Positions 1-64,000 of a stretch of 64,000 bases of DNA are shown here, piece after piece. The notes under the pieces are model-generated. The model worked only from the letters and a program-made list of their open reading frames with translations. It made no database searches and had not been told where the DNA came from. The DNA comes from an uncultured virus (IMG/VR IMGVR_UViG_3300038424_000133) (Duplodnaviria; Heunggongvirae; Uroviricota; Caudoviricetes): IMG/VR virus record IMGVR_UViG_3300038424_000133; one strand, given 5' to 3'. Position numbers and translations under genes: made by a program. Positions within the stretch are counted from its first letter, which is position 1. The number at the start of each line of letters is the position of its first letter.

Positions 1-1
1 C

Positions 2-415
2 TAACTCTGGAATATAGACGTTTCCCCTAAAATCTGCCAAACTCTCAATTAGTGAAACAACGCCGTTTTCGCCGTAATTGAAACCATCGAGATAAAGAAT
101 GCCACCGTTTGGGTTTTTAAGCCATTTAAGGATGATTCCTTCCCGTGTCATAGTTTTGCCGTCTTTCAAAATATCGCAAGCAAGCAAATCCCAGCGTGAA
201 ATGTCACGGGTTAAAACCACTTCGTATAATGCTTTACCCATCTTTTGAGCTATAGCATAAGTTAAAGTTGTCTTGCCTGTGCCAGTTTCGCCAACTAAAC
301 GCAAGTTACCAACTGCCTTTAAAATTGCTATTGACTTCGGCAAATAGCCTTTTTCGTCTTCAAACTCTATGTTGGTGACAACTTTGCCACCATATTCTAA
401 TTGTGTTTCAACCAT
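2..415 (-). CDS. AAA+ ATPase, MoxR/CbbQ-like (runs off the window edge)
   Basis: Not in the ORF track. Manual translation from ATG 415: MVETQLEYVAK...LRLVGETGTGKTT (Walker A)...RDISRWDLL...GGILYLDGFN (Walker B with Gly in place of Glu). Confidence 0.8.
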   Translation of the reverse strand, partial: MVETQLEYGGKVVTNIEFEDEKGYLPKSIAILKAVGNLRLVGETGTGKTTLTYAIAQKMGKALYEVVLTRDISRWDLLACDILKDGKTMTREGIILKWLKNPNGGILYLDGFNYGENGVVSLIESLADFRGNVYIPEL

Positions 416-474
416 TTTTCAAATCACTACCCAACTAATCCCACAGCCTATAATATAAACCTATCCCCTTATTA

Positions 475-484
475 CCATATATGG
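475..484. promoter_or_regulatory. CCATnnATGG palindrome upstream of a minus-strand TATA box
   Basis: CCATATATGG. The same element sits at the same spacing at 6429-6438, 13359-13368 and 17937-17946. Confidence 0.6.
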
Positions 485-488
485 CATT

Positions 489-680
489 TTAATTAAATAA
501 CAACTTAAAAATCGCTAAGTTTCCCAACTTCATTTCTCCGCCATTCCAATTATTGCCAACTTTAAACCAATGAATCAAATAATCATATTTATTATCACAT
601 TTGCATTGGTAAAAATAACTATTTCTACTATGAGGTTTAAGTTCTGCTTTGCAATAGGGGCAAAAATATTTATCGGTCAT
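489..680 (-). CDS. small Zn-finger protein (paralogue of 1104, 10749, 11311; lacks the FIFR tail)
   Basis: FCPYCK..L...YQCKC...W pattern shared with the paralogues. Confidence 0.65.
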   Translation of the reverse strand: MTDKYFCPYCKAELKPHSRNSYFYQCKCDNKYDYLIHWFKVGNNWNGGEMKLGNLAIFKLLFN

Positions 681-949
681 CTAAATATGAACGCCTGATT
701 TTTATTTGTAAATTTACGCCATAATTTGAACCAATTCTTATTTTTATCATACTTATTAATAGGAACACATAAATGTTGTGCTTCCTCATATACTTCTCCC
801 CATTTATTAAAGCACTTAGGGCAAAGTACAGCCAATTTTGTACGGCTATCTTCTTCTTCTTGTGTCTCTCCCAAATTAATTTCCCAGAACTGCCCGTTGC
901 TACCTGTTCTTAATGCATTGCATTTTGCACATCTGCTAATATTTGACAT
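677..949 (-). CDS. Cys-rich small protein, C-terminal FIFR
   Basis: RCAKC...LCPKC...NQAFIFR*; AGGTGA RBS. Confidence 0.75.
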   Translation of the reverse strand: MSNISRCAKCNALRTGSNGQFWEINLGETQEEEDSRTKLAVLCPKCFNKWGEVYEEAQHLCVPINKYDKNKNWFKLWRKFTNKNQAFIFR

Positions 950-954
950 TTATA

Positions 955-1099
955 TCACCTAAATACAAACGCTTTGGTTAATTTTACTTTTTCCATAAGC
1001 ACAATTTTTTTGAAGACCGCAATCTTTGCATTCAATCACGCACCATTCTTTTCTTTGCTTTTCGTTTGTAATTGCACTATTAAAATTTACTTCAATCAT
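955..1099 (-). pseudogene. frameshifted FVFR-tail Zn-ribbon gene
   Basis: Removing one A from the A7 run (plus strand T1005-1011) gives MIEVNF...CVIECKDCGLQKIVLMEKVKLTKAFVFR*. Confidence 0.65.
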
Positions 1100-1103
1100 T
1101 ATA

Positions 1104-1331
1104 TCACCTGAAAATAAACACCTGCTTACCTTTTGGTATTTTATCACTGTCATGCCAATCTACATTTCTCCAAATTTTCCAAATCTTCTCATTCGATAAC
1201 CAAGCCCACCTTGACGGACTTGTTATACAATCACAATTAAACATAATATATTGCTGAATAGTACGAGAATACCTTAGTTTTTTATGGCAGAAAGGGCAAA
1301 TGAATCTATCATCTTTTAAATTTACTTCCAT
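1104..1331 (-). CDS. small Zn-finger protein, C-terminal FIFR
   Basis: ICPFC...NCDC...KQVFIFR*. Confidence 0.75.
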   Translation of the reverse strand: MEVNLKDDRFICPFCHKKLRYSRTIQQYIMFNCDCITSPSRWAWLSNEKIWKIWRNVDWHDSDKIPKGKQVFIFR

Positions 1332-1337
1332 TATTAG

Positions 1338-1571
1338 TCACCTGAATATGAAGGGTTGATGCTTTGGTTTTTGTAATGGGTCGAATCTACAATAATATGG
1401 ATAAGATTTCTGTTTTGCCATTTCCATTGCTATATCATGTATTTCTTTAGTAGTTAACAGTTGGATGTTTTTATCATCGAATTTTATGTCTTTAATATGA
1501 ATAGTGGTACTTATACCTATGCATTTAGGACATTCAGGGTATTTACCAAGATGTTTTTTAGCGGAAGACAA
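1338..1571 (-). CDS. small protein (CPKC), C-terminal FIFR
   Basis: TTG start inside the upstream FVFR codons with AGGAGA RBS; ends KPKHQPFIFR*. Confidence 0.7.
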   Translation of the reverse strand: MSSAKKHLGKYPECPKCIGISTTIHIKDIKFDDKNIQLLTTKEIHDIAMEMAKQKSYPYYCRFDPLQKPKHQPFIFR

Positions 1572-1785
1572 ACGGCTCTCTCCTTATCAATTTATAATCT
1601 TCACTATTAATTTTATAAGTTTGCAATAAATGTCTGGCTTTATTTAAACAAGCATTAGACATATATGTATTTCCCTGTTTTTTCCATTTATTACTTGATT
1701 CAATTAACCTGTTAATTAGTCTTACAGCCTTTCTTTTTTTTGCATTTTCTTGCATTTGAATTTGAGTTAATTTAACGAAAGACAA
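1558..1785 (-). CDS. small helical protein (possibly DUF2786-like), C-terminal FVFR
   Basis: LINRLIES...ACLNKARHLLQTYKI...EPFVFR*. Confidence 0.7.
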   Translation of the reverse strand: MSFVKLTQIQMQENAKKRKAVRLINRLIESSNKWKKQGNTYMSNACLNKARHLLQTYKINSEDYKLIRREPFVFR

Positions 1786-1963
1786 ATTTCATCACCTTAA
1801 AGTTTCTATTTTTCTCTTTCCCTAATACTCTATCACAAAAAGGGCAGTAGATTTTAACCCAGAGTTTAACTTGCGAAAATTCTACTGCTACCTTATCGTC
1901 TGGAATCATCCTACCGCACTCAGGACATTCAACAATTTCGAAACTGATTTCATCGGAAGACAA
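1772..1963 (-). CDS. Zn-ribbon protein, C-terminal FVFR
   Basis: CPECG...YCPFC...MKFVFR*; AGGTGA RBS then TTG start. Confidence 0.75.
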   Translation of the reverse strand: MSSDEISFEIVECPECGRMIPDDKVAVEFSQVKLWVKIYCPFCDRVLGKEKNRNFKVMKFVFR

Positions 1964-2195
1964 ATTTTGTCACCTTGCTTTCTATAAATTTAATAAATGT
2001 TTTTTCGTCCCACTTATCATCTGTACAATGTGTCCTTACCCAATCATAATAAATTAAGTTACAGTTATGGCATAATGCGCCTATTAATTCCTGAGTTGTG
2101 ATTTGCTTTCCACAATAATTGCAGATATTTTTATCGTTGTTTGCTTGAATGCGGTCTAACAGACTTTTTAGCATAGGTATAATACACCATATCAC
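1950..2195 (-). CDS. Cys-rich small protein, C-terminal FVFR
   Basis: CNYC...LCHNC...TKFVFR*; the true start is probably the internal ATG (MLKSLL). Confidence 0.7.
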   Translation of the reverse strand: MIWCIIPMLKSLLDRIQANNDKNICNYCGKQITTQELIGALCHNCNLIYYDWVRTHCTDDKWDEKTFIKFIESKVTKFVFR

Positions 2196-2285
2196 ACTTA
2201 TAAACTTTTAGTTTAATCAATTACTTAAATAAACTATAAAATAAAAACATAATTTCACTATGGCAATGTGGGCAAATTAAATTAC

Positions 2286-2456
2286 TTATCGGAATACGAA
2301 CACATCCTTTACCTTAAGTTCTTTACCGCAATAATTGCAACCGTCACATTCATTGCAACAACAACCCTTCATATGATAACTACGGCAATCAAGACAACCT
2401 TCATAAAGGAAATCTCTGCCACAAATAGAGCATTTTAATGGTTTAAGTTTTGGCAT
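2286..2456 (-). CDS. 56-aa Cys-rich protein, C-terminal FVFR (below ORF-track cutoff)
   Basis: MPKLKPLKCSICGRDFLYEGCLDCRSYHMKGCCCNECDGCNYCGKELKVKDVFVFR*. Confidence 0.75.
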   Translation of the reverse strand: MPKLKPLKCSICGRDFLYEGCLDCRSYHMKGCCCNECDGCNYCGKELKVKDVFVFR

Positions 2457-2490
2457 ATTTTATCCATAGTTATATTAATGGTGTTAACAC

Positions 2491-3081
2491 TTATAAACTT
2501 TGCTGTTTTAATTCATTAGTCAATTCCAAATACTCAAAGACTAAATCGTTTATTACAGCCATATTGTAACCTGTAAAGACGTTATGATATATAAATTTAT
2601 GTAACCAAACAGGTATATAAACTACACATTCTTTATCTATATGATGCCCTTCTGAGCCTTCAAAATAATCATTTAATTCAACATAATCTAAATCACGGCG
2701 TTTAGCATAATGTTTGGCATAAATTTTTCGTAGTTTATCAGGGTTACTCTTACGCCAGTTTCTTCTATGTTCATTATATTGTTCTTTATTAGTATGTTCT
2801 TTATTATCATAATAATATTTTTTACGCTTTTCATTATATTCTTTTCTATGTGTTGCTTCATATTTTTTATCGTATTGTTTACATTTTTCTGGGTGTTTCA
2901 AACGCCAATTTCTTATTGCTTCTCTACATTTTTCAATATTTTTACTTCGCCAATTTCTATGATAGCCGATACATTTCTCATTATTCTTCTCACGCCAGTT
3001 TCTTTGATATTCTTTAAATTTAGGGGTTTTACTACGTTTTCTATCATATTCTTTGGTTTTTTCAGGGTCTTTATAGGGCAT
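2491..3081 (-). CDS. HNH-like endonuclease with basic helical N-terminal repeats
   Basis: K/R/Y/W-rich repeats, then EGHHID...LHKFIYHN. Confidence 0.6.
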   Translation of the reverse strand: MPYKDPEKTKEYDRKRSKTPKFKEYQRNWREKNNEKCIGYHRNWRSKNIEKCREAIRNWRLKHPEKCKQYDKKYEATHRKEYNEKRKKYYYDNKEHTNKEQYNEHRRNWRKSNPDKLRKIYAKHYAKRRDLDYVELNDYFEGSEGHHIDKECVVYIPVWLHKFIYHNVFTGYNMAVINDLVFEYLELTNELKQQSL

Positions 3082-3095
3082 TAATTATCATCCTT

Positions 3096-3209
3096 CTAAT
3101 AGAAGGTATGACCGCAATCACCACAACGATAACGCTGTTTCTTGCCTTTAACTGTGGGTACTTTACCAAACTTTTGTATCTTAATTGATTTACATCGTAA
3201 GCAATTCAT
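3096..3209 (-). CDS. 37-aa Zn-ribbon protein
   Basis: MNCLRCKS..IQKFG...KQRYRCGDCGHTFY*; own TATA box at about 3242-3249. Confidence 0.6.
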   Translation of the reverse strand: MNCLRCKSIKIQKFGKVPTVKGKKQRYRCGDCGHTFY

Positions 3210-3257
3210 ATTGATTACCAATAAATAAATAAACAAACTACTATTTAAATCTTTTGG

Positions 3258-4079
3258 TTAAAAAAGTTGTCTAACAGAACCTACCTTGTTACTTTTATCA
3301 ATATATAAGTATGGCTTACCATTTTGAACAAATTCTGGGAATGCAATTGAATACGCATGGTTATCTGCTTTATCATAAAATATCATTGTGCCAACTGATA
3401 AACCTTTCACTTTATCACCTATTTCATTACCGAACATTTTAGATAGCTTAGAAACATCATTTTGTCCATTTATTCTGCCCAATAGAAAATATCGCCTACG
3501 TTCTATTATTCTTGTGTCCACATCTGCCAGTCGTTGAGTCAAACCCATTATACACATACCAAAATTAGTGCATTCACAAACAGTCTTATAAATGAATCTT
3601 CCATTCTTCTGTCCTAAAGCATATCTGCCAAAGATGTTCTGAATTTCTTCGACCATGTAGAGGTTTATGAATGGAATTTCGCCATTAAGTGTTTGTTTAA
3701 TAGCCTGCTTGTGGATAAAATCTTGATAAATTATATCAGCAATTATATTTCTCGAATCAAGTGGGTCAAAAGCATCATGCATATCAACAATTAAATCCTG
3801 TGGTTCAATTGGCATTATTGTTTTTGCGTTATAACTTATGTATGGGATAGCGTCAAACTTAAACATCCAATTGAGACAGTCATCAAGAACGAGCGTCTTA
3901 TATTCGCCTGTTGCGTGTCTTGGTTGTTCAATTATACGTCTAAGAATCCATTTCATCGCATTAGTTTTACCGCATTGATTCGAACCTACAGCAATCAAGC
4001 CACCGTTCTGAATTGCTTTTGCTATAATCTCGTCTAACTTAATTATGAAATCTGGGTCTATTACTTGTGGTTGACTCAT
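3258..4079 (-). CDS. HerA/FtsK-superfamily P-loop ATPase
   Basis: GSNQCGKT Walker A, YMVEEIQ Walker B, GLTQR motif. Confidence 0.7.
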   Translation of the reverse strand: MSQPQVIDPDFIIKLDEIIAKAIQNGGLIAVGSNQCGKTNAMKWILRRIIEQPRHATGEYKTLVLDDCLNWMFKFDAIPYISYNAKTIMPIEPQDLIVDMHDAFDPLDSRNIIADIIYQDFIHKQAIKQTLNGEIPFINLYMVEEIQNIFGRYALGQKNGRFIYKTVCECTNFGMCIMGLTQRLADVDTRIIERRRYFLLGRINGQNDVSKLSKMFGNEIGDKVKGLSVGTMIFYDKADNHAYSIAFPEFVQNGKPYLYIDKSNKVGSVRQLF

Positions 4080-4084
4080 TTATA

Positions 4085-4297
4085 TCACCTAAAGATAAAT
4101 GTATTATTCTCAAGCATATATATTAATGCTTCGGCTATAATGCTATTATCAAGTGGCAGATTACCAGTTGGAACACGTTTTAAATCGTCAATTACTTTCT
4201 GCTTTGTAGTTTTCATTTTATATTTCTCCCTTTTAAATAGTCTTCTATACGCCAAACTATTTGTGTCAAAACTACAATGCCAACTCCTAAACCACAA
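4085..4297 (-). CDS. small protein, C-terminal FIFR
   Basis: Ends ENNTFIFR*; its AGG TGA doubles as the RBS of the ATPase gene. Start uncertain. Confidence 0.65.
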   Translation of the reverse strand: MWFRSWHCSFDTNSLAYRRLFKREKYKMKTTKQKVIDDLKRVPTGNLPLDNSIIAEALIYMLENNTFIFR

Positions 4298-4429
4298 AAT
4301 CCGCCAATTATAGAATTAAAAATTTCACTCATTCAACATCACCATTATTTTCTATCTTTTCATCTTCATAAATTGCAATCATCTTGCACCAATATTTCTT
4401 CTCGTTCTTAAAGAATGTTTTTATGTCTC

Positions 4430-4738
4430 TCACGGTTTATAACCTTCTTTTATTAATTTATTGTATAGTATTTTATGTTCCTCTTGACCTAATTCGTAGC
4501 ATTCTTTGCATAAGTGAACTAATTGAACATGGCAATAATTTAACCAATATTCTTTACGATTTTTATGCTCTCGTTTTTTACATTCCTTTTCTATTTGTTC
4601 CCAGCGTTCTTGTAACGCCATAGTTATATCTTCAAATTGTTTTGAAGGGGCAGTCATAGTTCCAGTTGGTTTGTCATTAAATATATAAGCTGTAGTTTTA
4701 GTAACTTTACTTCTTTTAAACAACATTTTCATTATCAC
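4430..4738 (-). CDS. hypothetical protein
   Basis: ORF in a tight operon with AGGTGA RBS. Confidence 0.55.
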   Translation of the reverse strand: MIMKMLFKRSKVTKTTAYIFNDKPTGTMTAPSKQFEDITMALQERWEQIEKECKKREHKNRKEYWLNYCHVQLVHLCKECYELGQEEHKILYNKLIKEGYKP

Positions 4739-4898
4739 CTTTTGGATAAATTGGACAGTTAGCTAAGTTGCATCTATCGTTTTTATTTAAGTTGTCACTC
4801 GGTTCGTTGCAAAAACAACGCTTATCTTCACCCTGAATATGTGAGTCACATAACCTGCTAAACTTAGTGAAACTAATCATCTTTAATTTCTTAACCAT
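4716..4898 (-). CDS. small Cys-rich protein
   Basis: LCDSH...CFC...CNLANCP. Confidence 0.5.
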   Translation of the reverse strand: MVKKLKMISFTKFSRLCDSHIQGEDKRCFCNEPSDNLNKNDRCNLANCPIYPKGDNENVV

Positions 4899-4900
4899 TT

Positions 4901-5362
4901 TTATACACCAAAGTAATATTGATATTTGTAATAGTAAATTGTTGAACCGTCAATATAGTACCAATTCCAATAGTGCGGAAGTAATCCTTCATCAAATAAT
5001 CTTCCTTGATAAAAGAAGATTGTTGAAACATGCTGACTTTGACAGAAAGTTATGAAGTCATCTATTGAACTAAAACTAACTTTCGTAAGAGAAGATGATA
5101 AACCGTTGCTTCTTGACATATCTGCTGTTATAACTGTAAAGTTTGCAGTTGTAAGTTTTTGCATTGAAGCATCATAAATTGATGGTTCTGGTGAAGATGT
5201 AACTATTGGTGAAGGTGATGGTGTTAATGTTGGTTTTATTGATGATATATTATTTTGTTGATTAGCGTACACGCCAATTAACCCAATTATAGAACTAATT
5301 ATTATAATTAACATGTATATAATTTTTTGTTTTTTATTCATCATAATCACACTTATTTTCAT
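4901..5362 (-). CDS. membrane-anchored or secreted protein with Pro/Ser/Thr linker
   Basis: Basic N-region plus hydrophobic helix, then PTLTPSPSPIVTSSPEP. Confidence 0.65.
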   Translation of the reverse strand: MKISVIMMNKKQKIIYMLIIIISSIIGLIGVYANQQNNISSIKPTLTPSPSPIVTSSPEPSIYDASMQKLTTANFTVITADMSRSNGLSSSLTKVSFSSIDDFITFCQSQHVSTIFFYQGRLFDEGLLPHYWNWYYIDGSTIYYYKYQYYFGV

Positions 5363-5603
5363 AATCTATTGCTATTTCGTAAGCAAGACGAATTCCTATG
5401 CTTTCGACACGCCACGCAATCAAGTCTTCAATTAACCCTTGTCTCTTCATTTCTTTAAAGGGTTTATCGCCTACTGTTTCCTTTAATACGTTAATGAATT
5501 CTTTAATTAAACCCCTTATTTCCTCTTGCGTAGCTTTAGGCAATTCATAATTGTCTAACTTATCTACTATTGTTTCCAGTTTAGTTTTTGGCATATTTAT
5601 CAC
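5334..5603 (-). CDS. hypothetical protein
   Basis: ORF downstream of a TATA box at about 5626-5632. Confidence 0.55.
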   Translation of the reverse strand: MINMPKTKLETIVDKLDNYELPKATQEEIRGLIKEFINVLKETVGDKPFKEMKRQGLIEDLIAWRVESIGIRLAYEIAIDYENKCDYDE

Positions 5604-5651
5604 GGTTATTAATAGTTATCGCCATTAATAAACTTATCGCCTTGTTACCAT

Positions 5652-5858
5652 CTACCTAAATATAAATGTTAATTTAAATCTGGGGCAACCTTTAGCTTGA
5701 AGGTCTTTAGATATAGGGTCGTGTCCAAAATTCTTCAAATAACAATCTTTACAATAACAATCCTTTATGACTCTTTCATATCCACATTCGTTATTACAAT
5801 AAAAAACTTTTTTACAATCAATATCAGGGCATATTTGTTTTTGTTTCATTATAGTCAC
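5652..5858 (-). CDS. Cys-rich protein, C-terminal FIFR
   Basis: ICP..CKKVFYC...CYCKDC...LTFIFR*. Confidence 0.75.
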   Translation of the reverse strand: MTIMKQKQICPDIDCKKVFYCNNECGYERVIKDCYCKDCYLKNFGHDPISKDLQAKGCPRFKLTFIFR

Positions 5859-6061
5859 CTAAATATGAATGGTTGATGTTTAGGTTTTACTTCGGGTTTA
5901 GGGTCTTCTAACTGATGAGCAAAATAATGGCAACTTTTACAAATAATCATATCTTTATGAGAAAACATATTTGTTTCACAATACATTGGTGTACCGCAAA
6001 GTTGGCACTTGGATGGTTGTTGTTTTTCTATCTTTTTATTTCTTCTTAACCAATTTAACAT
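5855..6061 (-). CDS. Zn-finger protein, C-terminal FIFR
   Basis: CQLCG...ICKSC...KPKHQPFIFR*. Confidence 0.75.
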   Translation of the reverse strand: MLNWLRRNKKIEKQQPSKCQLCGTPMYCETNMFSHKDMIICKSCHYFAHQLEDPKPEVKPKHQPFIFR

Positions 6062-6073
6062 ATTTATATCACC

Positions 6074-6382
6074 TTAAAGGCAATGTGTTAAAACAAAAAT
6101 TATAAACCAAAGAAACGCAAGCCCAGCACCGAATATGAAAAAATAAATTAACCCCATAAATGCATGTTGGCTAAATGTTGCTTGCGACTTCGATTTAGAT
6201 TGCTTATAAATCTTCTTGCAAGCATTACACAAAGTGGCATCATCATCATCACTATTGAAGGTATGACCACAATTATAACAAACTCTTGTTTTTACAGTTG
6301 TTGGTTTAGCATCAGATTTACCATTACTTAAAATAACTACTTTATCAGTTTCCAATTTGCCAGCTAAGTTAGTTTTTTGCAT
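6074..6382 (-). CDS. Zn-finger protein with C-terminal transmembrane helix
   Basis: CYNCG...LCNAC, then a hydrophobic tail. Confidence 0.6.
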   Translation of the reverse strand: MQKTNLAGKLETDKVVILSNGKSDAKPTTVKTRVCYNCGHTFNSDDDDATLCNACKKIYKQSKSKSQATFSQHAFMGLIYFFIFGAGLAFLWFIIFVLTHCL

Positions 6383-6861
6383 AATTAACTACTACATTAA
6401 TCTAATTAATAAAGTTTATTATGATTTTCCATCAATGGGTTACTCAATCGCAATCGTTAGCTACAACAATATTATTCTCGTCTTCATCATATTCGTCTTC
6501 GTTATCAACTTCACAAGTGCAACCGCTTGAAATTCCCTGCTCAAACACTTTATTTAAATCTATAATCATTAACTTATATTCGTATCGTGCCATAGCATAA
6601 TAAAACAATGCAAAAGGCAAAATTAACAGCATTGCTAAAGGCATATTTCTAAGTCTAATCTTTTTCTGAGTCAAAAGTAAATTCACCCCTTCTTATTTTA
6701 CGCTGTGTTCTACAAAGTTGATAGTGTACTTTTAATATCGAATAAGCAAAACGACTTATCTTAGCCATGACGTAACTATATATCATTATTAGACCTAATT
6801 CATACACTTCAATCATAACAGACATCGCAATCATCTACCCAAAACAATATGCAAACTTCGC

Positions 6862-7317
6862 TTATAAATCTTCTGGCTTATCTCCATTATTTCTTAATCT
6901 ATGACAATTAGAACAGACTAAAATTATATCATTAGGTATATAATCTTCTTTTTCCCACTTACGCAACACTTTAATTTTTTCGGTTGTTACTTTATTTGTA
7001 TGTTGTAACTTAGACCAAGAATCTTCGCCTAAATGATGGAAGTCATAAATACAATCGTGTTCTGTTACTAATCCACAGTCGTGACATTTTCTGCCTAACT
7101 TATCAACAGCCCACCTTTTTAATTTTTGCCCATATTCTCTATGATAATTCCTATAATATTCACGATGATTTTCTCTATATTTTATTGCTTTCTCACTTTC
7201 ATAATTCGCTATATAACGTTGATGTCTTTGTTCTTTAGTTTCAGCATATCGTTGCTGTTTCTGTTCTTTATTTTCATAAAATTCACCAACATGATGTTTT
7301 CTCATTTTTATCGCCAA
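6862..7317 (-). CDS. HNH endonuclease
   Basis: LGRKCHDCG...YDFHH...VCSNCHR. Confidence 0.8.
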   Translation of the reverse strand: MAIKMRKHHVGEFYENKEQKQQRYAETKEQRHQRYIANYESEKAIKYRENHREYYRNYHREYGQKLKRWAVDKLGRKCHDCGLVTEHDCIYDFHHLGEDSWSKLQHTNKVTTEKIKVLRKWEKEDYIPNDIILVCSNCHRLRNNGDKPEDL

Positions 7318-7588
7318 TTATCAATAATAATAATCGGCTATTTAAGTCTTTCGGTGGTCAAAGTATTTAAGTAATTGCTTAAAATTATCAAAAAAAATTT
7401 TTGGCTTTTTAAATTGATGGACTTTTTAACTACCACAAAAAATTTAAACTATTAAATTAATTCTCCATAGTTTGCATCTATGCACAACATTTCTTTCCCC
7501 TTGTTTGTGTTTAGGGGCTTCCTAACTATATAACTCATTACACACTATATATTTAATACCTAACACTTTATATATATTTATATATTTT

Positions 7589-7755
7589 CCAGCGTCATTG
7601 ACCGAAACATGAAGCTTTCATCCCCAAGTTCGGGTAACGCTGGCGACTATCACATGCGACAGTCATGCCAAAAAGTTTGGACTTACATCACTCTGTCACT
7701 TTGCTACCAATACCGAAGACACAGTTATCGGCTACTCACTCCAAATTGGTAGTAA
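7589..7755 (-). ncRNA. candidate structured non-coding RNA
   Basis: BRE/TATA (CCACAAAG-TTTATATA) at about 7777-7792; four stems, with G-U pairs only in the minus sense; no substantial ORF. Confidence 0.5.
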
Positions 7756-8056
7756 TTAATGCTATATCAAAACAAATATATAAACTTTGTGGTTTAACTA
7801 TGGATATTGTATTTCTTTGCTGAAATTCGGGCATTTCTTTGCTTCTTCTCTAAGTATCTCTAAGTATTTTTCTCTTTGGTTTTCATCCATTTATTTTTTC
7901 CTCTTTTTCAACATGTAAACACGGTAATCATCTATTAGTTTTCTGCATTCATCTACTCTATCACTAAGAATAATTAAGTTATAAGCACCGCTAATTTTTC
8001 TTTGGCATAGTCTTTCAAGTTCTTGGTAACTTATAGGTTTTTCTTCTGGCATAGAA

Positions 8057-8281
8057 TTACGACTGTGGTTGGTTAATTACACTTGCTTTCTTAATCATAG
8101 TAACGCCTTCTCCATTCTCAATATAACTTATAAAAGCATCCACTATCGCTTCGGCGTTATTAGTGTACCAATGTTGTAGTTCTACAAAATGCCTAAACCT
8201 TTGCTCAAACCACGCTTTACCCGTTTCTGGCACATATTCCTCTAAGAGTATTTTCCAAGCACGTTTTTCATCTGTATTCAT
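8057..8281 (-). CDS. hypothetical protein
   Basis: ORF in operon. Confidence 0.5.
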   Translation of the reverse strand: MNTDEKRAWKILLEEYVPETGKAWFEQRFRHFVELQHWYTNNAEAIVDAFISYIENGEGVTMIKKASVINQPQS

Positions 8282-8284
8282 TGA

Positions 8285-8479
8285 TTATCCAAACACCCAA
8301 AAAATTGTAATAAGTATAAGAATTGAAAGACCAATTATTCCCAAAAGCAAACCTGCTATGCTTGCAACAAAAATTATCCACGCAAGATTCCAGCCTGTAA
8401 CTAAACCTGTTATAAGTTCAGCCAATCCTATCCATGCCAAAACTGCTATGATTAATCTTTCTATTGCATTCATTTCCAT
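8285..8479 (-). CDS. small two-helix membrane protein
   Basis: Two hydrophobic segments; AGGTG RBS. Confidence 0.6.
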   Translation of the reverse strand: MEMNAIERLIIAVLAWIGLAELITGLVTGWNLAWIIFVASIAGLLLGIIGLSILILITIFWVFG

Positions 8480-8844
8480 TTTTTATCAACACCTAAGATA
8501 GTGTAAACAAGGATATAAATGTTGTGCTTAAACACCATTAATCACCTAAACGTGATTGTCTTTAACACCATCACGCTCTTGACATACCCATTTTCCAATA
8601 TAGGAATCCCAAGTATATCGCATTCCATCATTAGGTGGCATTTTAAACATCACTACTTTGCAATTCGGTTTCTTGCACAACTACTTCTTTATCTTTAACG
8701 ATTATGGCGTAGATTCTACTCCATGTTTCAACATACCCAATTATTTGTTCGGTCATACTTATCAACAATATAATATAACAAAGGTGCTAATAAAGGTTAT
8801 GGCTATTTAATGACTATGGTTTTATTTAATAAAAAAAACTAAAG

Positions 8845-9768
8845 TTATTTATTTATGGCTTTTAGAAAACCATTTGGGGTAATTTCCATTTCTATATATT
8901 TTCTATTAAAACTACATAATCTACAAGAGAGTATTCTTGCGAAATGTGTATTTTCCCATTGTTTCTTTTGAAGTTCGTCTTTCATTTGCCCCATAGCTTT
9001 GGCGAAGTCAATACAAATAACGCTGTCTAAGTTGTGAGCCACCCCGACACCACCGCTAATTGAAAATTTGTCAGTTTCTTCTTCGCTTCGTTGGCAGACA
9101 TATAAACCCGTAATTCCTTTTAATTGGTTAAACCGTGACAGTTGCAAAACCCTATGTTTAAGATTTTGGCGATAAGATTCAAGTAAGGTCAATGAATCAA
9201 TCACTAAAAGTTTAATGTTGTTTTTGGGGTCTTCAACTAAACTTCGATATACGCCAATAAGAGTTTCAAAATCGGAAAGTTGACCGTGAGTTATACAATC
9301 TAAAACAAAAAGATTATCTTTTATCTTTTGCCAATCTAACCCAAGACTTTTAGATTTTTCCATTAGTCTTGATTGAAGGTCAAATCTTTCGTTGTCTGAA
9401 TTGAATATATCTTCACTCGTTATAAAGACCACACCTTTACTTTCATTAGCGGTTCTGAGAAGAATTTCCTGTGCAAGCAAAGATTTCCCAACACCACTTA
9501 ATCCAACTATGCCTATTTGACCGCAAGAAGGTAAACCATTCAAAGGTTCAGATTGTTCGTTAAAATAAAGTTTATCGAGAAATGTTCCTGTTAAAAACCC
9601 CTTCAAAGTCTTTTTTACAGTTAAATCATTTGGCTTTATAACTAATGCTTGCATGGTTGTATCTATCGGTTTATCAAAGGCTTTAATATCTAAATCATGT
9701 TGTGCATTAGCTAAAACTTGCGCTAACATATCTTTAAGTTTATCGGCATTTATGGCTGTTTCGGTCAT
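8845..9768 (-). CDS. archaeal single-domain KaiC-like (RecA superfamily) ATPase
   Basis: GLSGVGKS Walker A, LLVIDSLT Walker B, GGVGVAHNLDSVI; start probably MTETAIN. Confidence 0.75.
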   Translation of the reverse strand: MTETAINADKLKDMLAQVLANAQHDLDIKAFDKPIDTTMQALVIKPNDLTVKKTLKGFLTGTFLDKLYFNEQSEPLNGLPSCGQIGIVGLSGVGKSLLAQEILLRTANESKGVVFITSEDIFNSDNERFDLQSRLMEKSKSLGLDWQKIKDNLFVLDCITHGQLSDFETLIGVYRSLVEDPKNNIKLLVIDSLTLLESYRQNLKHRVLQLSRFNQLKGITGLYVCQRSEEETDKFSISGGVGVAHNLDSVICIDFAKAMGQMKDELQKKQWENTHFARILSCRLCSFNRKYIEMEITPNGFLKAINK

Positions 9769-9888
9769 TTTAATACACCAAACTTGCTGTTTGTTTCTCC
9801 GTGAAATTTTGGCAATATTCTTCGCCTGTGTGGTCACACGCCCAATTTCCAATTTTATAGTTAGCGCATCTATCAGATTTTTTGCAGG

Positions 9889-10119
9889 TCATTTTTCTAC
9901 ATCCTCTAAAAGTTCATCTGCATCAAGCCAATGTTTACCGAAAAAATTGACGACATTGCGTTTTATTTCTAAACTACTTTTACTATTTTCTTGGCGTTTT
10001 TGTGTTAACCATTCTTTGTTATATGATTTTACTGCCTTTTCTATTCTTTTTAGAATTTCATCTGACAGATAAATTGAATTATCTGCTAAGTATTGTTTTA
10101 GTGTTTTTTGTTCTGTCAT
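9889..10119 (-). CDS. hypothetical protein
   Basis: ORF with AGGTGA RBS. Confidence 0.5.
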   Translation of the reverse strand: MTEQKTLKQYLADNSIYLSDEILKRIEKAVKSYNKEWLTQKRQENSKSSLEIKRNVVNFFGKHWLDADELLEDVEK

Positions 10120-10262
10120 TGCTTAGATTCACCTTTTTTCACGGTGTCAAAGTATTCTTTATTTTTTTGTTTTTTGCGTAAAGGGCAATTTTTGCGTATT
10201 GAAGACTTGCATTTTCGACAATTTTTAACTAACCCAACTCGATATTGACACATATTTTTCAC

Positions 10263-10691
10263 CTAATCGCAATTTGGATAGAACAAACAAACTGTCTTAC
10301 CAACCATGCCGAAGCCGTGTCCAATGAAACTCTGCCAGCGTGTAATTTTAACCCAAACTAATCCTTCTTGGTTTTCTGGCTGACCTTGTGGTGCTTTTAC
10401 TTCTTCAAACTCTAATTGTTCATACTTTTTAAGATATTTATGCAAATCAGCCCAGCCTTGACAAACGGCAGGTTCATTAAAGTCATAATTAGCACCTGAA
10501 ATTCTACCAAGAATCTTGCCTATGTCGCCATCCATTGGTAATGGTACAAATACGCCTTCAATTTGCACATGGTTGCAACATACGCCATTAGTTTGTTGTT
10601 CCCAAAACACATTAGTTTTCATTGGCAAAACAAACCCGAAATTATGGTCGTAAGTATTTAATTCAATTCTGTTGTTTTTCAAATCAATCAC
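10263..10691 (-). CDS. hypothetical protein (resembles DUF6210 from memory)
   Basis: QQTNGxxC...EGVFVPL...EGLVWV...YPNCD. Confidence 0.5.
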   Translation of the reverse strand: MIDLKNNRIELNTYDHNFGFVLPMKTNVFWEQQTNGVCCNHVQIEGVFVPLPMDGDIGKILGRISGANYDFNEPAVCQGWADLHKYLKKYEQLEFEEVKAPQGQPENQEGLVWVKITRWQSFIGHGFGMVGKTVCLFYPNCD

Positions 10692-10748
10692 TTTATATAA
10701 TTAAGTATGGAGTTCTCCTATATAAACTTTACCTCTTTTAACCATTAG

Positions 10749-11015
10749 TCACCTGAATATAAAAGTTTCCTTAATCTTCATTTCTTTATCGTTAAAATAT
10801 TTAGTTGGTTCATTACGACCTAAGTAACCCCATCTTTTGCCACCACTTCTAACTAAATATTCGCTTCCATCATGTAAATATATCCAATTGCCACAACTAT
10901 TATATGACTTGCATTTGCATCTGTAATAATCGTGAGTGTAATTAATTTTTCTTGTACATTCTGAAAGAATTAACCGTGACTTACAAATGGGGCAAACAAT
11001 AAACATCCATATCAC
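10749..11015 (-). CDS. Zn-finger protein, C-terminal FIFR
   Basis: VCPICK...YRCKC...KETFIFR*. Confidence 0.75.
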   Translation of the reverse strand: MIWMFIVCPICKSRLILSECTRKINYTHDYYRCKCKSYNSCGNWIYLHDGSEYLVRSGGKRWGYLGRNEPTKYFNDKEMKIKETFIFR

Positions 11016-11314
11016 CTGAATATAAATGTATGTTTAGTTTCTTTATCTGGAACATCTTTAAGTTTCAAGAAATAATTAAAAAAGATGTTACGCCAATTAT
11101 TCCATTTATTATATATATCTGCAAGGGTACTTATATCTACTTTTTTAGAGTAAAATTTATCCCATATTTTATCGCAGTCTTTGCAACAATAATAAGTTTT
11201 ACCTTTATGAGTAATCATAGACTGGATATAATTTCCATTTTCCAAATCAATCTTTCCATATTTATAATTTAAATCAATATGGAATTCTACACCGCACCTA
11301 CAACATTTAATCAT
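11012..11314 (-). CDS. Cys-rich protein, C-terminal FIFR
   Basis: CCRCG...CCKDC...KHTFIFR*. Confidence 0.75.
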   Translation of the reverse strand: MIKCCRCGVEFHIDLNYKYGKIDLENGNYIQSMITHKGKTYYCCKDCDKIWDKFYSKKVDISTLADIYNKWNNWRNIFFNYFLKLKDVPDKETKHTFIFR

Positions 11315-11547
11315 CTAAATATGAACACCTGCTTTGGTTGTGGTTTTTCGTTAACTTCTATCCAACCCGAATTTTCTGCCTCTAAATAAAGCCAAGATTT
11401 AGTTTTATAATTATATTGCCATGAGAATTTTCTAACTGAAAGTGATTTATAATTTTTTAAAGGATGACATTCACACCAATAACAATATTTATCATAAGAT
11501 ACTAAAGGTGTCTTACAGTAAGGGCAAATTAGTTTTATATCACTCAT
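11311..11547 (-). CDS. Zn-finger protein, C-terminal FIFR
   Basis: ICPYCK...WCEC...KQVFIFR*. Confidence 0.75.
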   Translation of the reverse strand: MSDIKLICPYCKTPLVSYDKYCYWCECHPLKNYKSLSVRKFSWQYNYKTKSWLYLEAENSGWIEVNEKPQPKQVFIFR

Positions 11548-11786
11548 CTAAAGACAAACCCCTCTCCACTATAACACCGTTTAACTCGTTGTTTATTATA
11601 AGGTTCATTTTTAGTTGTGCATTCTTTACAATAACATTTTCTCTCTGTAGTTTTTTCAATTTTAATGCCACCCCAATCATCTTCATCAAAGCATTTAAAT
11701 TTAACTATTTTTCCGCTAAAAGTCATAACGCCGTCTGCATTACATAAAAATGTTTTACCGCAACTTTTACATTTAACCCTAATCAT
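11544..11786 (-). CDS. Cys-rich protein, C-terminal FVFR
   Basis: CKSCGKTFLC...CYCKEC...EGFVFR*. Confidence 0.75.
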   Translation of the reverse strand: MIRVKCKSCGKTFLCNADGVMTFSGKIVKFKCFDEDDWGGIKIEKTTERKCYCKECTTKNEPYNKQRVKRCYSGEGFVFR

Positions 11787-12190
11787 CTGAAAATGAAAAC
11801 CTCTTTTCCTCTTATTTTTTTAAGGTCATTTAAAAGTTTGGGATTCTCAGCATTGTCAACCCAACCATGATGAAGACTATGATAGTCGCCAACTTTGTAG
11901 AAACTATTATTTTTATCTTTTAAATAAATTATTTTTATTGATATTATGCCATAACCTACACTGTAGTAACCCATTACTTCACCAATAAAATAGGATATTT
12001 CGCTATCTTTATCAATATAACTGTTATCATCGTGTCTATTACTTATAATTAAACATTTAATTATGTCGCCAACTTTATGCTTTACCGAAAATCGGCATTT
12101 ACTATCATCCATATCCCACCCTGAATTTTGATATAATTCTGGGTGTTCAACTACATATTTTGGGGCTTTAGGATTTATTAGCAATTTCAA
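11783..12190 (-). CDS. beta-rich (possibly SH3-like) protein, C-terminal FIFR
   Basis: HKVGDIIK...YKVGD...KEVFIFR*; first gene after the promoter at about 12216-12230. Confidence 0.7.
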   Translation of the reverse strand: MKLLINPKAPKYVVEHPELYQNSGWDMDDSKCRFSVKHKVGDIIKCLIISNRHDDNSYIDKDSEISYFIGEVMGYYSVGYGIISIKIIYLKDKNNSFYKVGDYHSLHHGWVDNAENPKLLNDLKKIRGKEVFIFR

Positions 12191-12231
12191 TCATCATTAT
12201 TAATACAGGCAGTAACTAATAAAGTTTTTGC

Positions 12232-12247
12232 TTAAGTAATTACTTAA
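12232..12247. promoter_or_regulatory. 16-bp palindrome TTAAGTAATTACTTAA (operator-like)
   Basis: Perfect copies at 12232, 13929, 21321; variants at 2213, 7367, 14910, 21223, 21363, 26661, 36313, 48282, 55107; almost all next to TATA boxes. Confidence 0.7.
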
Positions 12248-12464
12248 AATTACCCAGCTTTATATTTTAAACCCTACTTCGAAACTGATGGTCAAAAACT
12301 ATGGTCTTTTTATGGAAAACGAAATAACCCGTCAGAATTCGTTAAAAACATAAAGTCGCTATGGTAAAAGTCCATCAATTTTTATTTAATATTTAACGAA
12401 TCCAACTTCGAATAATTTCGGAAAAATAAAAATAAAAAAGATTTGGTTTGGGAATTAAAATCCC

Positions 12465-13277
12465 TTAACTTCTTTTGACTTTTCTATATGCAAGTGCGCT
12501 TAAAGTCACTACTGCTATGGCAGTAACAACTAAAACGATTGAGAGCCATAGTGGAAAACCTGCACCATTAATGCCATCTGTACCATTAGTTCCAGCTTTT
12601 CCTTGACTACCAATAGCACCTTGAGAACCAGTCGCACCAGTAGCACCACTTTGACCAGTTGCGCCAGTAGCCCCTTGACTACCAGTTGCACCCATAGCAC
12701 CTGTTAATCCTGTTGCACCATCTTTGCCGTTTGTTCCGTTAGTTCCATTTGTACCATTTACTCCTGCAATTCCTTGAAGACCTGTCTTTCCAACGTGTCC
12801 TACTGCACCTGTTAAACCTGTAGCACCCTGAATACCTTGCTCTCCTTGAATACCTTGAGCACCTTGTTCGCCTTGTGAGCCTGTAGCTCCTGTCTGTCCA
12901 GTTGCACCCGTTGCGCCTACCATACTAATAACTGTGAATGTTGCCGATGCTGAATCGCCATTAACTGTTGCTTTTATTGTGTATAAGCCAGCCGTAGTTG
13001 TAGGTATAGAAATGATTACTACAAAGTTTCCAGAACTATCAGTTTTTCCAGTTGCACTAACAAAAGGTTGCGAAACATCATTCCAATAGATAGTTATAAC
13101 TTTGTTATTATCAAAGTCACTTCCAACTATTGTAACGCAAGAAAATCCAGAGTTTGGAGATAAAGTTATTGATTGTGTGCAAGCATTAACATTACTCATC
13201 ATAACAACTGCCATCATCATTAATGCTATTAGAAGTATAGTACCATATAATTTACTTTTCATTAATTTTTTCACCAC
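12465..13277 (-). CDS. membrane-anchored collagen-like surface protein
   Basis: Signal peptide, Ig-like beta domain, long Gly-X-Y run, C-terminal TM helix with basic tail. Confidence 0.85.
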
Positions 13278-13427
13278 CGTTTAATGTTAATTGTCTATTC
13301 ATTTTGTCACTAACAAACAAGTTATATCTTACCTATTAATATATATTTCGGTCATTTATCATATATGGTTTCTACGCTTTAGATAGCCCCAATTACCAAA
13401 AAATGGGCTAAAAAAAATTTGACATTT

Positions 13428-13907
13428 TCACCCTAAATCGTTTTTAATAGGGTATTTGGGGAAACTTTTAATGTAATTTTCAGGTGATATACCCCTCAAC
13501 CTTCGAATATTCCAGCCGTACCACCAAACTTTAATACTATTCCAAATCCCTTTATCATTAACTATCATATTGGCTTTTTCAGCAAATTCTTTCCTGAGTT
13601 TTTCTCTAATTATTAAATTTTGTAATCTTAATTGATAACTACAATCAAAAATTATTGGAATTTTTTCATAATTTTTTATTTCATTTATTTTATTATTTTT
13701 AGTTATTGGATTTAAAGTTCGCCATTGGTCAGGAACATCTGCCCCTTCACCATTAAATGAACTACCGCAACCACCACCATGATAATTAGCCCCAATATGC
13801 CCACCTTTCCACCATCTCTGATATATGTCACCATCAGCCGTTCTTAATATCCTATATTTTGTTGGGTCTAATTTATCCATTTTCGGTCTAAGAATGTATA
13901 TATACAC
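13428..13907 (-). CDS. hypothetical protein
   Basis: ORF after TATA box and palindrome; start probably MDKLDP. Confidence 0.55.
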   Translation of the reverse strand: MYIYILRPKMDKLDPTKYRILRTADGDIYQRWWKGGHIGANYHGGGCGSSFNGEGADVPDQWRTLNPITKNNKINEIKNYEKIPIIFDCSYQLRLQNLIIREKLRKEFAEKANMIVNDKGIWNSIKVWWYGWNIRRLRGISPENYIKSFPKYPIKNDLG

Positions 13908-14258
13908 TGTTGCTTATAATGTTTGTGTTTAAGTAATTACTTAAGTAGTTTTATACTCATAAAATATCACCTTTAAAAATTCACACACTCCAAAATTTTT
14001 TTGTGTGGCGGCGGTTCCCATACGACCTTTTTCAACAAAATAATTCCTAAATTTTATTTCAAATGATAATGTCATAAAATCTTAAACATTATAATATGAA
14101 TTATAATATCACATTATTTTTATTTCTTAGTTTCTTAGTAACAGAGTCAGAATCTAATTCAATTATTGGAAAAAATATAATAAAAAGTTTATTTTATTAG
14201 TCTTCTGTTTAATTTTGGGTTTTTGCTAAAGTTTAAAAAGTTTTGACTATAGGGGAGT

Positions 14259-14438
14259 TTAATCAACCCTACATTTACGCCATCGGTAAGCAAGATAGGC
14301 TAAACCGCCGAATAGAAATGATAATGTAAAGAGACCTGTATTACCTTTCCAAATACTCATTATAAAAAATGCACCTGAAAACCAACCGCATATTGGCGCA
14401 AGTTTTGGGTTTATTGGGTCATCAATTTCTTTACTCAT
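14259..14438 (-). CDS. 59-aa two-helix membrane protein
   Basis: MSKEIDDPINPKLAPICGWFSGAFFIMSIWKGNTGLFTLSFLFGGLAYLAYRWRKCRVD*. Confidence 0.55.
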   Translation of the reverse strand: MSKEIDDPINPKLAPICGWFSGAFFIMSIWKGNTGLFTLSFLFGGLAYLAYRWRKCRVD

Positions 14439-14803
14439 TTCTTTTCATCCTCTTTTGGTTGTTCAGTATTGAATGGAGTAGTTAATAGTGCTGGCTCACT
14501 TGGAAAGAATAATGCTGGCTGTTTCTCTTTCTTATGTTTACGCTTATGCAATAATGTTTGTTTTGGAGAACTTACTGTTGAAGTTACTGCTTTAGGTGGC
14601 AGACCAAGATTCTTGCGTATTTCTTCATCAGTTAAAACTTTTCCCTTTCTCCGAATTGTTTCAGCACCTATCTTAAATTTAATTTTACATGATTTACAAA
14701 CCCAAAACTTAGACCTACCTTTCATCTCAGTTCCAACGATTGTATTTCTCCATTCATCGTACATTAATCTACCACAGTTTGGACACGCTGGATTTGTCAT
14801 CAA
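14435..14803 (-). CDS. Zn-ribbon protein with basic tail
   Basis: CPNCG...WVCKSC. Confidence 0.6.
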   Translation of the reverse strand: MMTNPACPNCGRLMYDEWRNTIVGTEMKGRSKFWVCKSCKIKFKIGAETIRRKGKVLTDEEIRKNLGLPPKAVTSTVSSPKQTLLHKRKHKKEKQPALFFPSEPALLTTPFNTEQPKEDEKK

Positions 14804-14940
14804 TTATCCCTCATATATTTACCTATATATCGCCGCCTTATTTAAACCTTTCTTATTATTACCATATAATCTTTATCTCAACATTTTTTAGTTATGTAAA
14901 GAGAAAGATTTAAATAGTTGCTTAAATATATGTAATTATA

Positions 14941-15450
14941 GTGATAAATTTGACAACGACTTATGATAAAGTTAAGGAATGGCGAAAGAAAAATCCTGAG
15001 AAACATAGAGAACAGAGTAAGAAATGGGCTAAAGAACATCCTGAATATAGAAAAAATTATGCAAAAAATCATATATTAGAACACAACTTAGGGAATAAAA
15101 GATATAGAGAAAATCACAAGGAAGAAATTAAATTAAAGCGCAAAGAAAATTATGATACAATATACCGAAAATCCAGAGAGAACTTTTTGAAAATTAAAAT
15201 GTGGTGTATTGAACAATTAGGTAATAAATGTAAAAAATGTAATATAAAAGATTTAGACCATCCAGAAATTTATGATTTTCATCATATAAATGGTAGAAAT
15301 GATGAAGAAAAGAATAAAATTACAAGAAGTTTAATGGTGAAATGGTATAAAAATAATAAAATTCCAAATGATGTTGAATTATTATGTTCAAATTGCCATA
15401 GAGTAATAACTGCTCAAGAAGAACGGGAACATAAAAATAATTTTAATTAA
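14941..15450 (+). CDS. HNH endonuclease
   Basis: LGNKCKKC...YDFHH...LCSNCHR; own plus-strand promoter at about 14903-14916. Confidence 0.8.
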   Translation: MINLTTTYDKVKEWRKKNPEKHREQSKKWAKEHPEYRKNYAKNHILEHNLGNKRYRENHKEEIKLKRKENYDTIYRKSRENFLKIKMWCIEQLGNKCKKCNIKDLDHPEIYDFHHINGRNDEEKNKITRSLMVKWYKNNKIPNDVELLCSNCHRVITAQEEREHKNNFN

Positions 15451-15581
15451 TTATTTTCCTTATAATACCAGAACCATTGCATTCTTCACATTTAACTCTT
15501 TCAAACCGATATTTACCATTACATTTTGAGTTTTTAATGATTAAATAACCGTTACCATTACAAACTTTACAATCATAAACT

Positions 15582-16328
15582 TTATACATCTTTCTTTACA
15601 CCACACTTCGGGCATAGTTCATCAACATCTCTTAATGTACCGCATTTTGGGCATTGAGACTCAACTTTAATATATCTTTCTTTCATAATTTCAGGGTCAA
15701 GCATCTCCCTAACTAATTTGAATTGTCTCTCATAAATGTGTGTATTCTTACTATGAAAAATAAGTTTGCCAGATGGTACACCAATCTCAGAAGCCATGAA
15801 TTCTACCATCATTTGTATGCCTGCTATGTTGCATGGCAATCCAGCGTAAGCATCCCAACTACGGAAGTAAGCTGTTGCACAAAGTTTATCTTCTATGATT
15901 TCGAAGTCAATCATCGTTAAGCATGGTGGGTCTTTGCATTTACCCTTAATTATGTCTTCTGGTCTTCGAATAATAACTGTACATTGGCGGTCAAACTTCT
16001 CTTGTTTAAACCTATCAATAACATTTTGTAATTGGTCAACTGGCTTACGCATTCGGTTGCCATAAGTATATTCTGCCATGTCTGGCTCTGGATACCAAAG
16101 ATATATGCCTGCATACCAATTAAGATAAGTTAAATCATTTGGGGCTTTCTCATGAAGTAATGGTCTCATTTCTGGATGCTCAATTTCTAATGTAAAGTTA
16201 ATTTTTTTGGTTAAAGTTTGCTCTGAACCATAGCCAACTTTAAATTCTATTCCTTCTTTATCTATTGCCCTTAATGTCTTCATATATCCGTCTGGGCAAT
16301 CAAAAGCATTTATTTTTATGTGTTTCAT
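15582..16328 (-). CDS. thyA: thymidylate synthase (archaeal ThyA type) with C-terminal Zn ribbon
   Basis: YTYGNR, DPPCL, FRSWD, N(IAG) and HIYE motifs. Confidence 0.85.
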   Translation of the reverse strand: MKHIKINAFDCPDGYMKTLRAIDKEGIEFKVGYGSEQTLTKKINFTLEIEHPEMRPLLHEKAPNDLTYLNWYAGIYLWYPEPDMAEYTYGNRMRKPVDQLQNVIDRFKQEKFDRQCTVIIRRPEDIIKGKCKDPPCLTMIDFEIIEDKLCATAYFRSWDAYAGLPCNIAGIQMMVEFMASEIGVPSGKLIFHSKNTHIYERQFKLVREMLDPEIMKERYIKVESQCPKCGTLRDVDELCPKCGVKKDV

Positions 16329-16760
16329 TTAAAATAACACTCACTACAGACAATATCGCCTTTCTTCATTCCCATTTTACTGCCCTTCTTTCTCACACAT
16401 AATTGATATGGCAAGTTTACCTCTAATCACTATTATATCAAGTTCTTCTGTAGTTGGAAATTCGTGATTAATCCAATATCTAACATCACGCTTCCAAAAA
16501 TTAGGATTCTTCATATTTTCATCTATAAGTGGTTGAAACTTAGCTTTAATCTTTTCAAATTGTTTTTTTGAAACATACTCAATTATTTGTGTCATTTTAA
16601 ATGCTCCAATAAAGTATTTGCGCTTTCAACACGACTATATTTCGTTTTCCTTCTTTCTGCAATCTATGTGTTACTTCTTCTGGCGTTTCAGTTCCAATCA
16701 GAAAATAACCAATTGTTCCATCTGGATTAGTATATAAAACAAACTCTTGTGTTCTCATAT

Positions 16761-16985
16761 TTAACACACCATTAAGTAATGCTTGAAACCTTCCTTTTGT
16801 TCGCATGGGCATGGATTAGTTTGTCCAGTAACAAACTTTGCATCTGTGCTTATTGTCCAACCGTGATTTAATCCACTTGGATTCTTCTGGTTTACTAATT
16901 CAACTATCCTTCTCTTAGATTTAACATTAGTGCATACTGAGCAATATATAAGCCCGTTTCTATAAACTTCAAGTTCTTTTTTCAT
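16761..16985 (-). CDS. small Cys-containing protein
   Basis: CSVCT...NPCPC...HYLMVC. Confidence 0.55.
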   Translation of the reverse strand: MKKELEVYRNGLIYCSVCTNVKSKRRIVELVNQKNPSGLNHGWTISTDAKFVTGQTNPCPCEQKEGFKHYLMVC

Positions 16986-17456
16986 TGACCTTTAACCACC
17001 TTGTATCTTGTGTCGCAAAAGGGGCAGTCTATGAATCCTTCTGGAATAACTCTTTTACATCTTCGACATATTCTTGAGTTGTTTACTCCAATTACTTCGC
17101 CCATTTTTATCAACATAAATATAATAGCATCTGTTACTTAAAAAGGTTGTGGTTATCTAATGTTAATGATAATAAAAACTTTTATATATTACGAAAACTT
17201 TGTTCATTCCTTATGCCAGATGATATATGTCATTACTGCCAATGTAAAATGGATATAGATAACTCAAAACCTATCCCTAATATTATCGTTTATAAATGCC
17301 CAAAATGCAATGTAAGGTTCTTTTACTCTACAACTAACCAACAACCCTCACACAGCCAACTGTGACTATGGTTCTTGGGTATCCAAACTATATGTATTTC
17401 CTTAATGTTATGTTCAACACCGCATTTATCACAGCATTTAGTAGTTGTTATTTTAG

Positions 17457-17644
17457 TCACCTAAAAATAAATGGTTGCCTACTATTAAGTTGTTTACAAC
17501 GACTAAACCTGTATTACCTGCACCCTTAAAACATTTAGCGCATAAACAATTCTTATTAATAGAAGCACAACTATTATCGCAATAAAATACTTTCTGGCAT
17601 TTAGGGCAAACTCTTTTTATTTGTATTTTTAAATTCTTGCTCAA
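17457..17644 (-). pseudogene. frameshifted FIFR-tail gene (paralogue of 5652)
   Basis: N-terminus VCPKCQKVFYC...CLCAKC; the -1 frame reads RFSRCKQLNSRQPFIFR* ending at 17457. Confidence 0.65.
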
Positions 17645-17645
17645 A

Positions 17646-17879
17646 TTACCAACCCATATCGTTATCATCTAAGAAGCCTAAATCCTCTTCCATATCGTCT
17701 TCTTGCGTATCTTTTGGGTCGTCACTATAAACGCTTTGGTCTTCGTTTTCTTCTTCTTTGATTTGTCTTGGACATTTAATTGGTTCAAAATTATTAAACT
17801 TGTGACCGCAAGAAAAACACCTATATAAATTACCTACTATTAGTTTTATTTCGTTTGAACCACATTTTGGACATTTCAT
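17646..17879 (-). CDS. Zn-ribbon protein with acidic tail
   Basis: MKCPKCGS...YRCFSCG, then a D/E-rich C-terminus. Confidence 0.65.
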   Translation of the reverse strand: MKCPKCGSNEIKLIVGNLYRCFSCGHKFNNFEPIKCPRQIKEEENEDQSVYSDDPKDTQEDDMEEDLGFLDDNDMGW

Positions 17880-18459
17880 TCGTTATCACTAACAATAGTA
17901 TTATTAAAACTCACTTATAAACTTTACGACTTATCTTCATTAATGGTTAGATTTGTTACCGCAATCATAATGGTCAATGCATCTCAGTATATCAGTATAA
18001 TAATTACATTTTTGGCATTTAGCAATTGAATCTACTTCAATAATGTGTTCCATATCATTTCATCTTAATGTTATTAAGGACTTTAAACTTATTTTCGCAT
18101 TCGTTTGAGCAGAAGAAATAAAAGAAATCTAAATTGGCGTTTGTTAAACAAAATACTTCATGTTGAGACTTAGGTATTTCTTTGTTGCAATATGAACATA
18201 TTTGCTTTTCTTTTTTCCTCAATTTAGCTATTATATTTTTCAATTTTCTTTCGCTTTTTCTCTTAATTAATCTTTCTTGTTTACCCATTTAAATAACCTT
18301 ATTTATTATCGTATATAGTCTTTATAATTATCCTTTTGATTTGGGCTTTCCAACCAGACTTCAACTTGTAATTGTTTTGCTACATTTATAGCATTAAAAA
18401 ATAGAGGTAAATTATCAAGAAAATAAATTCCATCTTTGCATTGCTCTAAAGAAAACTTT

Positions 18460-19023
18460 CTAAGAATTTTGTTTTTTATCAAAAATTTCCCGTTCTTCCT
18501 TTATCCATTCTCTATTTTCTTTACGATGTAATTTTTCCGCTTCTGCAATCTGTTCTTCTGTAAAACCTATTTTTGGTTGATGTTTTTTTGCTGGAACAAA
18601 GTTTATTTTATAATTAGTGGTTATGTCATTAGATTTCTGAGTTATCGGTTCGCTCATTCCTTTAAAATGAGAGCATTTCTTACAGTTTTCAACCAAGATT
18701 CTATCATGGGGATTTCTCCTTTTAAGAAGAGGACAGAAAACCCAAATTTGTGGTTTAGTTGGGTCTAATTCGCTTCTGTTTCCTTGTCTAATTATTGTTT
18801 TACCCCAATTTTGTAAATCGCAGTATAAATATGCTAAAGTGCTAATATTTCCAACATTACCTAATTTGGTTTGGTCAATCTTGTTCTTGGAATCACCACT
18901 TTCCACAGTAATATTTTCATTATTTGAAAACGGAATTTTCATTGTGGAATCAGTATTGCCATTAGATTTAATGAGTTTAGGTTTATGAAATGGTCTTCTA
19001 CTTGATGGTCTAATGCTGAACAT
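18460..19023 (-). CDS. hypothetical protein
   Basis: Long ORF with FCPL...CKKCSHF. Confidence 0.55.
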   Translation of the reverse strand: MFSIRPSSRRPFHKPKLIKSNGNTDSTMKIPFSNNENITVESGDSKNKIDQTKLGNVGNISTLAYLYCDLQNWGKTIIRQGNRSELDPTKPQIWVFCPLLKRRNPHDRILVENCKKCSHFKGMSEPITQKSNDITTNYKINFVPAKKHQPKIGFTEEQIAEAEKLHRKENREWIKEEREIFDKKQNS

Positions 19024-19025
19024 TT

Positions 19026-19424
19026 TTATTTCTTCTCTTTCTCTTCTTTACCTTCTTGCTCTACTTTTTTATCCACTATAAATTTCATAAATCCTTTGCT
19101 ATTTTCATCGGTTATAACTGCTGGCGGTCTCTTTTTGTCTTGAGCAATCCTCTTCTTTATTGACGTTTCAAGTTTCTTGCAATTACCACAAAGTTGCTGT
19201 ATAGGTAAATAATATTTTTCAATAAATTTTTGTTCACCCTTATTGAGTTTAATCTTTTTAGCGTCTGCATCTACCCACGAATAAAATCCGCCGAATGTTC
19301 TAAGTTTCTGCAACTCCATCTTTCCATCTTTTTCAACTGGTTTAACTGCCCAAACTATGAACATCTTCCTTGTAGAACTCCAAAACCCAGCTTGACAGCT
19401 TTGACACGTAGTTATTCGTCTCAT
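19026..19424 (-). CDS. hypothetical Zn-binding protein
   Basis: CQSC...LCGNC. Confidence 0.55.
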   Translation of the reverse strand: MRRITTCQSCQAGFWSSTRKMFIVWAVKPVEKDGKMELQKLRTFGGFYSWVDADAKKIKLNKGEQKFIEKYYLPIQQLCGNCKKLETSIKKRIAQDKKRPPAVITDENSKGFMKFIVDKKVEQEGKEEKEKK

Positions 19425-19973
19425 CTAATTCACCAAATCATTAGTTATAATATCTTTGTTATTTATAAGTGTTTCGGTATGTGGTTTATAGTGTTCCAAT
19501 TTGTGACAGTTTGAACATAATAAAATAACATCATCTGGAATAGAATTTTCATCAAACCATTTTCTTAATGTTTTTACCCTTATATTATTGTTTCTTCCCC
19601 ACGCATTTTCTTCATTTATGTGATGGAATTCAAAAATGCAAATATTTTCGTCACCCCCAATTATTCCGCATTTATTGCATTTATTACCAAGTATATCCAT
19701 TAAATATATTTTAATTTTTTTACGATATTCTTTTTGCCAATTTGCCACTCTTTTTAAAACTTTAATATGATTTTTACGATAATAATTTCTATAATAACCA
19801 CGATAATCTTCTAAATGTGTATTTCTCCATTCCGTTTGTTTTTTGTTAATTTCATTTCTATATTCTTTATCATTTAAACTTCTTTCTCTTCGTTTGGCAT
19901 TAATTCTATCTTTATTTTTCAAACGCCAATTTCTCCGAGATTCACGTTCTTTATTTTTATCTTTATATACCAT
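19425..19973 (-). CDS. HNH endonuclease
   Basis: LGNKCNKCG...FEFHH...LCSNCHK. Confidence 0.8.
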   Translation of the reverse strand: MVYKDKNKERESRRNWRLKNKDRINAKRRERSLNDKEYRNEINKKQTEWRNTHLEDYRGYYRNYYRKNHIKVLKRVANWQKEYRKKIKIYLMDILGNKCNKCGIIGGDENICIFEFHHINEENAWGRNNNIRVKTLRKWFDENSIPDDVILLCSNCHKLEHYKPHTETLINNKDIITNDLVN

Positions 19974-20054
19974 TTTATCACTCAGGATTTATTTATTTAT
20001 AATTCTATATAATTTATAAATAATTAAACACCTATTTAAATCTTTTGGTAGAAA

Positions 20055-20465
20055 TTACCATCCAATACCAAGATTTTTCCGTATCTCAAATTCTTCGTTA
20101 GATAATTTTCTTACCAAATCTTTATATTGTTTTTTAAATTCTAAATCTGGGCATAATGTCCTTTTGTTTGGTATTCCAAAACAACAGATTAGATGTGCTA
20201 CGCTTGTTTTTGTAAAGTATTTAAATTTAATATTTTGTCCATGCCATTTTCTTGTACATTTCCTTATTGCTCCAAGCAATGCAAGTTCAGAAAATTCATG
20301 GGCATAAAGATGTTCATTTTCTAACATGGATTTATTAAAAATCAATAATTCAGAATAACCATTTCCAAGATAGAAACAATCATATCCCTCTTCACCATCA
20401 TAAAAAGTTATCTTTGTATCAGCAGTTTGAAAGTTATATTTTTTAGACTTACAGTATTTGCCCAT
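20055..20465 (-). CDS. hypothetical protein (HExxE motif)
   Basis: LYAHEFSE. Confidence 0.5.
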   Translation of the reverse strand: MGKYCKSKKYNFQTADTKITFYDGEEGYDCFYLGNGYSELLIFNKSMLENEHLYAHEFSELALLGAIRKCTRKWHGQNIKFKYFTKTSVAHLICCFGIPNKRTLCPDLEFKKQYKDLVRKLSNEEFEIRKNLGIGW

Positions 20466-21186
20466 GTGATGGTTCTCTCCATTCCCTCATATGTGCTCTG
20501 TAGTAATTCTTATCCGCAAAAAGAAAAATTAGTGGTCCACTTCGTTCAGTCATTCTTTTAGCTTCAAATCCTATAGCTTGAGTTAACTGGAGTTTATCTT
20601 GTTGATTAAATGATGTTTTGTTTGGGCTAACTCTCATCATTATTGTTCCAGCAACAAGATTACCAATCATTAAATCAATAAAGCATCGTTCACCATTTCT
20701 TATTAATATCATTGCAACATAAAAGTGCAGGTCATCCATTTCATCAGGTGTAAACATATTTCTCATTCTCATATTACCCATAACCATAGGTGGAATATCT
20801 GGCTTAACTAACTTAACTTCTGTGCGTACTTGAAATTTCTTCCACCATTCATCAACAAGTGTATCCGCAAACTTCTCACAATCAATATCATATCGAACTT
20901 CTTGTTCAGCAGTTAAAATCGGTTGAACCAAATGTTCTATTCCCAAATCGAAATTAAGCACAAAAGTAGTAAAGTATTCCATAAACATATCATCAGTAAC
21001 TAAATGATTCTCTCTTAAATACATTATATAAAGAGCTAAGTCGTCTTTACAGGATATAAGCAATTGTTTCTCTATTCCATTAAGGTCTAATTCAGGACAA
21101 CGGTTCAGTAACAATCTTGCGATTAAATCATAATGCCTGTTATAATTAAATGGAGTTAACCTAAACATATTTTCACCAATATTCAA
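20449..21186 (-). CDS. hypothetical protein
   Basis: 245-aa ORF after TATA box and palindrome. Confidence 0.6.
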   Translation of the reverse strand: MNIGENMFRLTPFNYNRHYDLIARLLLNRCPELDLNGIEKQLLISCKDDLALYIMYLRENHLVTDDMFMEYFTTFVLNFDLGIEHLVQPILTAEQEVRYDIDCEKFADTLVDEWWKKFQVRTEVKLVKPDIPPMVMGNMRMRNMFTPDEMDDLHFYVAMILIRNGERCFIDLMIGNLVAGTIMMRVSPNKTSFNQQDKLQLTQAIGFEAKRMTERSGPLIFLFADKNYYRAHMREWREPSHGQIL

Positions 21187-21396
21187 TTATAATAATCAAT
21201 ATCACCTATATAAAGTTTTTGATTAAATAGTTACTTAAATTTTGCCCTAAGACACACGCCAATTTTAGGTTCACAACGTACCTGCTCGTATATACATCAT
21301 CATATATAAACCTTGCGGTTTTAAGTAATTACTTAAATAACCAAAAAATGTTAATAAACTCGTTAAATAATTACTTAAATAAATCGAAAAATTAAG

Positions 21397-22035
21397 TTAT
21401 TTTTCATATTCATATTCAATTAACCAACACTTATAGGCTTCGGACTGTTGCCTTGTCTTTTTCTGAGACATATGAATAAAACTGAAATCTTTACAAGCTG
21501 GAAATTTAGGTCCACCATATACGATTGGACCTTCAAAATCATCCATATAACGATGGTTCCGAGTATAATGTAAGTCTTTAGTTTTTTTCATAATTTTCGG
21601 TAAGTCCATTAAATGCCCATCTATGTTGTTTTTTTCAAGTATGTCATATGAGCGAATGCAGTAACCTTTTGCATCCGATTTAAGTAATTCTTTAAGTTTA
21701 TCGGGTGCTGGGTACTCTCTTACAACTTCATCTGAATCAATCACAATAAACCATGATTGACTTGGAACTTGGTCAATCATTAAGTTTCGTATATCTACTT
21801 GATTCATAGGTTGCGGCGACATCATAAAAGTAACATGATGTTTAGCCGTCTTTATAAACCGTACTATCTCTTCTAAAGTACCATCATTAGAACGTAAATC
21901 TCCTTCATACCCTAACCACTTGCCTTCACAAATTATTAACCCATCAACAAATTTGTCTAAAGCAGTTAAACAATCAAAGATACTTTCAACATTTTGCCAC
22001 ACTGGAGTTACACTAAAAAAATTAGGTTGAGTCAA
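21397..22035 (-). CDS. GT-A fold (GT2-like) glycosyltransferase
   Basis: RSNDGT...WFIVIDSDE (DxD). Confidence 0.7.
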   Translation of the reverse strand: MTQPNFFSVTPVWQNVESIFDCLTALDKFVDGLIICEGKWLGYEGDLRSNDGTLEEIVRFIKTAKHHVTFMMSPQPMNQVDIRNLMIDQVPSQSWFIVIDSDEVVREYPAPDKLKELLKSDAKGYCIRSYDILEKNNIDGHLMDLPKIMKKTKDLHYTRNHRYMDDFEGPIVYGGPKFPACKDFSFIHMSQKKTRQQSEAYKCWLIEYEYEK

Positions 22036-22055
22036 AGGAATTAAAACCCTTGATT

Positions 22056-22460
22056 TTAACTTGATGGTTTAGTTTCTTCTTCTTTTTGAACTTCGTAAGC
22101 TATAACTGGTGGAATAGCGGCTTCAACTACTGGTACTGGATTAGCTTCTATTGCTTTGACTTCTTTTTCTGCTTCTGGAAGTGATGCCGCAACTTCTTTA
22201 GCACCTGCTTCCATATCTGCTACTCCTTGAACTGGACTCTTACCAAGAAACTCTTCCATGCCTTTAAGGAATAATCCTGCACCCGAACCAGCACCAATAA
22301 CGCCTGTCAAATCAATCCCCTGTCCCATAACAGCTTTAGCAATAGTTAACCCTAAACCAACGAGAGCAATAGCTCCACCGATGCCAGCAATAATTTTATC
22401 TCCTATACCTTTTGGAATTGGTAACATATATTTCACCTGATTTATAAGATAAACAATCAA
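22056..22460 (-). CDS. membrane protein
   Basis: Gly-rich hydrophobic helices, acidic tail. Confidence 0.55.
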   Translation of the reverse strand: MIVYLINQVKYMLPIPKGIGDKIIAGIGGAIALVGLGLTIAKAVMGQGIDLTGVIGAGSGAGLFLKGMEEFLGKSPVQGVADMEAGAKEVAASLPEAEKEVKAIEANPVPVVEAAIPPVIAYEVQKEEETKPSS

Positions 22461-22482
22461 CTATTTAAATGTTGTGGTAAAA

Positions 22483-22794
22483 CTAATAGGTTTTAGATTC
22501 TTGTCTTGCGTAGTTCTCTTTAAGTTTATCACAGTATGCATTGTATAGTTCATATACAGTAATTTTATCAGCACCCATATATAGTAAAAAGAAATGCATT
22601 ATATCAACTAATTCTTCAACTCGATTTTTATGTGTACCTCTCTTTTTACTCCACCATTTACCTTTACTTCCTATCCAAAGTTCTCCTGCTTCGACCATTA
22701 ATGCGGCGGCTATTCTATGTCTTTGTGGATGATAATTATATTTATTTTGAAATTCATTTTGTAATTTTAGCATTTCCTCTAATTTATCAGTCAT
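22483..22794 (-). CDS. dimeric all-alpha dUTPase / MazG-like nucleotide pyrophosphatase
   Basis: EAGELW...KWW...EELVDIMHF. Confidence 0.75.
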   Translation of the reverse strand: MTDKLEEMLKLQNEFQNKYNYHPQRHRIAAALMVEAGELWIGSKGKWWSKKRGTHKNRVEELVDIMHFFLLYMGADKITVYELYNAYCDKLKENYARQESKTY

Positions 22795-24032
22795 GTTTCT
22801 TCTTCTGCTCTGCTTGCCTTATATTTCTTATATTCTTCGATTTGCTTAAAGTAGTTTCTATTGCTGTCATAAACCCAATTTGTGTTATTATCATCAATAA
22901 TATGGTCTGGTTCAGGCACTTCGAATTCACTATCAATTGCTTTACTCAAGTCAATGTTTTGTATGTCCTTCATGGCATTTCTCAATAGGTCTAAAGTTTC
23001 ATCAAGTGGTTTAAGCATATCTTTTGCACGTTGACGCATTGCTAAGTTTTCATCACTAACTATTCTCGGCTTGTCAAAATCGTAATAGGGTTTCAATGCC
23101 ACATCAATTATCTTTCCAAGTTCATTCGGATAAATTGCTTCAAGAGCATCTAATTCGACTACTGCTTCACCATGTTTCGGTGCTTTAGGCAAGTTGAATT
23201 TGTTTATCTGGTCTTCACTTAATGCAAGCCGTGTCAGTTTAACATCCATGTTTTCATTATTTTGAATGAAAAATTCAAGTTTCCTTGCAACTGCCGAAAC
23301 CATACTCCATCCATATCTATCCCAATCGCTAATGTAGAATACTCTGACTTTCTTGCCTGCTTGTGCCGCTTTTATTGCTCTTTCAGCACTCATATTGACT
23401 TTTTCGACTGATGCTTGACCGACTAATGGCTGATAGGTTGCATTGTATTTCTTACATTGTGGCTCAATAACGAAGCCCATAGACTGCTTTTCACACCAAA
23501 CTTCTAAGTGGTACATTTGATAGCCTGATTCGTAGTATCGTGGTGCTTGTTTCAAGATGTCATCTATTAGTCCTTCGATTCTTCCTTTAACAATTTTGGG
23601 TATGTCAACATGTCCATCTTGGTATATTCCGCTTCCAACGAAGTAATTATCGTAGTCATTTGGTGCTGGGTGTTTCAAATCAACAAGGTTTTCCCATTTA
23701 CCTATGCCCAAGTATCGTGCAATCTGTGCTGAATGTAGCAAGAAAGTCCAATCTTTAACAGGGTCAGGTTGAGTATAGAAATCTCCGTCTGGTTTCTTGA
23801 CTCTATTAGACATACACCAATAATGGAATCCCCTCAAATGCAATTGTTTCTTACGTTTAGCCATCATTGTATCCCATAAGTCTGCCGCCCATTTAGCATC
23901 AATGTAATCTTTCTCTGTGCCAACAAAATATGGGTCTGTAGATAATACTCTCAATTCGTTTGGTTTTAGTCCTAACTGCTTACCTTCTTCAATTAATTGA
24001 TTTTTTATTTCTTCATGATTCATGTTTCTCAT
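22791..24032 (-). CDS. TopoVI-A/Spo11/JetD-related TOPRIM-domain protein
   Basis: LRGFHY, EVWCEK, YISDWDRYG (DxD), ELDAL. Confidence 0.7.
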   Translation of the reverse strand: MRNMNHEEIKNQLIEEGKQLGLKPNELRVLSTDPYFVGTEKDYIDAKWAADLWDTMMAKRKKQLHLRGFHYWCMSNRVKKPDGDFYTQPDPVKDWTFLLHSAQIARYLGIGKWENLVDLKHPAPNDYDNYFVGSGIYQDGHVDIPKIVKGRIEGLIDDILKQAPRYYESGYQMYHLEVWCEKQSMGFVIEPQCKKYNATYQPLVGQASVEKVNMSAERAIKAAQAGKKVRVFYISDWDRYGWSMVSAVARKLEFFIQNNENMDVKLTRLALSEDQINKFNLPKAPKHGEAVVELDALEAIYPNELGKIIDVALKPYYDFDKPRIVSDENLAMRQRAKDMLKPLDETLDLLRNAMKDIQNIDLSKAIDSEFEVPEPDHIIDDNNTNWVYDSNRNYFKQIEEYKKYKASRAEEET

Positions 24033-24451
24033 CTTTCTTTAATATAACATCAAGTCCACTATTTAAACCTTGCTCTAATTTTGCATTAATGAGTTTCTTC
24101 ATGCGGTCACTTATCTCTTTCATAGTGGCTGGGTCAATGGTTGCAAAATAAACCCTAACAATGTATCCCTCATTAATTAAATGCAATTGTTCTTCGGCGG
24201 CTTGAACCATATCCCAACTCAGTTTTACATTAGCCGCTTTAGCTACGGCATCCGCTATAGTAAATGCCATAAACTCCCAAATATTTATTTCATCATTCAT
24301 TTTTCTTGTTTCTCCATTATTTCACATATGGGTTTTATTTCACAGCCACAACATAACCAATTTATAGATGTGTGTTTTTGTCTCTCTTCACAGTAACGAA
24401 CTATAGCCAATTCGGCATAGAACGGCAAAGGTATATTTTTAACGCCTCTCA

Positions 24452-24949
24452 TTATTTCTTCTTCCATTGATTTAATCTTTTTGTTTTATTATGGCATTTA
24501 TTACATAATGTTTTTCCATTATTAACATCAAATCTTAATTCAGGGTAATTAACCCATTCTTTAATATGGTGTGCTTGTAAACTCATATGACCACCATGTT
24601 TTCCACAATTTTGACAAGTATAATTATCTTTTTTAAATACTGCTTTTCTCCATGCTTTGTATTCCTCAGAAATCATGTTTCTTTTTGTTATTCCACCTTT
24701 CCAATTCCAATGGTTTTCTCCTTTTCTTAAAGGATTAGTTTTTCTATTTCGTTCTGAAACATCTGGTCTTTTGCCTTTAACACTTCCAGAGAAATGATTA
24801 ACTAAAATATTATGACCCTGTACAAATCGTTTATCAACTTCTTGACCGCAACCACATTCACATTTATTTATATTATCTCCCAAGGAAACTATTACAATCG
24901 GGTATATAAATGTTTTGGTTATTTGGATTCCCAAGGAAATACTATCCAT
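24452..24949 (-). CDS. HNH endonuclease
   Basis: CECGCG, NWKGG, DNYTCQNCG...AHHIK...NGKTLCNKCH; start uncertain. Confidence 0.8.
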   Translation of the reverse strand: MDSISLGIQITKTFIYPIVIVSLGDNINKCECGCGQEVDKRFVQGHNILVNHFSGSVKGKRPDVSERNRKTNPLRKGENHWNWKGGITKRNMISEEYKAWRKAVFKKDNYTCQNCGKHGGHMSLQAHHIKEWVNYPELRFDVNNGKTLCNKCHNKTKRLNQWKKK

Positions 24950-25278
24950 GAATTTTTAGGTTTATCATAAATATAAAAATTTGGTTTAAATGAGGCTTCG
25001 GGGTTCCAATATAATGATGCTGTTTTAAATCCACTTTCATCATCTTCGCATAAAGTTTTTCCAGTATCAACTACATCATCACAAATCAAAGTTGATTCCT
25101 CTGGAAATTCTGTAAATGGAATATCTAATAAATGACTAAGCCTAATGGCAATAATTAAACCGCCTCTTGGAATTCCATAAATACTTTTAAATTTAATTCC
25201 AGATTTCTCAATATTTTTAGCAAGATTACGAACTCCTGTATCAAACCTATTCCATGACATCTTAATTATTCTCGTCAT
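24919..25278 (-). CDS. type I phosphoribosyltransferase (Gpt-like)
   Basis: GIPRGG, LICDDVVDTGKT, WIVFPWE. Confidence 0.85.
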   Translation of the reverse strand: MTRIIKMSWNRFDTGVRNLAKNIEKSGIKFKSIYGIPRGGLIIAIRLSHLLDIPFTEFPEESTLICDDVVDTGKTLCEDDESGFKTASLYWNPEASFKPNFYIYDKPKNSWIVFPWESK

Positions 25279-26270
25279 TTTTTAATCATCCTTTCAAGAT
25301 AAATTTTGTAATATTGAAATAGATTACCTCTGCTTGAATAGAGATGTTCTTTGCAGGCTTTACTAACTTCCGCCGCAATTCTGGGCATATCATCTTTTGG
25401 CTGTCCAGTTAAACCAAAATCTGCTTCAACTTTACTGATTGCACCCATAATTTCACTCTCTGGTATTTGTGGAAGAATAACTTGTCCTTCCCTGATTTTG
25501 CGAACTTTGGGTTCTGGAATATCAAGTTTAACTTTGGCTTTAAGCAGTTGCCCTTCATCATCAAATGTCGTGCAAACCATACCTTCCTCTTTTTCTTTGC
25601 CTTCACATTGGCTATCGCAATATTCAAGCACATGGTTCTTAAATTTGAGAAGGTCTTTAATTGTCCTGTGCCGTGTCTCAGCATATAACTTAACCGTTTG
25701 AATTCCATAATGGTAACATTGTTGATACATAGCTGTGTATGCCAGATAATTGTCTTGAGCCGTATCATAAATATCAATCATGAATAGTTGGTCTCGGTTA
25801 TAAGTCTTGATTCCAGTTACGCTTCTGCCCTTCCTGCATTCTTCACATACAATCCTAAACATAGGATTATCACTAAGCATATAAACTATCTTTGAATATT
25901 CATCTGTTTCTCTAACTCTATTCTGAATATCCTGTGATGCTATTTCTTGATTCCTACTGGAAATTATAATATCATATTTAACATAATTTTTACCTTGAAG
26001 CATCAAAATCACATTTGTTGATTTACTGGCGGCTGTATGCTTCTTGAGCCAAATTGTAACGCATTCGCCGTCTTCCTTTATAGTCCAGAACAGACGTTTA
26101 CCAAGCAACATTCTACATAACTTACTACTATTCAATATTGAAATGTGTGGATACCTTTCGAATTTAACTACTTTTCTCTTTCCATTCTTGCCAACAGGTA
26201 TAAATGGTGTAGCCTCTTCTGTTGCTAATGATTCAAACGGATTCTTAACCTTTCTTTTTACTGGTGGCAT
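25275..26270 (-). CDS. ATP-dependent RNA ligase family protein
   Basis: TIKEDG (motif I KxDG), SRN, FMIDI, EEGMV, KAKVK. Confidence 0.7.
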   Translation of the reverse strand: MPPVKRKVKNPFESLATEEATPFIPVGKNGKRKVVKFERYPHISILNSSKLCRMLLGKRLFWTIKEDGECVTIWLKKHTAASKSTNVILMLQGKNYVKYDIIISSRNQEIASQDIQNRVRETDEYSKIVYMLSDNPMFRIVCEECRKGRSVTGIKTYNRDQLFMIDIYDTAQDNYLAYTAMYQQCYHYGIQTVKLYAETRHRTIKDLLKFKNHVLEYCDSQCEGKEKEEGMVCTTFDDEGQLLKAKVKLDIPEPKVRKIREGQVILPQIPESEIMGAISKVEADFGLTGQPKDDMPRIAAEVSKACKEHLYSSRGNLFQYYKIYLERMIKK

Positions 26271-26781
26271 CTTTAATCATCCTCATAATTGAAGCAGACC
26301 ATACGCTTTAAATCATTATCGGATGCCATAAGTTTTATTTGCTTGTTACAAGCATCTTTCTTGTTACAATTTGAACATGATTTTCCCATTTAGTGGTCAA
26401 CCTCATTAAGATAAGTATGAACTCTGGTTATGCAGTAAAGGCAGGCTTCTTTAACTACTTTCTTGCCGTCTTGCCTCTCTATCCATTGAATACGCTTGTT
26501 GCCACCACAAGTTAAACAGCATTGCTTGCTCTTAACAATCCTATTGTTAACGTCTTTATTTTCTACTTTAACATCATCTTGATATGTAAATATAGTCGTT
26601 CTTCTATTAGCCATTTTTATCATCTAATGTTATTGTTAATCTCCTTTATAAACTTTGCCTTTAAGCAGTTACTTAAATTAATCGCAATTTCCAAGGCACA
26701 TCCCACAATCTGGACAGTTTTTAGGTATGTTTGATTTCCTATATTTCTTTTTACAATAAGGACATTCTTCATATTCTTCGG

Positions 26782-27081
26782 TCATAGCCAATCTTCCATT
26801 ACTGTGTCATCTGAATATCTATTGATTGATTTAAGTAAATTATCATATTCCTTTCCATAGTAATTTACTGAAACAAACTCTCCTAAAATAACGTGAAGAA
26901 ACTCATGATTTATTATACATGATAAAAATTCCATTGTACTCGTACAATATGTATCTTCACTTGTAATTACTAATTTGTAGCAACCATCCTTTTGCCTGCT
27001 AATAAGCATACGGTCAAAACGTTTAGGAGTGGATTTTCGAATTTGAACCCATATTTTATCTAAATCTAAAACTTTATTCAT
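26782..27081 (-). CDS. small HExxH protein (possibly zincin-like)
   Basis: IINHEFLHVIL. Confidence 0.5.
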   Translation of the reverse strand: MNKVLDLDKIWVQIRKSTPKRFDRMLISRQKDGCYKLVITSEDTYCTSTMEFLSCIINHEFLHVILGEFVSVNYYGKEYDNLLKSINRYSDDTVMEDWL

Positions 27082-27558
27082 TTAATCAACTCTATTATCT
27101 ATTATATCAAATACTTGTCTGATTTCGCCGCCGATGTCAAATATGAAATCATAATTCGGAATTTCATCTTCGGTTATCCATGCATACTCTTGACCGTTTT
27201 CAGTTTTTATGTGAAATTCATCGGCATTATGTTCGTTAAACACTACATAATAACTAAGAATTAATCGTTTAACATCTGTTGAAACTATAGAACAAAGATA
27301 CTTTAATCTTAGTCTGGCATAATAACCAAGCATTCCAGTTTCTTCTTGAAGTTCCCTGCAAACTGCACTTTCTACTGGATAATAATAGAACCCATGATTT
27401 GCATAATCTCCATCATTAGTTTTAAGTTTGCCGCCTGCTACAGTCCATAAATTAGGAAAAACTTTCTCTGTTGCCAGCCTTTTAAGTATCAAAGCCTTCC
27501 TATCTTTAGATATTACGATTACAGTAGCCGCAACTACTAAAGGTGTTTGTTCGCTCAT
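27082..27558 (-). CDS. Nudix hydrolase
   Basis: ILKR...W..AGGK...AVCRELQEETG. Confidence 0.85.
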   Translation of the reverse strand: MSEQTPLVVAATVIVISKDRKALILKRLATEKVFPNLWTVAGGKLKTNDGDYANHGFYYYPVESAVCRELQEETGMLGYYARLRLKYLCSIVSTDVKRLILSYYVVFNEHNADEFHIKTENGQEYAWITEDEIPNYDFIFDIGGEIRQVFDIIDNRVD

Positions 27559-27865
27559 ATTTCTTCAACCTCATCAACTCTCAATATTGTGTCTCTTTCA
27601 AGCATTTCTTTGAGAGTTTTCGAGTCAAGTTTCCAACCCTGTTGCAAATGAACTTTAAGATTAAATTTTTGTTCTTTAGGCATCTTATTCACTCATACAT
27701 GCTTTTTCAATTTGATATTCTACTTCTTCTAATTCGTCTTCACAATCGCAATGGGTAATAAAGTATTGTGGTATGCGATTAAACCAATTAAAAAAATGGT
27801 ATAGTTTAAGATATATCCTTGTTTTAAGAGTCATTCTTAATATTTTACCATCTGTAATACTCATA

Positions 27866-28282
27866 TTATCCACTTTCCTCATATTCTTTCGATGTGATTA
27901 TCCTTGTTGGAATTCCACATAGTTTCGCAACCGTAATCATATTCTTTGTTCCTCTACTATTTTGTATATCGTTGTGGAATGCAACGACTAATTCAGGTTC
28001 ATACATATGAACCATAGCATTATTTCGGAGTGGTCCAGCATAATTGCCGAATTTCTCCCATTTTGCTTTTTCGGCTATGACTTCGAAACCATGTCTATGA
28101 GCTAAAATTCCAGCTATCTTATCTGCTCCGACACAATCACCCTCAACGATTTTTACTGTTCCATCATGCGGAAGAGATGCTAAGTAGTGGTCAATCGTAT
28201 ATGAGTCGCTCCAATGTCTATCTCCGCATATTATGATAATCATTCTAATCCATATCCTTGCCAATAGCCCCTTACTGCACAT
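27866..28282 (-). CDS. SLOG/YspA-like (DUF2493-type) protein
   Basis: ICGDR, EGDCVGAD, AGPLRN, SRGTKNMI; start probably MIIIICG. Confidence 0.75.
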   Translation of the reverse strand: MCSKGLLARIWIRMIIIICGDRHWSDSYTIDHYLASLPHDGTVKIVEGDCVGADKIAGILAHRHGFEVIAEKAKWEKFGNYAGPLRNNAMVHMYEPELVVAFHNDIQNSRGTKNMITVAKLCGIPTRIITSKEYEESG

Positions 28283-28539
28283 TCAACATCATATTGTATT
28301 CCAGCAAGCCAACCACCAAAATATAGACCAACACCATCATACCATTCAGGTCTATAACCTGCTTTATATGTCTTCATAATTTCATCCTCAATTTCAATAC
28401 ACCACATCACAGGAAATATAAATTCTTGAAATGCATGTAATAGGTGTTTAATCCTTTGTTTAAGTGTAACTTTATATGTATGTAATACCCATTTCATTAT
28501 TAATCCCTGAAACTAATATAGCATTCTCCCTTATAAACT

Positions 28540-29241
28540 TTACTCTAATCCGCCAATGATATAATTTTCACCTGTACAACAAGTTGCATCTTTAGCTAAG
28601 AAGACAACGAACTTTGCTATTTCTTCGGTTGTAATCATACGCTTAAATGGCATACGGTCAATTATTTTAGCGTATTGTTCAGGCGACATATTTTGTGTCA
28701 TATCAGTATTGACAAATGACGGCGATACAGAGTTAACCCTTATTTTTCTTTTAGCCAACTCTTTAGCCAATGATTTAGTGAATGCTATTACGCCTGCTTT
28801 AGAAGCGGCATAGTTGCATTGACCGAAATTACCAGTTACTCCGATTATGCTTCCCATATTAATTATACATCCACCATCATTTATATATGGCAAAAATGCT
28901 TTTGTAACATTAAACACGCCAGTTAAATTAGTATTTATTACATCATCCCATTCTTCGTCAGTCATTTTTGATAATGTTCTATCTCGAACTATCCCAAAAT
29001 TGTTAATTAAATAATCTATTTTCTCATCAAATTTTATATCCTTTATTTCTTTTCTATCAGTTACATCTAAATGTAACATTTTAGGAATATTACCACTATG
29101 AGAAATATACTCTCTTATTTTTTCGGCTTCTTCCTTATGTTCATTATATGAAAAATAAATAGTATTCCCCGTAGATTTACAGAATTCTTTAACTATTGCT
29201 TCTCCTATTCCTTTAGAACCACCAACAATAAAAACAATCAC
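28540..29241 (-). CDS. fabG: SDR oxidoreductase, FabG-like
   Basis: GGSKGIG, NNFGIVRD, GNFGQCNYAASKAG (YxxxK). Confidence 0.8.
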   Translation of the reverse strand: MIVFIVGGSKGIGEAIVKEFCKSTGNTIYFSYNEHKEEAEKIREYISHSGNIPKMLHLDVTDRKEIKDIKFDEKIDYLINNFGIVRDRTLSKMTDEEWDDVINTNLTGVFNVTKAFLPYINDGGCIINMGSIIGVTGNFGQCNYAASKAGVIAFTKSLAKELAKRKIRVNSVSPSFVNTDMTQNMSPEQYAKIIDRMPFKRMITTEEIAKFVVFLAKDATCCTGENYIIGGLE

Positions 29242-29723
29242 TTTTTAACATCCTCTGTTTTAAATTTTATAAATTGACAATTCATACACAATACTCTATA
29301 ACCATCTGGATAACCTTGTTTTTGTAAGTATCTATAAAAATGTGCACCACTTCGTTTTATATTATTTCTATGTTTATGCCCACCACCTTCAATATGGTCT
29401 AATGTTAATGCCAAAATATTGGTGTATGGTTCTTTATGTTCATTGAATGGATTAGCACAAGCCATTGTACCACTACTATAATATTTAATTACTTCTTTAG
29501 TAACCTTTTCCTTCATTTTTTGATATTGTAATTTAGAAGATTTTAATCGTTCTTCTTTATTGTCTAAATAATTTTTTTGTTCTTTTAGTTTAATTTCTTC
29601 CTTATGAGTTTTTCGCCATCTTCGATTATTTTCTCGGATTTTATATATATTTTTTAATCTATAATCACTTATTTCTTTTTTATGTGTTAATCTATAATTT
29701 TGAAGATATTCTTTTCTATTCAT
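29238..29723 (-). CDS. HNH-like endonuclease
   Basis: LTLDHIEGGG...VLCMNC. Confidence 0.75.
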   Translation of the reverse strand: MNRKEYLQNYRLTHKKEISDYRLKNIYKIRENNRRWRKTHKEEIKLKEQKNYLDNKEERLKSSKLQYQKMKEKVTKEVIKYYSSGTMACANPFNEHKEPYTNILALTLDHIEGGGHKHRNNIKRSGAHFYRYLQKQGYPDGYRVLCMNCQFIKFKTEDVKK

Positions 29724-29772
29724 TAATACACCATATTATTTATAATAGAGAACAAGTATTTAAATCTTTCGG

Positions 29773-30417
29773 TTATATCTTTACCTTCTCTTCTTGTTTT
29801 ACATCCCTATAATACTTAGCTGGGTTCCCAATCCACAACTCATATGGAGAAACATCTTTAGTGACTACTGAACCTGCACCAATAATTGAACCTTGACCTA
29901 TTTTAGTTTCTGGAAGAAGAATTGCTCCAGCACCGATTACGACTTCACTACTTATGAATGGTCCGATATGTCTTGGTTCACTAAGATTAGGGCGATACCA
30001 ATGCGGAAATCTATCATTCGCAGTTGTAACTTTTGGTCCTATGAACACATAGTCACCTATCCACATCAATGCGGTTAAATGAGTTTGAGCATGAATTATA
30101 GTATCATGTCCAATATGCGTATATCCTTCACAAATCACGCCGCTACCTATAGTTGAATTATTTCCTATTTCTGTAAATTCTCTTAAAATAACATTATGAC
30201 CTATTTTAACATTATCACCAATTATACAGCCTGCATAAATTACTGTTCCAGACCTAACGTGAAAGTTCTTTCCTATTTTAACTGGTTTATTTGTATATCC
30301 TGCCCTAAGTTTAGTTAATCTATTATAACCTATATGAACATTACGCTCTATAATATTAAATACTCCATCATCATTCTTAGCAAACTCAACTGGTGCATCA
30401 TCAATCATTTTTACCAA
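29773..30417 (-). CDS. hexapeptide-repeat (left-handed beta-helix) acyltransferase
   Basis: IGDNVKIG..., IGAGSVVTKDV...GNPAK. Confidence 0.85.
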   Translation of the reverse strand: MVKMIDDAPVEFAKNDDGVFNIIERNVHIGYNRLTKLRAGYTNKPVKIGKNFHVRSGTVIYAGCIIGDNVKIGHNVILREFTEIGNNSTIGSGVICEGYTHIGHDTIIHAQTHLTALMWIGDYVFIGPKVTTANDRFPHWYRPNLSEPRHIGPFISSEVVIGAGAILLPETKIGQGSIIGAGSVVTKDVSPYELWIGNPAKYYRDVKQEEKVKI

Positions 30418-31283
30418 CTCTTATACATACCATTATTGTCAATGTAGTATTTAAACCTTGCGCCATATCTACGGCATTCATTTTTGAATTTTTCACATAA
30501 TTCGGTTGCAGGTCCATCAATACGCATATTTTCAAAATCAAATAATGTCATACAATCATCAACATATAATCTTTTTTTATTGTCGCCATCAATTACAATC
30601 TTTTTTGGACCACCACTATAACCAATTATGTTAGTAATAAAATGTGTTACTAACTCATCAATCCTTTGTTCAATCTCTTTATCAGTAAACTTTTGTGGAT
30701 AACAATTCTCCTTTATAATATGTGCTGGAATTCCACCCACTAAACAGCCATCTGGCACATCCTTATTTATTAATGACATACATGCTACAACAACATTATT
30801 GCCAATTTTGACATTAGGCAAGATAGTAGATGAGGCAATATATACATGTGAACCTATAGTTATTGGACCCCATTGAACAGGAAATCCTTCTAACCAACTT
30901 AGATATGCCCCATGAGTAAATAAGGAACTTGAGTGTCCTATGCCTACTTCATTTCCTATTTCAACTTTTCTTGATGTATTTATGGCAACATTTCTGTCGA
31001 GATGTAACCAGTAACCTGCCTTGAATTGTGATAGTTTCTCCTTGCAACTTCCACCGCCAATAAAAACATAGTCATCCAAATACGCTTCTATTCCAAACTC
31101 TATATCTCTACCATGAATTTCGCTATTCCTACCAATATAACTTCTATCTCCTAAAACTAATCTTTCATCAACATCTATAATTACGTTATCCTGTATTATA
31201 CAATTATTTCCAATATTTACTTCTGCACTTGAGTTGAATTTAATTTTTCCTAATTTACAATTTTTTCCAATCTTAATACTCAT
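30411..31283 (-). CDS. hexapeptide-repeat acyltransferase
   Basis: Hexapeptide repeats, FTHG, GGIPA. Confidence 0.8.
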   Translation of the reverse strand: MSIKIGKNCKLGKIKFNSSAEVNIGNNCIIQDNVIIDVDERLVLGDRSYIGRNSEIHGRDIEFGIEAYLDDYVFIGGGSCKEKLSQFKAGYWLHLDRNVAINTSRKVEIGNEVGIGHSSSLFTHGAYLSWLEGFPVQWGPITIGSHVYIASSTILPNVKIGNNVVVACMSLINKDVPDGCLVGGIPAHIIKENCYPQKFTDKEIEQRIDELVTHFITNIIGYSGGPKKIVIDGDNKKRLYVDDCMTLFDFENMRIDGPATELCEKFKNECRRYGARFKYYIDNNGMYKSW

Positions 31284-32146
31284 TATTCGGTTCTCTCCAT
31301 TCTATGCGTAATTGCTTTAAAATCTTGATTAGAAAAATATCTATCAAATGTATTAAGAAACTTCATATTTATAGCAAGAATATTAGGAATAAAATCCCAC
31401 TTCTGTCCAACTGGTGGAATTGCATGTATTTTTTCAATAAGTTCTATATCGCCAACAAATAACTTTGAATGATATTTATCATTATATTCCATACCATTGA
31501 CTTTTCTGTAAACTCCCCAAACATAGTAATAGAAACCAATCCAATTTACATAAGAAACTGGACCTTTACCCTTTCTAACATCAACTAAATTTTCATACCA
31601 ACCTTTCTTATTCTTTGTTAAATCTCTATATTCAGGTATAAATTTATCATTCTCATTTAATACCTTTATTGCAGTTAATTTATATGGATTTTCTGTCAAT
31701 ATTGGATAAAAGTTTAACAATTTCACCCATCCAATATAATTACCATCAATTGTATCATTAATTCGTATTTTATCTGATAATGATTTAATATCACCAAACC
31801 AAATAGTATCCGCATCGAGAATGTAAAACCATGCTCCTTCTGGTATGTATTTTAAGTATTCATTTCGTTTTGTTCCTTCACTAATCCAAGCCTTAGAACA
31901 ATCTATCCATATGAGTTTATCACCGCAAATCTTTTCTGCAACCGCTTTTGTTCCGTCAGTTGATTGAGGATTGTCATGTGGGTAACTCTTGAATGCTCCA
32001 TCAACCATTATGACTTTATCTACATATGGAAGTATGGAATTTAGGCTAATTGCTATTTTATCTGCCTCATTATAAACTATATAGCAAGCATAAATCTCAT
32101 TCTTTATTTCTGGTTTTATCACGCAAATCGCTCCAAAATTTATCAA
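31283..32146 (-). CDS. GT2-like glycosyltransferase
   Basis: IVYNEAD...VDG...STDGT...KRN...ILDAD. Confidence 0.75.
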   Translation of the reverse strand: MINFGAICVIKPEIKNEIYACYIVYNEADKIAISLNSILPYVDKVIMVDGAFKSYPHDNPQSTDGTKAVAEKICGDKLIWIDCSKAWISEGTKRNEYLKYIPEGAWFYILDADTIWFGDIKSLSDKIRINDTIDGNYIGWVKLLNFYPILTENPYKLTAIKVLNENDKFIPEYRDLTKNKKGWYENLVDVRKGKGPVSYVNWIGFYYYVWGVYRKVNGMEYNDKYHSKLFVGDIELIEKIHAIPPVGQKWDFIPNILAINMKFLNTFDRYFSNQDFKAITHRMERTE

Positions 32147-32930
32147 CTATAACTTTAACTCTTTCCATTTCAGCCCGTATATTTGGGTCTTTAATTTCGT
32201 CTTTACGTTTATTGTTTGATTTAACCAATGACTTAATTAAATCAGAGTCGTAGCAACTCAAAATAATATCCATATTCGGCAAAACGCAATGACCACCTAT
32301 AGCATCTGGGTAAGCTGGCGGTTTATTGAATGCTTTACTATGCAAATAACTTATGCCTTTAATTACTTCTTCATAATCTGCTCCCATTGACCGTGAAAAT
32401 CTGTGAAATTCTTGAGACAAAGCAACAATCATTCCATAATAGGTTGTGCAATAAAGTTTTATGATTTCTGCTTCAAGAGGGCTTTTAGTTCCTATTGTAA
32501 ATATACTTATCTTATTAAAGTGTTCCATTGTAAGTTTAGTTGATTCTTCATCTATTCCACCTACGAATTTACCATAATATTTAATTTCGTTTTTAAAATA
32601 TTCTTTTCCTCTATGTGTACCAAAAACGGGAGAAAATGCAATTTTACATTGGCATCGTTTAGAAATTTCGGATATTGTTCTCGGTTTAATGGTTGAATTT
32701 ATTATGAGAAGTTCAGGATTATATAAGCCCACATATTGTATTACTGACTTTACGAATGTATCATTAACATACGGATAACAAATATGCATAATATCAACCT
32801 TGTTTGGAATTTGTTGATTCAAATTAATTGTTAAGTCTAAACCATAAACTTCATATTTATCACTTTCTTTTATTATTTCGTAGAGTGCTATTCCAACTTC
32901 TCCGAGACCTATAACTAATATAGTCTTCAT
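32097..32930 (-). CDS. UDP-glucose/GDP-mannose dehydrogenase-family protein
   Basis: VIGLGEVG, INSTI, AEIIKL, GGHCV. Confidence 0.8.
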   Translation of the reverse strand: MKTILVIGLGEVGIALYEIIKESDKYEVYGLDLTINLNQQIPNKVDIMHICYPYVNDTFVKSVIQYVGLYNPELLIINSTIKPRTISEISKRCQCKIAFSPVFGTHRGKEYFKNEIKYYGKFVGGIDEESTKLTMEHFNKISIFTIGTKSPLEAEIIKLYCTTYYGMIVALSQEFHRFSRSMGADYEEVIKGISYLHSKAFNKPPAYPDAIGGHCVLPNMDIILSCYDSDLIKSLVKSNNKRKDEIKDPNIRAEMERVKVIVDKFWSDLRDKTRNKE

Positions 32931-34267
32931 TTATGTTTCTCCACCATATATTTTACCCACTTCCCATAAATTTTATCCCATGCTTCCTGATTTAATTCTT
33001 TATTCAATAATGGGTCTCTAATTGTTCCATTACTTGGCGGTCTATCAGGTATAGTATAGCAATGGTCATTATATAACTTTTTACATTTTAAATATTTTTC
33101 TAATTCATTATCAGTTGGTCCTTGTATCTTAGTTAAATCATCAATTTTTTGTTTAATTATTGGTTTTTCAACTTCTTGTTTAGTTGTCAATTTCTCGGCT
33201 TCTTGTTTACCTGTTGATTTATCAATATCTTGTTTTTTGGTATTTTCTTCCATATAAATAATTTTGTCGCCAATCATATTGACCCAAATTTTTCCATCTA
33301 CAGAAATATGTTTGATATAAACATGACTATCACAATACATTTTATAACACATTTTGGACAATTGGACTTCACAATCTAAACCAGATTCCACTAATGCAAA
33401 ACGAACTCTTAATCCTTTATTTATTATATAATCTGGAACCATCCAAGCATGACCAGCTAAACAACATTCGAATATTCCATCTCCAATGTTATATCTATTA
33501 ATTAAATCTTCATCTATCATTGTATAGAATCCATATGGATAAGTATAATAATCTGGATATTTCTTCTCATAATATGCAAGTCTATATTTTTTCCTTCTAT
33601 TCATCCATTCTTCTTTATAGCCTACAGGTGTAGGTTCACTATCTAATATTTTCATAACTGGACTTGCCAAACCTTTTATATTTGGACCCTCGTTTGGTTT
33701 TTTATATTGAGATGGAAATCTCTTATGCAAAACTCCACCTATCCAACCGCAATCTGGAAGTATTTCAAAATCTTCTAAAAATTTATTAATTATATTTGGT
33801 GGAACCATTATATCAGCTACCAAAGTAAGACAGTAATTACATTTATATTCTATGCTTTCATCCATTATGAGGTTGAATAAAGATGCCAAATGTTCTGCCC
33901 GTATTCTTCTAACCGTATAACTATTATTTTCTGAGATTTTACCACAAGCAACATCTTCTGGTTTACATTTAATTAGGTTTTTATAATTGCCTTTTTTACG
34001 AATTAACCTTATTGAATGATAACGATAATTTTTAAACTCATCATAATATTTATTCAGCATTTCCCAAGTGTTATCTGAACTATTATTTTCAATCCATAAA
34101 ACATCAAGTAAACTTTTTGGATAATCAATATTTTTTAAGGATTCCATATACTTATCAATTGAGTGGTTTTCATTGCAGAAAGGAGTACCTATAAATATTT
34201 TAATATTAGAATTAATTGGTCTTCCAGTACCGATAATTAATTCGCTCATATTCAAACCCTCAACCAT
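32927..34267 (-). CDS. GT-A fold glycosyltransferase
   Basis: GTPFCNE, IDYPK, ENNSSDNT, VADI, HIS. Confidence 0.65.
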   Translation of the reverse strand: MVEGLNMSELIIGTGRPINSNIKIFIGTPFCNENHSIDKYMESLKNIDYPKSLLDVLWIENNSSDNTWEMLNKYYDEFKNYRYHSIRLIRKKGNYKNLIKCKPEDVACGKISENNSYTVRRIRAEHLASLFNLIMDESIEYKCNYCLTLVADIMVPPNIINKFLEDFEILPDCGWIGGVLHKRFPSQYKKPNEGPNIKGLASPVMKILDSEPTPVGYKEEWMNRRKKYRLAYYEKKYPDYYTYPYGFYTMIDEDLINRYNIGDGIFECCLAGHAWMVPDYIINKGLRVRFALVESGLDCEVQLSKMCYKMYCDSHVYIKHISVDGKIWVNMIGDKIIYMEENTKKQDIDKSTGKQEAEKLTTKQEVEKPIIKQKIDDLTKIQGPTDNELEKYLKCKKLYNDHCYTIPDRPPSNGTIRDPLLNKELNQEAWDKIYGKWVKYMVEKHK

Positions 34268-34884
34268 AATGTCTCAAACCCCTCTGCATATTCTGTTTTA
34301 GCTTGAATACCACGATAACGCATATTAGCAATAAAATTATTTTTCTTAAAATAAAATCTATAATTTAGTTGAGATTTCCATTCTTCTAATGCTTTGATTT
34401 TCTTTGAAACGTCTGATTTATTTAAAATCATGAACATATTAGGTTTAAATGAGGGAGTAACACTTCTGATAACTTCATATCCAAATATACATGATGTGTC
34501 TTTAAATATTAATTTACAACATTGAGTTACTACATTATGGTCTTGATGGAAATCATGCGGAGTTGGGCAAAAAACTATTTCTGGACAATAACTTTCACGA
34601 ATTCTATAAAGTATATCTCTACATTCTTGCTTATGGGTTTCTAAATATTCATTTCTTGGCATTTCTCCAGCATAAAGTATTTCATTTACACCAAGAATAT
34701 TCAATGACTTAATATGTTCCTCAAGATTACCTTTATTTCTTGGGTCTTCAAAACAGGGGCAGAAATATATATCAGAAGTATTAATTTTTGGATTCTCCCG
34801 TATCAATTTTGCAATTGTACCGCCACAACCGATTATTCCATCGTCAGGATGCGGCTCAACTACTAACACATTATTTATTTTCAT
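34252..34884 (-). CDS. PIG-L/LmbE family deacetylase
   Basis: PHPDD, DFHQDH, AEGFE. Confidence 0.85.
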   Translation of the reverse strand: MKINNVLVVEPHPDDGIIGCGGTIAKLIRENPKINTSDIYFCPCFEDPRNKGNLEEHIKSLNILGVNEILYAGEMPRNEYLETHKQECRDILYRIRESYCPEIVFCPTPHDFHQDHNVVTQCCKLIFKDTSCIFGYEVIRSVTPSFKPNMFMILNKSDVSKKIKALEEWKSQLNYRFYFKKNNFIANMRYRGIQAKTEYAEGFETLWLRV

Positions 34885-36205
34885 GTAATACTTCCTGAAT
34901 TATTTCCTTATATAATTCATCATTATTTATAATTTCTGCAAAATGATTGTACCATATATCCCATTGTTGCTGATTACATCTTGTATGATGAATATCATCA
35001 AAAATTTCTTGATTTATGGATGGTCTTCTTGGAATCATAGAAAATGGTAAAGTTTTTCTAAGTATAACTTTCAATAATTCACGCTCAATATTAACATCTG
35101 ATTCTTTAGGTTGAAGTTCTTCTCTTATTATTTTTAACATTTCTCCACATAATCTTTCTGGATTAAGATGAATAGCCATTCTATAATGTGCATCATCAAC
35201 AATCTTCTTATAAAATTGGCTATCATTAAGCAATTGTTTAATTAATTCAATTTGTTTAGAATAATCTTCATGTTCTGTATATAATTCTGGGAAAAACAAT
35301 TTAACTGCAAAATTTGAACCTATACATGGCACATACGACATCGCACATTCCATAGCAAACCTTGACCAACCTATATATTTACTACAATCATCAATAGCAA
35401 CCATACAATTATCTATAAGTAATTCCATATATCGGTCTCTATTAACAAAAAGTTCTGTTGTAACTGGAACATTAAATTTAGGGATATGTGGGTCAGTCCA
35501 ACAAGTTGAAAAATATGTAACTGATAAATTAAGTGGTTCAGCAACATATTTAATTGATGAATATATATCAGATACACTACTTGAATGTCTTAAAAGAGCC
35601 AATGTCTTATGATGCATGTTTAATAGTCCATTATTGGAATATTTTATATCTGCTTTATGGATTTCTTTGATGTATCTCCATAAGTGGGGAAGTGGCATAT
35701 ATTTGTTTGGTTTAGAAGTATATTTTTTCCAATATGGATTCTCTAAAACTGTAAACCATATATCGGGTATTTCAAGTATTTTGTTATTTTTAAAGAATTG
35801 GTCTGCTCCACCATAATTATCTACTGGCTTATTACCCCACCACATCCATTTTGGATGTTCAAGCCATATCCATTCATCATCAGTTTGTGCAATCATCTTG
35901 GCTTCGGGCTTCATAAATTGTTTAGCTACTCTTGGTAAATTCCACCAATTCCAATATTCTTGTTTACCATTACGTTCATATGGATAATTTGGTGCATTAC
36001 ATCTACTAATATAAACAAAAACTAAATCTGCATTTCTTAATGGGTTCCAATATGAACTATCATCATTATGAGAATGTAATGTTGAGGGATTTATCACTAC
36101 AGTTTCTACAAGGGTTTGAAGTTTAATTTGCATATCAACACTCCATGCTTCTCTCCATTGGTAATAATTTTCCTGATTAAACTCTGTTATAAGACAAATC
36201 CGCAA
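34871..36205 (-). CDS. probable GT-B glycosyltransferase
   Basis: C-terminal half with SRFAMECAMSYVPCIGS; located in the glycan cluster. Confidence 0.55.
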   Translation of the reverse strand: MRICLITEFNQENYYQWREAWSVDMQIKLQTLVETVVINPSTLHSHNDDSSYWNPLRNADLVFVYISRCNAPNYPYERNGKQEYWNWWNLPRVAKQFMKPEAKMIAQTDDEWIWLEHPKWMWWGNKPVDNYGGADQFFKNNKILEIPDIWFTVLENPYWKKYTSKPNKYMPLPHLWRYIKEIHKADIKYSNNGLLNMHHKTLALLRHSSSVSDIYSSIKYVAEPLNLSVTYFSTCWTDPHIPKFNVPVTTELFVNRDRYMELLIDNCMVAIDDCSKYIGWSRFAMECAMSYVPCIGSNFAVKLFFPELYTEHEDYSKQIELIKQLLNDSQFYKKIVDDAHYRMAIHLNPERLCGEMLKIIREELQPKESDVNIERELLKVILRKTLPFSMIPRRPSINQEIFDDIHHTRCNQQQWDIWYNHFAEIINNDELYKEIIQEVLHENK

Positions 36206-36356
36206 CTTTTAACTCTCCATAATGGTTATAGTTAATGTAAACTTAAATATAAATGTTTCGGTTACATCTTTTATCAATAATTGTAAAGAAATGATAATTA
36301 CAAACAAAAGATTTAAATACTTGCTTAACTAACATTTATTAAAAGGTGTATATGAA

Positions 36357-36599
36357 ATGACCTATGTATATAGTATTAAAGATTTCATCGTGGGAGACGA
36401 TGGAATGGCAAAGGCAAAACTTGAAAGTCTATTTACTCTTACCGTTAAAGACTTCATAGTATGCGAAGAACAAGACTTATGGGATGCTATAAATGGTGCT
36501 TTAGGATATTCGGCTGGCGATTATACTTACTACATACCATGTGAAGCAAAGTATGTAACTATGAGAACTGCTTTGATAGCTTATATGAATAGCCATTAA
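36357..36599 (+). CDS. hypothetical protein
   Basis: Own plus-strand TATA box (about 36312) and AGGTG RBS. Confidence 0.6.
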   Translation: MTYVYSIKDFIVGDDGMAKAKLESLFTLTVKDFIVCEEQDLWDAINGALGYSAGDYTYYIPCEAKYVTMRTALIAYMNSH

Positions 36600-36648
36600 A
36601 ACCAACGACTTATATTTCTTCTTTTTCCCCATTAATATAGCTTGCTTA

Positions 36649-38598
36649 TCACCTATTACTTTTTGATGACAATTGATATGTTGGCGGAGCAAATGTTATT
36701 CTAATTAATTTGCCCTGATTAAGCAATGCATTAACTGTTTTCTTGAAATCATCTTCTGATATTCCATTAATCTTACCTATGTCCTTCCAATCGTCTTCTG
36801 TTAAAGTTCCTGCCTTATCAAGTGCATCCAGCAAGAGACCTTCTTTTCCCATTTTAGTTGTTACAGGATTAGCTATAAGGTTTATATTTGCACCTGACGA
36901 TTGAAACTTACATGTCTGCCTTAAAGACGCACTTAATAGTCTTACGGCGGCATTAGCGTCATCCACATCAACTTCATTTTTAAACAATGCTTTAGCGTGT
37001 GCCTGTGCGATTCTTATAAGCCCTTCAAAATATCTGGCACTTATAGGTACAGGGTCATCGGGTAACTGTATATTTCTTGATTCAACATAAAAATTCATTA
37101 ATATAGATTCAGATTCGGGCTTCATTATGGGTTTAAATGACTTAGCATAAATTATGTATTTTTTGAGCAAGTCACGGTCTATAAGTAACGATTGGTCAAC
37201 ATTAAGTATATGTTTAATAATTTTTTCATCACGTTCCTTGTTCGGTACATCAAGCACAATAAATATTAAATCAAATCGAGTTAATAATACACTTGGTAAA
37301 TTCTTTATGTTATCACCTACTGTTTTGTTTGGGTCATACCTACCCATAATTGGATTTGCGGCTGAAATAACTGTTGTCCTTGCCTTTAAAGTTGTATGTA
37401 TATTTGCCTTATTAACTGGCACAACCTGTTGTTCCATAGCTGAATTCATATTGTCACGGTCTTCTGGTTTCATCTTGTCAAGTTCATCTATCGCCGCTAT
37501 GCCGTTATCTGCAAGAACCATAACTCCTGCCGCCATAATATAATCACCTTTAGTTTCTTCATCCCTTAATACTGCCGCCGTCAAGCCAGCAGACGATACG
37601 CCTTTAGCTGAACAGTATATTCCTAATGGAGCAAGATTATGCACAGCCCAAAGCAATTGAGACTTGCCAACTGCTGGGTCTCCAGTATAGAGTACATGGA
37701 TACAATCCCTTTGATTTATTTCTTTATCTTCATCTTTCACGCCGCCTATGAGAGCCAACAATGCCGCCTCTTTCTCCAATTTCAAATCATAAAGGCTTGG
37801 TGCAACATTAAACACTAATTTCTCATAAATGTTTGGTTCTATAACCAATTTCTTAACTGCATCTATATCTGCATCGGTTAATTCACTTACAGATAAATCT
37901 TTCCGTTTAACTATAATATTGTTAGCTTCAATGTAATATGTGCAGATTCTACTTTGGGATTCACTTTTAACTTTAATTATACCTATCACATTAACATAAT
38001 CTCCACATCTTACTTTATGAAGCAAACTTACTTTAAATATAATAACATCTTTCCATCTCGGAATTTGCCCAGAAACATCTTCTGGTGCTTCTTGAATCTT
38101 CAACTTTCTCCTATCAATATATTTACTGCCATCATAATCCACAAGAAACTGTGTGCATCCACATTTATGTTTACCATGAGTTATAGTTTCACATTTAATT
38201 GGAGCAGTTACTTTAAATGGGTCACTCTGTATTTCTACAGTTATATCGCCACAACTTCTACAAATATAACGAATTTCATTATAATATGGCTTAACTTCGC
38301 TATCAGCATTAATATATCCACGAACTTTAATTAACTTGCCAACATCATTGCGATTTATATCATCAAGTTTTTTGATTTGACTATCAAAATTTATAAAATT
38401 AATGTCAAAGTCCACATTTGGTAAATGCTGTTTAATTATATCTTTAATTACATCTTCTGAATCCTTCGCATTATCAGCCACATACGCTTCTGCTATCGGG
38501 TCAAATTCTATTTCGGCTTTGCCTGTTTTCTCTATTTCCCTCATTCTTTCTGGAGTAAGCCAACTATTTATGTAGTTGCTTAAATCAATTGAATTCAA
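36649..38598 (-). CDS. mcm: MCM replicative helicase
   Basis: Zn finger, QEAPE, GDPAVGKS, SAGLTAAV, IDELDKM, AANP, LTRFDL. Confidence 0.95.
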   Translation of the reverse strand: MNSIDLSNYINSWLTPERMREIEKTGKAEIEFDPIAEAYVADNAKDSEDVIKDIIKQHLPNVDFDINFINFDSQIKKLDDINRNDVGKLIKVRGYINADSEVKPYYNEIRYICRSCGDITVEIQSDPFKVTAPIKCETITHGKHKCGCTQFLVDYDGSKYIDRRKLKIQEAPEDVSGQIPRWKDVIIFKVSLLHKVRCGDYVNVIGIIKVKSESQSRICTYYIEANNIIVKRKDLSVSELTDADIDAVKKLVIEPNIYEKLVFNVAPSLYDLKLEKEAALLALIGGVKDEDKEINQRDCIHVLYTGDPAVGKSQLLWAVHNLAPLGIYCSAKGVSSAGLTAAVLRDEETKGDYIMAAGVMVLADNGIAAIDELDKMKPEDRDNMNSAMEQQVVPVNKANIHTTLKARTTVISAANPIMGRYDPNKTVGDNIKNLPSVLLTRFDLIFIVLDVPNKERDEKIIKHILNVDQSLLIDRDLLKKYIIYAKSFKPIMKPESESILMNFYVESRNIQLPDDPVPISARYFEGLIRIAQAHAKALFKNEVDVDDANAAVRLLSASLRQTCKFQSSGANINLIANPVTTKMGKEGLLLDALDKAGTLTEDDWKDIGKINGISEDDFKKTVNALLNQGKLIRITFAPPTYQLSSKSNR

Positions 38599-39285
38599 CT
38601 AATCACCTGAAAGTTCTATTTCACCTTTTTCATCAATACACATAATGTGCTTAACATTTTGATTATTAACTGTCATTTGATAACCAAGCAAATATTTAAC
38701 TTCGGCTTGAGTGCCATCAACAAAAATTATAACTCTCGGATGTTGTTTCTTGCACTTAGGACATTCATAATAAAAATTGTCATTAGTATCTTTCATTTTG
38801 TTAATTAAACCGCCGCATTCACATACAATTCTGTTGAAAGCACCGCATTTAGGACACATAGGAAGTTTATTAGGTTGACCATCCTGCATTTGAATTGTAG
38901 AATTTTGATGCATATATAAGCCTACTTCTGACATTCCTTCTTTAAGTTGGGGCATATACATCCATTTATACCCACATTTAATGCATATTTTATAAGAAAA
39001 CTGTCTCATGAAATTTTGCCTAACATAAATAAGCCGTTGATTCGGTTGAAGTTTCATAAGAAAATATGGCAAAGTTAATTTAGATTTTATTGCTTCCCAT
39101 CCCTGCAATTGATTAATTTTCACCGCTAACTCACGACTTACAGGACATAAACCAAACTTAACTATTTTGGTTTGGTCAAGGTCTTTAAATAAAGTTTCTT
39201 CCCCTGTATTAATGTTAAATTGAGATAAAGCCTTCCCATCACTACATTGGGCAAACCACATATAAATTAAAGATGCATTTCTCAT
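38599..39285 (-). CDS. hypothetical protein with inserted Zn-finger segments
   Basis: SDGKALSQF...CIKC...CPKC...CECG...CPKC...YLLGYQ. Confidence 0.6.
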   Translation of the reverse strand: MRNASLIYMWFAQCSDGKALSQFNINTGEETLFKDLDQTKIVKFGLCPVSRELAVKINQLQGWEAIKSKLTLPYFLMKLQPNQRLIYVRQNFMRQFSYKICIKCGYKWMYMPQLKEGMSEVGLYMHQNSTIQMQDGQPNKLPMCPKCGAFNRIVCECGGLINKMKDTNDNFYYECPKCKKQHPRVIIFVDGTQAEVKYLLGYQMTVNNQNVKHIMCIDEKGEIELSGD

Positions 39286-39401
39286 TTTAATCCCTAATAA
39301 GACTATGCATACATACTATTTAAATATTTTGGTTAAACAAAAATTTTGTGATGCCTGTTGTATCAGGACTTCTATAGTCTATTGTATTAGATTACAGGTT
39401 C

Positions 39402-40013
39402 TTACGACTCATCATATTCCCAAGTAAGCAAATACTCAGCTTGTGTTCCTTGTATTGCACCATTAGCTAATGTATCAACTTTCACCTGCAAAACTATACC
39501 ATATGTATAGCCTGCTACCGTATGGACTGTATCATCAATTAACGCTGGTGCTCCAGATGTATCGGCATCCGCATCTGATACTGGCACACTTTGAGCATCA
39601 TAATATGTATGTGTTGTTGCTATCGGGTTTCCAGTTGTTCCATCTACACCTGTTGCTTTCATATAATCTGCATATGGGCAACCTTGTGGGTCTGCATCCA
39701 TATGTCCACGAAGCAATGCTCCACCTGAACCAAAAGTCCATCCACACGGCGAACCTGTACCATAATGTCTAATATTAGAAACTGTAGTAAAGGATGCGCC
39801 AGTTATTTTAAGGCATATATGCTTCCAAAAACTGTAGCTATAGCTTGCGGCTGGAATAGGAACAGGATAAGTTAATTGTGGCGTAATCTGGTCTGTTGCT
39901 TGGTCTGTACTGAAAAGCCTAACACGGTTAGTAATTGATGTTTCTGTTGGAGTTGGTGCTGAACCCGTCAGTTCGGTTACGGTTACGCTTGCAACGATAT
40001 TCTCAATCCTCAC
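39402..40013 (-). CDS. probable virion structural protein
   Basis: T/S/G/A-rich beta-type composition; located at the end of the tail module. Confidence 0.5.
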   Translation of the reverse strand: MRIENIVASVTVTELTGSAPTPTETSITNRVRLFSTDQATDQITPQLTYPVPIPAASYSYSFWKHICLKITGASFTTVSNIRHYGTGSPCGWTFGSGGALLRGHMDADPQGCPYADYMKATGVDGTTGNPIATTHTYYDAQSVPVSDADADTSGAPALIDDTVHTVAGYTYGIVLQVKVDTLANGAIQGTQAEYLLTWEYDES

Positions 40014-40075
40014 TTTAAATAATAATTTACTAATATATAAATCTTTTGATTGTAAATAACTAAAAAAGAAGTTAA

Positions 40076-40396
40076 TTATTTCTTTTTAATTAGTGCTGGT
40101 TCAGCTTTCCTGTCCAATGCACCGTTCTTATAATTGACAAGTTCTTGCTGTAAATTCCTAATTGTCTCCGCTTGACTATTAACTTTCTTTAATAATTCTA
40201 TTACTGTTTTGTTAACTTCTACTTGATAATCTCTCCTTGCAACATCGTAACCATTATTCCTAATTGATAATTCTTGGAATTGTTGTCTCAAATCTTCTGG
40301 AACTTGAATTGATGGTTGTTGAACTGGAATCTGTTGAAGCTGAACTTGAGGTTTAGGTTGTTGTTTAGGTTGTTCTCCCATATTATTTTTCACCAC
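40076..40396 (-). CDS. coiled-coil protein
   Basis: Q-rich N-terminus, heptad pattern. Confidence 0.55.
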   Translation of the reverse strand: MVKNNMGEQPKQQPKPQVQLQQIPVQQPSIQVPEDLRQQFQELSIRNNGYDVARRDYQVEVNKTVIELLKKVNSQAETIRNLQQELVNYKNGALDRKAEPALIKKK

Positions 40397-40453
40397 CTTT
40401 TAAGTTACATATTATAATAGTTAAGTTATATTTAAATATTTCGGTTTATAGAT

Positions 40454-42010
40454 TTATGTATAAGTAATTTGTAAAGTACCATTTCCTGTTAATGTCAATG
40501 TTGTTGGATTATCGGTTGAACTGGCAACTGATGCGCCGCCGCCTGCTATCCAACTACTAAAAATACCAGAAACAGGAGTATATGATATAATATTATTGCC
40601 AAATAATGGAATTGATAATGGACCGCCTACCATAACATATGGTACATTATTAATTGTTATAGTTCCAATATCTGTTTCTACTTCCACATTAGCAAGTAAT
40701 GAAATATCATCTAAATAACCATAACTACCATATAAAAATGCAAACTCAATTTTTGTAAGACTACTGTTTGGGTAGTATTTGGCAAACGGCGTAATATCAA
40801 ATTTTGTCCAAGGATAAAGTGTGCTATGACCCCCAAGTACATAATATATTGTATTACCATTACTAAAAGTTAAATAAACTCTTAGACCATCATAATTTGG
40901 ATTAGGAGAATAAATCCAGCCTTTTAACCAAAATACACATGAAATTATGTCTGAGACGGGTATTGGAGTTGAAAAAGTTTGGGTAATTGAAGATGGATTA
41001 CCACCACTAAGACTTGCACAATAATCTCCGCTATGTGGATAAGAGGAATCAACTACTCCAGCATGGTTTCCTATCCATCCAGTTAAGTCTCCTGTTTCAA
41101 ATGTACCATTAGTAATTTGTTCACTAATTATATTAGTTGTTGATATAATTGTAATAATTGGAATAGGAGCACCACCATTACCATAAATACTATCTACAAG
41201 TATAGTTAATGTTATAATCCAAGGTCTCTCCCAATTATCGCTTGTATATCTTTCATTTATCTCTTTAATAACAACGACTGAATTAATATTATTAATGATG
41301 TCATATAATTGTAGTTTGCCGCCAAGTAAAAATAATCGGTCAAGATACCATTTATCAGCATCATTACATTTTGCTTCATATGTTAATATAGTTAACGAAT
41401 TAGTATAAAATGAATAATCAATAGTTGGCACTTGATTCATCCATTGAGGCATCCAAACCGTACTTGTAACTAACCGTTCATAATCTGTTATGAAACCTAA
41501 GTATATACCATTTGAATCAAGTGTTCCCATACCTAAATTAACATAAGATGGACTTAAAACCGTATCACTTAAACTTCCAAAACTCCCGCCAGTTATTGTA
41601 TCACATCTAACCGTCATAGCTACGTTCCACCATCTAACCTTAGTTTGTCCATCTTCCATCTTATATTCAAATTTTGCGTCTGGTTCTTCAAGCCATCCTG
41701 TATATGTCCAAGATGCAATTTCTAATGCATTATATAAGACTAAAGTAACTTTGGTCGAAGCCGCAAAAATGGCAAGAAGCGTAGTATATTCTGTATCTGT
41801 TAACCTAACTGTAAAATTTATTCCTCTAACTTCAATCATAAATTGACTTAAATCCATGTATGGATACGGAGTATTAGGAATAGGTCTAACTGATGGGTGA
41901 AATATTTGGTCTTCTTCCCATTGTATAGCCTTGAAAACTAACGTTCCGCCTGTATTTGAAATCTGGCATATGCTCATTATTGTGTTACCTCTATTTGTTT
42001 TACTATCCAA
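40454..42010 (-). CDS. tail protein with carbohydrate-binding-like domain
   Basis: ITNGTFETGDLTGW...YLDDISL; start probably MSICQIS. Confidence 0.65.
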   Translation of the reverse strand: MDSKTNRGNTIMSICQISNTGGTLVFKAIQWEEDQIFHPSVRPIPNTPYPYMDLSQFMIEVRGINFTVRLTDTEYTTLLAIFAASTKVTLVLYNALEIASWTYTGWLEEPDAKFEYKMEDGQTKVRWWNVAMTVRCDTITGGSFGSLSDTVLSPSYVNLGMGTLDSNGIYLGFITDYERLVTSTVWMPQWMNQVPTIDYSFYTNSLTILTYEAKCNDADKWYLDRLFLLGGKLQLYDIINNINSVVVIKEINERYTSDNWERPWIITLTILVDSIYGNGGAPIPIITIISTTNIISEQITNGTFETGDLTGWIGNHAGVVDSSYPHSGDYCASLSGGNPSSITQTFSTPIPVSDIISCVFWLKGWIYSPNPNYDGLRVYLTFSNGNTIYYVLGGHSTLYPWTKFDITPFAKYYPNSSLTKIEFAFLYGSYGYLDDISLLANVEVETDIGTITINNVPYVMVGGPLSIPLFGNNIISYTPVSGIFSSWIAGGGASVASSTDNPTTLTLTGNGTLQITYT

Positions 42011-45000
42011 TTCGTTGTCCAGTTATAGAAGTAAATACCGCTTGGTGAACCGCTACTTGGATTTGTCTGAGCCAAATTATAAAATTCACAATATAATGGT
42101 TTAACCACCATATTATAAATTTGGCTATTGACGCAAATACCTAAAGTTGGGTAAGTTAACTGTACATAAGTTAGCTCTACACCTGCATTGTCAGTAGTCA
42201 AAATTGATTTATATGTATATAAATTAAACTGTACATTTGGAGTATTGGTTGCAATGAAAGTTGGGTCTGATTGTGTAATTATTTCAATTTTATATTTTTG
42301 AAGTGCAATAATTGTTTGCATATAACTGCCATTTGGACTTACAAAGCCATCGCCTAACGTACTATTATTACAATTAAAATCTTCTGCATTAAAGTTTGTT
42401 GTTCCATCTGGCAACGCCCATTGACAATAAACATCAAATAACGCTGGTGTAGTTACACTACCATTTTTAACAATCATAAACCAGAAACCAACAGAACCAT
42501 CTTGTGATGCTATTCCAATTCTACAATAATCACCAGCAGATGTTCCACTCCCAGCATTCCAATGATTATATACCCAATTTGCATTGGCAAGGTCAATATA
42601 TGTTCCATCAAGAACTCTCAAATCTACAACTAAATGTGGATTCCAAAACATATTTATATTGGCGGCATCTGCACCACTAACTAAATGTGTAGTTGGGTCT
42701 GCATTTGGGTCAGAAGGATTATAATATTGAATTAAGTTACCTATCAACACGGCAATTAAATCATGAATACTACCATCTGCATTAGCCATCATACCAAACC
42801 ATTGATTGGTTGTACTCCATAAAAAGTGACTATCTATGGTTGTAGTTATTGTTGGTGGACTTGATGGGTCTGCATCATAATCACTACTTGTAGTTCTCCA
42901 TAAATTGCCGTCATAAGGTATGTTTTGAGCCATTTTATCATTTTGAGCAGAAGCATTATATTGAGATGATGAACTAATTAAATTTGCATCCAATAATGTT
43001 TTATCAGTTCCTTCGGCTGTCCAATCGCTATTAAATGCACCTATTATTCCATAACTCTTCATATTACGATACATTGTTTGCAATTCGTCTTCATATTTAT
43101 AATTAGGATAACCTAAAGTTATTTTAACATCTTCACCAGTATCTTTGCTTACTGTTATATCAATGTTTGTAATTCTATATTTTCCAAGTGTTAAATCTAT
43201 ATAACCAATTCCAGTTACAGTATCATAAACTTGTACAATATCTCCAACATCATATTGCATTGATGTATATTGGTCTTTAGCAAGTTGTAATTTTAATTGT
43301 ACTCTTGGCATTGCATTAATAGTTAAATTACCGCATCCAAGTATATTTCCTACTGCTGGATAATTTAAATCATTAATAATGACTGTTTTATCTTGTACCA
43401 CATCTTCAAAAAATGTTCTAACTATATTTTCAGCAGTATTTAATGGTTGACCATTTGTTGCAAGTCCAGTTGCATTTATTGATTTAACCCAAATACTACA
43501 ATCTTGAAGATGTTTCTGTTCGCCTTGACCAACCACATAGACATTTTGAACAGTATCATCTATAAATGTGTCATAATCAACCATTCCAAGATTAGTATTT
43601 GCTGGGTCGCTTGGGTCCATTTTAAATATTATTGAAGCAGTCTTATCGCTTCCTTTTTGATTCTTTATATTAAATGTATTATTTGAATCATAACTCATCC
43701 ACCATTCGAAAGGTGAAAATCCAACAACATCTGATTCGCCAACAACTATAGATGAACATAAACCAACTACATAATTTATTGCTTCATTCAATCTTTGTCT
43801 GCTAACATTTAATGGTCCAATTGGATTGGCATTACCACCAGTTAATTGATTGCTAAAGGCTTTAATATATGGACCACCCTTATAAATATATGGTGATGCA
43901 TCTCTTGGTTCGGAAGGGTCTATTTCACCAGTATCAAGATATGGTTTATATTTTATATATTCCGCTTTATACACATAGATTTGGCTTATAGCCCAAGGTA
44001 TTCCTGAGACGCTTTCAGTTAACCTTATTCTAACTTTCTGTGCAGATATAGGTGGAAAAGAAATCAAAATGTCTTGTGTAGTATTACCTGTTACTGGCAT
44101 AGCTGGATAAGTATTTGGTATTACAGCATATACACCATTAACTAAATATTCAACAGTATAGTTTCGTGCATAAGCCGCAGTATTAGCTCTGCATTCAAAA
44201 TATAATGCTGTTATTGTTGGATAAATTGCCCTATTATATATACATACATCAGCTAAATAACCATACATAGGACCAAATTCAAAATATGTAGGTTGAGTAC
44301 CATCTATATCAAGATAACCAGTTTTAGCTAAAGTTTTAACAAGATTATTATTAACATATAAATTCATACTGAAACCATCATAAACCGCTTGTAAATGTGC
44401 TCTTTCATTCTGTAATATTGCATTACCAACTTTACAATTAAGTTCCCATCCAGTACCACTAAAATAAAGCTTCCACCATAATATACCTGCTTCATCAATT
44501 TCAATGATGCATTGATTAGGTTTATTAATTATAAGACTTTTAACAAATGGACCTATTTCTATTATATCAAGCCAACAATCAATTGACATAGAATTATATC
44601 CAGTTAACCAAGTGAAACTTGAACCGCAATCAATATAACTATTAACATTACCACTAAATAAAACTAACGGTGCAAGTGGACCCATAACCCAAGTTATATT
44701 ATGGGCTGTTGCATTAGAGTTAGTTCCACTATAGTCATGTATAACTGTTCCAGTTCCTTCATTTAATAAATATTCCCCAACAAGACCATTAGTATCAACC
44801 ACATATGTTGAACCAATTGGAATTAATAATTCTGGTTTAAAAATTATTTCAAAAGCATCATTTTCAGTTTGTGTACCATTTGGGTCTCCTTGTATTATAT
44901 CCATTCCAACATAAGCTATTTGACAAAAATAATCAACGCCGCCTACAATCCAACTCCAAGGATTAGTTGTCTCAATTTTAATTTGTAAATCTGCTGATTC

Positions 45001-45984
45001 AAGGTCACTTATAACTGTTAAATATTGTGAAATATCATAAATTTTTGTAACCCATCTATTTCCAGTACCAATATCATTGTCACCCCATACAAATTGAACC
45101 CATTGACCTAAATAAACAGACCAATAATATACATTAAAAGAACCTATTGTTGCAGGATGATTATAGAATGTTACTGTTACTGTAACAGCTTTAAGTGTTT
45201 GAGAACCAGAAAAACTAAAAGGTGTAATATTAAAAAGTAATGTTTGACCAATAGGTATAACACCTGAACTTTTAAGATAATTAACATAACTTGTTTGATT
45301 GGGAGTATTACCATCAATATATGGCGATGGTGCTGGACCAACAACTGTCCAATCAGGGTCTAATGTTGCTGTAGTAACTGTTGATGCTGGTGTATATTCT
45401 GTTAATGTTTCTCTACCAGTATTTGACCATCCATAACCTCTTTGCCGTGAAAAACACCATTCTGGACTTCCTAATTCAAACTTAGCTAATGATGGGTCAG
45501 CCCAAGTTGCATTACATCTTTCAACATCAATGCTTTTACTGAAATCTAAACCCCAACCCTCTTTATTATAAGGATAATCTATACCTATGTCACTTTTAGG
45601 TGTATGAAGAATAAAATGCAATAACGAAACGGGGTCAACTGTACCAAACATACCAGCAGTTTTTGACGCAAAATTACTGAAATCATCATCATATTTCTTC
45701 CATAATATCATCGTTACATCTCTGCCAGTTAACTGTATATATTTACCACCAAGACTTGTTCCATCCCAATATGGTTCTATGCCTTCAACATAGCCTTTCC
45801 ATTCAGTTGTGCCATCACGTTTAATATCTACTTCATCCATAAAGTAAACTGGATTACTTAAATCTAATTCTACTTCTGCATAAAAAGTTGTTGGTGCATT
45901 AAGAACCAGCATCCTATGAAGTTCAAGTTTAATCCACTTACGTTCTATTCCACCAACAGATATAGTCCAAACGCCTGTAGTCAT
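41977..45984 (-). CDS. large tail tip/hub protein with LamG-like insert
   Basis: WKGYVE..LTGRD, LVGEYLLNEGTG..IHDYSG (LamG), YDVGDIVQV..YRITNI; downstream of the tape measure gene. Confidence 0.75.
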   Translation of the reverse strand: MTTGVWTISVGGIERKWIKLELHRMLVLNAPTTFYAEVELDLSNPVYFMDEVDIKRDGTTEWKGYVEGIEPYWDGTSLGGKYIQLTGRDVTMILWKKYDDDFSNFASKTAGMFGTVDPVSLLHFILHTPKSDIGIDYPYNKEGWGLDFSKSIDVERCNATWADPSLAKFELGSPEWCFSRQRGYGWSNTGRETLTEYTPASTVTTATLDPDWTVVGPAPSPYIDGNTPNQTSYVNYLKSSGVIPIGQTLLFNITPFSFSGSQTLKAVTVTVTFYNHPATIGSFNVYYWSVYLGQWVQFVWGDNDIGTGNRWVTKIYDISQYLTVISDLESADLQIKIETTNPWSWIVGGVDYFCQIAYVGMDIIQGDPNGTQTENDAFEIIFKPELLIPIGSTYVVDTNGLVGEYLLNEGTGTVIHDYSGTNSNATAHNITWVMGPLAPLVLFSGNVNSYIDCGSSFTWLTGYNSMSIDCWLDIIEIGPFVKSLIINKPNQCIIEIDEAGILWWKLYFSGTGWELNCKVGNAILQNERAHLQAVYDGFSMNLYVNNNLVKTLAKTGYLDIDGTQPTYFEFGPMYGYLADVCIYNRAIYPTITALYFECRANTAAYARNYTVEYLVNGVYAVIPNTYPAMPVTGNTTQDILISFPPISAQKVRIRLTESVSGIPWAISQIYVYKAEYIKYKPYLDTGEIDPSEPRDASPYIYKGGPYIKAFSNQLTGGNANPIGPLNVSRQRLNEAINYVVGLCSSIVVGESDVVGFSPFEWWMSYDSNNTFNIKNQKGSDKTASIIFKMDPSDPANTNLGMVDYDTFIDDTVQNVYVVGQGEQKHLQDCSIWVKSINATGLATNGQPLNTAENIVRTFFEDVVQDKTVIINDLNYPAVGNILGCGNLTINAMPRVQLKLQLAKDQYTSMQYDVGDIVQVYDTVTGIGYIDLTLGKYRITNIDITVSKDTGEDVKITLGYPNYKYEDELQTMYRNMKSYGIIGAFNSDWTAEGTDKTLLDANLISSSSQYNASAQNDKMAQNIPYDGNLWRTTSSDYDADPSSPPTITTTIDSHFLWSTTNQWFGMMANADGSIHDLIAVLIGNLIQYYNPSDPNADPTTHLVSGADAANINMFWNPHLVVDLRVLDGTYIDLANANWVYNHWNAGSGTSAGDYCRIGIASQDGSVGFWFMIVKNGSVTTPALFDVYCQWALPDGTTNFNAEDFNCNNSTLGDGFVSPNGSYMQTIIALQKYKIEIITQSDPTFIATNTPNVQFNLYTYKSILTTDNAGVELTYVQLTYPTLGICVNSQIYNMVVKPLYCEFYNLAQTNPSSGSPSGIYFYNWTTNWIVKQIEVTQ

Positions 45985-46086
45985 TTTAACATCCTCTTAA
46001 TGGTTTATCTTCTTTCCGTTTTTCTCCCCTTAATCTTCTTTCTAATTCATCTATTTCTTCTGGGGTTGGTTCATTTCTACTCATAT

Positions 46087-47142
46087 TTATCTTCTACTCC
46101 TTGCCGCTTTTCTATATGCCTGATTTAACTCTGGACCCAAATCATCAATATCAGCCTTTGTATGTACATTTTCAATTACTATTTGTGTAGTGCTTTGTGT
46201 AACACCACTACCTTGTGCGCCTAAATCATTACCTACTTGTAACGGTCTATTAGTTGAAGGGTTATATATGATTTCGCCTTCGTGGGCAAAAACTGGTCCT
46301 GTTCGTGGAACTGAACGTGTACCACCTTGATAGCTTTGAGTTGCAAGAGATGCACCACCAGCCGCCGCCGCACCTGCACCGATACCGCCAATTATAGTTG
46401 ATAAACCACCAGTTACCAAACCTTCGGCAACAGCTAATACTACTAAAGCACCTACTATCAACATAATTGCTGAGACTATTGTTCTTGCCCAACCAGTAAG
46501 TGATGTAGCTATCATATAAAATACCATAAATGACGCTACACAAGCACCTATTGATATAAGTAACACATTAAATGATACTCCTAAAGCTACAGCAACTTGT
46601 GCTAAAGTGCTCATTACAGGTATTCCCATAGCATCTAAAATGAAAAACGCTTTAAATGCCGCCGCAGTAATAAATACTACAGCCGCTAAAGCCGCCAATA
46701 TGCTAACCAAAGCTACTACGGCAATAATAAACATATCTAAACCTTTATTTTGTTGAAGCATTTTTAATATATTATTTAAAAGAGTCAATGCCCCTGTAGC
46801 TTTCAAAAATTGATAAGCCGCATTATCAAGTGCCTGTGTAGTCAAGAATATCTGTTGTTTCAACTGAGCCATTTGACCTGCACCTTCCCTTGACTGCATA
46901 GCCATATTAAGAATTGACATAGCCATTTGCGAAGATAAAGTAGCCATCATTGTACCAGCAACAACATAATCTAATGTACTTTTAATTAAGTCTTTATTTA
47001 AAGCACCTAATTTACCTTCTGAACCCATTAATCCACCAATATCTTTCTGCAAATCACCAAATGCTCTGCTGGCATAATTCATTGCTCTGATAGTTATCCA
47101 TATAGTGCGAATACCGCCAATAGCAGACATTCTATTCAGCAC
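46087..47142 (-). CDS. short tape-measure-like protein
   Basis: ITIRAMNYAS N-terminus, Ala/hydrophobic helices, YQGG...GPVFAHEGEII. Confidence 0.7.
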   Translation of the reverse strand: MLNRMSAIGGIRTIWITIRAMNYASRAFGDLQKDIGGLMGSEGKLGALNKDLIKSTLDYVVAGTMMATLSSQMAMSILNMAMQSREGAGQMAQLKQQIFLTTQALDNAAYQFLKATGALTLLNNILKMLQQNKGLDMFIIAVVALVSILAALAAVVFITAAAFKAFFILDAMGIPVMSTLAQVAVALGVSFNVLLISIGACVASFMVFYMIATSLTGWARTIVSAIMLIVGALVVLAVAEGLVTGGLSTIIGGIGAGAAAAGGASLATQSYQGGTRSVPRTGPVFAHEGEIIYNPSTNRPLQVGNDLGAQGSGVTQSTTQIVIENVHTKADIDDLGPELNQAYRKAARSRR

Positions 47143-47617
47143 CTACCTCTTTCATTGCGTCATCTATTGCGGCTTCTAATTCGGCTGAATGTTTATCTAA
47201 TGCATCAGAAAGAAATGGTATCCCTTCGACCCATGTACCATCAACAGTAAAGTGTCCATCATGAACCATGATGGCATATGTACTTGTGGGAATACCATTC
47301 TTAGGATTTATAATAGCGTCATCACCTGCCGTTATTGTTCCATTATAAACGTTTTCTGACATTCCAGAAGAACTTATATCTATACCTGCACCGCCACCTT
47401 CTAAATTACTATCATCAACAACAAGTTTAATAGAAGTTACAAGACTACCAGTATCAACTGGACATTCTGCAACAGCATCATTATAAATATCATTCCAAAT
47501 TTTCTCAAGACGTTCTCTAAGGTCATCGTTAAGTTTCTTGCCTAAACCGCCTAATTCCTCTGATACTTTCTTCTTTGAACCATTGTCCGTTTCTTCTAAA
47601 CCAATCATTTTATTCAC
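47132..47617 (-). CDS. HK97 gp10-like tail-completion protein
   Basis: CPVDTGSLVTSI...YAIMVHDGH...PFLSDA. Confidence 0.75.
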   Translation of the reverse strand: MNKMIGLEETDNGSKKKVSEELGGLGKKLNDDLRERLEKIWNDIYNDAVAECPVDTGSLVTSIKLVVDDSNLEGGGAGIDISSSGMSENVYNGTITAGDDAIINPKNGIPTSTYAIMVHDGHFTVDGTWVEGIPFLSDALDKHSAELEAAIDDAMKEVGAE

Positions 47618-47619
47618 TC

Positions 47620-47805
47620 TTACTTTTTAGCTTTAGCCCTTTCCATTGCTTCGGCATCTAACTCGGACTGTCTGGACTTATACGCTAATATCAGGAAATA
47701 GTCCACATATCCATTTCCCTTTCGCATCCGTTTTTTTAGTTCGCTTGGCAGGCAATGCAGGAATTCACACACCATCAGTTGTTGATAACCATAGTCCGTT
47801 TTTAA
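47620..47805 (-). CDS. -1 frameshift extension of the tail chaperone (gpT-like)
   Basis: Open -1 frame LKTDYGYQQLMVCEFLHCLPSELKKR...AKAKK* fills the gap to the next gene. Confidence 0.65.
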   Translation of the reverse strand, partial: LKTDYGYQQLMVCEFLHCLPSELKKRMRKGNGYVDYFLILAYKSRQSELDAEAMERAKAKK

Positions 47806-48269
47806 AAATTTGTCGTAGAGATTCCAAGTTCTTTAAAGGTATTGTCTAAATGCATACTAAAGAGTTGAATAAACTGCAAATTCGCATGTGATTTCCAGTA
47901 TGCGGCATCATGTTTTGGATTAACAATTATTTTTTCCATCATTGTAAATATCAAATCATTATTCTTTTTTGCAATCTCAGGCGGCATACTTTCTGGATGT
48001 CCCATATATGGAACTACATCTTGCGGAACCATAGCTTCCCATTCTGCTTGTGACGGTCTTCGAATCCAACACATAGCTTTTCCTGTGGCTGGATTAACTA
48101 ATGGGTCTGATACTTTATTGAATGCTTCAAGTTCTTTTTCAAGTTCCATAGTATCTATGCTATACTGTTTCTTAGCTTCTTCCTGTGCTTTAATTGTAGC
48201 CTTTAAATCTTCTGAACTTAGGGGTTTGAATTTTCTAACTAACTCGACATTTTTTTCGCCCATATTCAT
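47802..48269 (-). CDS. tail assembly chaperone (gpG-like)
   Basis: Position upstream of the tape measure gene; ends in slippery A AAU UUU followed by UAA. Confidence 0.65.
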   Translation of the reverse strand: MNMGEKNVELVRKFKPLSSEDLKATIKAQEEAKKQYSIDTMELEKELEAFNKVSDPLVNPATGKAMCWIRRPSQAEWEAMVPQDVVPYMGHPESMPPEIAKKNNDLIFTMMEKIIVNPKHDAAYWKSHANLQFIQLFSMHLDNTFKELGISTTNF

Positions 48270-48382
48270 TACCTATATCTATTAAGTAACTACTTAACTA
48301 TTTAAACTTTATGGTTACACTTTTTGGCGTAATAACCGTAACTTTTATATAACCGATTGTATATTATATAGTTTGGTTAAAT

Positions 48383-48829
48383 ATGTGTAAAAATGATGTT
48401 GAAATTAAAATGCGTGGTGGTAGAAGCAAAATCAAAGGAATAGATGATATTGAAGGAGATATAACCATTTTTAAGTCTGGCGAAAAGGTTGGAGAGGCTG
48501 GATTCATTATTACAAATTACCAAATATCAGTTGACACAATAACCATAGAAGACAAATTCATAAGGCTTGGATATGGCAAATTATTAGTTAATTTACTCAA
48601 AGGATTATCCAGACTATTAACTAAACCCATAGTTCTTTATTCACTTAAAGAAAGTTATGAATTTTATGCAAGTATGGGGTTTACCAAATTAAAGAAAATT
48701 CATAATGAAAAGAAAAAGTTAGTAATAGTAATGTTTAAAAGCAAGAATGAACCTAAAATAGAAGATTTAGATTTAATTTGGTTGCCCGAGTCACTAAGGA
48801 GAAAGAGAGAGTTGAGGGTGGAATTATAA
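48383..48829 (+). CDS. GNAT-like acetyltransferase
   Basis: FIRLGYGKLLV...FYASMGF. Confidence 0.7.
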   Translation: MCKNDVEIKMRGGRSKIKGIDDIEGDITIFKSGEKVGEAGFIITNYQISVDTITIEDKFIRLGYGKLLVNLLKGLSRLLTKPIVLYSLKESYEFYASMGFTKLKKIHNEKKKLVIVMFKSKNEPKIEDLDLIWLPESLRRKRELRVEL

Positions 48830-49314
48830 AAATTATACTTAGGCGGCTAACGCACAAAACAGATGAGAAAAAAGTGGCTGAACGTTATATTATGAACACC
48901 ACCTATAAACCTGACATTACTACTGAATTATTAATTTACCCTATACCAGAGTTTATTGACCCTAAATGTAGTTGTGGTAAAGATGGGTTTGTAATGGTTG
49001 ATTATAAAGTCTATTGTAAAGACTGTTTAAATAATATGGTTGGAAACACAAAAACAGAACAGGAAAAAAGTTTGGTTTGTCCGAGTGTAACGCAAGGAGT
49101 TCTTGGTAACGCATTTGAATGGAACCCACAAGGAACTGAAAATTGGTATAAAATTAGGGGAAGTGGCATAAAATGGGATTCAATTCAAAGGCTTAATATA
49201 GCTGAAATAAAACAACGTTGGGATGAGTTAATGATGAAAGTTCTTGAGGATAATGCAGAGATTTGTGATGCGGAATACGAAAAAGAAACGAAACAGCTAA
49301 CTATTTTTGTATAA
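48778..49314 (+). CDS. hypothetical protein with Zn finger
   Basis: KCSCG...YCKDC; start uncertain. Confidence 0.5.
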   Translation: MVARVTKEKERVEGGIIKIILRRLTHKTDEKKVAERYIMNTTYKPDITTELLIYPIPEFIDPKCSCGKDGFVMVDYKVYCKDCLNNMVGNTKTEQEKSLVCPSVTQGVLGNAFEWNPQGTENWYKIRGSGIKWDSIQRLNIAEIKQRWDELMMKVLEDNAEICDAEYEKETKQLTIFV

Positions 49315-49869
49315 TGGTTTTGAGTTTTCATTATTTATAACTTTCTTTATCCAATTACAATTAGCACAAAGTAACTGATATTTCAATTTATGATTTGAGT
49401 CTTTTAATACTTTATAGAGAATTCCTCTACTACCTAATTCCTTGGCTTCTTTATTACCGCCACCATATATATGGTCAATCTGTAAACAACGAGTGTCATT
49501 CATAAATCCACCATGTTCAATATTATATGGATTAGCACATTTACCACCTAATAATTGGATAACTTCAATTCTTAATTTGTCTCTATTTTTTATTTCCCAT
49601 TTTCGTTTTCTATTTATATTCATTCTATTATATTGTTGTATTCTATCTTTATTATTTAAAAAATATTTTTCTTTCTTTTCCAAAATTTTCCCCCTATTTT
49701 CTTTATAATATTTTTGTTGATATTTACATAATTTTTCTTTATTTTTTAAATAATATTTTTTATAAGATGTTTTAATTAATTTTTTAGCTTGGTCTGGATG
49801 ACGTAGTTGCCACTTTCTTTTTGGTGATAAATCCATATTAGTATATTGGTCAATTATTATCTTACCCAT
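49297..49869 (-). CDS. HNH endonuclease
   Basis: LGGKCAN...LQIDHIYGGG...QLLCANCN. Confidence 0.8.
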   Translation of the reverse strand: MGKIIIDQYTNMDLSPKRKWQLRHPDQAKKLIKTSYKKYYLKNKEKLCKYQQKYYKENRGKILEKKEKYFLNNKDRIQQYNRMNINRKRKWEIKNRDKLRIEVIQLLGGKCANPYNIEHGGFMNDTRCLQIDHIYGGGNKEAKELGSRGILYKVLKDSNHKLKYQLLCANCNWIKKVINNENSKPLYKNS

Positions 49870-49930
49870 AGTTTATCATTGATATAAATGAGAGGTTCAA
49901 GTATTTAAATCTTTTTATTATATATAACAA

Positions 49931-52900
49931 TTAAGGAAATCCAATATCGTTCGGTCTTCCTTTTGAAGGTGGAATTTGGTCTTGCGGGACCACCCACCCA
50001 ACATTAGATTTTACGAGTTCAGCATGGCAGTTTCGACATCGGTACACCTTTTCATGTGTAATGATGTCTTTCACCCCATATAAATGAAGTACCTCATCGC
50101 ACACAGGACACACTTCGTAAAGGTCTATTCCAGTATTGCCTATAACATTAAAACCACTTGGTTTGCCATGTCCAGTAGGCAAAGTTCTTGTATCTATTGC
50201 TTCGGCTGGTCCAGAATCCTTAATTGTATATGCTGGTTGAGCAGAATGCAACTCTGGGTCATATTCATAGTCTTCTTTAAGTGTTGGTTTATCTTTATAT
50301 TGTGTCATTGTTGGGTCATATTTAAGATACCATTGATTACCTATTACTTCGATTAATGGAAGTTGAAGCAACACAACATCTAACGAATATAAATTCATAG
50401 GTCTTAATGTAAATATTGTATCTATTGGATTTGTTTTAGTTATATTAAACCTATTAAATATGACATCTAAATCATAAAAGCGTTCTATATTAAGTGCTTC
50501 TATAATAAGGTCTAAAATTTCTGGTCTGGTTATTGCTAATTTTTGGAACATCACATCTACATTATCAGTTTTGGTTACTCCTACTTTTTTAAATAATACA
50601 TCAACGTTATCATATTTTGTAATACTTAATTGCTTAAATAAAACATCTATAGACTCTTGCTTGGTTAATCCTAATCGTTCATATAGAACATCAATAGGAG
50701 CAGTTTTAACTATATTTAATTTTTGTATTAAAACATCTATGTTATCTGTTCTTAAAATTCCGTATCTTGCTAAATCAACATCTACATAATAAGTTATAGG
50801 TATATCTAATTTTTCAAACAATACATCAATATCCTCAGTTAAGGATATATTCAATCTTTGCAGTAAAATATCAATATTATCAGTTCTAACTACTCCTAAT
50901 CTCTGTAACGAAACATCAACATTATAAGGTTTTATTCCTAACAACTGTATCAATACATCAACACTATCCATTCTTGTTAAACCATATATTTTTAAAGTAA
51001 CATCAATATTATATATTTTGGGTATATCTAACGCCTGAAATAGAGCATCTACATTGTCAGTTAATGTTAATCCTAATCGTTGTAATAATGCATCTACATT
51101 ATCTGTTTTTGTTATATCATATTTTAATAATGAAACATCAAGACCATAAAATCTCGTTCCTATCTTTTGGAATAATACGTCAACATTATCGGTTATAATT
51201 ACTCCGAATCTTTCAAACAATACGTCAATATTATCAGTTCTAAGTATGCCTAATCTTGCTAAAATAACATCAACATCATAAGTTAAGGGAATATTTAATT
51301 TTGATAATAATGTATCTATATTATCAGTTTTAGTAATTTCATATCTTAAAAATATTGCATCAACGCTCTCTGTCTTAGGAATATCTAATCTTTGTAATAA
51401 CACATCAATATTATCGGTCTTGGTTAATCCTAATCGTTCAATTAATGTATCTACGTTATTTGTCTTCGTTAATCCATATCTTAACAATACAACGTCTAAA
51501 TCATAGGTTATAACACTTAATTTTGTAAACATTGTATCTATATTATCTGTTGCGATTATTCCATATCTTAAAAAGATTGCATCAATATTCTCTGACTTAG
51601 TGTTTAATTTTATAAATAATACGTCAACATTGTCCGTTGCAGTTACTCCTAATCGTTCTAATAATACATCCACATTATCGGTCTTCAAAATGTTATATCT
51701 TGTCAAAGTAACATCAACATTATAAGTTACAGGTATATCTAATCTTTCTAATAAAGTGTCAACATTGTCCGTCTTAGTTATATTCAATTGTTCCAATAAC
51801 GTATCTACATTATCAGTTTTTGTAACATTATATCTTAATAATAAGGCATCAATATTGTAAGTTTTTACTTCTAACAACATAAATAAGACATCTATGTTAT
51901 CAGTCTTAGTCAGTCCTAATCGTTCAAGTAACGTATCCACATTGTTAGTTTTAATCAATCCATATCTTAATAAAACGGTATCAACATTGTAAGTTAGAGG
52001 TATATCCAATCTCTTGAATAATGCATCTACATTATCTGTCTTGGTTACGCCGTATCTTAAAAATATCGCATCAATATTTTCAGTCTTAGTAATGTTTAAT
52101 TTTTCAAACAATGTATCTATATTGTCAGTTTTAGTTAAACCTAACCTTTGTAGCAATATATCAATATTATCTGTTTTAGTAACACCATATCTTAACAGAG
52201 ATACATCAATATTATAAGTGTCAACAATGCCTAATCTTTGTAATAATGTATCCACATTATCAGTCTTAGTTATACCATATCTCAAAAGTGTCATATCAAT
52301 ACTATATGTTTTAACTTGTAATTTTGTTAATAATGTATCTATTGAATAAGTTTTAGGTATGCCTAATCTTTGCAATAATGTATCAACGTTATCTGTCTTA
52401 GTTATCCCTAACCTCTGCAAAGCTACATCTACATTGTAAGTTTTAACTATACCTAATCGTTCAAGTATTGTGTCAATATCATCTGTCTTGGTTATTCCTA
52501 ATCTTTGTATCATAGTATCTATATTGTATGTTTTTGACTCGTTAAATCTCTTTAATATAACATCCATATTATCGGTTAATAATATTCCTTTTCGTTCCAA
52601 TAATGCGTCTATAGATTCGGTTTTAATTATATCTAATCTTGTAAAAATAGCATCTATTTGTTCTGGCAAATATACAACTTGTCCTTTAAATACAACATCT
52701 ATACTTTCAGTTAGTGGGATACCACTTCTTTCTATTAAAACGTCAAAGTTGTCTGTCTTGGTTATTCCAAATCTTTCTAATAAAACATCTAATGATTCAA
52801 CTTTAGTTAATCCAAATCGTTTTATCAATACATCAACATAATCGGTCTTGGTTACATTAAACCTTTCTAATACTACATCTACGTTATCAGTCTTGGTTAA

Positions 52901-53197
52901 TCCTAATCGTTCAATCAAAACATCAACATCATCAGTTTTAGTTATGCCTAATCTTTGTAGCAATACGTCAACATTATCCGTCTTAGTTATGTTTAGTCGT
53001 TTAAATAATATATCAATATTATCAGTCTTAATTATATTTAATCTTTTTAATATTATGTCAATTTCATCTGTCTTAGGTATATTCGCTCTTTTAAATAATG
53101 AATCTATATAATAAGCAATTATCTGGTCAACTATCAAATCGACCCATGATTCATCTACATGACCTGTATCAACGTAGGCAGAAAATCTTGATGACAT
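49931..53197 (-). CDS. protein of roughly 60 tandem 14-15-aa repeats with C-terminal Zn ribbon; probably structural
   Basis: Consensus TKTDN(I/V)D(V/T)LL(Q/E)RLG(I/L); CPVC...CRNC near the C-terminus. Confidence 0.75.
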   Translation of the reverse strand: MSSRFSAYVDTGHVDESWVDLIVDQIIAYYIDSLFKRANIPKTDEIDIILKRLNIIKTDNIDILFKRLNITKTDNVDVLLQRLGITKTDDVDVLIERLGLTKTDNVDVVLERFNVTKTDYVDVLIKRFGLTKVESLDVLLERFGITKTDNFDVLIERSGIPLTESIDVVFKGQVVYLPEQIDAIFTRLDIIKTESIDALLERKGILLTDNMDVILKRFNESKTYNIDTMIQRLGITKTDDIDTILERLGIVKTYNVDVALQRLGITKTDNVDTLLQRLGIPKTYSIDTLLTKLQVKTYSIDMTLLRYGITKTDNVDTLLQRLGIVDTYNIDVSLLRYGVTKTDNIDILLQRLGLTKTDNIDTLFEKLNITKTENIDAIFLRYGVTKTDNVDALFKRLDIPLTYNVDTVLLRYGLIKTNNVDTLLERLGLTKTDNIDVLFMLLEVKTYNIDALLLRYNVTKTDNVDTLLEQLNITKTDNVDTLLERLDIPVTYNVDVTLTRYNILKTDNVDVLLERLGVTATDNVDVLFIKLNTKSENIDAIFLRYGIIATDNIDTMFTKLSVITYDLDVVLLRYGLTKTNNVDTLIERLGLTKTDNIDVLLQRLDIPKTESVDAIFLRYEITKTDNIDTLLSKLNIPLTYDVDVILARLGILRTDNIDVLFERFGVIITDNVDVLFQKIGTRFYGLDVSLLKYDITKTDNVDALLQRLGLTLTDNVDALFQALDIPKIYNIDVTLKIYGLTRMDSVDVLIQLLGIKPYNVDVSLQRLGVVRTDNIDILLQRLNISLTEDIDVLFEKLDIPITYYVDVDLARYGILRTDNIDVLIQKLNIVKTAPIDVLYERLGLTKQESIDVLFKQLSITKYDNVDVLFKKVGVTKTDNVDVMFQKLAITRPEILDLIIEALNIERFYDLDVIFNRFNITKTNPIDTIFTLRPMNLYSLDVVLLQLPLIEVIGNQWYLKYDPTMTQYKDKPTLKEDYEYDPELHSAQPAYTIKDSGPAEAIDTRTLPTGHGKPSGFNVIGNTGIDLYEVCPVCDEVLHLYGVKDIITHEKVYRCRNCHAELVKSNVGWVVPQDQIPPSKGRPNDIGFP

Positions 53198-53206
53198 TTA
53201 AATCAC

Positions 53207-55066
53207 CTAAGTGTGAGCAACAACTAAACCATTCTTTACCGTTAAGGTTTTGATGGAAGACGCAGCGAAAGTTACACCAGCAGTACCATCAGCCGCATTA
53301 TAACCGCCAGTTGGTTGAACATAACCAAGTAATGATAATTGCCCTGCATAAGTAAGTTTTAAAATTTCGGTAGCTGTAGTAATATCATTAGTACCAGAAT
53401 AAATATGGAAAATAGTTGGATTAGTTACCATCATTATTGCAAAATCACTTCCATCAGCAATAAGTGAACCGCCAAACCCAGATTGCCATTTCATATATGT
53501 CTGACCACCTGCAAAGAATGTTGTAGTTCCGTAACTATTTAATTTAAAATTACCATCGGTTGTAATGTTGCCAACAGCATAAAAGGCATCATCAGTCTTT
53601 AATATGTTAGCACCACTACGATATAAATTAGTATCAACTGCTATTGCACCACCAGCACCCCAATCTATCCTACCACCAGAATTTATTGTACAAGCCCAAT
53701 TAGCATCACCTGTCTTTCCAAAAGCTAATATTGTAGTAGTTAAATTTGCTTGTGTACTATATCCATATCCTGTCCAATGTGGATTAACAAATACTGGTGA
53801 ACTTGCCGCTTTAACTGCTTGGTCAAGATAAGTATCTATTGTTGCGTGAGTTAGTGTTCCTATATCAGATAAAGAAGTATGACTTCTATTGGTAATTTGT
53901 GTGATGTTTGTAAGAGTAATATCATTTGGTATATCTGCATCTGTTAAAGCGGCGGCTGATAATATACCAGCAGTTGCTTTAACAAATCCTGAGAAAGCCG
54001 TTAATGTAAGTCCAGCAAAGGTGGGGCTACCTATAGTATATAAAGCACTTAACTGTGCATTAGCATTAGATAAGTAACCATATATAGTTGCTGTAACTCT
54101 CTTATAGGTTGTACCTTCGCCTATATCGTCTAAGGTTGCACTACCAGCTACAACACCAGCAGTAGCTTTAAGTACACCACCTGTAGCAGTAGCAATAGTA
54201 AGACCCCCAACAATCACTAAGTTTCCAGAATGGTCTAATGACATTACAGTAGAACCAGTAGTGCTTTGATACCATTGAAGTAAAGTAGAAGATACATCTA
54301 TAAACTGTGTCCAAATTATGGGATAACTTAATCCTGTTCTTCCAAACTGGAAACCTACTTCAACATTAGAAGTAACTTCAAGACCGAAACTTCCACCATT
54401 AACATATAAACTGCCAGCAAGAGATAAAGTTCCAGAAGTGCTTAATTGCATCAAGTAAGTTGAACCATCTATATCCCATTGTAAGTATTTGTGAGATGTT
54501 GGAATATGCATGTACCATGACTCATTATAACTACCAGCAGTTTTATTTCTATATATTTCTACTCCTACATCTGAGTCTGCTGTTGTTTCAATTAATAAAA
54601 CATCTGTTCCAGCATAGTTAAGTGTTAACCCAGCAAATATTGGTGTAGCACTTGAAGTAACAGATTGATTAAGATAATTTTTATAAGTTGAAGAAAAGTC
54701 GTTATGCGTTCTGACATAAGTTATTCCATCTGCTATATCATCACAAGTAGCTGAACCACCAACTACACCAGCCGTACCTTTTAAAACACCAGACAAAGCA
54801 CCTATAGTTAAACCAGCAAAAATTGGACTGTCAGTTGATTTCAAACTTTGATTTAACCCAATGAACCAACTGGCATTATCAGCTTTCCTGATTTCGAGCG
54901 TATCTGTGCTTGTATTATAATATAACATACCAGCAAAAGTAATGCTTGGGTCAGCACTACCAATATAATTAGTCTTCTGGTTTAAACGGGCATCTGAAAG
55001 TAAATCACCATTTGGCGGATTGTCTATTGGTCCATACCAAAGAGAACCACCACTACCTGCTGGCAT
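53207..55066 (-). CDS. tail fibre-like protein
   Basis: Internal repeats (SP.FAGLT; GVLK.TAGVV.GSAT.DDI), DTNLYRSGANILKTDD, terminal TVKNGLV. Confidence 0.7.
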   Translation of the reverse strand: MPAGSGGSLWYGPIDNPPNGDLLSDARLNQKTNYIGSADPSITFAGMLYYNTSTDTLEIRKADNASWFIGLNQSLKSTDSPIFAGLTIGALSGVLKGTAGVVGGSATCDDIADGITYVRTHNDFSSTYKNYLNQSVTSSATPIFAGLTLNYAGTDVLLIETTADSDVGVEIYRNKTAGSYNESWYMHIPTSHKYLQWDIDGSTYLMQLSTSGTLSLAGSLYVNGGSFGLEVTSNVEVGFQFGRTGLSYPIIWTQFIDVSSTLLQWYQSTTGSTVMSLDHSGNLVIVGGLTIATATGGVLKATAGVVAGSATLDDIGEGTTYKRVTATIYGYLSNANAQLSALYTIGSPTFAGLTLTAFSGFVKATAGILSAAALTDADIPNDITLTNITQITNRSHTSLSDIGTLTHATIDTYLDQAVKAASSPVFVNPHWTGYGYSTQANLTTTILAFGKTGDANWACTINSGGRIDWGAGGAIAVDTNLYRSGANILKTDDAFYAVGNITTDGNFKLNSYGTTTFFAGGQTYMKWQSGFGGSLIADGSDFAIMMVTNPTIFHIYSGTNDITTATEILKLTYAGQLSLLGYVQPTGGYNAADGTAGVTFAASSIKTLTVKNGLVVAHT

Positions 55067-55130
55067 TATTTATCACACTCCATAGTTTCCACTCATAATA
55101 TATTTGTTAAACAATTATTTAAATCTTTTG

Positions 55131-57896
55131 CTACGGCTTATCTTTTGAATATTGCAATTCACTACGACCCATCAATGGCTGTCCTGTATCCTCTTGGGCA
55201 GTATGACCTAACCTTGAACTGTCCATTCCACCACCACCGCCTTTGCCGCCAGCTACTTTACTCCATTTACTTTTTTCTATATCTTTAGGATTAGATGGAT
55301 GAGGTTTGCGTTCTTCAACTACTTTAAGCAGACGCTTGTATTCATCATCATATTTCTTCCAATCTATTCCAAGATTTTCAACTGCTTCTTTTTCAACTTC
55401 TGTAGCTTTAATATGTGCAAATCTATATTCAAATCCTAATGTTTTCATCATGGTCATTTCAAAGGTTTCATGAGTTATTAAGCCAAGATACATCCAATTT
55501 GGAACGGCTTCATCTATATAAATCTTTGACATATCTTCGCTGAATCCAGCTATTCCATCTGATAATTGTGTTTTAACAACTTCAACTTCTTCTTGAGTTA
55601 AGGGATTAATAAATGCTGTAATAAATTCTCCTTCACCCTTCTTAATTGAAAACTTACGCATAGTGCCTTTACCAATAATAACTGTATGGTATCCTTGTGG
55701 ACCATAATTGCCACCTGTCTTCTGGCTACTTTCACCTTTATATTCGCTTGATGGAACAATATGTTGCGGATGTGCGGCTGGTTCCTGTTTTAAAGTATCG
55801 AATTCTTGAACTTCTGTAGTTTCTTCTACATTAGTTTCTTCTTCTTCTATATTACTTTCATCTACAGCAGTTTCACTTACTCCTTTATTTTCTTTAGGTG
55901 TTCTTGGACCACCCATAGGCTTTGCTTTACCTTTAAGATTTTTACTTACGCCACTTGCAAGACGCTTCTGTTGCTTATCTTCTGTTGGCGGTTGAGGTTG
56001 ACCTTGTTGCTTGCCAATAGGATTAGTTGTTGGTTGTGATTGTTGAGCGGCTTTCTTTGCATTTTCAATACCAAGTTTAGTTTGTTTCAACGCTAATTCT
56101 GCCTGTTCCTCTTTCTGTTCTTGCATAACATCAAGTTCTTTACGCAACTTTTCCTGAGTCTTCATTTTAATCATATCATAACCTAATATCTTAGCGAATT
56201 CACGGTCAAGTTCAAGTTTAAGTTGCGGGTCAACAGGGTTAGCAACATTAAGGATTTGAATTATAGTTGTAAGTCTCTCTATTGGGCTTTGTAAACCTTT
56301 AGTTGATTGTTCAAGTTCAGGCACATACATAGGTGCAACTGCACCACCTTGCTTCTGGCGTGTCTTACCATGCTTGCACCAAAGTTGTTTCTTAAATAAT
56401 TGTTGCTCCACAGCCTGCTTAAATTCATGTCTCATTCGTTCAATTTCATTAAAACTTGCTCCTGATTGTTCTTTAGCACTTTCTGGTGCTTCTCTTGCTG
56501 GTATAACGACTGACAATGGAACATGCATACCTTGAGCTAATATCTGAGTTAAATTGGCAATTACAGATTCGGCTTCAAAAACTGTTCCACCTATATCCTT
56601 AATGTCAAATCCATATGGAACTGGCACATTTGTCCAATTACGCTTACCCATTTCCTGAATCTGTTGCATTACATTTCTAATATGTGGTTTGCTCCAAGGT
56701 CTCTTTTCTGTTCCACAAATAATGAAATATTTCTTGTTTCCAGCACGATATATTCCTTCACCTACTGAACTAAGAATTTTTTCTAATAGTAATGCTGTCT
56801 TTTTAACTGGTTCAATAACACTTATTCCACGTTCATCATATTCACGCCTATTAAGGTTGAGCCAAAACATTTGCCAAGGATAATATCTAAGAACTTGTCC
56901 TGAATCATCTTTTAAAGTTAATTGGTGAATAGCCATTGCAGTATCTCCAGAACCAACTATTTCATCTAAAGTCCAATAATTAGCTTCCCAAGTTCTGGGG
57001 TCACGATATAACTTTAATCTTCCTATTCCATTTTTCAAAAGTTTAAGTTGAACAATTTCATTTAGTTTTTTCCACTCTGGTTCTTTACTTTCAAAGTAAG
57101 TATATCCGCTACCACTTGTTCCGCCAAGTGGACCTTTGCCAACTGGCAACGGAGATTGTTTAACTGATTTAACATAATCCCAAAATTTTGGGTAATGGTC
57201 AGGGTCAACATTATATCTAATTTCTGCACCTGCACCGCCAACAGTTAAGGCTTCATCAAGCATAATGCCCAAAAGCGAATAAAGTGAAGTTGTATATTGG
57301 TCTTGATAAATATCCCTCATAAAATCTTGAAGTTGTTCTTTAAGGTCAAGTTTATACTTATCTGCTGGGTCATCAATCAAAACATCAAGATTATTACCCA
57401 TAATGGTTGATTTAAGATAATCTATTGCTCTCGATACTGGTGCAAATTCTTTTCTTAAACGCCTATGTTCATCAACATCATTAGCGTCTTGAGGCATAGC
57501 CCATGCCGTTAAAACTGGCGTAGCCTGAGTTATACCACCAGCAGTTGCAGATTCGCCAACTTTATAAGTTTCCATTATGTGGGATACGGCAATTGTTTTG
57601 TCATCTTGAGAAAGATTTTTATTAGCTTGAATACTTGCAATCATACTATCTAATTTAGATTGACTTATAGTAGTGCTGTTAGCAGGCTTACCTTCTCCAG
57701 CTATAGCCGCAGTATCATTAACTGTCCAAATTAAAAACCCATCTTTAAAAGTTTCATCAATAATTTTCTGTGGATTCTGTCCAGTACGCTCCGCTTCTTC
57801 CTTAACAAACTTTTCAAAATTATCATAATCTAAATTGGTTTCTTTAACCTCTGCTTTAGCTATTATTTTCTTTCTGGTTTTCTTTGGAGAAGACAT
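55131..57896 (-). CDS. portal protein with long C-terminal extension
   Basis: APVSRAID, EALTVGGAGAEI, ERGISVIEPV and GMHVP match the portal pattern; low-complexity linker then an HExxE..H domain. Confidence 0.7.
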   Translation of the reverse strand: MSSPKKTRKKIIAKAEVKETNLDYDNFEKFVKEEAERTGQNPQKIIDETFKDGFLIWTVNDTAAIAGEGKPANSTTISQSKLDSMIASIQANKNLSQDDKTIAVSHIMETYKVGESATAGGITQATPVLTAWAMPQDANDVDEHRRLRKEFAPVSRAIDYLKSTIMGNNLDVLIDDPADKYKLDLKEQLQDFMRDIYQDQYTTSLYSLLGIMLDEALTVGGAGAEIRYNVDPDHYPKFWDYVKSVKQSPLPVGKGPLGGTSGSGYTYFESKEPEWKKLNEIVQLKLLKNGIGRLKLYRDPRTWEANYWTLDEIVGSGDTAMAIHQLTLKDDSGQVLRYYPWQMFWLNLNRREYDERGISVIEPVKKTALLLEKILSSVGEGIYRAGNKKYFIICGTEKRPWSKPHIRNVMQQIQEMGKRNWTNVPVPYGFDIKDIGGTVFEAESVIANLTQILAQGMHVPLSVVIPAREAPESAKEQSGASFNEIERMRHEFKQAVEQQLFKKQLWCKHGKTRQKQGGAVAPMYVPELEQSTKGLQSPIERLTTIIQILNVANPVDPQLKLELDREFAKILGYDMIKMKTQEKLRKELDVMQEQKEEQAELALKQTKLGIENAKKAAQQSQPTTNPIGKQQGQPQPPTEDKQQKRLASGVSKNLKGKAKPMGGPRTPKENKGVSETAVDESNIEEEETNVEETTEVQEFDTLKQEPAAHPQHIVPSSEYKGESSQKTGGNYGPQGYHTVIIGKGTMRKFSIKKGEGEFITAFINPLTQEEVEVVKTQLSDGIAGFSEDMSKIYIDEAVPNWMYLGLITHETFEMTMMKTLGFEYRFAHIKATEVEKEAVENLGIDWKKYDDEYKRLLKVVEERKPHPSNPKDIEKSKWSKVAGGKGGGGGMDSSRLGHTAQEDTGQPLMGRSELQYSKDKP

Positions 57897-57976
57897 ATTT
57901 TCACCTATTTAATTTATTACTTAATTAACTTCAACTATATAAGTTTTATGGTTAAAAAACACAAAATAACTAAAAA

Positions 57977-58435
57977 TTATTGAGAATAAGGGTCAGGAAG
58001 CGTTATTTTTCGTGGAAGATTATATAATTCTGGTGGAAGTTTACCTTCTTGAATCCAAAGAATGGTTTGATAAGCACAAGCAATATTCCACAGAGATGCA
58101 ACCAAGTGATTTTCGTCATCACGACCATCAACAACTTGTGCTAAATGACGCATAGCAGAATCAAGAAATGAACTAACTGGTATTCCTTTTTCCCAATTTC
58201 TGTCCCCATATTTCTTGCAACCCTTTTCATAATGAATTGCTAAAGCCCGTATAGTTTGCCAAGGTATAAGGTCAAATCTTCCTTTACCCTGACTCATATC
58301 ACGAACTGCTCCTGTACCAAAATCTCGGCGTTGACCAGAATCTTTAATTTCATAATCAGAAGGATGGTCTTTAGTGTCTTGTTCTACTATCTTCTGTATA
58401 ACATTATTTTTCTTTTGTTTTTTGTTCAAATTCAT
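57977..58435 (-). CDS. dATP/dGTP diphosphohydrolase (DUF5664-like)
   Basis: GAVRD..GKGRFDLIP, KYGDRNWEKG, DSAMRH, DENHL. Confidence 0.8.
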   Translation of the reverse strand: MNLNKKQKKNNVIQKIVEQDTKDHPSDYEIKDSGQRRDFGTGAVRDMSQGKGRFDLIPWQTIRALAIHYEKGCKKYGDRNWEKGIPVSSFLDSAMRHLAQVVDGRDDENHLVASLWNIACAYQTILWIQEGKLPPELYNLPRKITLPDPYSQ

Positions 58436-58651
58436 CCAACCTCTTATTAATCTTAATAATTTCGTCTTTAATATACTTTTCGGTTTTCTCTATTTCGTCA
58501 AATTTGCCATAGATGACTTTTAACCATTTCCATTCAGCCTTAGCTTTCTTTGCCGCCGCCATATTCGAAACCTTCCTTTATTTCTCTCATTTTACGTTCC
58601 CAATCTGATTCAGGCATCACTTTTCTATTTGGTCTATTGCGTCTTTGGTTT

Positions 58652-59731
58652 TTATTCATGATTTTTTCTCCAAATTTGACACTCATTACTTTCAAGACAC
58701 CAACCTAACTTTTTTATTGTTTCACATTTATAAGGTGGATACTCCAAGTAACTTTGTTTATCTATAAAATATTTAACATAATAACGAGTCAACCCAAGAT
58801 TAAAATCGTTCATATTACTGAATAAATTAGCAATACTATCTACATCTCTTAGTCCTGAATACCATGCTTCACCGAGAAGTGCTAATCGTTGACCATGCTC
58901 CATTTCTTTACCTTTAAGTGCTTTGAGATAACACGGTCTTATCTGGCTGATTGTTTGAGAAACTTGTCCTGTATATATCATATTCTTCACTTTCTTTCGG
59001 TCTTCTTCTTCCATTTTTAAACGCTTAATTGTATCCTTTACTGCTTGAATAACATCTGAATATTTAAGACCGCCTTTTCTATAATAGTCTAATCCACGAA
59101 TTTTATCTTCTTCAAATTGATTATCTTTATTTACTTTCAATAAAACACATTTCTTACCAGATACTTGATGTATCGAAAACGGAATTCTGCATAATCTAAC
59201 AAGGTCTTCATCGGTTGATGCATCGAGATATGAAACAGAACGATAACACTTTATTGAATCAACAAGCGTCTTATATATTTCCTTAACGAAATCCTGAGAA
59301 TCGCTAAACTCATAGATTTTATCAAGATATATGTAAACATGATAGCCTTTATTGGTTTTAATAATCATTGGAGTAAGTTTTGGGTCTCTCTTAGATAATT
59401 TATAAACAAATCTTTTAAGTTCAAAATCAACTTCTTCTTTGGATTCGACTATTTGTTTCTCAGTTAACTCATCACTGGCTCGACCATAATCGAAATCAAG
59501 GAATAGTTTCTCTATGCCTTTAACTATGCCATATGATGAAAATGGTTGAACTGATATAAACGCTGGTAATTTATTTTTTTCAGCAAATTCTATGCATTCG
59601 AAGATGTTGTTTGGATTATCTGTAAAGTAGCGTTTGCGACCTGCATATGGCGGATTACCTAATATTCTACCATAATTGCCGAAAAATTCAAGTAAAAATT
59701 CAGATTCACTTATATGGTCTTCATTGGGCAA
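58652..59731 (-). CDS. archaeo-eukaryotic primase fused to a PriL-like Fe-S C-terminal domain
   Basis: FLDFD, KGYHVY, RLCRIPFS; then RPCY..HGQR...PPYKC...WC....C. Confidence 0.8.
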   Translation of the reverse strand: MPNEDHISESEFLLEFFGNYGRILGNPPYAGRKRYFTDNPNNIFECIEFAEKNKLPAFISVQPFSSYGIVKGIEKLFLDFDYGRASDELTEKQIVESKEEVDFELKRFVYKLSKRDPKLTPMIIKTNKGYHVYIYLDKIYEFSDSQDFVKEIYKTLVDSIKCYRSVSYLDASTDEDLVRLCRIPFSIHQVSGKKCVLLKVNKDNQFEEDKIRGLDYYRKGGLKYSDVIQAVKDTIKRLKMEEEDRKKVKNMIYTGQVSQTISQIRPCYLKALKGKEMEHGQRLALLGEAWYSGLRDVDSIANLFSNMNDFNLGLTRYYVKYFIDKQSYLEYPPYKCETIKKLGWCLESNECQIWRKNHE

Positions 59732-60370
59732 TTAACCAATACCTTCATTATATCTATCAAGACATTCTTGACATAAATCATCTGTGGTGACTAATTCTTT
59801 ATCATGTCCACAATTTGCACATTTACCTATTCTTTTAGGTTTTGGGGCATTCTTAATTTGGTCCTCTATCCATTCATCCTCTAATTTAACCCAATCTACT
59901 ACTTCTTCATGAAATAGTATAATTCTCTTCTTTGATTCTCCAAGACCACTTGGAATAACAATTTTAGATTTATAGTAATAGACATCTTTGATTCCCGCCT
60001 GTATAATAAAGCGTCTGCAAAGATGGCATGGGCGTTCATCATTTTTATCATTAACTTCGCTAAGATACATCGTAGCTCCAACTGTAGATATTCCAACTCT
60101 TGCCGCATTCATAATACAATTTTGTTCTCCATGCACACTTGAACAATGCTCATATGATTTACAATGTTCTTCGTTATATAAGTCTTTTAAACATGGGGTA
60201 TCTACACCACAATTTTTTGCCCCACGAACAGTTCCAGTATAGCCAGTTGCTATAATAGCATCATCTTTAACTAATATAGCACCAAATTTTCGTCTGCTAC
60301 ACGGACTTCTTTCAGCAACAACTTTAGCCATTTTAAAATACCAATCTATTTTATTCGGTCTTTGGCTCAT
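59732..60370 (-). CDS. dCMP deaminase
   Basis: RSPCSRR, VHGEQN, PCHLC. Confidence 0.9.
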   Translation of the reverse strand: MSQRPNKIDWYFKMAKVVAERSPCSRRKFGAILVKDDAIIATGYTGTVRGAKNCGVDTPCLKDLYNEEHCKSYEHCSSVHGEQNCIMNAARVGISTVGATMYLSEVNDKNDERPCHLCRRFIIQAGIKDVYYYKSKIVIPSGLGESKKRIILFHEEVVDWVKLEDEWIEDQIKNAPKPKRIGKCANCGHDKELVTTDDLCQECLDRYNEGIG

Positions 60371-60837
60371 CCATATTTCTCCATTATATACTCATAATAA
60401 TCTGACCAACTTATAAAGATTTCGGTTGAACAGCCCACAAGCCAACTTGGTAATTCACTTGGTTTCAGACTTCGTTCCGTAATAACATATATTGGTTTTC
60501 CAAGATAACATGCTAATGTAACTTCTCCGTAACTTCCACAAATTTCATAACCGTTAAGTTTAGGAATCCAAACAGTCAAGAAGTCTGCTTTTTTAACCAT
60601 AATTAAATCTGTTTCAATCATATGACTACTAACAAGAGAACGGGTAGTTTCAATATCTCCCCTTTGATTAGCATCATAAATTTGCTTTCTAATATCATCA
60701 GTATTACCTTTAATATTAAATGGATTTAGTGCTTCTATGCCCATTTTTCCAAGTCTTTCAGTTGCTTCTTCACGCCACTTTCGGCATTCACCATTATTAG
60801 TTAAAGTTATCGGACCTGTTAAATATGTTTTAAGCAT
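60367..60837 (-). CDS. nucleoside 2-deoxyribosyltransferase-like protein
   Basis: YLTGPI, LNPF, DL..V..AD, GSYGEV..A...GKP. Confidence 0.75.
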   Translation of the reverse strand: MLKTYLTGPITLTNNGECRKWREEATERLGKMGIEALNPFNIKGNTDDIRKQIYDANQRGDIETTRSLVSSHMIETDLIMVKKADFLTVWIPKLNGYEICGSYGEVTLACYLGKPIYVITERSLKPSELPSWLVGCSTEIFISWSDYYEYIMEKYG

Positions 60838-61228
60838 TTTTATTATACCACTCCAAATACATCTTACATATAATAGAATAACGACTTAATAAGTCTTTCG
60901 GCATAAGTTTAGCTACTTCTAAAACTCTTTCAGGTGATTGTTTTAAGATGTTCATTAAACCGTCTCCAGCTTGATGACATGGAAAACAAAGTTCAGCAGT
61001 ATTATCAAGTATTAGTATTGGATTAGCCTTAACAGTTTCAGGTTTATAAGCATATTTAAAATGATGCAAAGCAGTTATTTTAATTTCATTTTTTATTACC
61101 GATTTATGGCAAGCCTTACAAATATGGTTTCTTGGGTCAAAAGGTAATGTTATTACACAGCCATTTCCGCCTGAGCCACAGTAACGCATTCTATATTGTT
61201 TACGCTTAAATAGTTTTTCTTCTGCCAT
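60830..61228 (-). CDS. HNH-like protein
   Basis: CKAC...LHH...NTAELCFPCH. Confidence 0.55.
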   Translation of the reverse strand: MAEEKLFKRKQYRMRYCGSGGNGCVITLPFDPRNHICKACHKSVIKNEIKITALHHFKYAYKPETVKANPILILDNTAELCFPCHQAGDGLMNILKQSPERVLEVAKLMPKDLLSRYSIICKMYLEWYNKNA

Positions 61229-61647
61229 TAAATAAACATCCTTTCAAAGCACTCGGCATGGTAATAATAATGGCGTGATTTACGATGTTTAGAAACTACC
61301 AATTGAGTATAAACTATCTTAACTGGATAACCACATTTTCCACATACAGAAATAATTGTATCTTCATGTGACCGATATTGTTTTTTTAAACCAATATTAT
61401 CTGTATGTTCAAGATGTTCAAGTGGAGTTTGATTACCGCAATTGATGCATTCGGCATAACCTTTCCATGTTATCTTTCTCTCAAAGTATGGGTCGTGAAG
61501 TTTTTCATCACCAGTTTCGTATATGCAATGTGGAGCGCAACAAATTAATTTCATGCCTCTACCATGAGTTTCGAAACCATCGCCAGCAAGTATATGCTCT
61601 AAAGTTGGAGTTAAAAGAAATTTTGTTGTCATTTTTCTTCTTCCCAT
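61228..61647 (-). CDS. Zn-binding hypothetical protein
   Basis: CINCG, CGKCG, YHAEC. Confidence 0.55.
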   Translation of the reverse strand: MGRRKMTTKFLLTPTLEHILAGDGFETHGRGMKLICCAPHCIYETGDEKLHDPYFERKITWKGYAECINCGNQTPLEHLEHTDNIGLKKQYRSHEDTIISVCGKCGYPVKIVYTQLVVSKHRKSRHYYYHAECFERMFI

Positions 61648-61825
61648 TTATCTACTTTTAAAGATTTAGATTCTGGAAACCTTTTTCTTGCATCATCAAT
61701 TAATATTTTTCTTCCAAAAGGTGTAAGATGAACTAATGCTCCACATCTACCACAAATAAAGTTCATACCACCACCACCATCTACGCCTTCATAACCATCT
61801 TTATGTGGACAAGTTTCAGGGTTTA

Positions 61826-62848
61826 TCATTCTGATGATTCTTCCTGTGCATTTACACCTAAATCTTTTGCAAGTTCTTCGGTTGTTTCTTCTACTTCTTT
61901 ATCTCCTTTCTTTTCTTTCTCTTTCTTTTTAAGGTCTTCCTGAGTCATCTTCTCTTCATATTTAGCCGCATTATCAAGCACTTGTTTAGCTACAGCCGCA
62001 TCTTTTGGAATATCTTCTATGCCTTTTTCTGTAATTACAAATGAACGTTCAGCAAGTTTATTAAAACTTGAATCAACCATCCTAACTACTCTAACATTGC
62101 CTGTACTTTTCATAAAAAATAATACAAAATCTGGCTGATGTGCTAACGAATGACCACCTATTGGTTTCTGTGTTTCTTCTTTGGGTTTTGGAAAACCACC
62201 AGCATTAGGTTCATCATAAACCTGTGATGTATATAATAAAGCGGCTTTATGCATTTTACTTGCGGTTTCAAGCTGAGATATGAATTCTCTAAGCAAACCT
62301 GTCTTTAATCCTAAAGTTTCTCTGCCCTGAAATTCTATCCCTCTGAAATGTTTATTAAGTGAATCACATATGATTAAATCAACTTTGCCATCAATATCTG
62401 CTGGGCTTGGCAAACTTGTAGAAACAATCATTTGTTCCATCCAGTTTTTAGGCTGATAATAGATAATTTTATCTCTAACTTTCTCCCAATTAATTCCTCT
62501 TGTTTCGCACATTTCTCTTAGTCTTTCCATCCTGCAACTATCTTCAACATCAACATAAATAACCCAACCATCTGTTAATACTGTGCACGTTTCACAGGTT
62601 TGTGTTTTACCTGTTCTAAATTCTCCATAAAGCAATGTTGATTTACCTTCTGGTATTCCACCACCTATAATGTCATCAATAACTGTGTTTGTCTTAACTT
62701 TAATTTCGCTTTTTTCAGACGCTTCTTTCTTTTTTAAATCTATCGGTTTTATCTTGGTATTTAATTTAACACTATCGGCATATTCTTTAAACTGGCTATT
62801 CTTTTTCTTTATGAGAAATTCTTTAATTTCATCTATACTATCTCCCAT
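61826..62848 (-). CDS. radA: RadA-like recombinase
   Basis: GGGIP..LYGEFRTGKTQ, ICDSL..HFR, SQV, PIGGH.LAH, VRMVDSS. Confidence 0.85.
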   Translation of the reverse strand: MGDSIDEIKEFLIKKKNSQFKEYADSVKLNTKIKPIDLKKKEASEKSEIKVKTNTVIDDIIGGGIPEGKSTLLYGEFRTGKTQTCETCTVLTDGWVIYVDVEDSCRMERLREMCETRGINWEKVRDKIIYYQPKNWMEQMIVSTSLPSPADIDGKVDLIICDSLNKHFRGIEFQGRETLGLKTGLLREFISQLETASKMHKAALLYTSQVYDEPNAGGFPKPKEETQKPIGGHSLAHQPDFVLFFMKSTGNVRVVRMVDSSFNKLAERSFVITEKGIEDIPKDAAVAKQVLDNAAKYEEKMTQEDLKKKEKEKKGDKEVEETTEELAKDLGVNAQEESSE

Positions 62849-63162
62849 TATAAACCGCCTTCTTTCATATATTCATCAACTACAGATTTAGACTTATCCC
62901 AATCCTTACTAAAGTTGAAACCAATCTTTTGCTTTCGCTTCCAACCAAATACTCCTGTTCCAACCCATTTATCACCTTCTTTACGCTTCTTTTCAGTCAT
63001 CTGCCATTGATAAATCATAACTTTATTATGACCGAAACTATTGGCAAGCAAAACTGCAAACCACCATTTATTATTCTTGTATATGGTAGTTCCTTTAAGA
63101 ACTTGAATTGATTCATCAACTGGAAATGGTTCGCTTGGATTTGGAAAATTATTATTCGACAT
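62848..63162 (-). CDS. hypothetical protein (possibly PC4-like ssDNA-binding)
   Basis: Trp-rich beta pattern next to radA; fold is a guess. Confidence 0.4.
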   Translation of the reverse strand: MSNNNFPNPSEPFPVDESIQVLKGTTIYKNNKWWFAVLLANSFGHNKVMIYQWQMTEKKRKEGDKWVGTGVFGWKRKQKIGFNFSKDWDKSKSVVDEYMKEGGL

Positions 63163-63556
63163 ATTCAGCCGCCTTTTTTTGTTCTTTCTTCAATTCATTA
63201 ATGTATGTTGCCGCCATCTTCTTTAGCTGGTTTTCATATAATTCGTTAAATTTAATTTTATCTAAAATAGCAATTCTATCATTGAGACTTATGAAAACTT
63301 TATCTATTAGTGATTTTATTATAGCATCGAGACTTTGAATTCTTTTAGCAATATTATCGGCTACTTCTGGACCTTCATTTAATGATACGGCAATATTGTC
63401 AATCAAAATATTTATATTATCCATCATAGCCCTGTACTCTGGACCAATATCTTCTTTCTTTTCCCAAACTTTTAAACAGTCTGGAATTGGATAATCATGT
63501 TTCAATTTTAATTTGGGGATTTCAATTACTTCTTCTGGTTTATCTTTTTCACTCAT
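63152..63556 (-). CDS. hypothetical helical protein
   Basis: ORF with own promoter. Confidence 0.55.
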   Translation of the reverse strand: MSEKDKPEEVIEIPKLKLKHDYPIPDCLKVWEKKEDIGPEYRAMMDNINILIDNIAVSLNEGPEVADNIAKRIQSLDAIIKSLIDKVFISLNDRIAILDKIKFNELYENQLKKMAATYINELKKEQKKAAEYVE

Positions 63557-63740
63557 TAATATCTACCTTTACAATTAAATAGACTTCGGGGTTAATAAAG
63601 GTTTCGGTTTACCATCCACGCCGTTGTTCTTCTGGTGTATTTAAAATTTTAAAAACACATCCACAATCTGGGCAAACTTGCCATCTATCCCATTTTACAT
63701 TATTCTTTCCACATTTAGGACAAAACATCTACTCACCCCT

Positions 63741-63902
63741 TCATTCTCCCCAATCTTCGCCTTCGAGCATTTCAGATTGACAGAAGACTCCGTTTTTATT
63801 TTCTAATTCTATGCCACAACTTGGGCAATTGACTAATTCTCCATTTTCTGAGTCATCTGGAATCTCAACATCGCAACCACATTCAGGGCATTTTACTATC
63901 AT
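63741..63902 (-). CDS. lysW: LysW/ArgW-like amino-group carrier protein
   Basis: MIVKCPECG...GELVNCPSCGIELE...EGEDWGE*; the terminal EDWGE is diagnostic. Confidence 0.85.
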   Translation of the reverse strand: MIVKCPECGCDVEIPDDSENGELVNCPSCGIELENKNGVFCQSEMLEGEDWGE

Positions 63903-64000
63903 TTCAACATCACAAGATTTATAATATAAAAACAAGTATTTAAAGTTTACTCTAAAAAAGAAAAGAGAGGAAAGTTTGTCAAATCAGCTTATCTTTTGCT

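Follow-up and report, generated by a model that had tools for sequence, protein, structure and literature searches.

Why should so many small proteins of one virus end in the same four residues? In the window (the whole stretch of 64,000 nucleotides that was analysed), which derives from an uncultured archaeal virus from peat, a preliminary description had noted 15 intact open reading frames ending in FIFR or FVFR, and had proposed that variable cargoes plug into one common partner through this tag.

The C-terminal tail in the window

All 15 open reading frames were confirmed, ten ending in FIFR and five in FVFR, and all are encoded on the minus strand (Table 1); F[IV]FR followed by a stop was not found on the plus strand of the window. 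Of the 115 crude gene calls on the minus strand (19,620 aa), 15 close with the motif, against 0.001 expected from composition, and it is never internal in these calls, all 15 occurrences being the last four residues; no other C-terminal tetramer appears twice among them. The tag is thus real and far above chance. Among small genes (140 aa or less), it is carried by 15 of 44 in the first 1-18.5 kb and by 0 of 28 beyond, in agreement with its reported absence past 18 kb. The bodies had been described as unrelated, and this mostly holds, with blastp linking only a few pairs of them; 11 of the tagged proteins contain at least four Cys and the other four contain three or fewer.

Table 1. Minus-strand features bearing on the tail, by window position
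Position	Strand	Length (aa)	Description	C-terminal end	Related sequences
2..415	-	138	N-terminal part of a MoxR-class AAA_5 ATPase (AAA_5 E 3e-09), continuing past the window edge
489..680	-		Untagged CPxC-family paralogue, decayed or having overrun its tag	LAIFK+LLFN	Orthologue P0101 ends GKAFIFR; variant P0098 ends LAIFFVI
677..949	-	90	Tagged; Zn-ribbon, family A3/A7	NQAFIFR	Homologues end IIFI, IIFI, LIFV, VIFT
955..1153	-		Frameshifted tagged gene; ORF 959-1153 ends SVCI	TKAFVFR-stop in another frame (stop 955)
1104..1331	-	75	Tagged; CPxC...CxC family	KQVFIFR	Orthologues P0094, P0096 and P0097 all end GKQVFIFR
1338..1571	-	77	Tagged	KHQPFIFR
1558..1785	-	75	Tagged; Cys-poor	REPFVFR
1772..1963	-	63	Tagged; Zn-ribbon	MKFVFR
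1950..2195	-	81	Tagged	TKFVFR
2286..2456	-	56	Tagged; 10 Cys	DVFVFR
4085..4297	-	70	Tagged; Cys-poor	NNTFIFR
5652..5858	-	68	Tagged; MYND-like Zn finger, family A4	LTFIFR	P0089 (98% identical) ends TFVFR; L038 homologue RIVFT; P0092 KVEFT
5855..6061	-	68	Tagged	KHQPFIFR
10749..11015	-	88	Tagged; CPxC family	KETFIFR	P0093, same ending
11012..11314	-	100	Tagged	KHTFIFR
11311..11547	-	78	Tagged; CPxC family	KQVFIFR	P0099 (61% identical) ends EKQVFIFR; P0100 (51%) ends KKEVFIFR
11544..11786	-	80	Tagged; 8 Cys	GEGFVFR
11783..12190	-	135	Tagged; Cys-poor	KEVFIFR	One run with an in-frame 180-nt deletion (11884-12065), tail kept
17453..17668	-		Frameshifted tagged gene, family A4	QPFIFR-stop out of frame (stop 17457)

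Two further copies of F[IV]FR with its stop codon lie out of frame, at 955 and 17457; both had been read as tagged genes one base away from being intact. This was borne out for 17457: a different sample yielded P0091, which matches the window ORF 17453-17668 exactly as far as GAGNTGL and then continues to NSRQPFIFR; for 955, an intact counterpart was not found in sequence searches. Contigs of run X7 over 673-4952 and 15174-17981, which span the two frameshifted copies, show zero differences from the window.

The tail is retained exactly by orthologues whose identity has fallen to 25-61%, and in eight aligned CPxC-family proteins four of the 12 invariant columns are the tail itself. The proposal that selection acts on the peptide at the free C-terminus is strengthened by this conservation. 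In an AlphaFold2 model of the 677..949 protein, a helix (residues 66-81) is followed by coil, with pLDDT below 50 for the last three residues, so that the model leaves the tail unpacked.

The codons of the 15 intact tails vary as had been claimed, with the qualification that their usage is biased. Arg is encoded by AGG (7), AGA (4), CGA (2), CGC (1) and CGT (1), Phe by TTT and TTC, and Ile/Val by ATA, ATT, ATC, GTC and GTA, with TGA (11), TAA (3) and TAG (1) as stops; AGG accounts for 7 of 15 Arg codons against 15% genome-wide, TGA for 11 of 15 stops against 33%, and GTC for four of five Val codons against 6%. This bias is explained by dual use: AGGTGA is also a Shine-Dalgarno site 5-8 nt ahead of the next ATG, AGATGA contains an overlapping ATG, and TTTGTC supplies a TTG start. 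The tail might then be a by-product of a nucleotide signal, its 3' ends being kept for translational coupling to the next gene or for cassette recombination and the peptide being incidental, and the preference for AGG-TGA (with its GGTGA Shine-Dalgarno core), AGA-TGA and TTT-GTC speaks for such a reading. Dual use does not account for the motif, however, because tails ending in CGC-TAA, CGT-TAA or CGA-TAA carry no such signal and the tails of the relatives L038 and L006 (ACN-TAA, ATC-TAG) vary synonymously in the absence of a Shine-Dalgarno site. Furthermore, variation extends over synonymous sites and across AGR and CGN Arg codons, and only the last 5-6 nt, not all 12, could serve as a Shine-Dalgarno site. 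The codon data thus already largely refute this reading, which we regard as improbable in the extreme.

Tails of related viruses

The preliminary description had raised the case of homologues that keep their bodies and not the tail. Relatives retain the bodies together with a tail, but the tail differs by genome: F[IV]FR (14 of 148 gene calls in one relative), [IV][IV]FT, IIFI, LIFV or K[VI]KVxL[IV] (31 of 225). Proteins of families A7, A4 and A8 accordingly end in FIFR, IIFI, LIFV, VIFT, IVFT or VEFT depending on their source. When the tails were removed from 64 tagged proteins, six cross-genome body matches were obtained and all six joined different tail types; tail type therefore tracks the genome and not the protein family. 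That homologous bodies bear the tail of their resident genome implies a single reader, which would co-evolve with it, and these three body families with differing tails strengthen the earlier notion of many cargoes sharing one partner. The motif is also wider than F[IV]FR: near relatives show PHI-[IV]-F-x, and another one K-V-x-L-[IV].

These lineage-specific forms bear on two readings of the tail as a docking signal. Under the first, it would be a clamp-binding tail recruiting proteins to PCNA, encoded by the host or by the viral genome outside the window. Archaeal PIP motifs do sit at extreme C-termini, the FEN1 proteins of candidate hosts end in TTLEKWFG, TTLDTFF or TRLDAFFG, and nine of the 15 window tails have Gln or Glu at -6. 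The spacing, however, misfits Qxx[LIM]xx[FY][FY], as the aromatic pair would fall past the C-terminus; the tail of relative G782 has no aromatic residue, no PCNA was detected in the window, and the conserved pockets of PCNA fit poorly with lineage-specific last residues. We consider PCNA binding very unlikely.

Under the second, the last three residues and their carboxylate would enter the pockets between the alpha subunits of the host 20S proteasome in the manner of HbYX motifs, the small proteins acting as degradation adaptors, gate openers or competitors. As in the HbYX proteins (PAN, Rpt subunits, Cdc48/p97, PA200), a strictly C-terminal tripeptide (hydrophobic, aromatic, any) on many proteins would address one ring-shaped machine, and the FIFR, IIFT and IIFI lineages fit, with I/V at -3, an invariant Phe at -2 and a variable -1. 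Activation of the human 20S tolerates or favours a penultimate Phe, also on a monovalent carrier protein, according to the available part of PMC8907193. Unlike HbYX, the tags have Phe in place of Tyr and show no link to proteasome genes, G782 lacks an aromatic residue altogether (K-V-x-L-[IV]), and P0092 has Glu at -3; HbYX needs no fixed last residue, yet within a given genome the last residue does not vary. In five Bathyarchaeia genomes and the metagenome-assembled genome G009, no PAN was found above the family cut-off and Cdc48 ends in TPVA or KYVG, leaving no host HbYX tail for mimicry. HbYX-like docking, which also leaves the co-occurrence described below unexplained, appears quite unlikely, together with the roles it would assign to the small proteins.

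The AAA_5 ATPase and its putative CobT-like partner

The AAA_5 fragment at the window edge, 74 nt downstream of the main tagged array, alone among the window genes follows the tail: all three further tail-bearing genomes have it, and all three tail-less ones (G006, G007 and G008) lack it. It is also the best-conserved protein across the former (72, 59 and 60% identity to its counterparts in G781, G782 and G780), with 62% identity to that of L038. Used as bait, it recovered three IMG/VR contigs, all with tail arrays (14 of 148, 31 of 225 and 4 of 116 gene calls). The viruses with tails all belong to one clade, so this co-occurrence may reflect a single shared inheritance, not five independent events.

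In relatives, the ATPase gene adjoins one for a CobT-like protein of about 556 aa, in which an HExxH domain at the N-terminus precedes a vWA/MIDAS domain at the C-terminus; no such vWA partner can be seen within the window. The MIDAS is intact (DxSGS..SGT..SD), and HExxH plus ED is invariant in all four sequences. The protein matches the integrin I-domain (E 5.5e-4), and its N-domain resembles viral CobT-like clusters (TM 0.68-0.77); a Pfam, NCBIfam and PDB profile search returned no family for the HExxH domain. The partner thus appears to be built for peptide reading, and the AAA_5 protein is a candidate motor of the tag reader.

Tagged genes lie beside this module. In L038, 530 nt separate a tagged gene from the start of the AAA_5 gene that follows it; in L284, tagged genes begin 12 nt after the vWA gene; and in L285/G781 they lie between the two module genes and flank both sides. 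In G782, 3.5 kb lie between the AAA_5 gene and the start of the nearest tagged array, and further arrays are up to 37 kb distant. Adjacency is weak evidence, as small early genes cluster anyway. Furthermore, halovirus HHTV-2 has a distant AAA/vWA pair and no tail set (0 of 30 CDS), so that the link to tails is not general to viral AAA/vWA pairs. In G008, a 120-aa ORF weakly resembles the HExxH region (17.5 bits); G008 is the sole true tail-less relative, G006 and G007 sharing little beyond one ATPase.

A virus-encoded, co-evolving receptor could also be structural, the tail docking diverse small proteins to scaffold, portal or capsid for packaging and delivery along with the DNA. Hypervariable arrays carrying many kinds of cargo would be accounted for in this way, and clients that are both small and basic would suit it. 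The tagged genes, however, have replication and nucleotide-metabolism genes as neighbours and are distant from the structural genes, which occupy about 40-58 kb; tail-less G008 has the portal and other structural genes in common with the window virus (25-35% identity), so no structural gene tracks the tail; the 31 species that G782 would have to package are also many. We find virion targeting doubtful. The capsid-targeting sequence of phage T4 internal proteins and the encapsulation peptides of bacterial microcompartments similarly place a short terminal peptide on unrelated, fast-changing cargo for one virus- or operon-encoded receptor, and they are N-terminal or helical and send cargo into a shell; here, the tag shows no link to structural genes. 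Poxvirus ankyrin/PRANC (F-box-like) proteins and other viral adaptors follow a like logic, with a variable recognition part and a constant C-terminal plug. Their plug is a folded domain that binds a host ligase, unlike the present tail of 4-7 residues, whose likeliest partner is virus-encoded.

Alternatively, the tail may be a C-terminal degron through which a protease of the host or of the virus would remove early proteins at a set time. It is terminal, hydrophobic, exposed and borne by many unrelated short proteins, and the neighbouring partner carries HExxH; a host protease, however, would not be expected to force FIFR, IIFT and KVILI on related viruses. A degron is in our view unlikely, and with the HExxH-vWA protein as the protease it merges with the explanation that we favour.

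Relation to known systems and a proposed role

The preliminary description knew of no comparable system, and the literature searched yielded no paper describing such tags; a general model of peptide capture by MoxR-vWA pairs has nevertheless been published. Known MoxR-class AAA+/vWA co-chaperone pairs include CbbQ-CbbO, NorQ-NorD and RavA-ViaA; in the model given in the available part of the account of MoxR-vWA 'ternary systems' (Kaur et al. 2020, PMC7159879), the vWA domain captures a substrate peptide and the AAA+ ring remodels the substrate. As in those pairs, the ATPase is small, of the AAA_5 type and equipped with a CbbQ_C lid, and the large protein encoded beside it ends in a vWA/MIDAS domain. 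In contrast to their one substrate or third component, 4-31 unrelated small proteins per genome here would share one short terminal tag, the system is viral, and the partner carries an HExxH domain; the part of the account available describes no tag of this kind.

The cobS/cobT clusters of cyanophages and haloarchaeal tailed viruses have the same architecture, and annotation agrees (PHROG 'porphyrin biosynthesis'; Atlas clusters named CobT-related). The available portion of PMC8651126 notes that viral cobT is frequently annotated as a peptidase and does not mention tag-bearing clients; the paper proposes cobalt insertion with host CobN. For the AAA_5 protein studied here the CobS score is 23 bits, where the cut-off is 558, and HHTV-2, with a pair of the cobS/cobT type, lacks a tail set.

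Taken together, these data partly support the original interpretation: peptide selection stands and a candidate partner co-occurs with and adjoins the tagged genes, while the motif is wider than had been stated. For a tag that is selected, lineage-specific in form and found with and beside this module, we tentatively propose that the tails are client tags of a virus-encoded AAA_5/CobT-like machine, a reading that is plausible but far from assured. F[IV]FR would be a peptide address placed at the free end of a flexible C-terminal tail and borne by small Zn-ribbon proteins, mostly basic, whose repertoire changes. The machine would consist of the MoxR-class ATPase and the CobT-like partner, whose gene in the window virus would lie just outside the window. 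The partner may capture the tail, its MIDAS metal and/or HExxH site reading the terminal carboxylate and last residue, and the AAA+ ring may then remodel, release or process the client. Since the tag is found only where this ATPase and adaptor pair are found, it may be an address label for that machine, and reader pocket and tag would drift together, giving each virus lineage its own ending.

The F[IV]FR tag in the window

The window encodes 15 intact ORFs that terminate in the tag, all on the minus strand (10 in FIFR and five in FVFR), and the stops listed for them in the preliminary description coincide exactly with ORF ends. Two additional F[IV]FR-stop sites, at 955 and 17457, lie out of frame, and none was found on the plus strand of the window. 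The 115 crude gene calls (19,620 residues) contain F[IV]FR 15 times and in each case at the very C-terminus, compared to 0.001 C-terminal cases expected from composition, and no other terminal 4-mer recurs in these calls. The tag is also, as originally described, confined to the early part of the window, being carried by 15 of the 44 small genes in the first 18.5 kb and by none of the 28 that follow.

The codons of the tail vary at all wobble positions and also between AGR and CGN for Arg, indicating that selection acts on the tail peptide, as had been proposed; a purely nucleotide-level origin of the motif, which these codon data contradict, is scarcely credible. There is nevertheless a codon bias in the tails (AGG in 7/15, TGA in 11/15 and GTC for 4/5 Val), attributable to tail bases that double as signals for the following gene: AGGTGA precedes its ATG by 5-8 nt, AGATGA contributes an overlapping ATG and TTTGTC a TTG start. 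Such double duty cannot account for the motif, because CGN-TAA tails and the tails of relatives occur without such signals. The bodies preceding the tail had been assigned to Zn-finger families and Cys-poor proteins. The Zn-finger part of this account stands for 11 of the 15, which contain at least four Cys (Cys-rich Zn-ribbons), and several others have no Cys at all, so that metal loading is not the whole story for these putative clients. For the product of 677-949, the AF2 model (pLDDT 69) places a helix at 66-81 followed by coil and low-confidence last residues, which fits a free tail.

Tagged and decayed loci in the window total 18. ORF 17453-17668 belongs to a MYND-like family and is frameshifted; the one-base correction suggested at 17457 is corroborated by P0091, a homologous protein from another sample that shows no difference as far as ...GAGNTGL, beyond which it continues to ...NSRQPFIFR. 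The copy postulated at 955 fared less well: its F[IV]FR-stop is present, out of frame behind A-runs, but no intact counterpart emerged from the searches. Contigs from one sequencing run (X7) span both frameshift sites with zero differences, and the frameshifts are therefore not the artefact of a single assembly. An untagged paralogue at 489-680 ends in ...LAIFK+LLFN; its orthologue P0101 ends in ...GKAFIFR. Several runs have 553-673, inside this decayed member, swapped for about 107 other letters, and one run carries an in-frame 180-nt deletion (11884-12065) in tagged gene 11783-12190, with the tail kept.

Genome setting and candidate hosts

Pfam and PHROG matches show the window, on its predicted gene content, to be that of an archaeal tailed virus. 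Its long ORFs all lie on the minus strand, with a GC content of about 32%. The MCM helicase reaches at most 30% identity to named viruses, among which neither the portal-like protein nor the vWA protein of the relatives found a match. The stretch 600-2500 is present in 24 peat/wetland metagenome runs (2017-2025, 23 study codes, of which four are possible sources), none of them listed as RNA. The longest contig on record for the virus measures 92,546 bp, about 28 kb more than the window.

Features of the window and of related loci, with coordinates in each sequence
Feature	Sequence	Coordinates	Strand	Matches or remarks
AAA_5 (MoxR/CobS-like) ATPase, N-terminal 138 residues	Window	2-415		Pfam/PHROG; window's very start
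KaiC-like ATPase	Window	8845-9852	minus	Pfam/PHROG
MCM helicase	Window	36649-38598		Pfam/PHROG
Portal-like protein	Window	55131-57896		Pfam/PHROG
Archaeo-eukaryotic primase	Window	58652-59731		Pfam/PHROG
RadA	Window	61826-62848		Pfam/PHROG
HK97-gp10-like protein	Window			Pfam/PHROG
ThyA-like enzyme, dCMP deaminase, several HNH endonucleases	Window			Pfam/PHROG
Nucleotide-metabolism genes	Window	15582-16328, 22483-22794, 24919-25278, 27082-27558, 57977-58435, 59732-60370, 60367-60837		
HNH-type endonuclease paralogues	Window	2491-3081, 6862-7317, 19425-19973, 29238-29723, 49297-49869		
HNH-type endonuclease paralogue	Window	14941-15450	plus	Only sizeable plus-strand gene within first 20 kb
213-226-aa ORF	L285	10888-11541		No Pfam/NCBIfam match
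213-226-aa ORF	L286	11192-11833		No Pfam/NCBIfam match
213-226-aa ORF	L284	4266-4946		No Pfam/NCBIfam match
213-226-aa ORF	L038	8218-8859		No Pfam/NCBIfam match

Nucleotide-metabolism genes are dense in the window, comprising a ThyA-like protein with a C-terminal Zn-ribbon, dUTPase-like, phosphoribosyltransferase and Nudix proteins, a dATP/dGTP diphosphohydrolase N-domain, a dCMP deaminase and a nucleoside deoxyribosyltransferase-like protein; given this set, the DNA bases of the virus may be modified. The six HNH-type paralogues are scattered and have repetitive, Lys/Tyr/Asn-rich N-terminal parts. The 270-aa product of minus-strand gene 12465-13277 starts with a signal/anchor-like segment and ends with a membrane helix; between them lie a beta-sandwich-like part and some 110 residues of collagen G-x-y repeats. 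Read depth in bin 9792-10378 is 14-120 in four runs vs about 2-9 elsewhere, with a variant segment (about 9996-10107) at depth 60-600; from this excess, a short stretch within gene 9889-10119 seems to be common to far more abundant DNA.

The KaiC-like ATPase shares 39-47% identity with a KaiC-type gene conserved in Bathyarchaeia MAGs, which suggests gene exchange between the virus and a Bathyarchaeia lineage. The Bathyarchaeia gene encodes 403-422 aa, with an HTH domain in some copies, and has a conserved place in many MAGs. A virus contig of the type of L038, a related locus, was binned in the 1.3-Mb MAG G009 (GC 0.31-0.35; genomes of its phylum span 0.3-2.0 Mb), and both lineages are thus candidate hosts. 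Searches with the DNA of window 10700-12200 against 371 genomes of the G009 phylum and 401 of the Bathyarchaeia class of G003 returned only short chance-level matches.

Lineage-specific tails in related viruses

Whether homologues keep the tail received a divided answer: a tail is kept, but each relative has an ending of its own. Searching 1.84 billion representatives with a profile of the Zn-ribbon family of 677-949 yielded six matches, five of them small proteins ending in FIFR, IIFI, IIFI, LIFV and VIFT and the sixth a partial match within an 885-aa protein. Members of the MYND-like family end in TFVFR (a 98% identical variant), QPFIFR, RIVFT and KVEFT, and seven of eight further proteins of a CPxC family (25-61% identity to the query) end in xFIFR, the other being a variant with LAIFFVI. 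At L038 (identical to L040), where the KaiC-like ATPase is 53% identical to that of the window, five small proteins end in E[RK][IV][IV]FT with synonymously varying codons; this locus also holds an ATP-dependent DNA ligase gene (1267-3021) split by a LAGLIDADG-containing intein. Two small proteins at L006 end in IIFI. Only L006, L038 and L040 have a recurrent tail-type terminal 3-mer among 83 loci with the KaiC-like ATPase, of which L001 has an unrelated terminal KLE twice. A loose hydrophobic-F-x pattern matches about 7 of the 1,542 gene calls at 80 genome loci, which come almost entirely from Bathyarchaeia MAGs, and no such ending recurs within a locus.

Three viral genomes carry tail sets of their own: G781 (93.7 kb, complete) has F[IV]FR in 14/148 gene calls, G782 (112 kb, complete) K[VI][KR]VxL[IV] in 31/225, and G780 (59 kb, about 71% complete) x[IVLK]FT in 4/116. 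We compared the bodies of the 64 tagged proteins from the window and these genomes after removal of the last 8 residues, and all six cross-genome matches pair unlike tail types (FVFR/KVMLI; EVLLV/VIFT). As far as these sequences tell, tail type is set by the genome and not by the protein family. Together with the three family searches, the six matches show that in each lineage unrelated families changed their tails in concert, as would be expected if the specificity of one reader drifted and all clients followed. At L285, the locus of G781, the homologue of window 5652-5858 (2468-2716) ends in ...TTFIFR+EVKKNE, six residues past the tag, and is a natural extended-tail variant; another small protein there (8195-8380) ends in ...AKVR+EVKTNE.

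Scans of IMG/VR with the KaiC-like ATPase, MCM and protein family A10 gave no matches, and alignment A2 retrieved no contig beyond one already known. An Atlas search with the 135-aa tagged protein returned unnamed viral clusters only (scores below 0.9). Several cellular look-alikes were discarded: 'FLYR' stops near cellular ATPase genes are short spurious frames; MLL[DE]F[IL]F[TA], a C-terminus that recurs in hosts, belongs to a ZIP transporter, whose final membrane helix it forms; and the IIFT-type DNA pattern has 8 matches in G009 vs 7 in a reversed control, with only the one on the viral contig ending a real ORF.

The AAA_5/vWA module as a candidate reader

The tagged genes at L038 precede that of an AAA_5 ATPase 62% identical to the window fragment, and at L095, a locus of this virus type, a vWA protein of 558 aa comes next. 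The AAA_5 bait retrieved three contigs from IMG/VR (G780, G781 and G782 as whole records), all three with tail arrays, and alignment A13 retrieved the same three. The AAA_5 fragment is the only window protein present in G780, G781 and G782 yet absent from the tail-less records G006, G007 and G008, and its identity to G781, G782 and G780 (72, 59 and 60%, respectively) is the highest of the shared proteins. G008 is genuinely, if remotely, related: it has the portal, primase, RadA and both other ATPases in common (25-50% identity), and tail-type endings in 0/140 gene calls. Profile searches found AAA_5 in none of the three tail-less records and the vWA protein in none save for a weak 17.5-bit match to the HExxH region in a 120-aa G008 ORF. 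Since the tail-bearing viruses form one clade, this co-occurrence may reflect a single inheritance, and adjacency counts for little because small early genes cluster whatever their function.

The AAA_5 protein is predicted to combine an AAA_5 domain with a CbbQ/NirQ/NorQ-type lid. The window fragment matches AAA_5 with an E-value of 3e-09; its full-length homologue at L285 scores 47 bits (cut-off 22), with a CbbQ_C lid at 19.4 bits, slightly below the cut-off of 20.6. A predicted vWA/MIDAS neighbour is found in the relatives only, the window ending inside the AAA_5 gene. The partner at L285 scores 33.6 bits for vWA (cut-off 23.8); 4/4 vWA proteins share, without variation, an intact MIDAS (DxSGS..SGT..SD) and an HExxH followed downstream by ED, and they also match the integrin alpha-M I-domain (E 5.5e-4). 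The predicted structure of the partner's N-domain resembles viral 'CobT-like' clusters (TM 0.68-0.77). The HExxH domain matched no peptidase family in Pfam (E<=10) or in a PDB profile search, and the vWA protein had no NCBIfam match. A true CobS/CobT pair was rejected, as AAA_5 scores 23 bits against CobS TIGR01650 (cut-off 558.6) and the CobT likeness is at the level of predicted structure only; AAA_5 also falls far under the GvpN equivalog cut-off. Four lineages have a 213-226-aa ORF that separates or flanks the AAA_5 and vWA genes, alike by size and position only; its product may belong to the module as a third component.

Other candidate readers were set aside. The minus-strand gene 3258-4079 encodes a 273-aa P-loop protein (AF2 pLDDT 81) closest to the STIV/STIV2 B204 packaging ATPase and HerA (Foldseek E 5e-12), and lies beside tagged genes also in L038 and L006. 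This B204/HerA-like ATPase adjoins tagged genes but is also present in tail-less G008. The unannotated genes 20449-21186, 38599-39285 and 39402-40013 have no PDB relative, and no clamp was found.

Docking of the tails to the 20S proteasome in the manner of HbYX motifs is improbable. The [IV]-F-x tails would fit if Phe replaced Tyr, a substitution that a passage in PMC8907193 reports as acceptable for human 20S, but the pattern fails in G782 (V-x-L-[IV]) and in the homologous protein P0092 (E at -3), and no HbYX-bearing activator was seen in candidate hosts. A complex prediction with three 20S alpha copies from G009 and the last 36 residues of protein family A7, run without controls, scored 0.00, a value that speaks neither for docking nor for its absence. 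Still more improbable is PCNA clamp binding through a PIP-type motif: FEN1 tails of candidate hosts have the canonical PIP form, and in Qxx[LIMV]xx[FYW][FYWL] the tail [QE]-x-F-[IV]-F-R would put the aromatic pair past the end. Ribosomal stalk mimicry was rejected because the viral tails lack the acidic linker and the Leu at -6, and one binder would be enough; host P1 proteins end in ..GLGALFG or ..GLANLFG. We regard a packaging signal as unlikely, and a degron as slightly less likely again.

In the model for MoxR-vWA systems put forward in a passage of PMC7159879, the vWA domain captures a substrate peptide, with remodelling and release falling to the AAA+ ring. Following this model, we read the tails as client tags of the virus's own candidate AAA_5/HExxH-vWA machine, a reading we hold tentatively, at somewhat less than even confidence. 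The candidate reader would bind the terminal carboxylate and discriminate the last residue, for which either the MIDAS metal or the peptidase-like HExxH might be suitable, and the fate of clients could be activation, assembly, tail trimming or destruction. To our knowledge, the CobS/CobT-like pair is widespread in bacterial and archaeal tailed viruses, its role having only been guessed at, as cobalamin synthesis. Halovirus HHTV-2 has a distant AAA/vWA pair and, unlike this clade, no tail set (0/30 CDS). For archaeal tailed viruses, passages in PMC8651126 propose that viral cobST boosts cobalamin synthesis and describe viral cobT as frequently annotated as a peptidase. A broader and more doubtful proposal is that, at least in this clade, the viral 'CobS/CobT' pair would be a tag-directed client-processing machine and not a cobalt chelatase, with the HExxH/MIDAS subunit reading, and perhaps trimming, genome-specific tails on 4-31 small Zn-ribbon effectors, the AAA+ ring activating or deploying them, and a virus-private code co-evolving with its reader.

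In the literature we found no paper on shared C-terminal tags of archaeal-virus proteins. If the AAA_5/vWA module reads the tag, this would be the first client set identified for a viral MoxR-vWA (CobS/CobT-like) machine, and the tagged set probably serves host takeover or counter-defence. The tails would then constitute a new short linear address code in archaeal viruses, variable between lineages and uniform within each genome, and would unite 15-31 otherwise unannotatable small proteins per genome into one functional set. Furthermore, metagenomes can readily be scanned for a recurrent C-terminal ending, which could serve there as a marker of such systems.

Follow-up and report, generated by a model that had tools for sequence, protein, structure and literature searches.

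The F-[IV]-F-R ending shared by a series of small viral proteins may well be the form taken in one virus clade by a seven-residue C-terminal tag, K-x-x-hydrophobic-x-hydrophobic-x-COOH, which would serve as a docking or addressing label for one co-diverging partner. We give this reading a probability of roughly 55%. The resemblance to the HbYX proteasome-docking motif, on which the original prediction rested, is a property of the F[IV]FR clade only and not of the wider tag.

We searched the window, i.e., the whole 64-kb stretch of DNA under analysis, in all six frames. The minus strand holds 17 copies of F[IV]FR directly followed by a stop codon and the plus strand none; just two internal copies (no stop directly after) exist in any frame. 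The 15 intact carriers are minus-strand ORFs of 56–135 aa within 677–12190 that end in F-[IV]-F-R-stop (Table 1). They account for 15 of the 147 minus-strand ORFs of at least 40 aa, against 0.0014 expected from composition, and in 2000 column shuffles the maximum was two such ORFs. The shared C-terminal tail is therefore a real observation. Its original description as FIFR at 677–12190 is too narrow, since FVFR closes about 6 of the 15 intact carriers (FIFR about 9) and an extra copy lies outside this range at 17460–17471; the window's tails comprise eight FVFR/FIFR variants of one motif. This extra copy and the one at 958–969 are out of frame with their ORFs. At the latter site, AFVFR (stop at 955–957) is encoded in the +1 frame of ORF 959–1153, behind an A7 run, and the feature is a frameshifted or slippage-dependent member of the tag array.

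Table 1. Features of the window that bear on the C-terminal tag
Position	Strand	Feature	Remarks
2..415	-	MoxR-type AAA+ ATPase (AAA_5), N-terminal 138 aa	cut by window end; candidate reader module
677..949	-	tagged ORF, 90 aa	two CxxC pairs; end QAFIFR; stop overlaps next start (AGATGA)
955..1153	-	zinc ribbon ORF (959-1153), 64 aa	
1104..1331	-	tagged ORF, 75 aa	end QVFIFR
1338..1571	-	tagged ORF, 77 aa	end QPFIFR; TTG start within upstream gene's tag codons
1558..1785	-	tagged ORF, 75 aa	one Cys, no CxxC pair; end EPFVFR; Arg CGC, stop TAA
1772..1963	-	tagged ORF, 63 aa	end MKFVFR; Arg CGT, stop TAA
1950..2195	-	tagged ORF, 81 aa	end TKFVFR; Arg CGA
2286..2456	-	tagged ORF, 56 aa	Cys-rich; end DVFVFR; Arg CGA, stop TAA; gap of ~90 nt to next gene
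3258..4079	-	P-loop ATPase, FtsK/HerA superfamily (B204-like), 273 aa	closest fold STIV2 B204 packaging NTPase
4085..4297	-	tagged ORF, at most 70 aa	end NTFIFR; directly upstream of B204-like ATPase
4213..4332	-	ORF, 39 aa, one hydrophobic helix	upstream of B204-like ATPase
5652..5858	-	tagged ORF, 68 aa	end LTFIFR; stop TAG; L001 orthologue tailed too
5855..6061	-	tagged ORF, 68 aa	end QPFIFR
8845..9852	-	KaiC/RecA-like ATPase	candidate reader; embedded in array
10749..11015	-	tagged ORF, 88 aa	end ETFIFR
11012..11314	-	tagged ORF, 100 aa	end HTFIFR
11311..11547	-	tagged ORF, 78 aa	end QVFIFR
11544..11786	-	tagged ORF, 80 aa	end EGFVFR; third-clade orthologues end V-x-F-T
11783..12190	-	tagged ORF, 135 aa	two Cys, no CxxC pair; end EVFIFR
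17453..17668	-	zinc-ribbon ORF, 71 aa	other-frame QPFIFR-stop coded at 17460-17471, 3' end

The tail carriers are small, mostly unrelated proteins with one tail each. An all-against-all BLASTP comparison of the 16 window carriers gave only seven pairs below 1e-3, and of the 54 tagged proteins with 85 aa or more, 52 lack a Pfam match and two have sub-cut-off matches only. Relatives of this virus were all found by way of a single marker, the B204-like ATPase, so that tagged viruses without this ATPase are invisible here. They form a family of archaeal tailed viruses of roughly 90–150 kb with about 11 to 35 tagged proteins per locus examined, mostly zinc-ribbon ORFans from tightly arrayed genes. 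The "clearly archaeal machinery" of the original prediction is borne out by the MCM, archaeo-eukaryotic primase, RadA and KaiC-like ATPase in the window, which also encodes the portal and neck protein of a tailed virus. In a complete relative (G002, 93.7 kb), 15 of 16 tag codings are located at 69.7–83.0 kb.

Among the relatives the tail comes in three versions: F[IV]FR in the clade of this virus and its sister group (44 distinct tagged proteins), K-V-K-V-x-L-[IV] in a second clade (32) and K-E-K-V-x-F-T in a third (92). In the ATPase tree, the loci with F[IV]FR form one clade (100/100) and those with K-V-K-V-x-L-[IV] another (99/100); V-x-F-T tails are spread over several branches, and K-E-K-V-x-F-T is apparently the ancestral form. 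Cross-clade BLAST pairs (n = 94) joined two tailed proteins in 10 cases, two tail-less proteins in 84 and a mixed pair in none. Orthologue alignments place the tail switch at the identical terminal position, and in one carrier family 11 of 11 database homologues bear the tail of their own clade. Orthologues of the 135-aa carrier end in VSFD (L023) and VDFT (L028). These comparisons show that possession of the tag is a stable trait of a protein family and that the tag sequence changes from one virus clade to the next. Family-wide, the core consists of Lys at −7, hydrophobic residues at −4 and −2 and a free carboxylate; the tag is strictly terminal and stands behind a Lys-rich stretch.

Among 42 non-redundant F[IV]FR tails the first two bases of each codon are fixed and the third is free (0.2–1.1 bits); Arg is encoded by AGG, AGA, CGA, CGT, CGC and CGG, all three stop codons follow, and the sequences downstream are heterogeneous. 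Leu at −2 is encoded in the second clade by TTA, TTG, CTT, CTA and CTG, and the third clade uses four codons for Val and two for Phe. Because synonymous codons vary freely, down to six for Arg and three stops, selection acts on the tail peptide.

We picture this tail as a short peptide for docking or addressing. It would probably form an extended strand in which the −4 and −2 side chains share one face and the carboxylate acts as an anchor. In this way it could connect many different small modules to a single partner, most likely virus-encoded, that has co-diverged with the viruses, and the tagged proteins would be clients or target-specific adaptors of this partner machine. The arrays contain KaiC-like, B204-like and MoxR ATPases as well as a VWA protein; in the relatives, the MoxR gene is followed by that of a protein of about 216–217 aa and then by that of the VWA protein. 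The KaiC-like ATPase is conserved across the three tail clades. In the complete genome of a tail-less relative (G003), MoxR (above the cut-off), the VWA protein, the 217-aa protein and a KaiC-like homologue are all absent, and a B204-like ATPase and LonB are retained; this compares one tail-less complete genome with one tailed complete genome (G002) and partial loci. This distribution makes the MoxR–VWA module and the KaiC-like ATPase the best candidate readers, and the B204-like ATPase and the viral LonB are weaker ones. The MoxR–VWA module is not tail-specific, because look-alikes (CobS/CobT-like) occur in many other viruses, and co-divergence singles out no gene because the tag type and all vertically inherited genes share one phylogeny.

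A C-terminal degron, by which the tail would time the removal of early proteins via viral LonB, host Lon or PAN/Cdc48–20S, is rather unlikely. Degrons at the C-terminus, such as those of SulA and ssrA, are used by Lon and ClpXP, and if dozens of proteins shared one degron, they would all have the same lifetime. The tagged genes of G002 lie in one block of small genes near a genome end, and this virus has a LonB-type protease with an intein (Lon_C, 4.5e-24; LonB lid, 1.4e-6). However, the tail-less G003 has a 56% identical LonB, so this protease does not need the tails, and a Lon homologue was not seen within the 64-kb window, which is part of the virus genome. In-step re-invention of a degron in each clade is also unexplained unless the reader changed too.

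It is unlikely that the B204-like ATPase and the adjoining small membrane protein read the tail as a signal for export or packaging. In type VII secretion, EccC/EssC reads C-terminal signals of this kind, and in type IV secretion coupling proteins do so. The viral ATPase stands mid-array in every array examined, including the tagged array of the window, and was assigned to the FtsK/HerA superfamily by profile (HerA in the PDB, 6e-6) and by Foldseek (STIV2 B204, E 1e-11, TM 0.77 by target). In most relatives a small membrane-anchored protein with a C-terminal hydrophobic helix occupies the position upstream of it, and the small proteins encoded beside it are candidate substrates. The association of ATPase and tails is partly built in, because the loci were all found through this ATPase. 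Against the signal reading, tail-less G003 encodes a homologue with 28–29% identity, further secretion components were not seen, and the conserved tail of the ATPase itself, V-[KR]-x-L-[FW], stays constant across tag types.

Mutual pairing of strand-prone tails, through which the tagged proteins would assemble with one another and need no dedicated reader, is very unlikely. The tails are short, β-branched or aromatic and alternating (F-I-F, V-K-V-I-L-I), and residues 131–134 of the 135-aa carrier are drawn as a strand, albeit in a poor AF2 model (pLDDT 51). In contrast, the invariant Lys at −7 and the restriction of the tag to the very end of the protein speak for recognition of the carboxylate end, and concerted sequence switches would be needless for mere strand pairing.

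The original prediction placed the tails in the α–α pockets of the host 20S proteasome, with the carriers as adaptors, PAN/Cdc48 competitors or substrates. This HbYX-like docking is highly improbable. HbYX activators (PAN, archaeal Cdc48, Blm10/PA200, Rpt subunits) likewise have their motif at the very C-terminal end, with the carboxylate free, the F[IV]FR pattern is hydrophobic–aromatic–any, and a constant tail on a variable body would suit an adaptor. HbYX requires a hydrophobic residue at −3 and Tyr at −2, but all 44 tails of the F[IV]FR clade end in hydrophobic–Phe–Arg and Tyr never occurs at −2. In most of the 92 K-E-K-V-x-F-T tails −3 is Q, E, S, K or N, and all 32 K-V-K-V-x-L-[IV] tails have Leu at −2; the orthologues are nevertheless tailed throughout, and the conserved positions are −7, −4 and −2 rather than −3 and −2. 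HbYX carriers are ring ATPases, whereas the viral carriers are small ORFans with a single tail and no ring-forming domain, and we found no proteasome, PAN or Cdc48 gene within the 64-kb window. In favour of docking, human 20S is reported to tolerate or prefer a penultimate Phe, and monovalent MBP fusions still activate it at 10–40 μM (PMC8907193); against it, the Tyr hydroxyl in archaeal T20S is described as bonding to G19 and an ordered water (PMC10349882). The contact residues of the 20S pocket are described as shared with human 20S (PMC12352868), and the tag varies by virus lineage. A reader that changes in step with the virus fits this variation better than the 20S pocket. Since the HbYX likeness is restricted to one clade, the proteasome reading is not supported. 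Judged from the sequences, the host 20S α ring is an unlikely reader, and a neighbouring viral ATPase, the alternative partner named at the outset, remains the better lead. What stands is a selected C-terminal peptide on otherwise unrelated proteins, built like a docking, adaptor or degron tag; specificity for HbYX and 20S is not supported.

Scarcely probable, too, is a functionless peptide left by translational coupling, with 3' ends that serve as Shine–Dalgarno sequence, spacer and overlapping start: AGGTGA (Arg + stop) precedes ATG by 5–8 nt at several window junctions, the other clades favour AAGGTGA (GTG in 25/32) and a last codon with A or T as third base, giving ATGA or TTGA, and 24/32 tails of the second and 73/92 of the third clade overlap the next start. 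In these two clades conservation is partly nucleotide-level, because AAGGTGA doubles as Shine–Dalgarno sequence and the third base of the last codon builds the next start. However, the free third positions, exchanges between AGR and CGN for Arg and between TTR and CTN for Leu, and spacer Phe and Thr codons conserved at the first two bases only all speak against coupling. The 4-nt overlap to the next gene is absent from 26/34, 8/32 and 19/92 tails of the F[IV]FR, K-V-K-V-x-L-[IV] and K-E-K-V-x-F-T clades, nine F[IV]FR-clade tails have no nearby start (ORF of at least 40 aa), and 25, 1 and 24 such overlaps in the respective clades occur without a tail. The tail is very probably no by-product of gene junctions, and for the F[IV]FR clade these codon and junction counts largely refute the coupling explanation.

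The candidate MoxR–VWA module can be compared with the pairs CbbQ–CbbO, NorQ–NorD and CobS–CobT. Its ATPase (AAA_5 + CbbQ_C) is about 295 aa long, the partner of about 560 aa has a VWA domain at its end with an intact MIDAS motif (D-x-S-x-S), and look-alikes of the module in the atlas are labelled CobT_C and NorD. The viral VWA protein differs in its N-terminal 380 aa, which match no family and contain an invariant H-E-x-x-H. We know of no MoxR–VWA system described as reading a shared C-terminal tag. Type VII (EccC/EssC) and type IV substrates are similar in that small proteins beside an FtsK/HerA-family ATPase carry a short C-terminal signal; the viral ATPase, with its 273 aa, is a minimal B204/A32-like protein, is present in the tail-less relative too and has no secretion apparatus beside it. 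In the SspB XB tether for the ClpX N-domain and in the ssrA and SulA degrons, a few C-terminal residues after a flexible stretch bring otherwise unrelated proteins to one AAA+ machine, and the same architecture is proposed for the viral tag. Those readers are bacterial ClpX or Lon, whereas the viral tag sits on dozens of proteins and has lineage-specific versions. Finally, the poxvirus ankyrin/PRANC and BTB-Kelch proteins are large viral families in which a C-terminal element links to a degradation machine, and like the tagged proteins they combine a variable target-binding body with a constant C-terminal element. The poxvirus element is a folded F-box-like domain that binds a host ubiquitin ligase, whereas the tag of these archaeal viruses is a peptide of four to seven residues.

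A six-frame search of the window gave 17 copies of F[IV]FR with a stop codon immediately after, all of them on the minus strand; just two copies in the six frames lacked a following stop. Of the minus-strand ORFs, 147 reach 40 aa or more and 15 of these end in the tail, where composition predicts 0.0014; in 2000 column shuffles the maximum was two. The shared tail of the original prediction is therefore borne out. Its description as FIFR holds for nine of the 15 tails, the other six being FVFR, and the interval assigned to it (677–12190) contains 15 intact carriers but leaves out one out-of-frame tag-coding stretch further along. This stretch and a second one within the interval lie in zinc-ribbon ORFs (table below), and could be due to an assembly error, a recent frameshift, or slippage that yields tagged and untagged forms.

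The carriers in the window are 56–135 aa long and many contain two CxxC pairs. Over all virus clades described below they range from 42 to 163 aa; most are zinc ribbons, and ring domains such as AAA are absent. Since an all-against-all BLASTP comparison (tails included, composition correction off) gave only seven carrier pairs below 1e-3, the bodies of these proteins are mostly unrelated. Homologues of the 135-aa carrier are clusters of at least 90% identity plus one internal-deletion form; the tail is kept in all, and such near-identical sequences are uninformative on tail evolution. This carrier had no match in GTDB genomes, and its AF2 model, built from six sequences, was too poor to use (pLDDT 50.8). 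One public gene call in its cluster (P0011) takes the TGA after the tail as Trp and adds 26 residues, probably through a gene caller applying another code to a short contig; TAA and TAG stops follow other tails, which argues that TGA is a stop here.

Features of the window and of related loci (L), complete relatives (G002, tailed; G003, tail-less) and their coordinates
Feature	Location	Remark
Tagged carrier	window 11544-11786	EGFVFR; aligned to L024 EKVKFT, L025 EMVKFT, L026 ETVNFT
Tagged 135-aa carrier	window 11783-12190	EVFIFR; aligned to L023 EKVSFD, L028 ETVDFT
Zinc-ribbon ORF	window 955-1153	tag-coding stretch out of frame, behind A7 run at ~1003-1009
Zinc-ribbon ORF	window 17453-17668	out-of-frame tag-coding stretch 17460-17471
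B204-like marker ATPase	window 3258-4079
Membrane protein paired with marker ATPase	window 4213-4332
Further ATPase/membrane-protein pairings	L015:9623-10825, L025:9701-10825 and others
KaiC-like ATPase	window 8845-9852
MoxR-type ATPase	window 2-415	cut by window end
VWA partner of MoxR	L001:15938-17608, L025:18499-20226, L033:8127-9803	H-E-x-x-H at L001 residues 79-83
Intein-bearing genes	L008:3846-5762, L008:6789-9467, L053:11060-16165 (G002), L033:1205-2959, L023:15727-18495
LonB-type protease	G002:C1:11060-16165, G003:C1:77604-79781
Collagen-like protein	window 12465-13277	directly upstream of tagged block
Untailed repeat proteins	window 2491-3081, 6862-7317	second matches HNH endonucleases (PHROGs)
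Nucleotide-pool gene cluster	window 57977-58435, 59732-60837, 15582-16328, 22483-22794

The window has a G+C content of about 32% and all its long ORFs are on the minus strand. Pfam and PHROGs confirmed the archaeal machinery that had been claimed for it, with matches to MCM (2.8e-74), RadA/Rad51 (1.1e-35), a KaiC-like ATPase (3.5e-20) and an archaeo-eukaryotic primase; a portal (PHROG, 7e-8), a neck or tail-completion protein (9e-11), nucleotide-metabolism genes and a glycosyltransferase block are likewise encoded. The MCM is only 27–30% identical to those of assorted archaeal viruses. It is a large tailed virus that infects an archaeon and is poorly charted. Its nucleotide-pool genes code for a dATP/dGTP diphosphohydrolase N-domain, a dCMP deaminase, a nucleoside 2-deoxyribosyltransferase-like protein, a thymidylate-synthase-like protein fused to a zinc ribbon, and a dUTPase-like protein. 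The dATP/dGTP diphosphohydrolase family is associated with 2-aminoadenine genomes. These genes hint at modified DNA; the window's Pfam matches include no PurZ-like gene. The neighbour of the tagged block is a protein with a long collagen-like G-x-y repeat (Collagen, 2.8e-19) and a signal or anchor helix at both ends, and two untailed proteins inside the array consist of repeated Lys/Arg/Asn-rich units (N-W-R-x-K-N-x-E-K-C-like).

Searches of IMG/VR with single window proteins found no close kin. The marker ATPase has 13 homologues (35–100% identity), and a profile made from them led to two loci from viruses, 30 from metagenomes and one archaeal MAG contig; every relative was thus reached via this single gene. 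F[IV]FR tails occur in loci with ATPases 41–78% identical to that of the window and grouped with it on the tree (15 in L001, four each in L008 and L013, three in L005). Two loci, L015 and L017, carry K-V-K-V-x-L-[IV] (32 distinct tails). The tails of L024, L025, L026 and L028 are K-E-K-V-x-F-T; there are 92 distinct ones, of which L025 contributes 35. Short loci have the further variants E-K-V-[MVI]-F-[ST] and E-[SK]-I-I-F-I, and no tails were found in L031 and L032, the ATPases of which are 28% identical. Counted by position, the F[IV]FR, second and third clades contribute 44, 32 and 92 tails, or 168 distinct proteins in 14 sources. Position -7 is Lys in 24 of 44, 24 of 32 and 55 of 92 tails, the hydrophobic residue is F, V and V at -4 and F, L and F at -2, and the carboxylate completes this common core. 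Across IMG/VR, the coding pattern for E-K-V-x-F-T-stop gave a single match in each of 12 contigs, which is probably background. A search of open-access papers and bioRxiv for proteins of archaeal viruses or phages with a shared tail turned up no relevant account. What the window shows is one local version of a broader tag system that small ORFans of archaeal tailed viruses carry in lineage-specific forms.

Tails of different clades replace each other in orthologous proteins. In seven cross-clade orthologue groups the clade-specific tails fall at the same terminal position of the alignment (two examples are in the table). The 94 cross-clade BLASTP pairs consist of ten in which both members are tailed and 84 in which neither is, with no mixed pair, and in one carrier family all 11 database homologues have the tail of their own clade. 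On the ATPase tree the F[IV]FR loci form one clade (100/100) and the K-V-K-V-x-L-[IV] loci another (99/100), and V-x-F-[TSD] tails are spread over several branches. By parsimony on this midpoint-rooted tree, the V-x-F-[TSD] form would be ancestral.

The original prediction likened the tail to the proteasome-docking HbYX motif, a hydrophobic residue at -3 followed by Tyr at -2, with the L-Y-R tail of PAN as the model. Within the F[IV]FR clade this likeness is real: position -3 is Ile in 22 and Val in 22 of 44 tails, and the stop directly follows in 15 of 15 window and 44 of 44 clade tails, so that the last three residues end in a free carboxylate. In the archaeal 20S, the Tyr hydroxyl is bonded to G19 and an ordered water (PMC10349882), the hydrophobic group sits in a pocket of V24, L21 and A154, and K66 is the partner of the carboxylate (PMC10349882, PMC12352868). 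The human 20S tolerates or prefers Phe at -2 and is activated by monovalent fusions at 10–40 μM (PMC8907193). Phe at -2 is therefore not by itself fatal to HbYX docking.

Beyond the F[IV]FR clade the likeness disappears. Tyr is found at -2 in no clade (Phe 44/44, Leu 32/32 and Phe 92/92), and -3 in the V-x-F-T clade is, among the residues listed, Q31, E15, S10, L8, K7 and N6 of 92 and is not conserved in orthologous tails. Across the family, -3 is unconstrained and mostly polar in the apparently ancestral form. If orthologous tails share a function, this function is not HbYX docking, since the conserved positions are -7, -4 and -2 instead of -3 and -2. The tag also tracks the virus lineage, its carriers are small single-tailed ORFans and not ring-forming or multivalent 20S binders, and no proteasome-related gene was seen within the 64-kb window, all of which further disfavours this interpretation. 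Docking of the tails to the 20S by HbYX is therefore very improbable, and the resemblance is a feature of one clade; a motif likeness in a single genome (I-F-R versus L-Y-R) can dissolve once relatives are compared. The archaeal MAG G001, which includes the viral-like contig L033, contains genes for the alpha and beta subunits of the proteasome and for a Cdc48-like protein, the frame of which ends in ELKYVG. The tail-coding pattern occurs once in this MAG, on the viral-like contig, against a control count of one per strand. As any link of the MAG to a host is only putative, it was given no weight here.

The tail could alternatively be a nucleotide element that couples translation of adjacent genes. 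At many window junctions AGGTGA(N5-8)ATG makes the Arg codon and stop double as a Shine-Dalgarno sequence, and others have AGATGA overlaps or a TTG start within TTTGTC. The other two clades favour AAGGTG and A or T as the last base, which shows a ribosome-binding and start signal overlaid on the tag there. In a non-redundant set of 42 F[IV]FR tails, drawn from seven related loci and the window itself, however, codon positions 1 and 2 are fixed and position 3 is free, Arg is encoded by AGG, AGA, CGA, CGT, CGC and CGG, stops are of all three kinds, and the sequence downstream is heterogeneous. Leu(-2) of the second clade comes from five codons of both Leu families, and in the third clade Val comes from four codons and Phe from two. 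In the F[IV]FR clade, 26 of 34 tails lack a 4-nt overlap with the following ORF, and 25 overlapping junctions lack a tail (in an ORF list that includes spurious frames). With freedom at third positions, Arg and Leu drawn from both of their codon families, and tails and overlaps occurring separately, a translational-coupling element can be rejected; selection acts on the amino acids. Identity at the codon level only also eliminates nucleotide-level junctions, recombination cassettes and promoters. Finally, a PIP-box (Q-x-x-[LIM]-x-x-[FY]-[FY]) fails on its spacing, with Gln(-6) in eight of 44 tails and hydrophobics only at -4 and -2; PCNA_N had no match in the complete tailed relative G002.

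The tail is a genuine tag, maintained by selection on the protein. We favour its reading as a peptide that docks or addresses its carriers to a single partner, probably viral, that has diverged along with it, with a probability of about 0.55. The neighbouring ATPases are candidate readers. The marker ATPase belongs to the FtsK/HerA superfamily (profile against PDB HerA, 6e-6), and the best match of its AF2 model (pLDDT 85) is the STIV2 B204 packaging NTPase (E 1e-11, TM 0.77 by target); a small membrane-anchored protein is usually encoded just upstream. This B204/A32-type fold of membrane-containing icosahedral viruses is found here in a tailed virus with a portal, a neck protein and, in the relative G002, a terminase. 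Its C-terminus is a conserved hydrophobic tail of its own, G-[YS]-V-[KR]-x-[LIV]-[FWLY] or E-R-V-F-L, disordered in the model and constant across tag types. The KaiC-like ATPase is embedded in the arrays of all three clades; a representative search gave 64 homologues, some with longer fused N-termini, and no clue to the reader.

The third candidate is the MoxR-type AAA+ ATPase. In relatives it has about 295 aa (AAA_5 and CbbQ_C), and the genes after it encode a 216-aa protein and one of about 560 aa that ends in a VWA domain. The MIDAS (DFSGS) of this VWA protein is intact, and its N-terminal part, where an HExxH is invariant, may be a metallopeptidase-like domain; Pfam returned only noise for this part at E up to 10 and did not confirm the assignment. 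An atlas search with the VWA protein, taken as a lead only, pointed to CobT/NorD-like proteins of viruses, Nitrososphaerota and Bathyarchaeota. LAGLIDADG inteins interrupt the MoxR ATPase, the VWA protein, LonB and DNA ligase in these viruses.

Two complete genomes with terminal repeats allow the candidates to be compared. G002 (93.7 kb) encodes MoxR and VWA and contains 16 tag-coding stretches, 15 of which lie in 69.7–83.0 kb. G003 (91.4 kb) has the B204-like ATPase and LonB; it lacks an enriched C-terminal peptide, a MoxR over the cut-off, the VWA and 217-aa proteins and any KaiC-like homologue. This contrast, with one genome on each side, favours MoxR-VWA or the KaiC-like ATPase over the B204-like ATPase as the reader. 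The MoxR-VWA module accompanies tails in L001/G002, L008, L015, L023, L025 (VWA homologue only) and L033 and begins at the window's edge, a co-occurrence that rests on one tail-less genome and on tailed loci of which L024 and L028 end before any module. LonB bears on a reading of the tail as a degron: the protease of G002 is laden with inteins and 56% identical over 409 aa to that of G003, the hydrophobic stretches of which resemble membrane-bound archaeal LonB, and the 64 kb of the window contain none.

Most small early genes of archaeal viruses are ORFans that give investigators nothing to start from. A tail that is shared, under selection and specific to a lineage supplies a starting point: the 168 distinct tagged proteins must share a common partner, and one peptide pull-down could reveal this hub. 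If it is a viral AAA+ machine, archaeal viruses would have a new way to organise host takeover; if it is the proteasome, this would be the first viral hijack of archaeal proteolysis. One tag rewritten in concert over dozens of genes is also a clean natural case of signal–receptor co-evolution. In a bolder version, which we consider rather unlikely, the seven-residue tag, rewritten in step in each lineage, would be the virus family's own protein-addressing system, by which zinc-ribbon modules, fast-evolving and numbering in the dozens, plug into a virus-encoded AAA+ machine: the MoxR-VWA pair, perhaps joined by the KaiC-like ATPase. Each small tagged protein would then be an exchangeable adaptor that delivers host targets, defence proteins for instance, for remodelling or destruction. 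Such a system, if real, would be to archaeal viruses what the F-box and BTB adaptor families are to viruses of eukaryotes.
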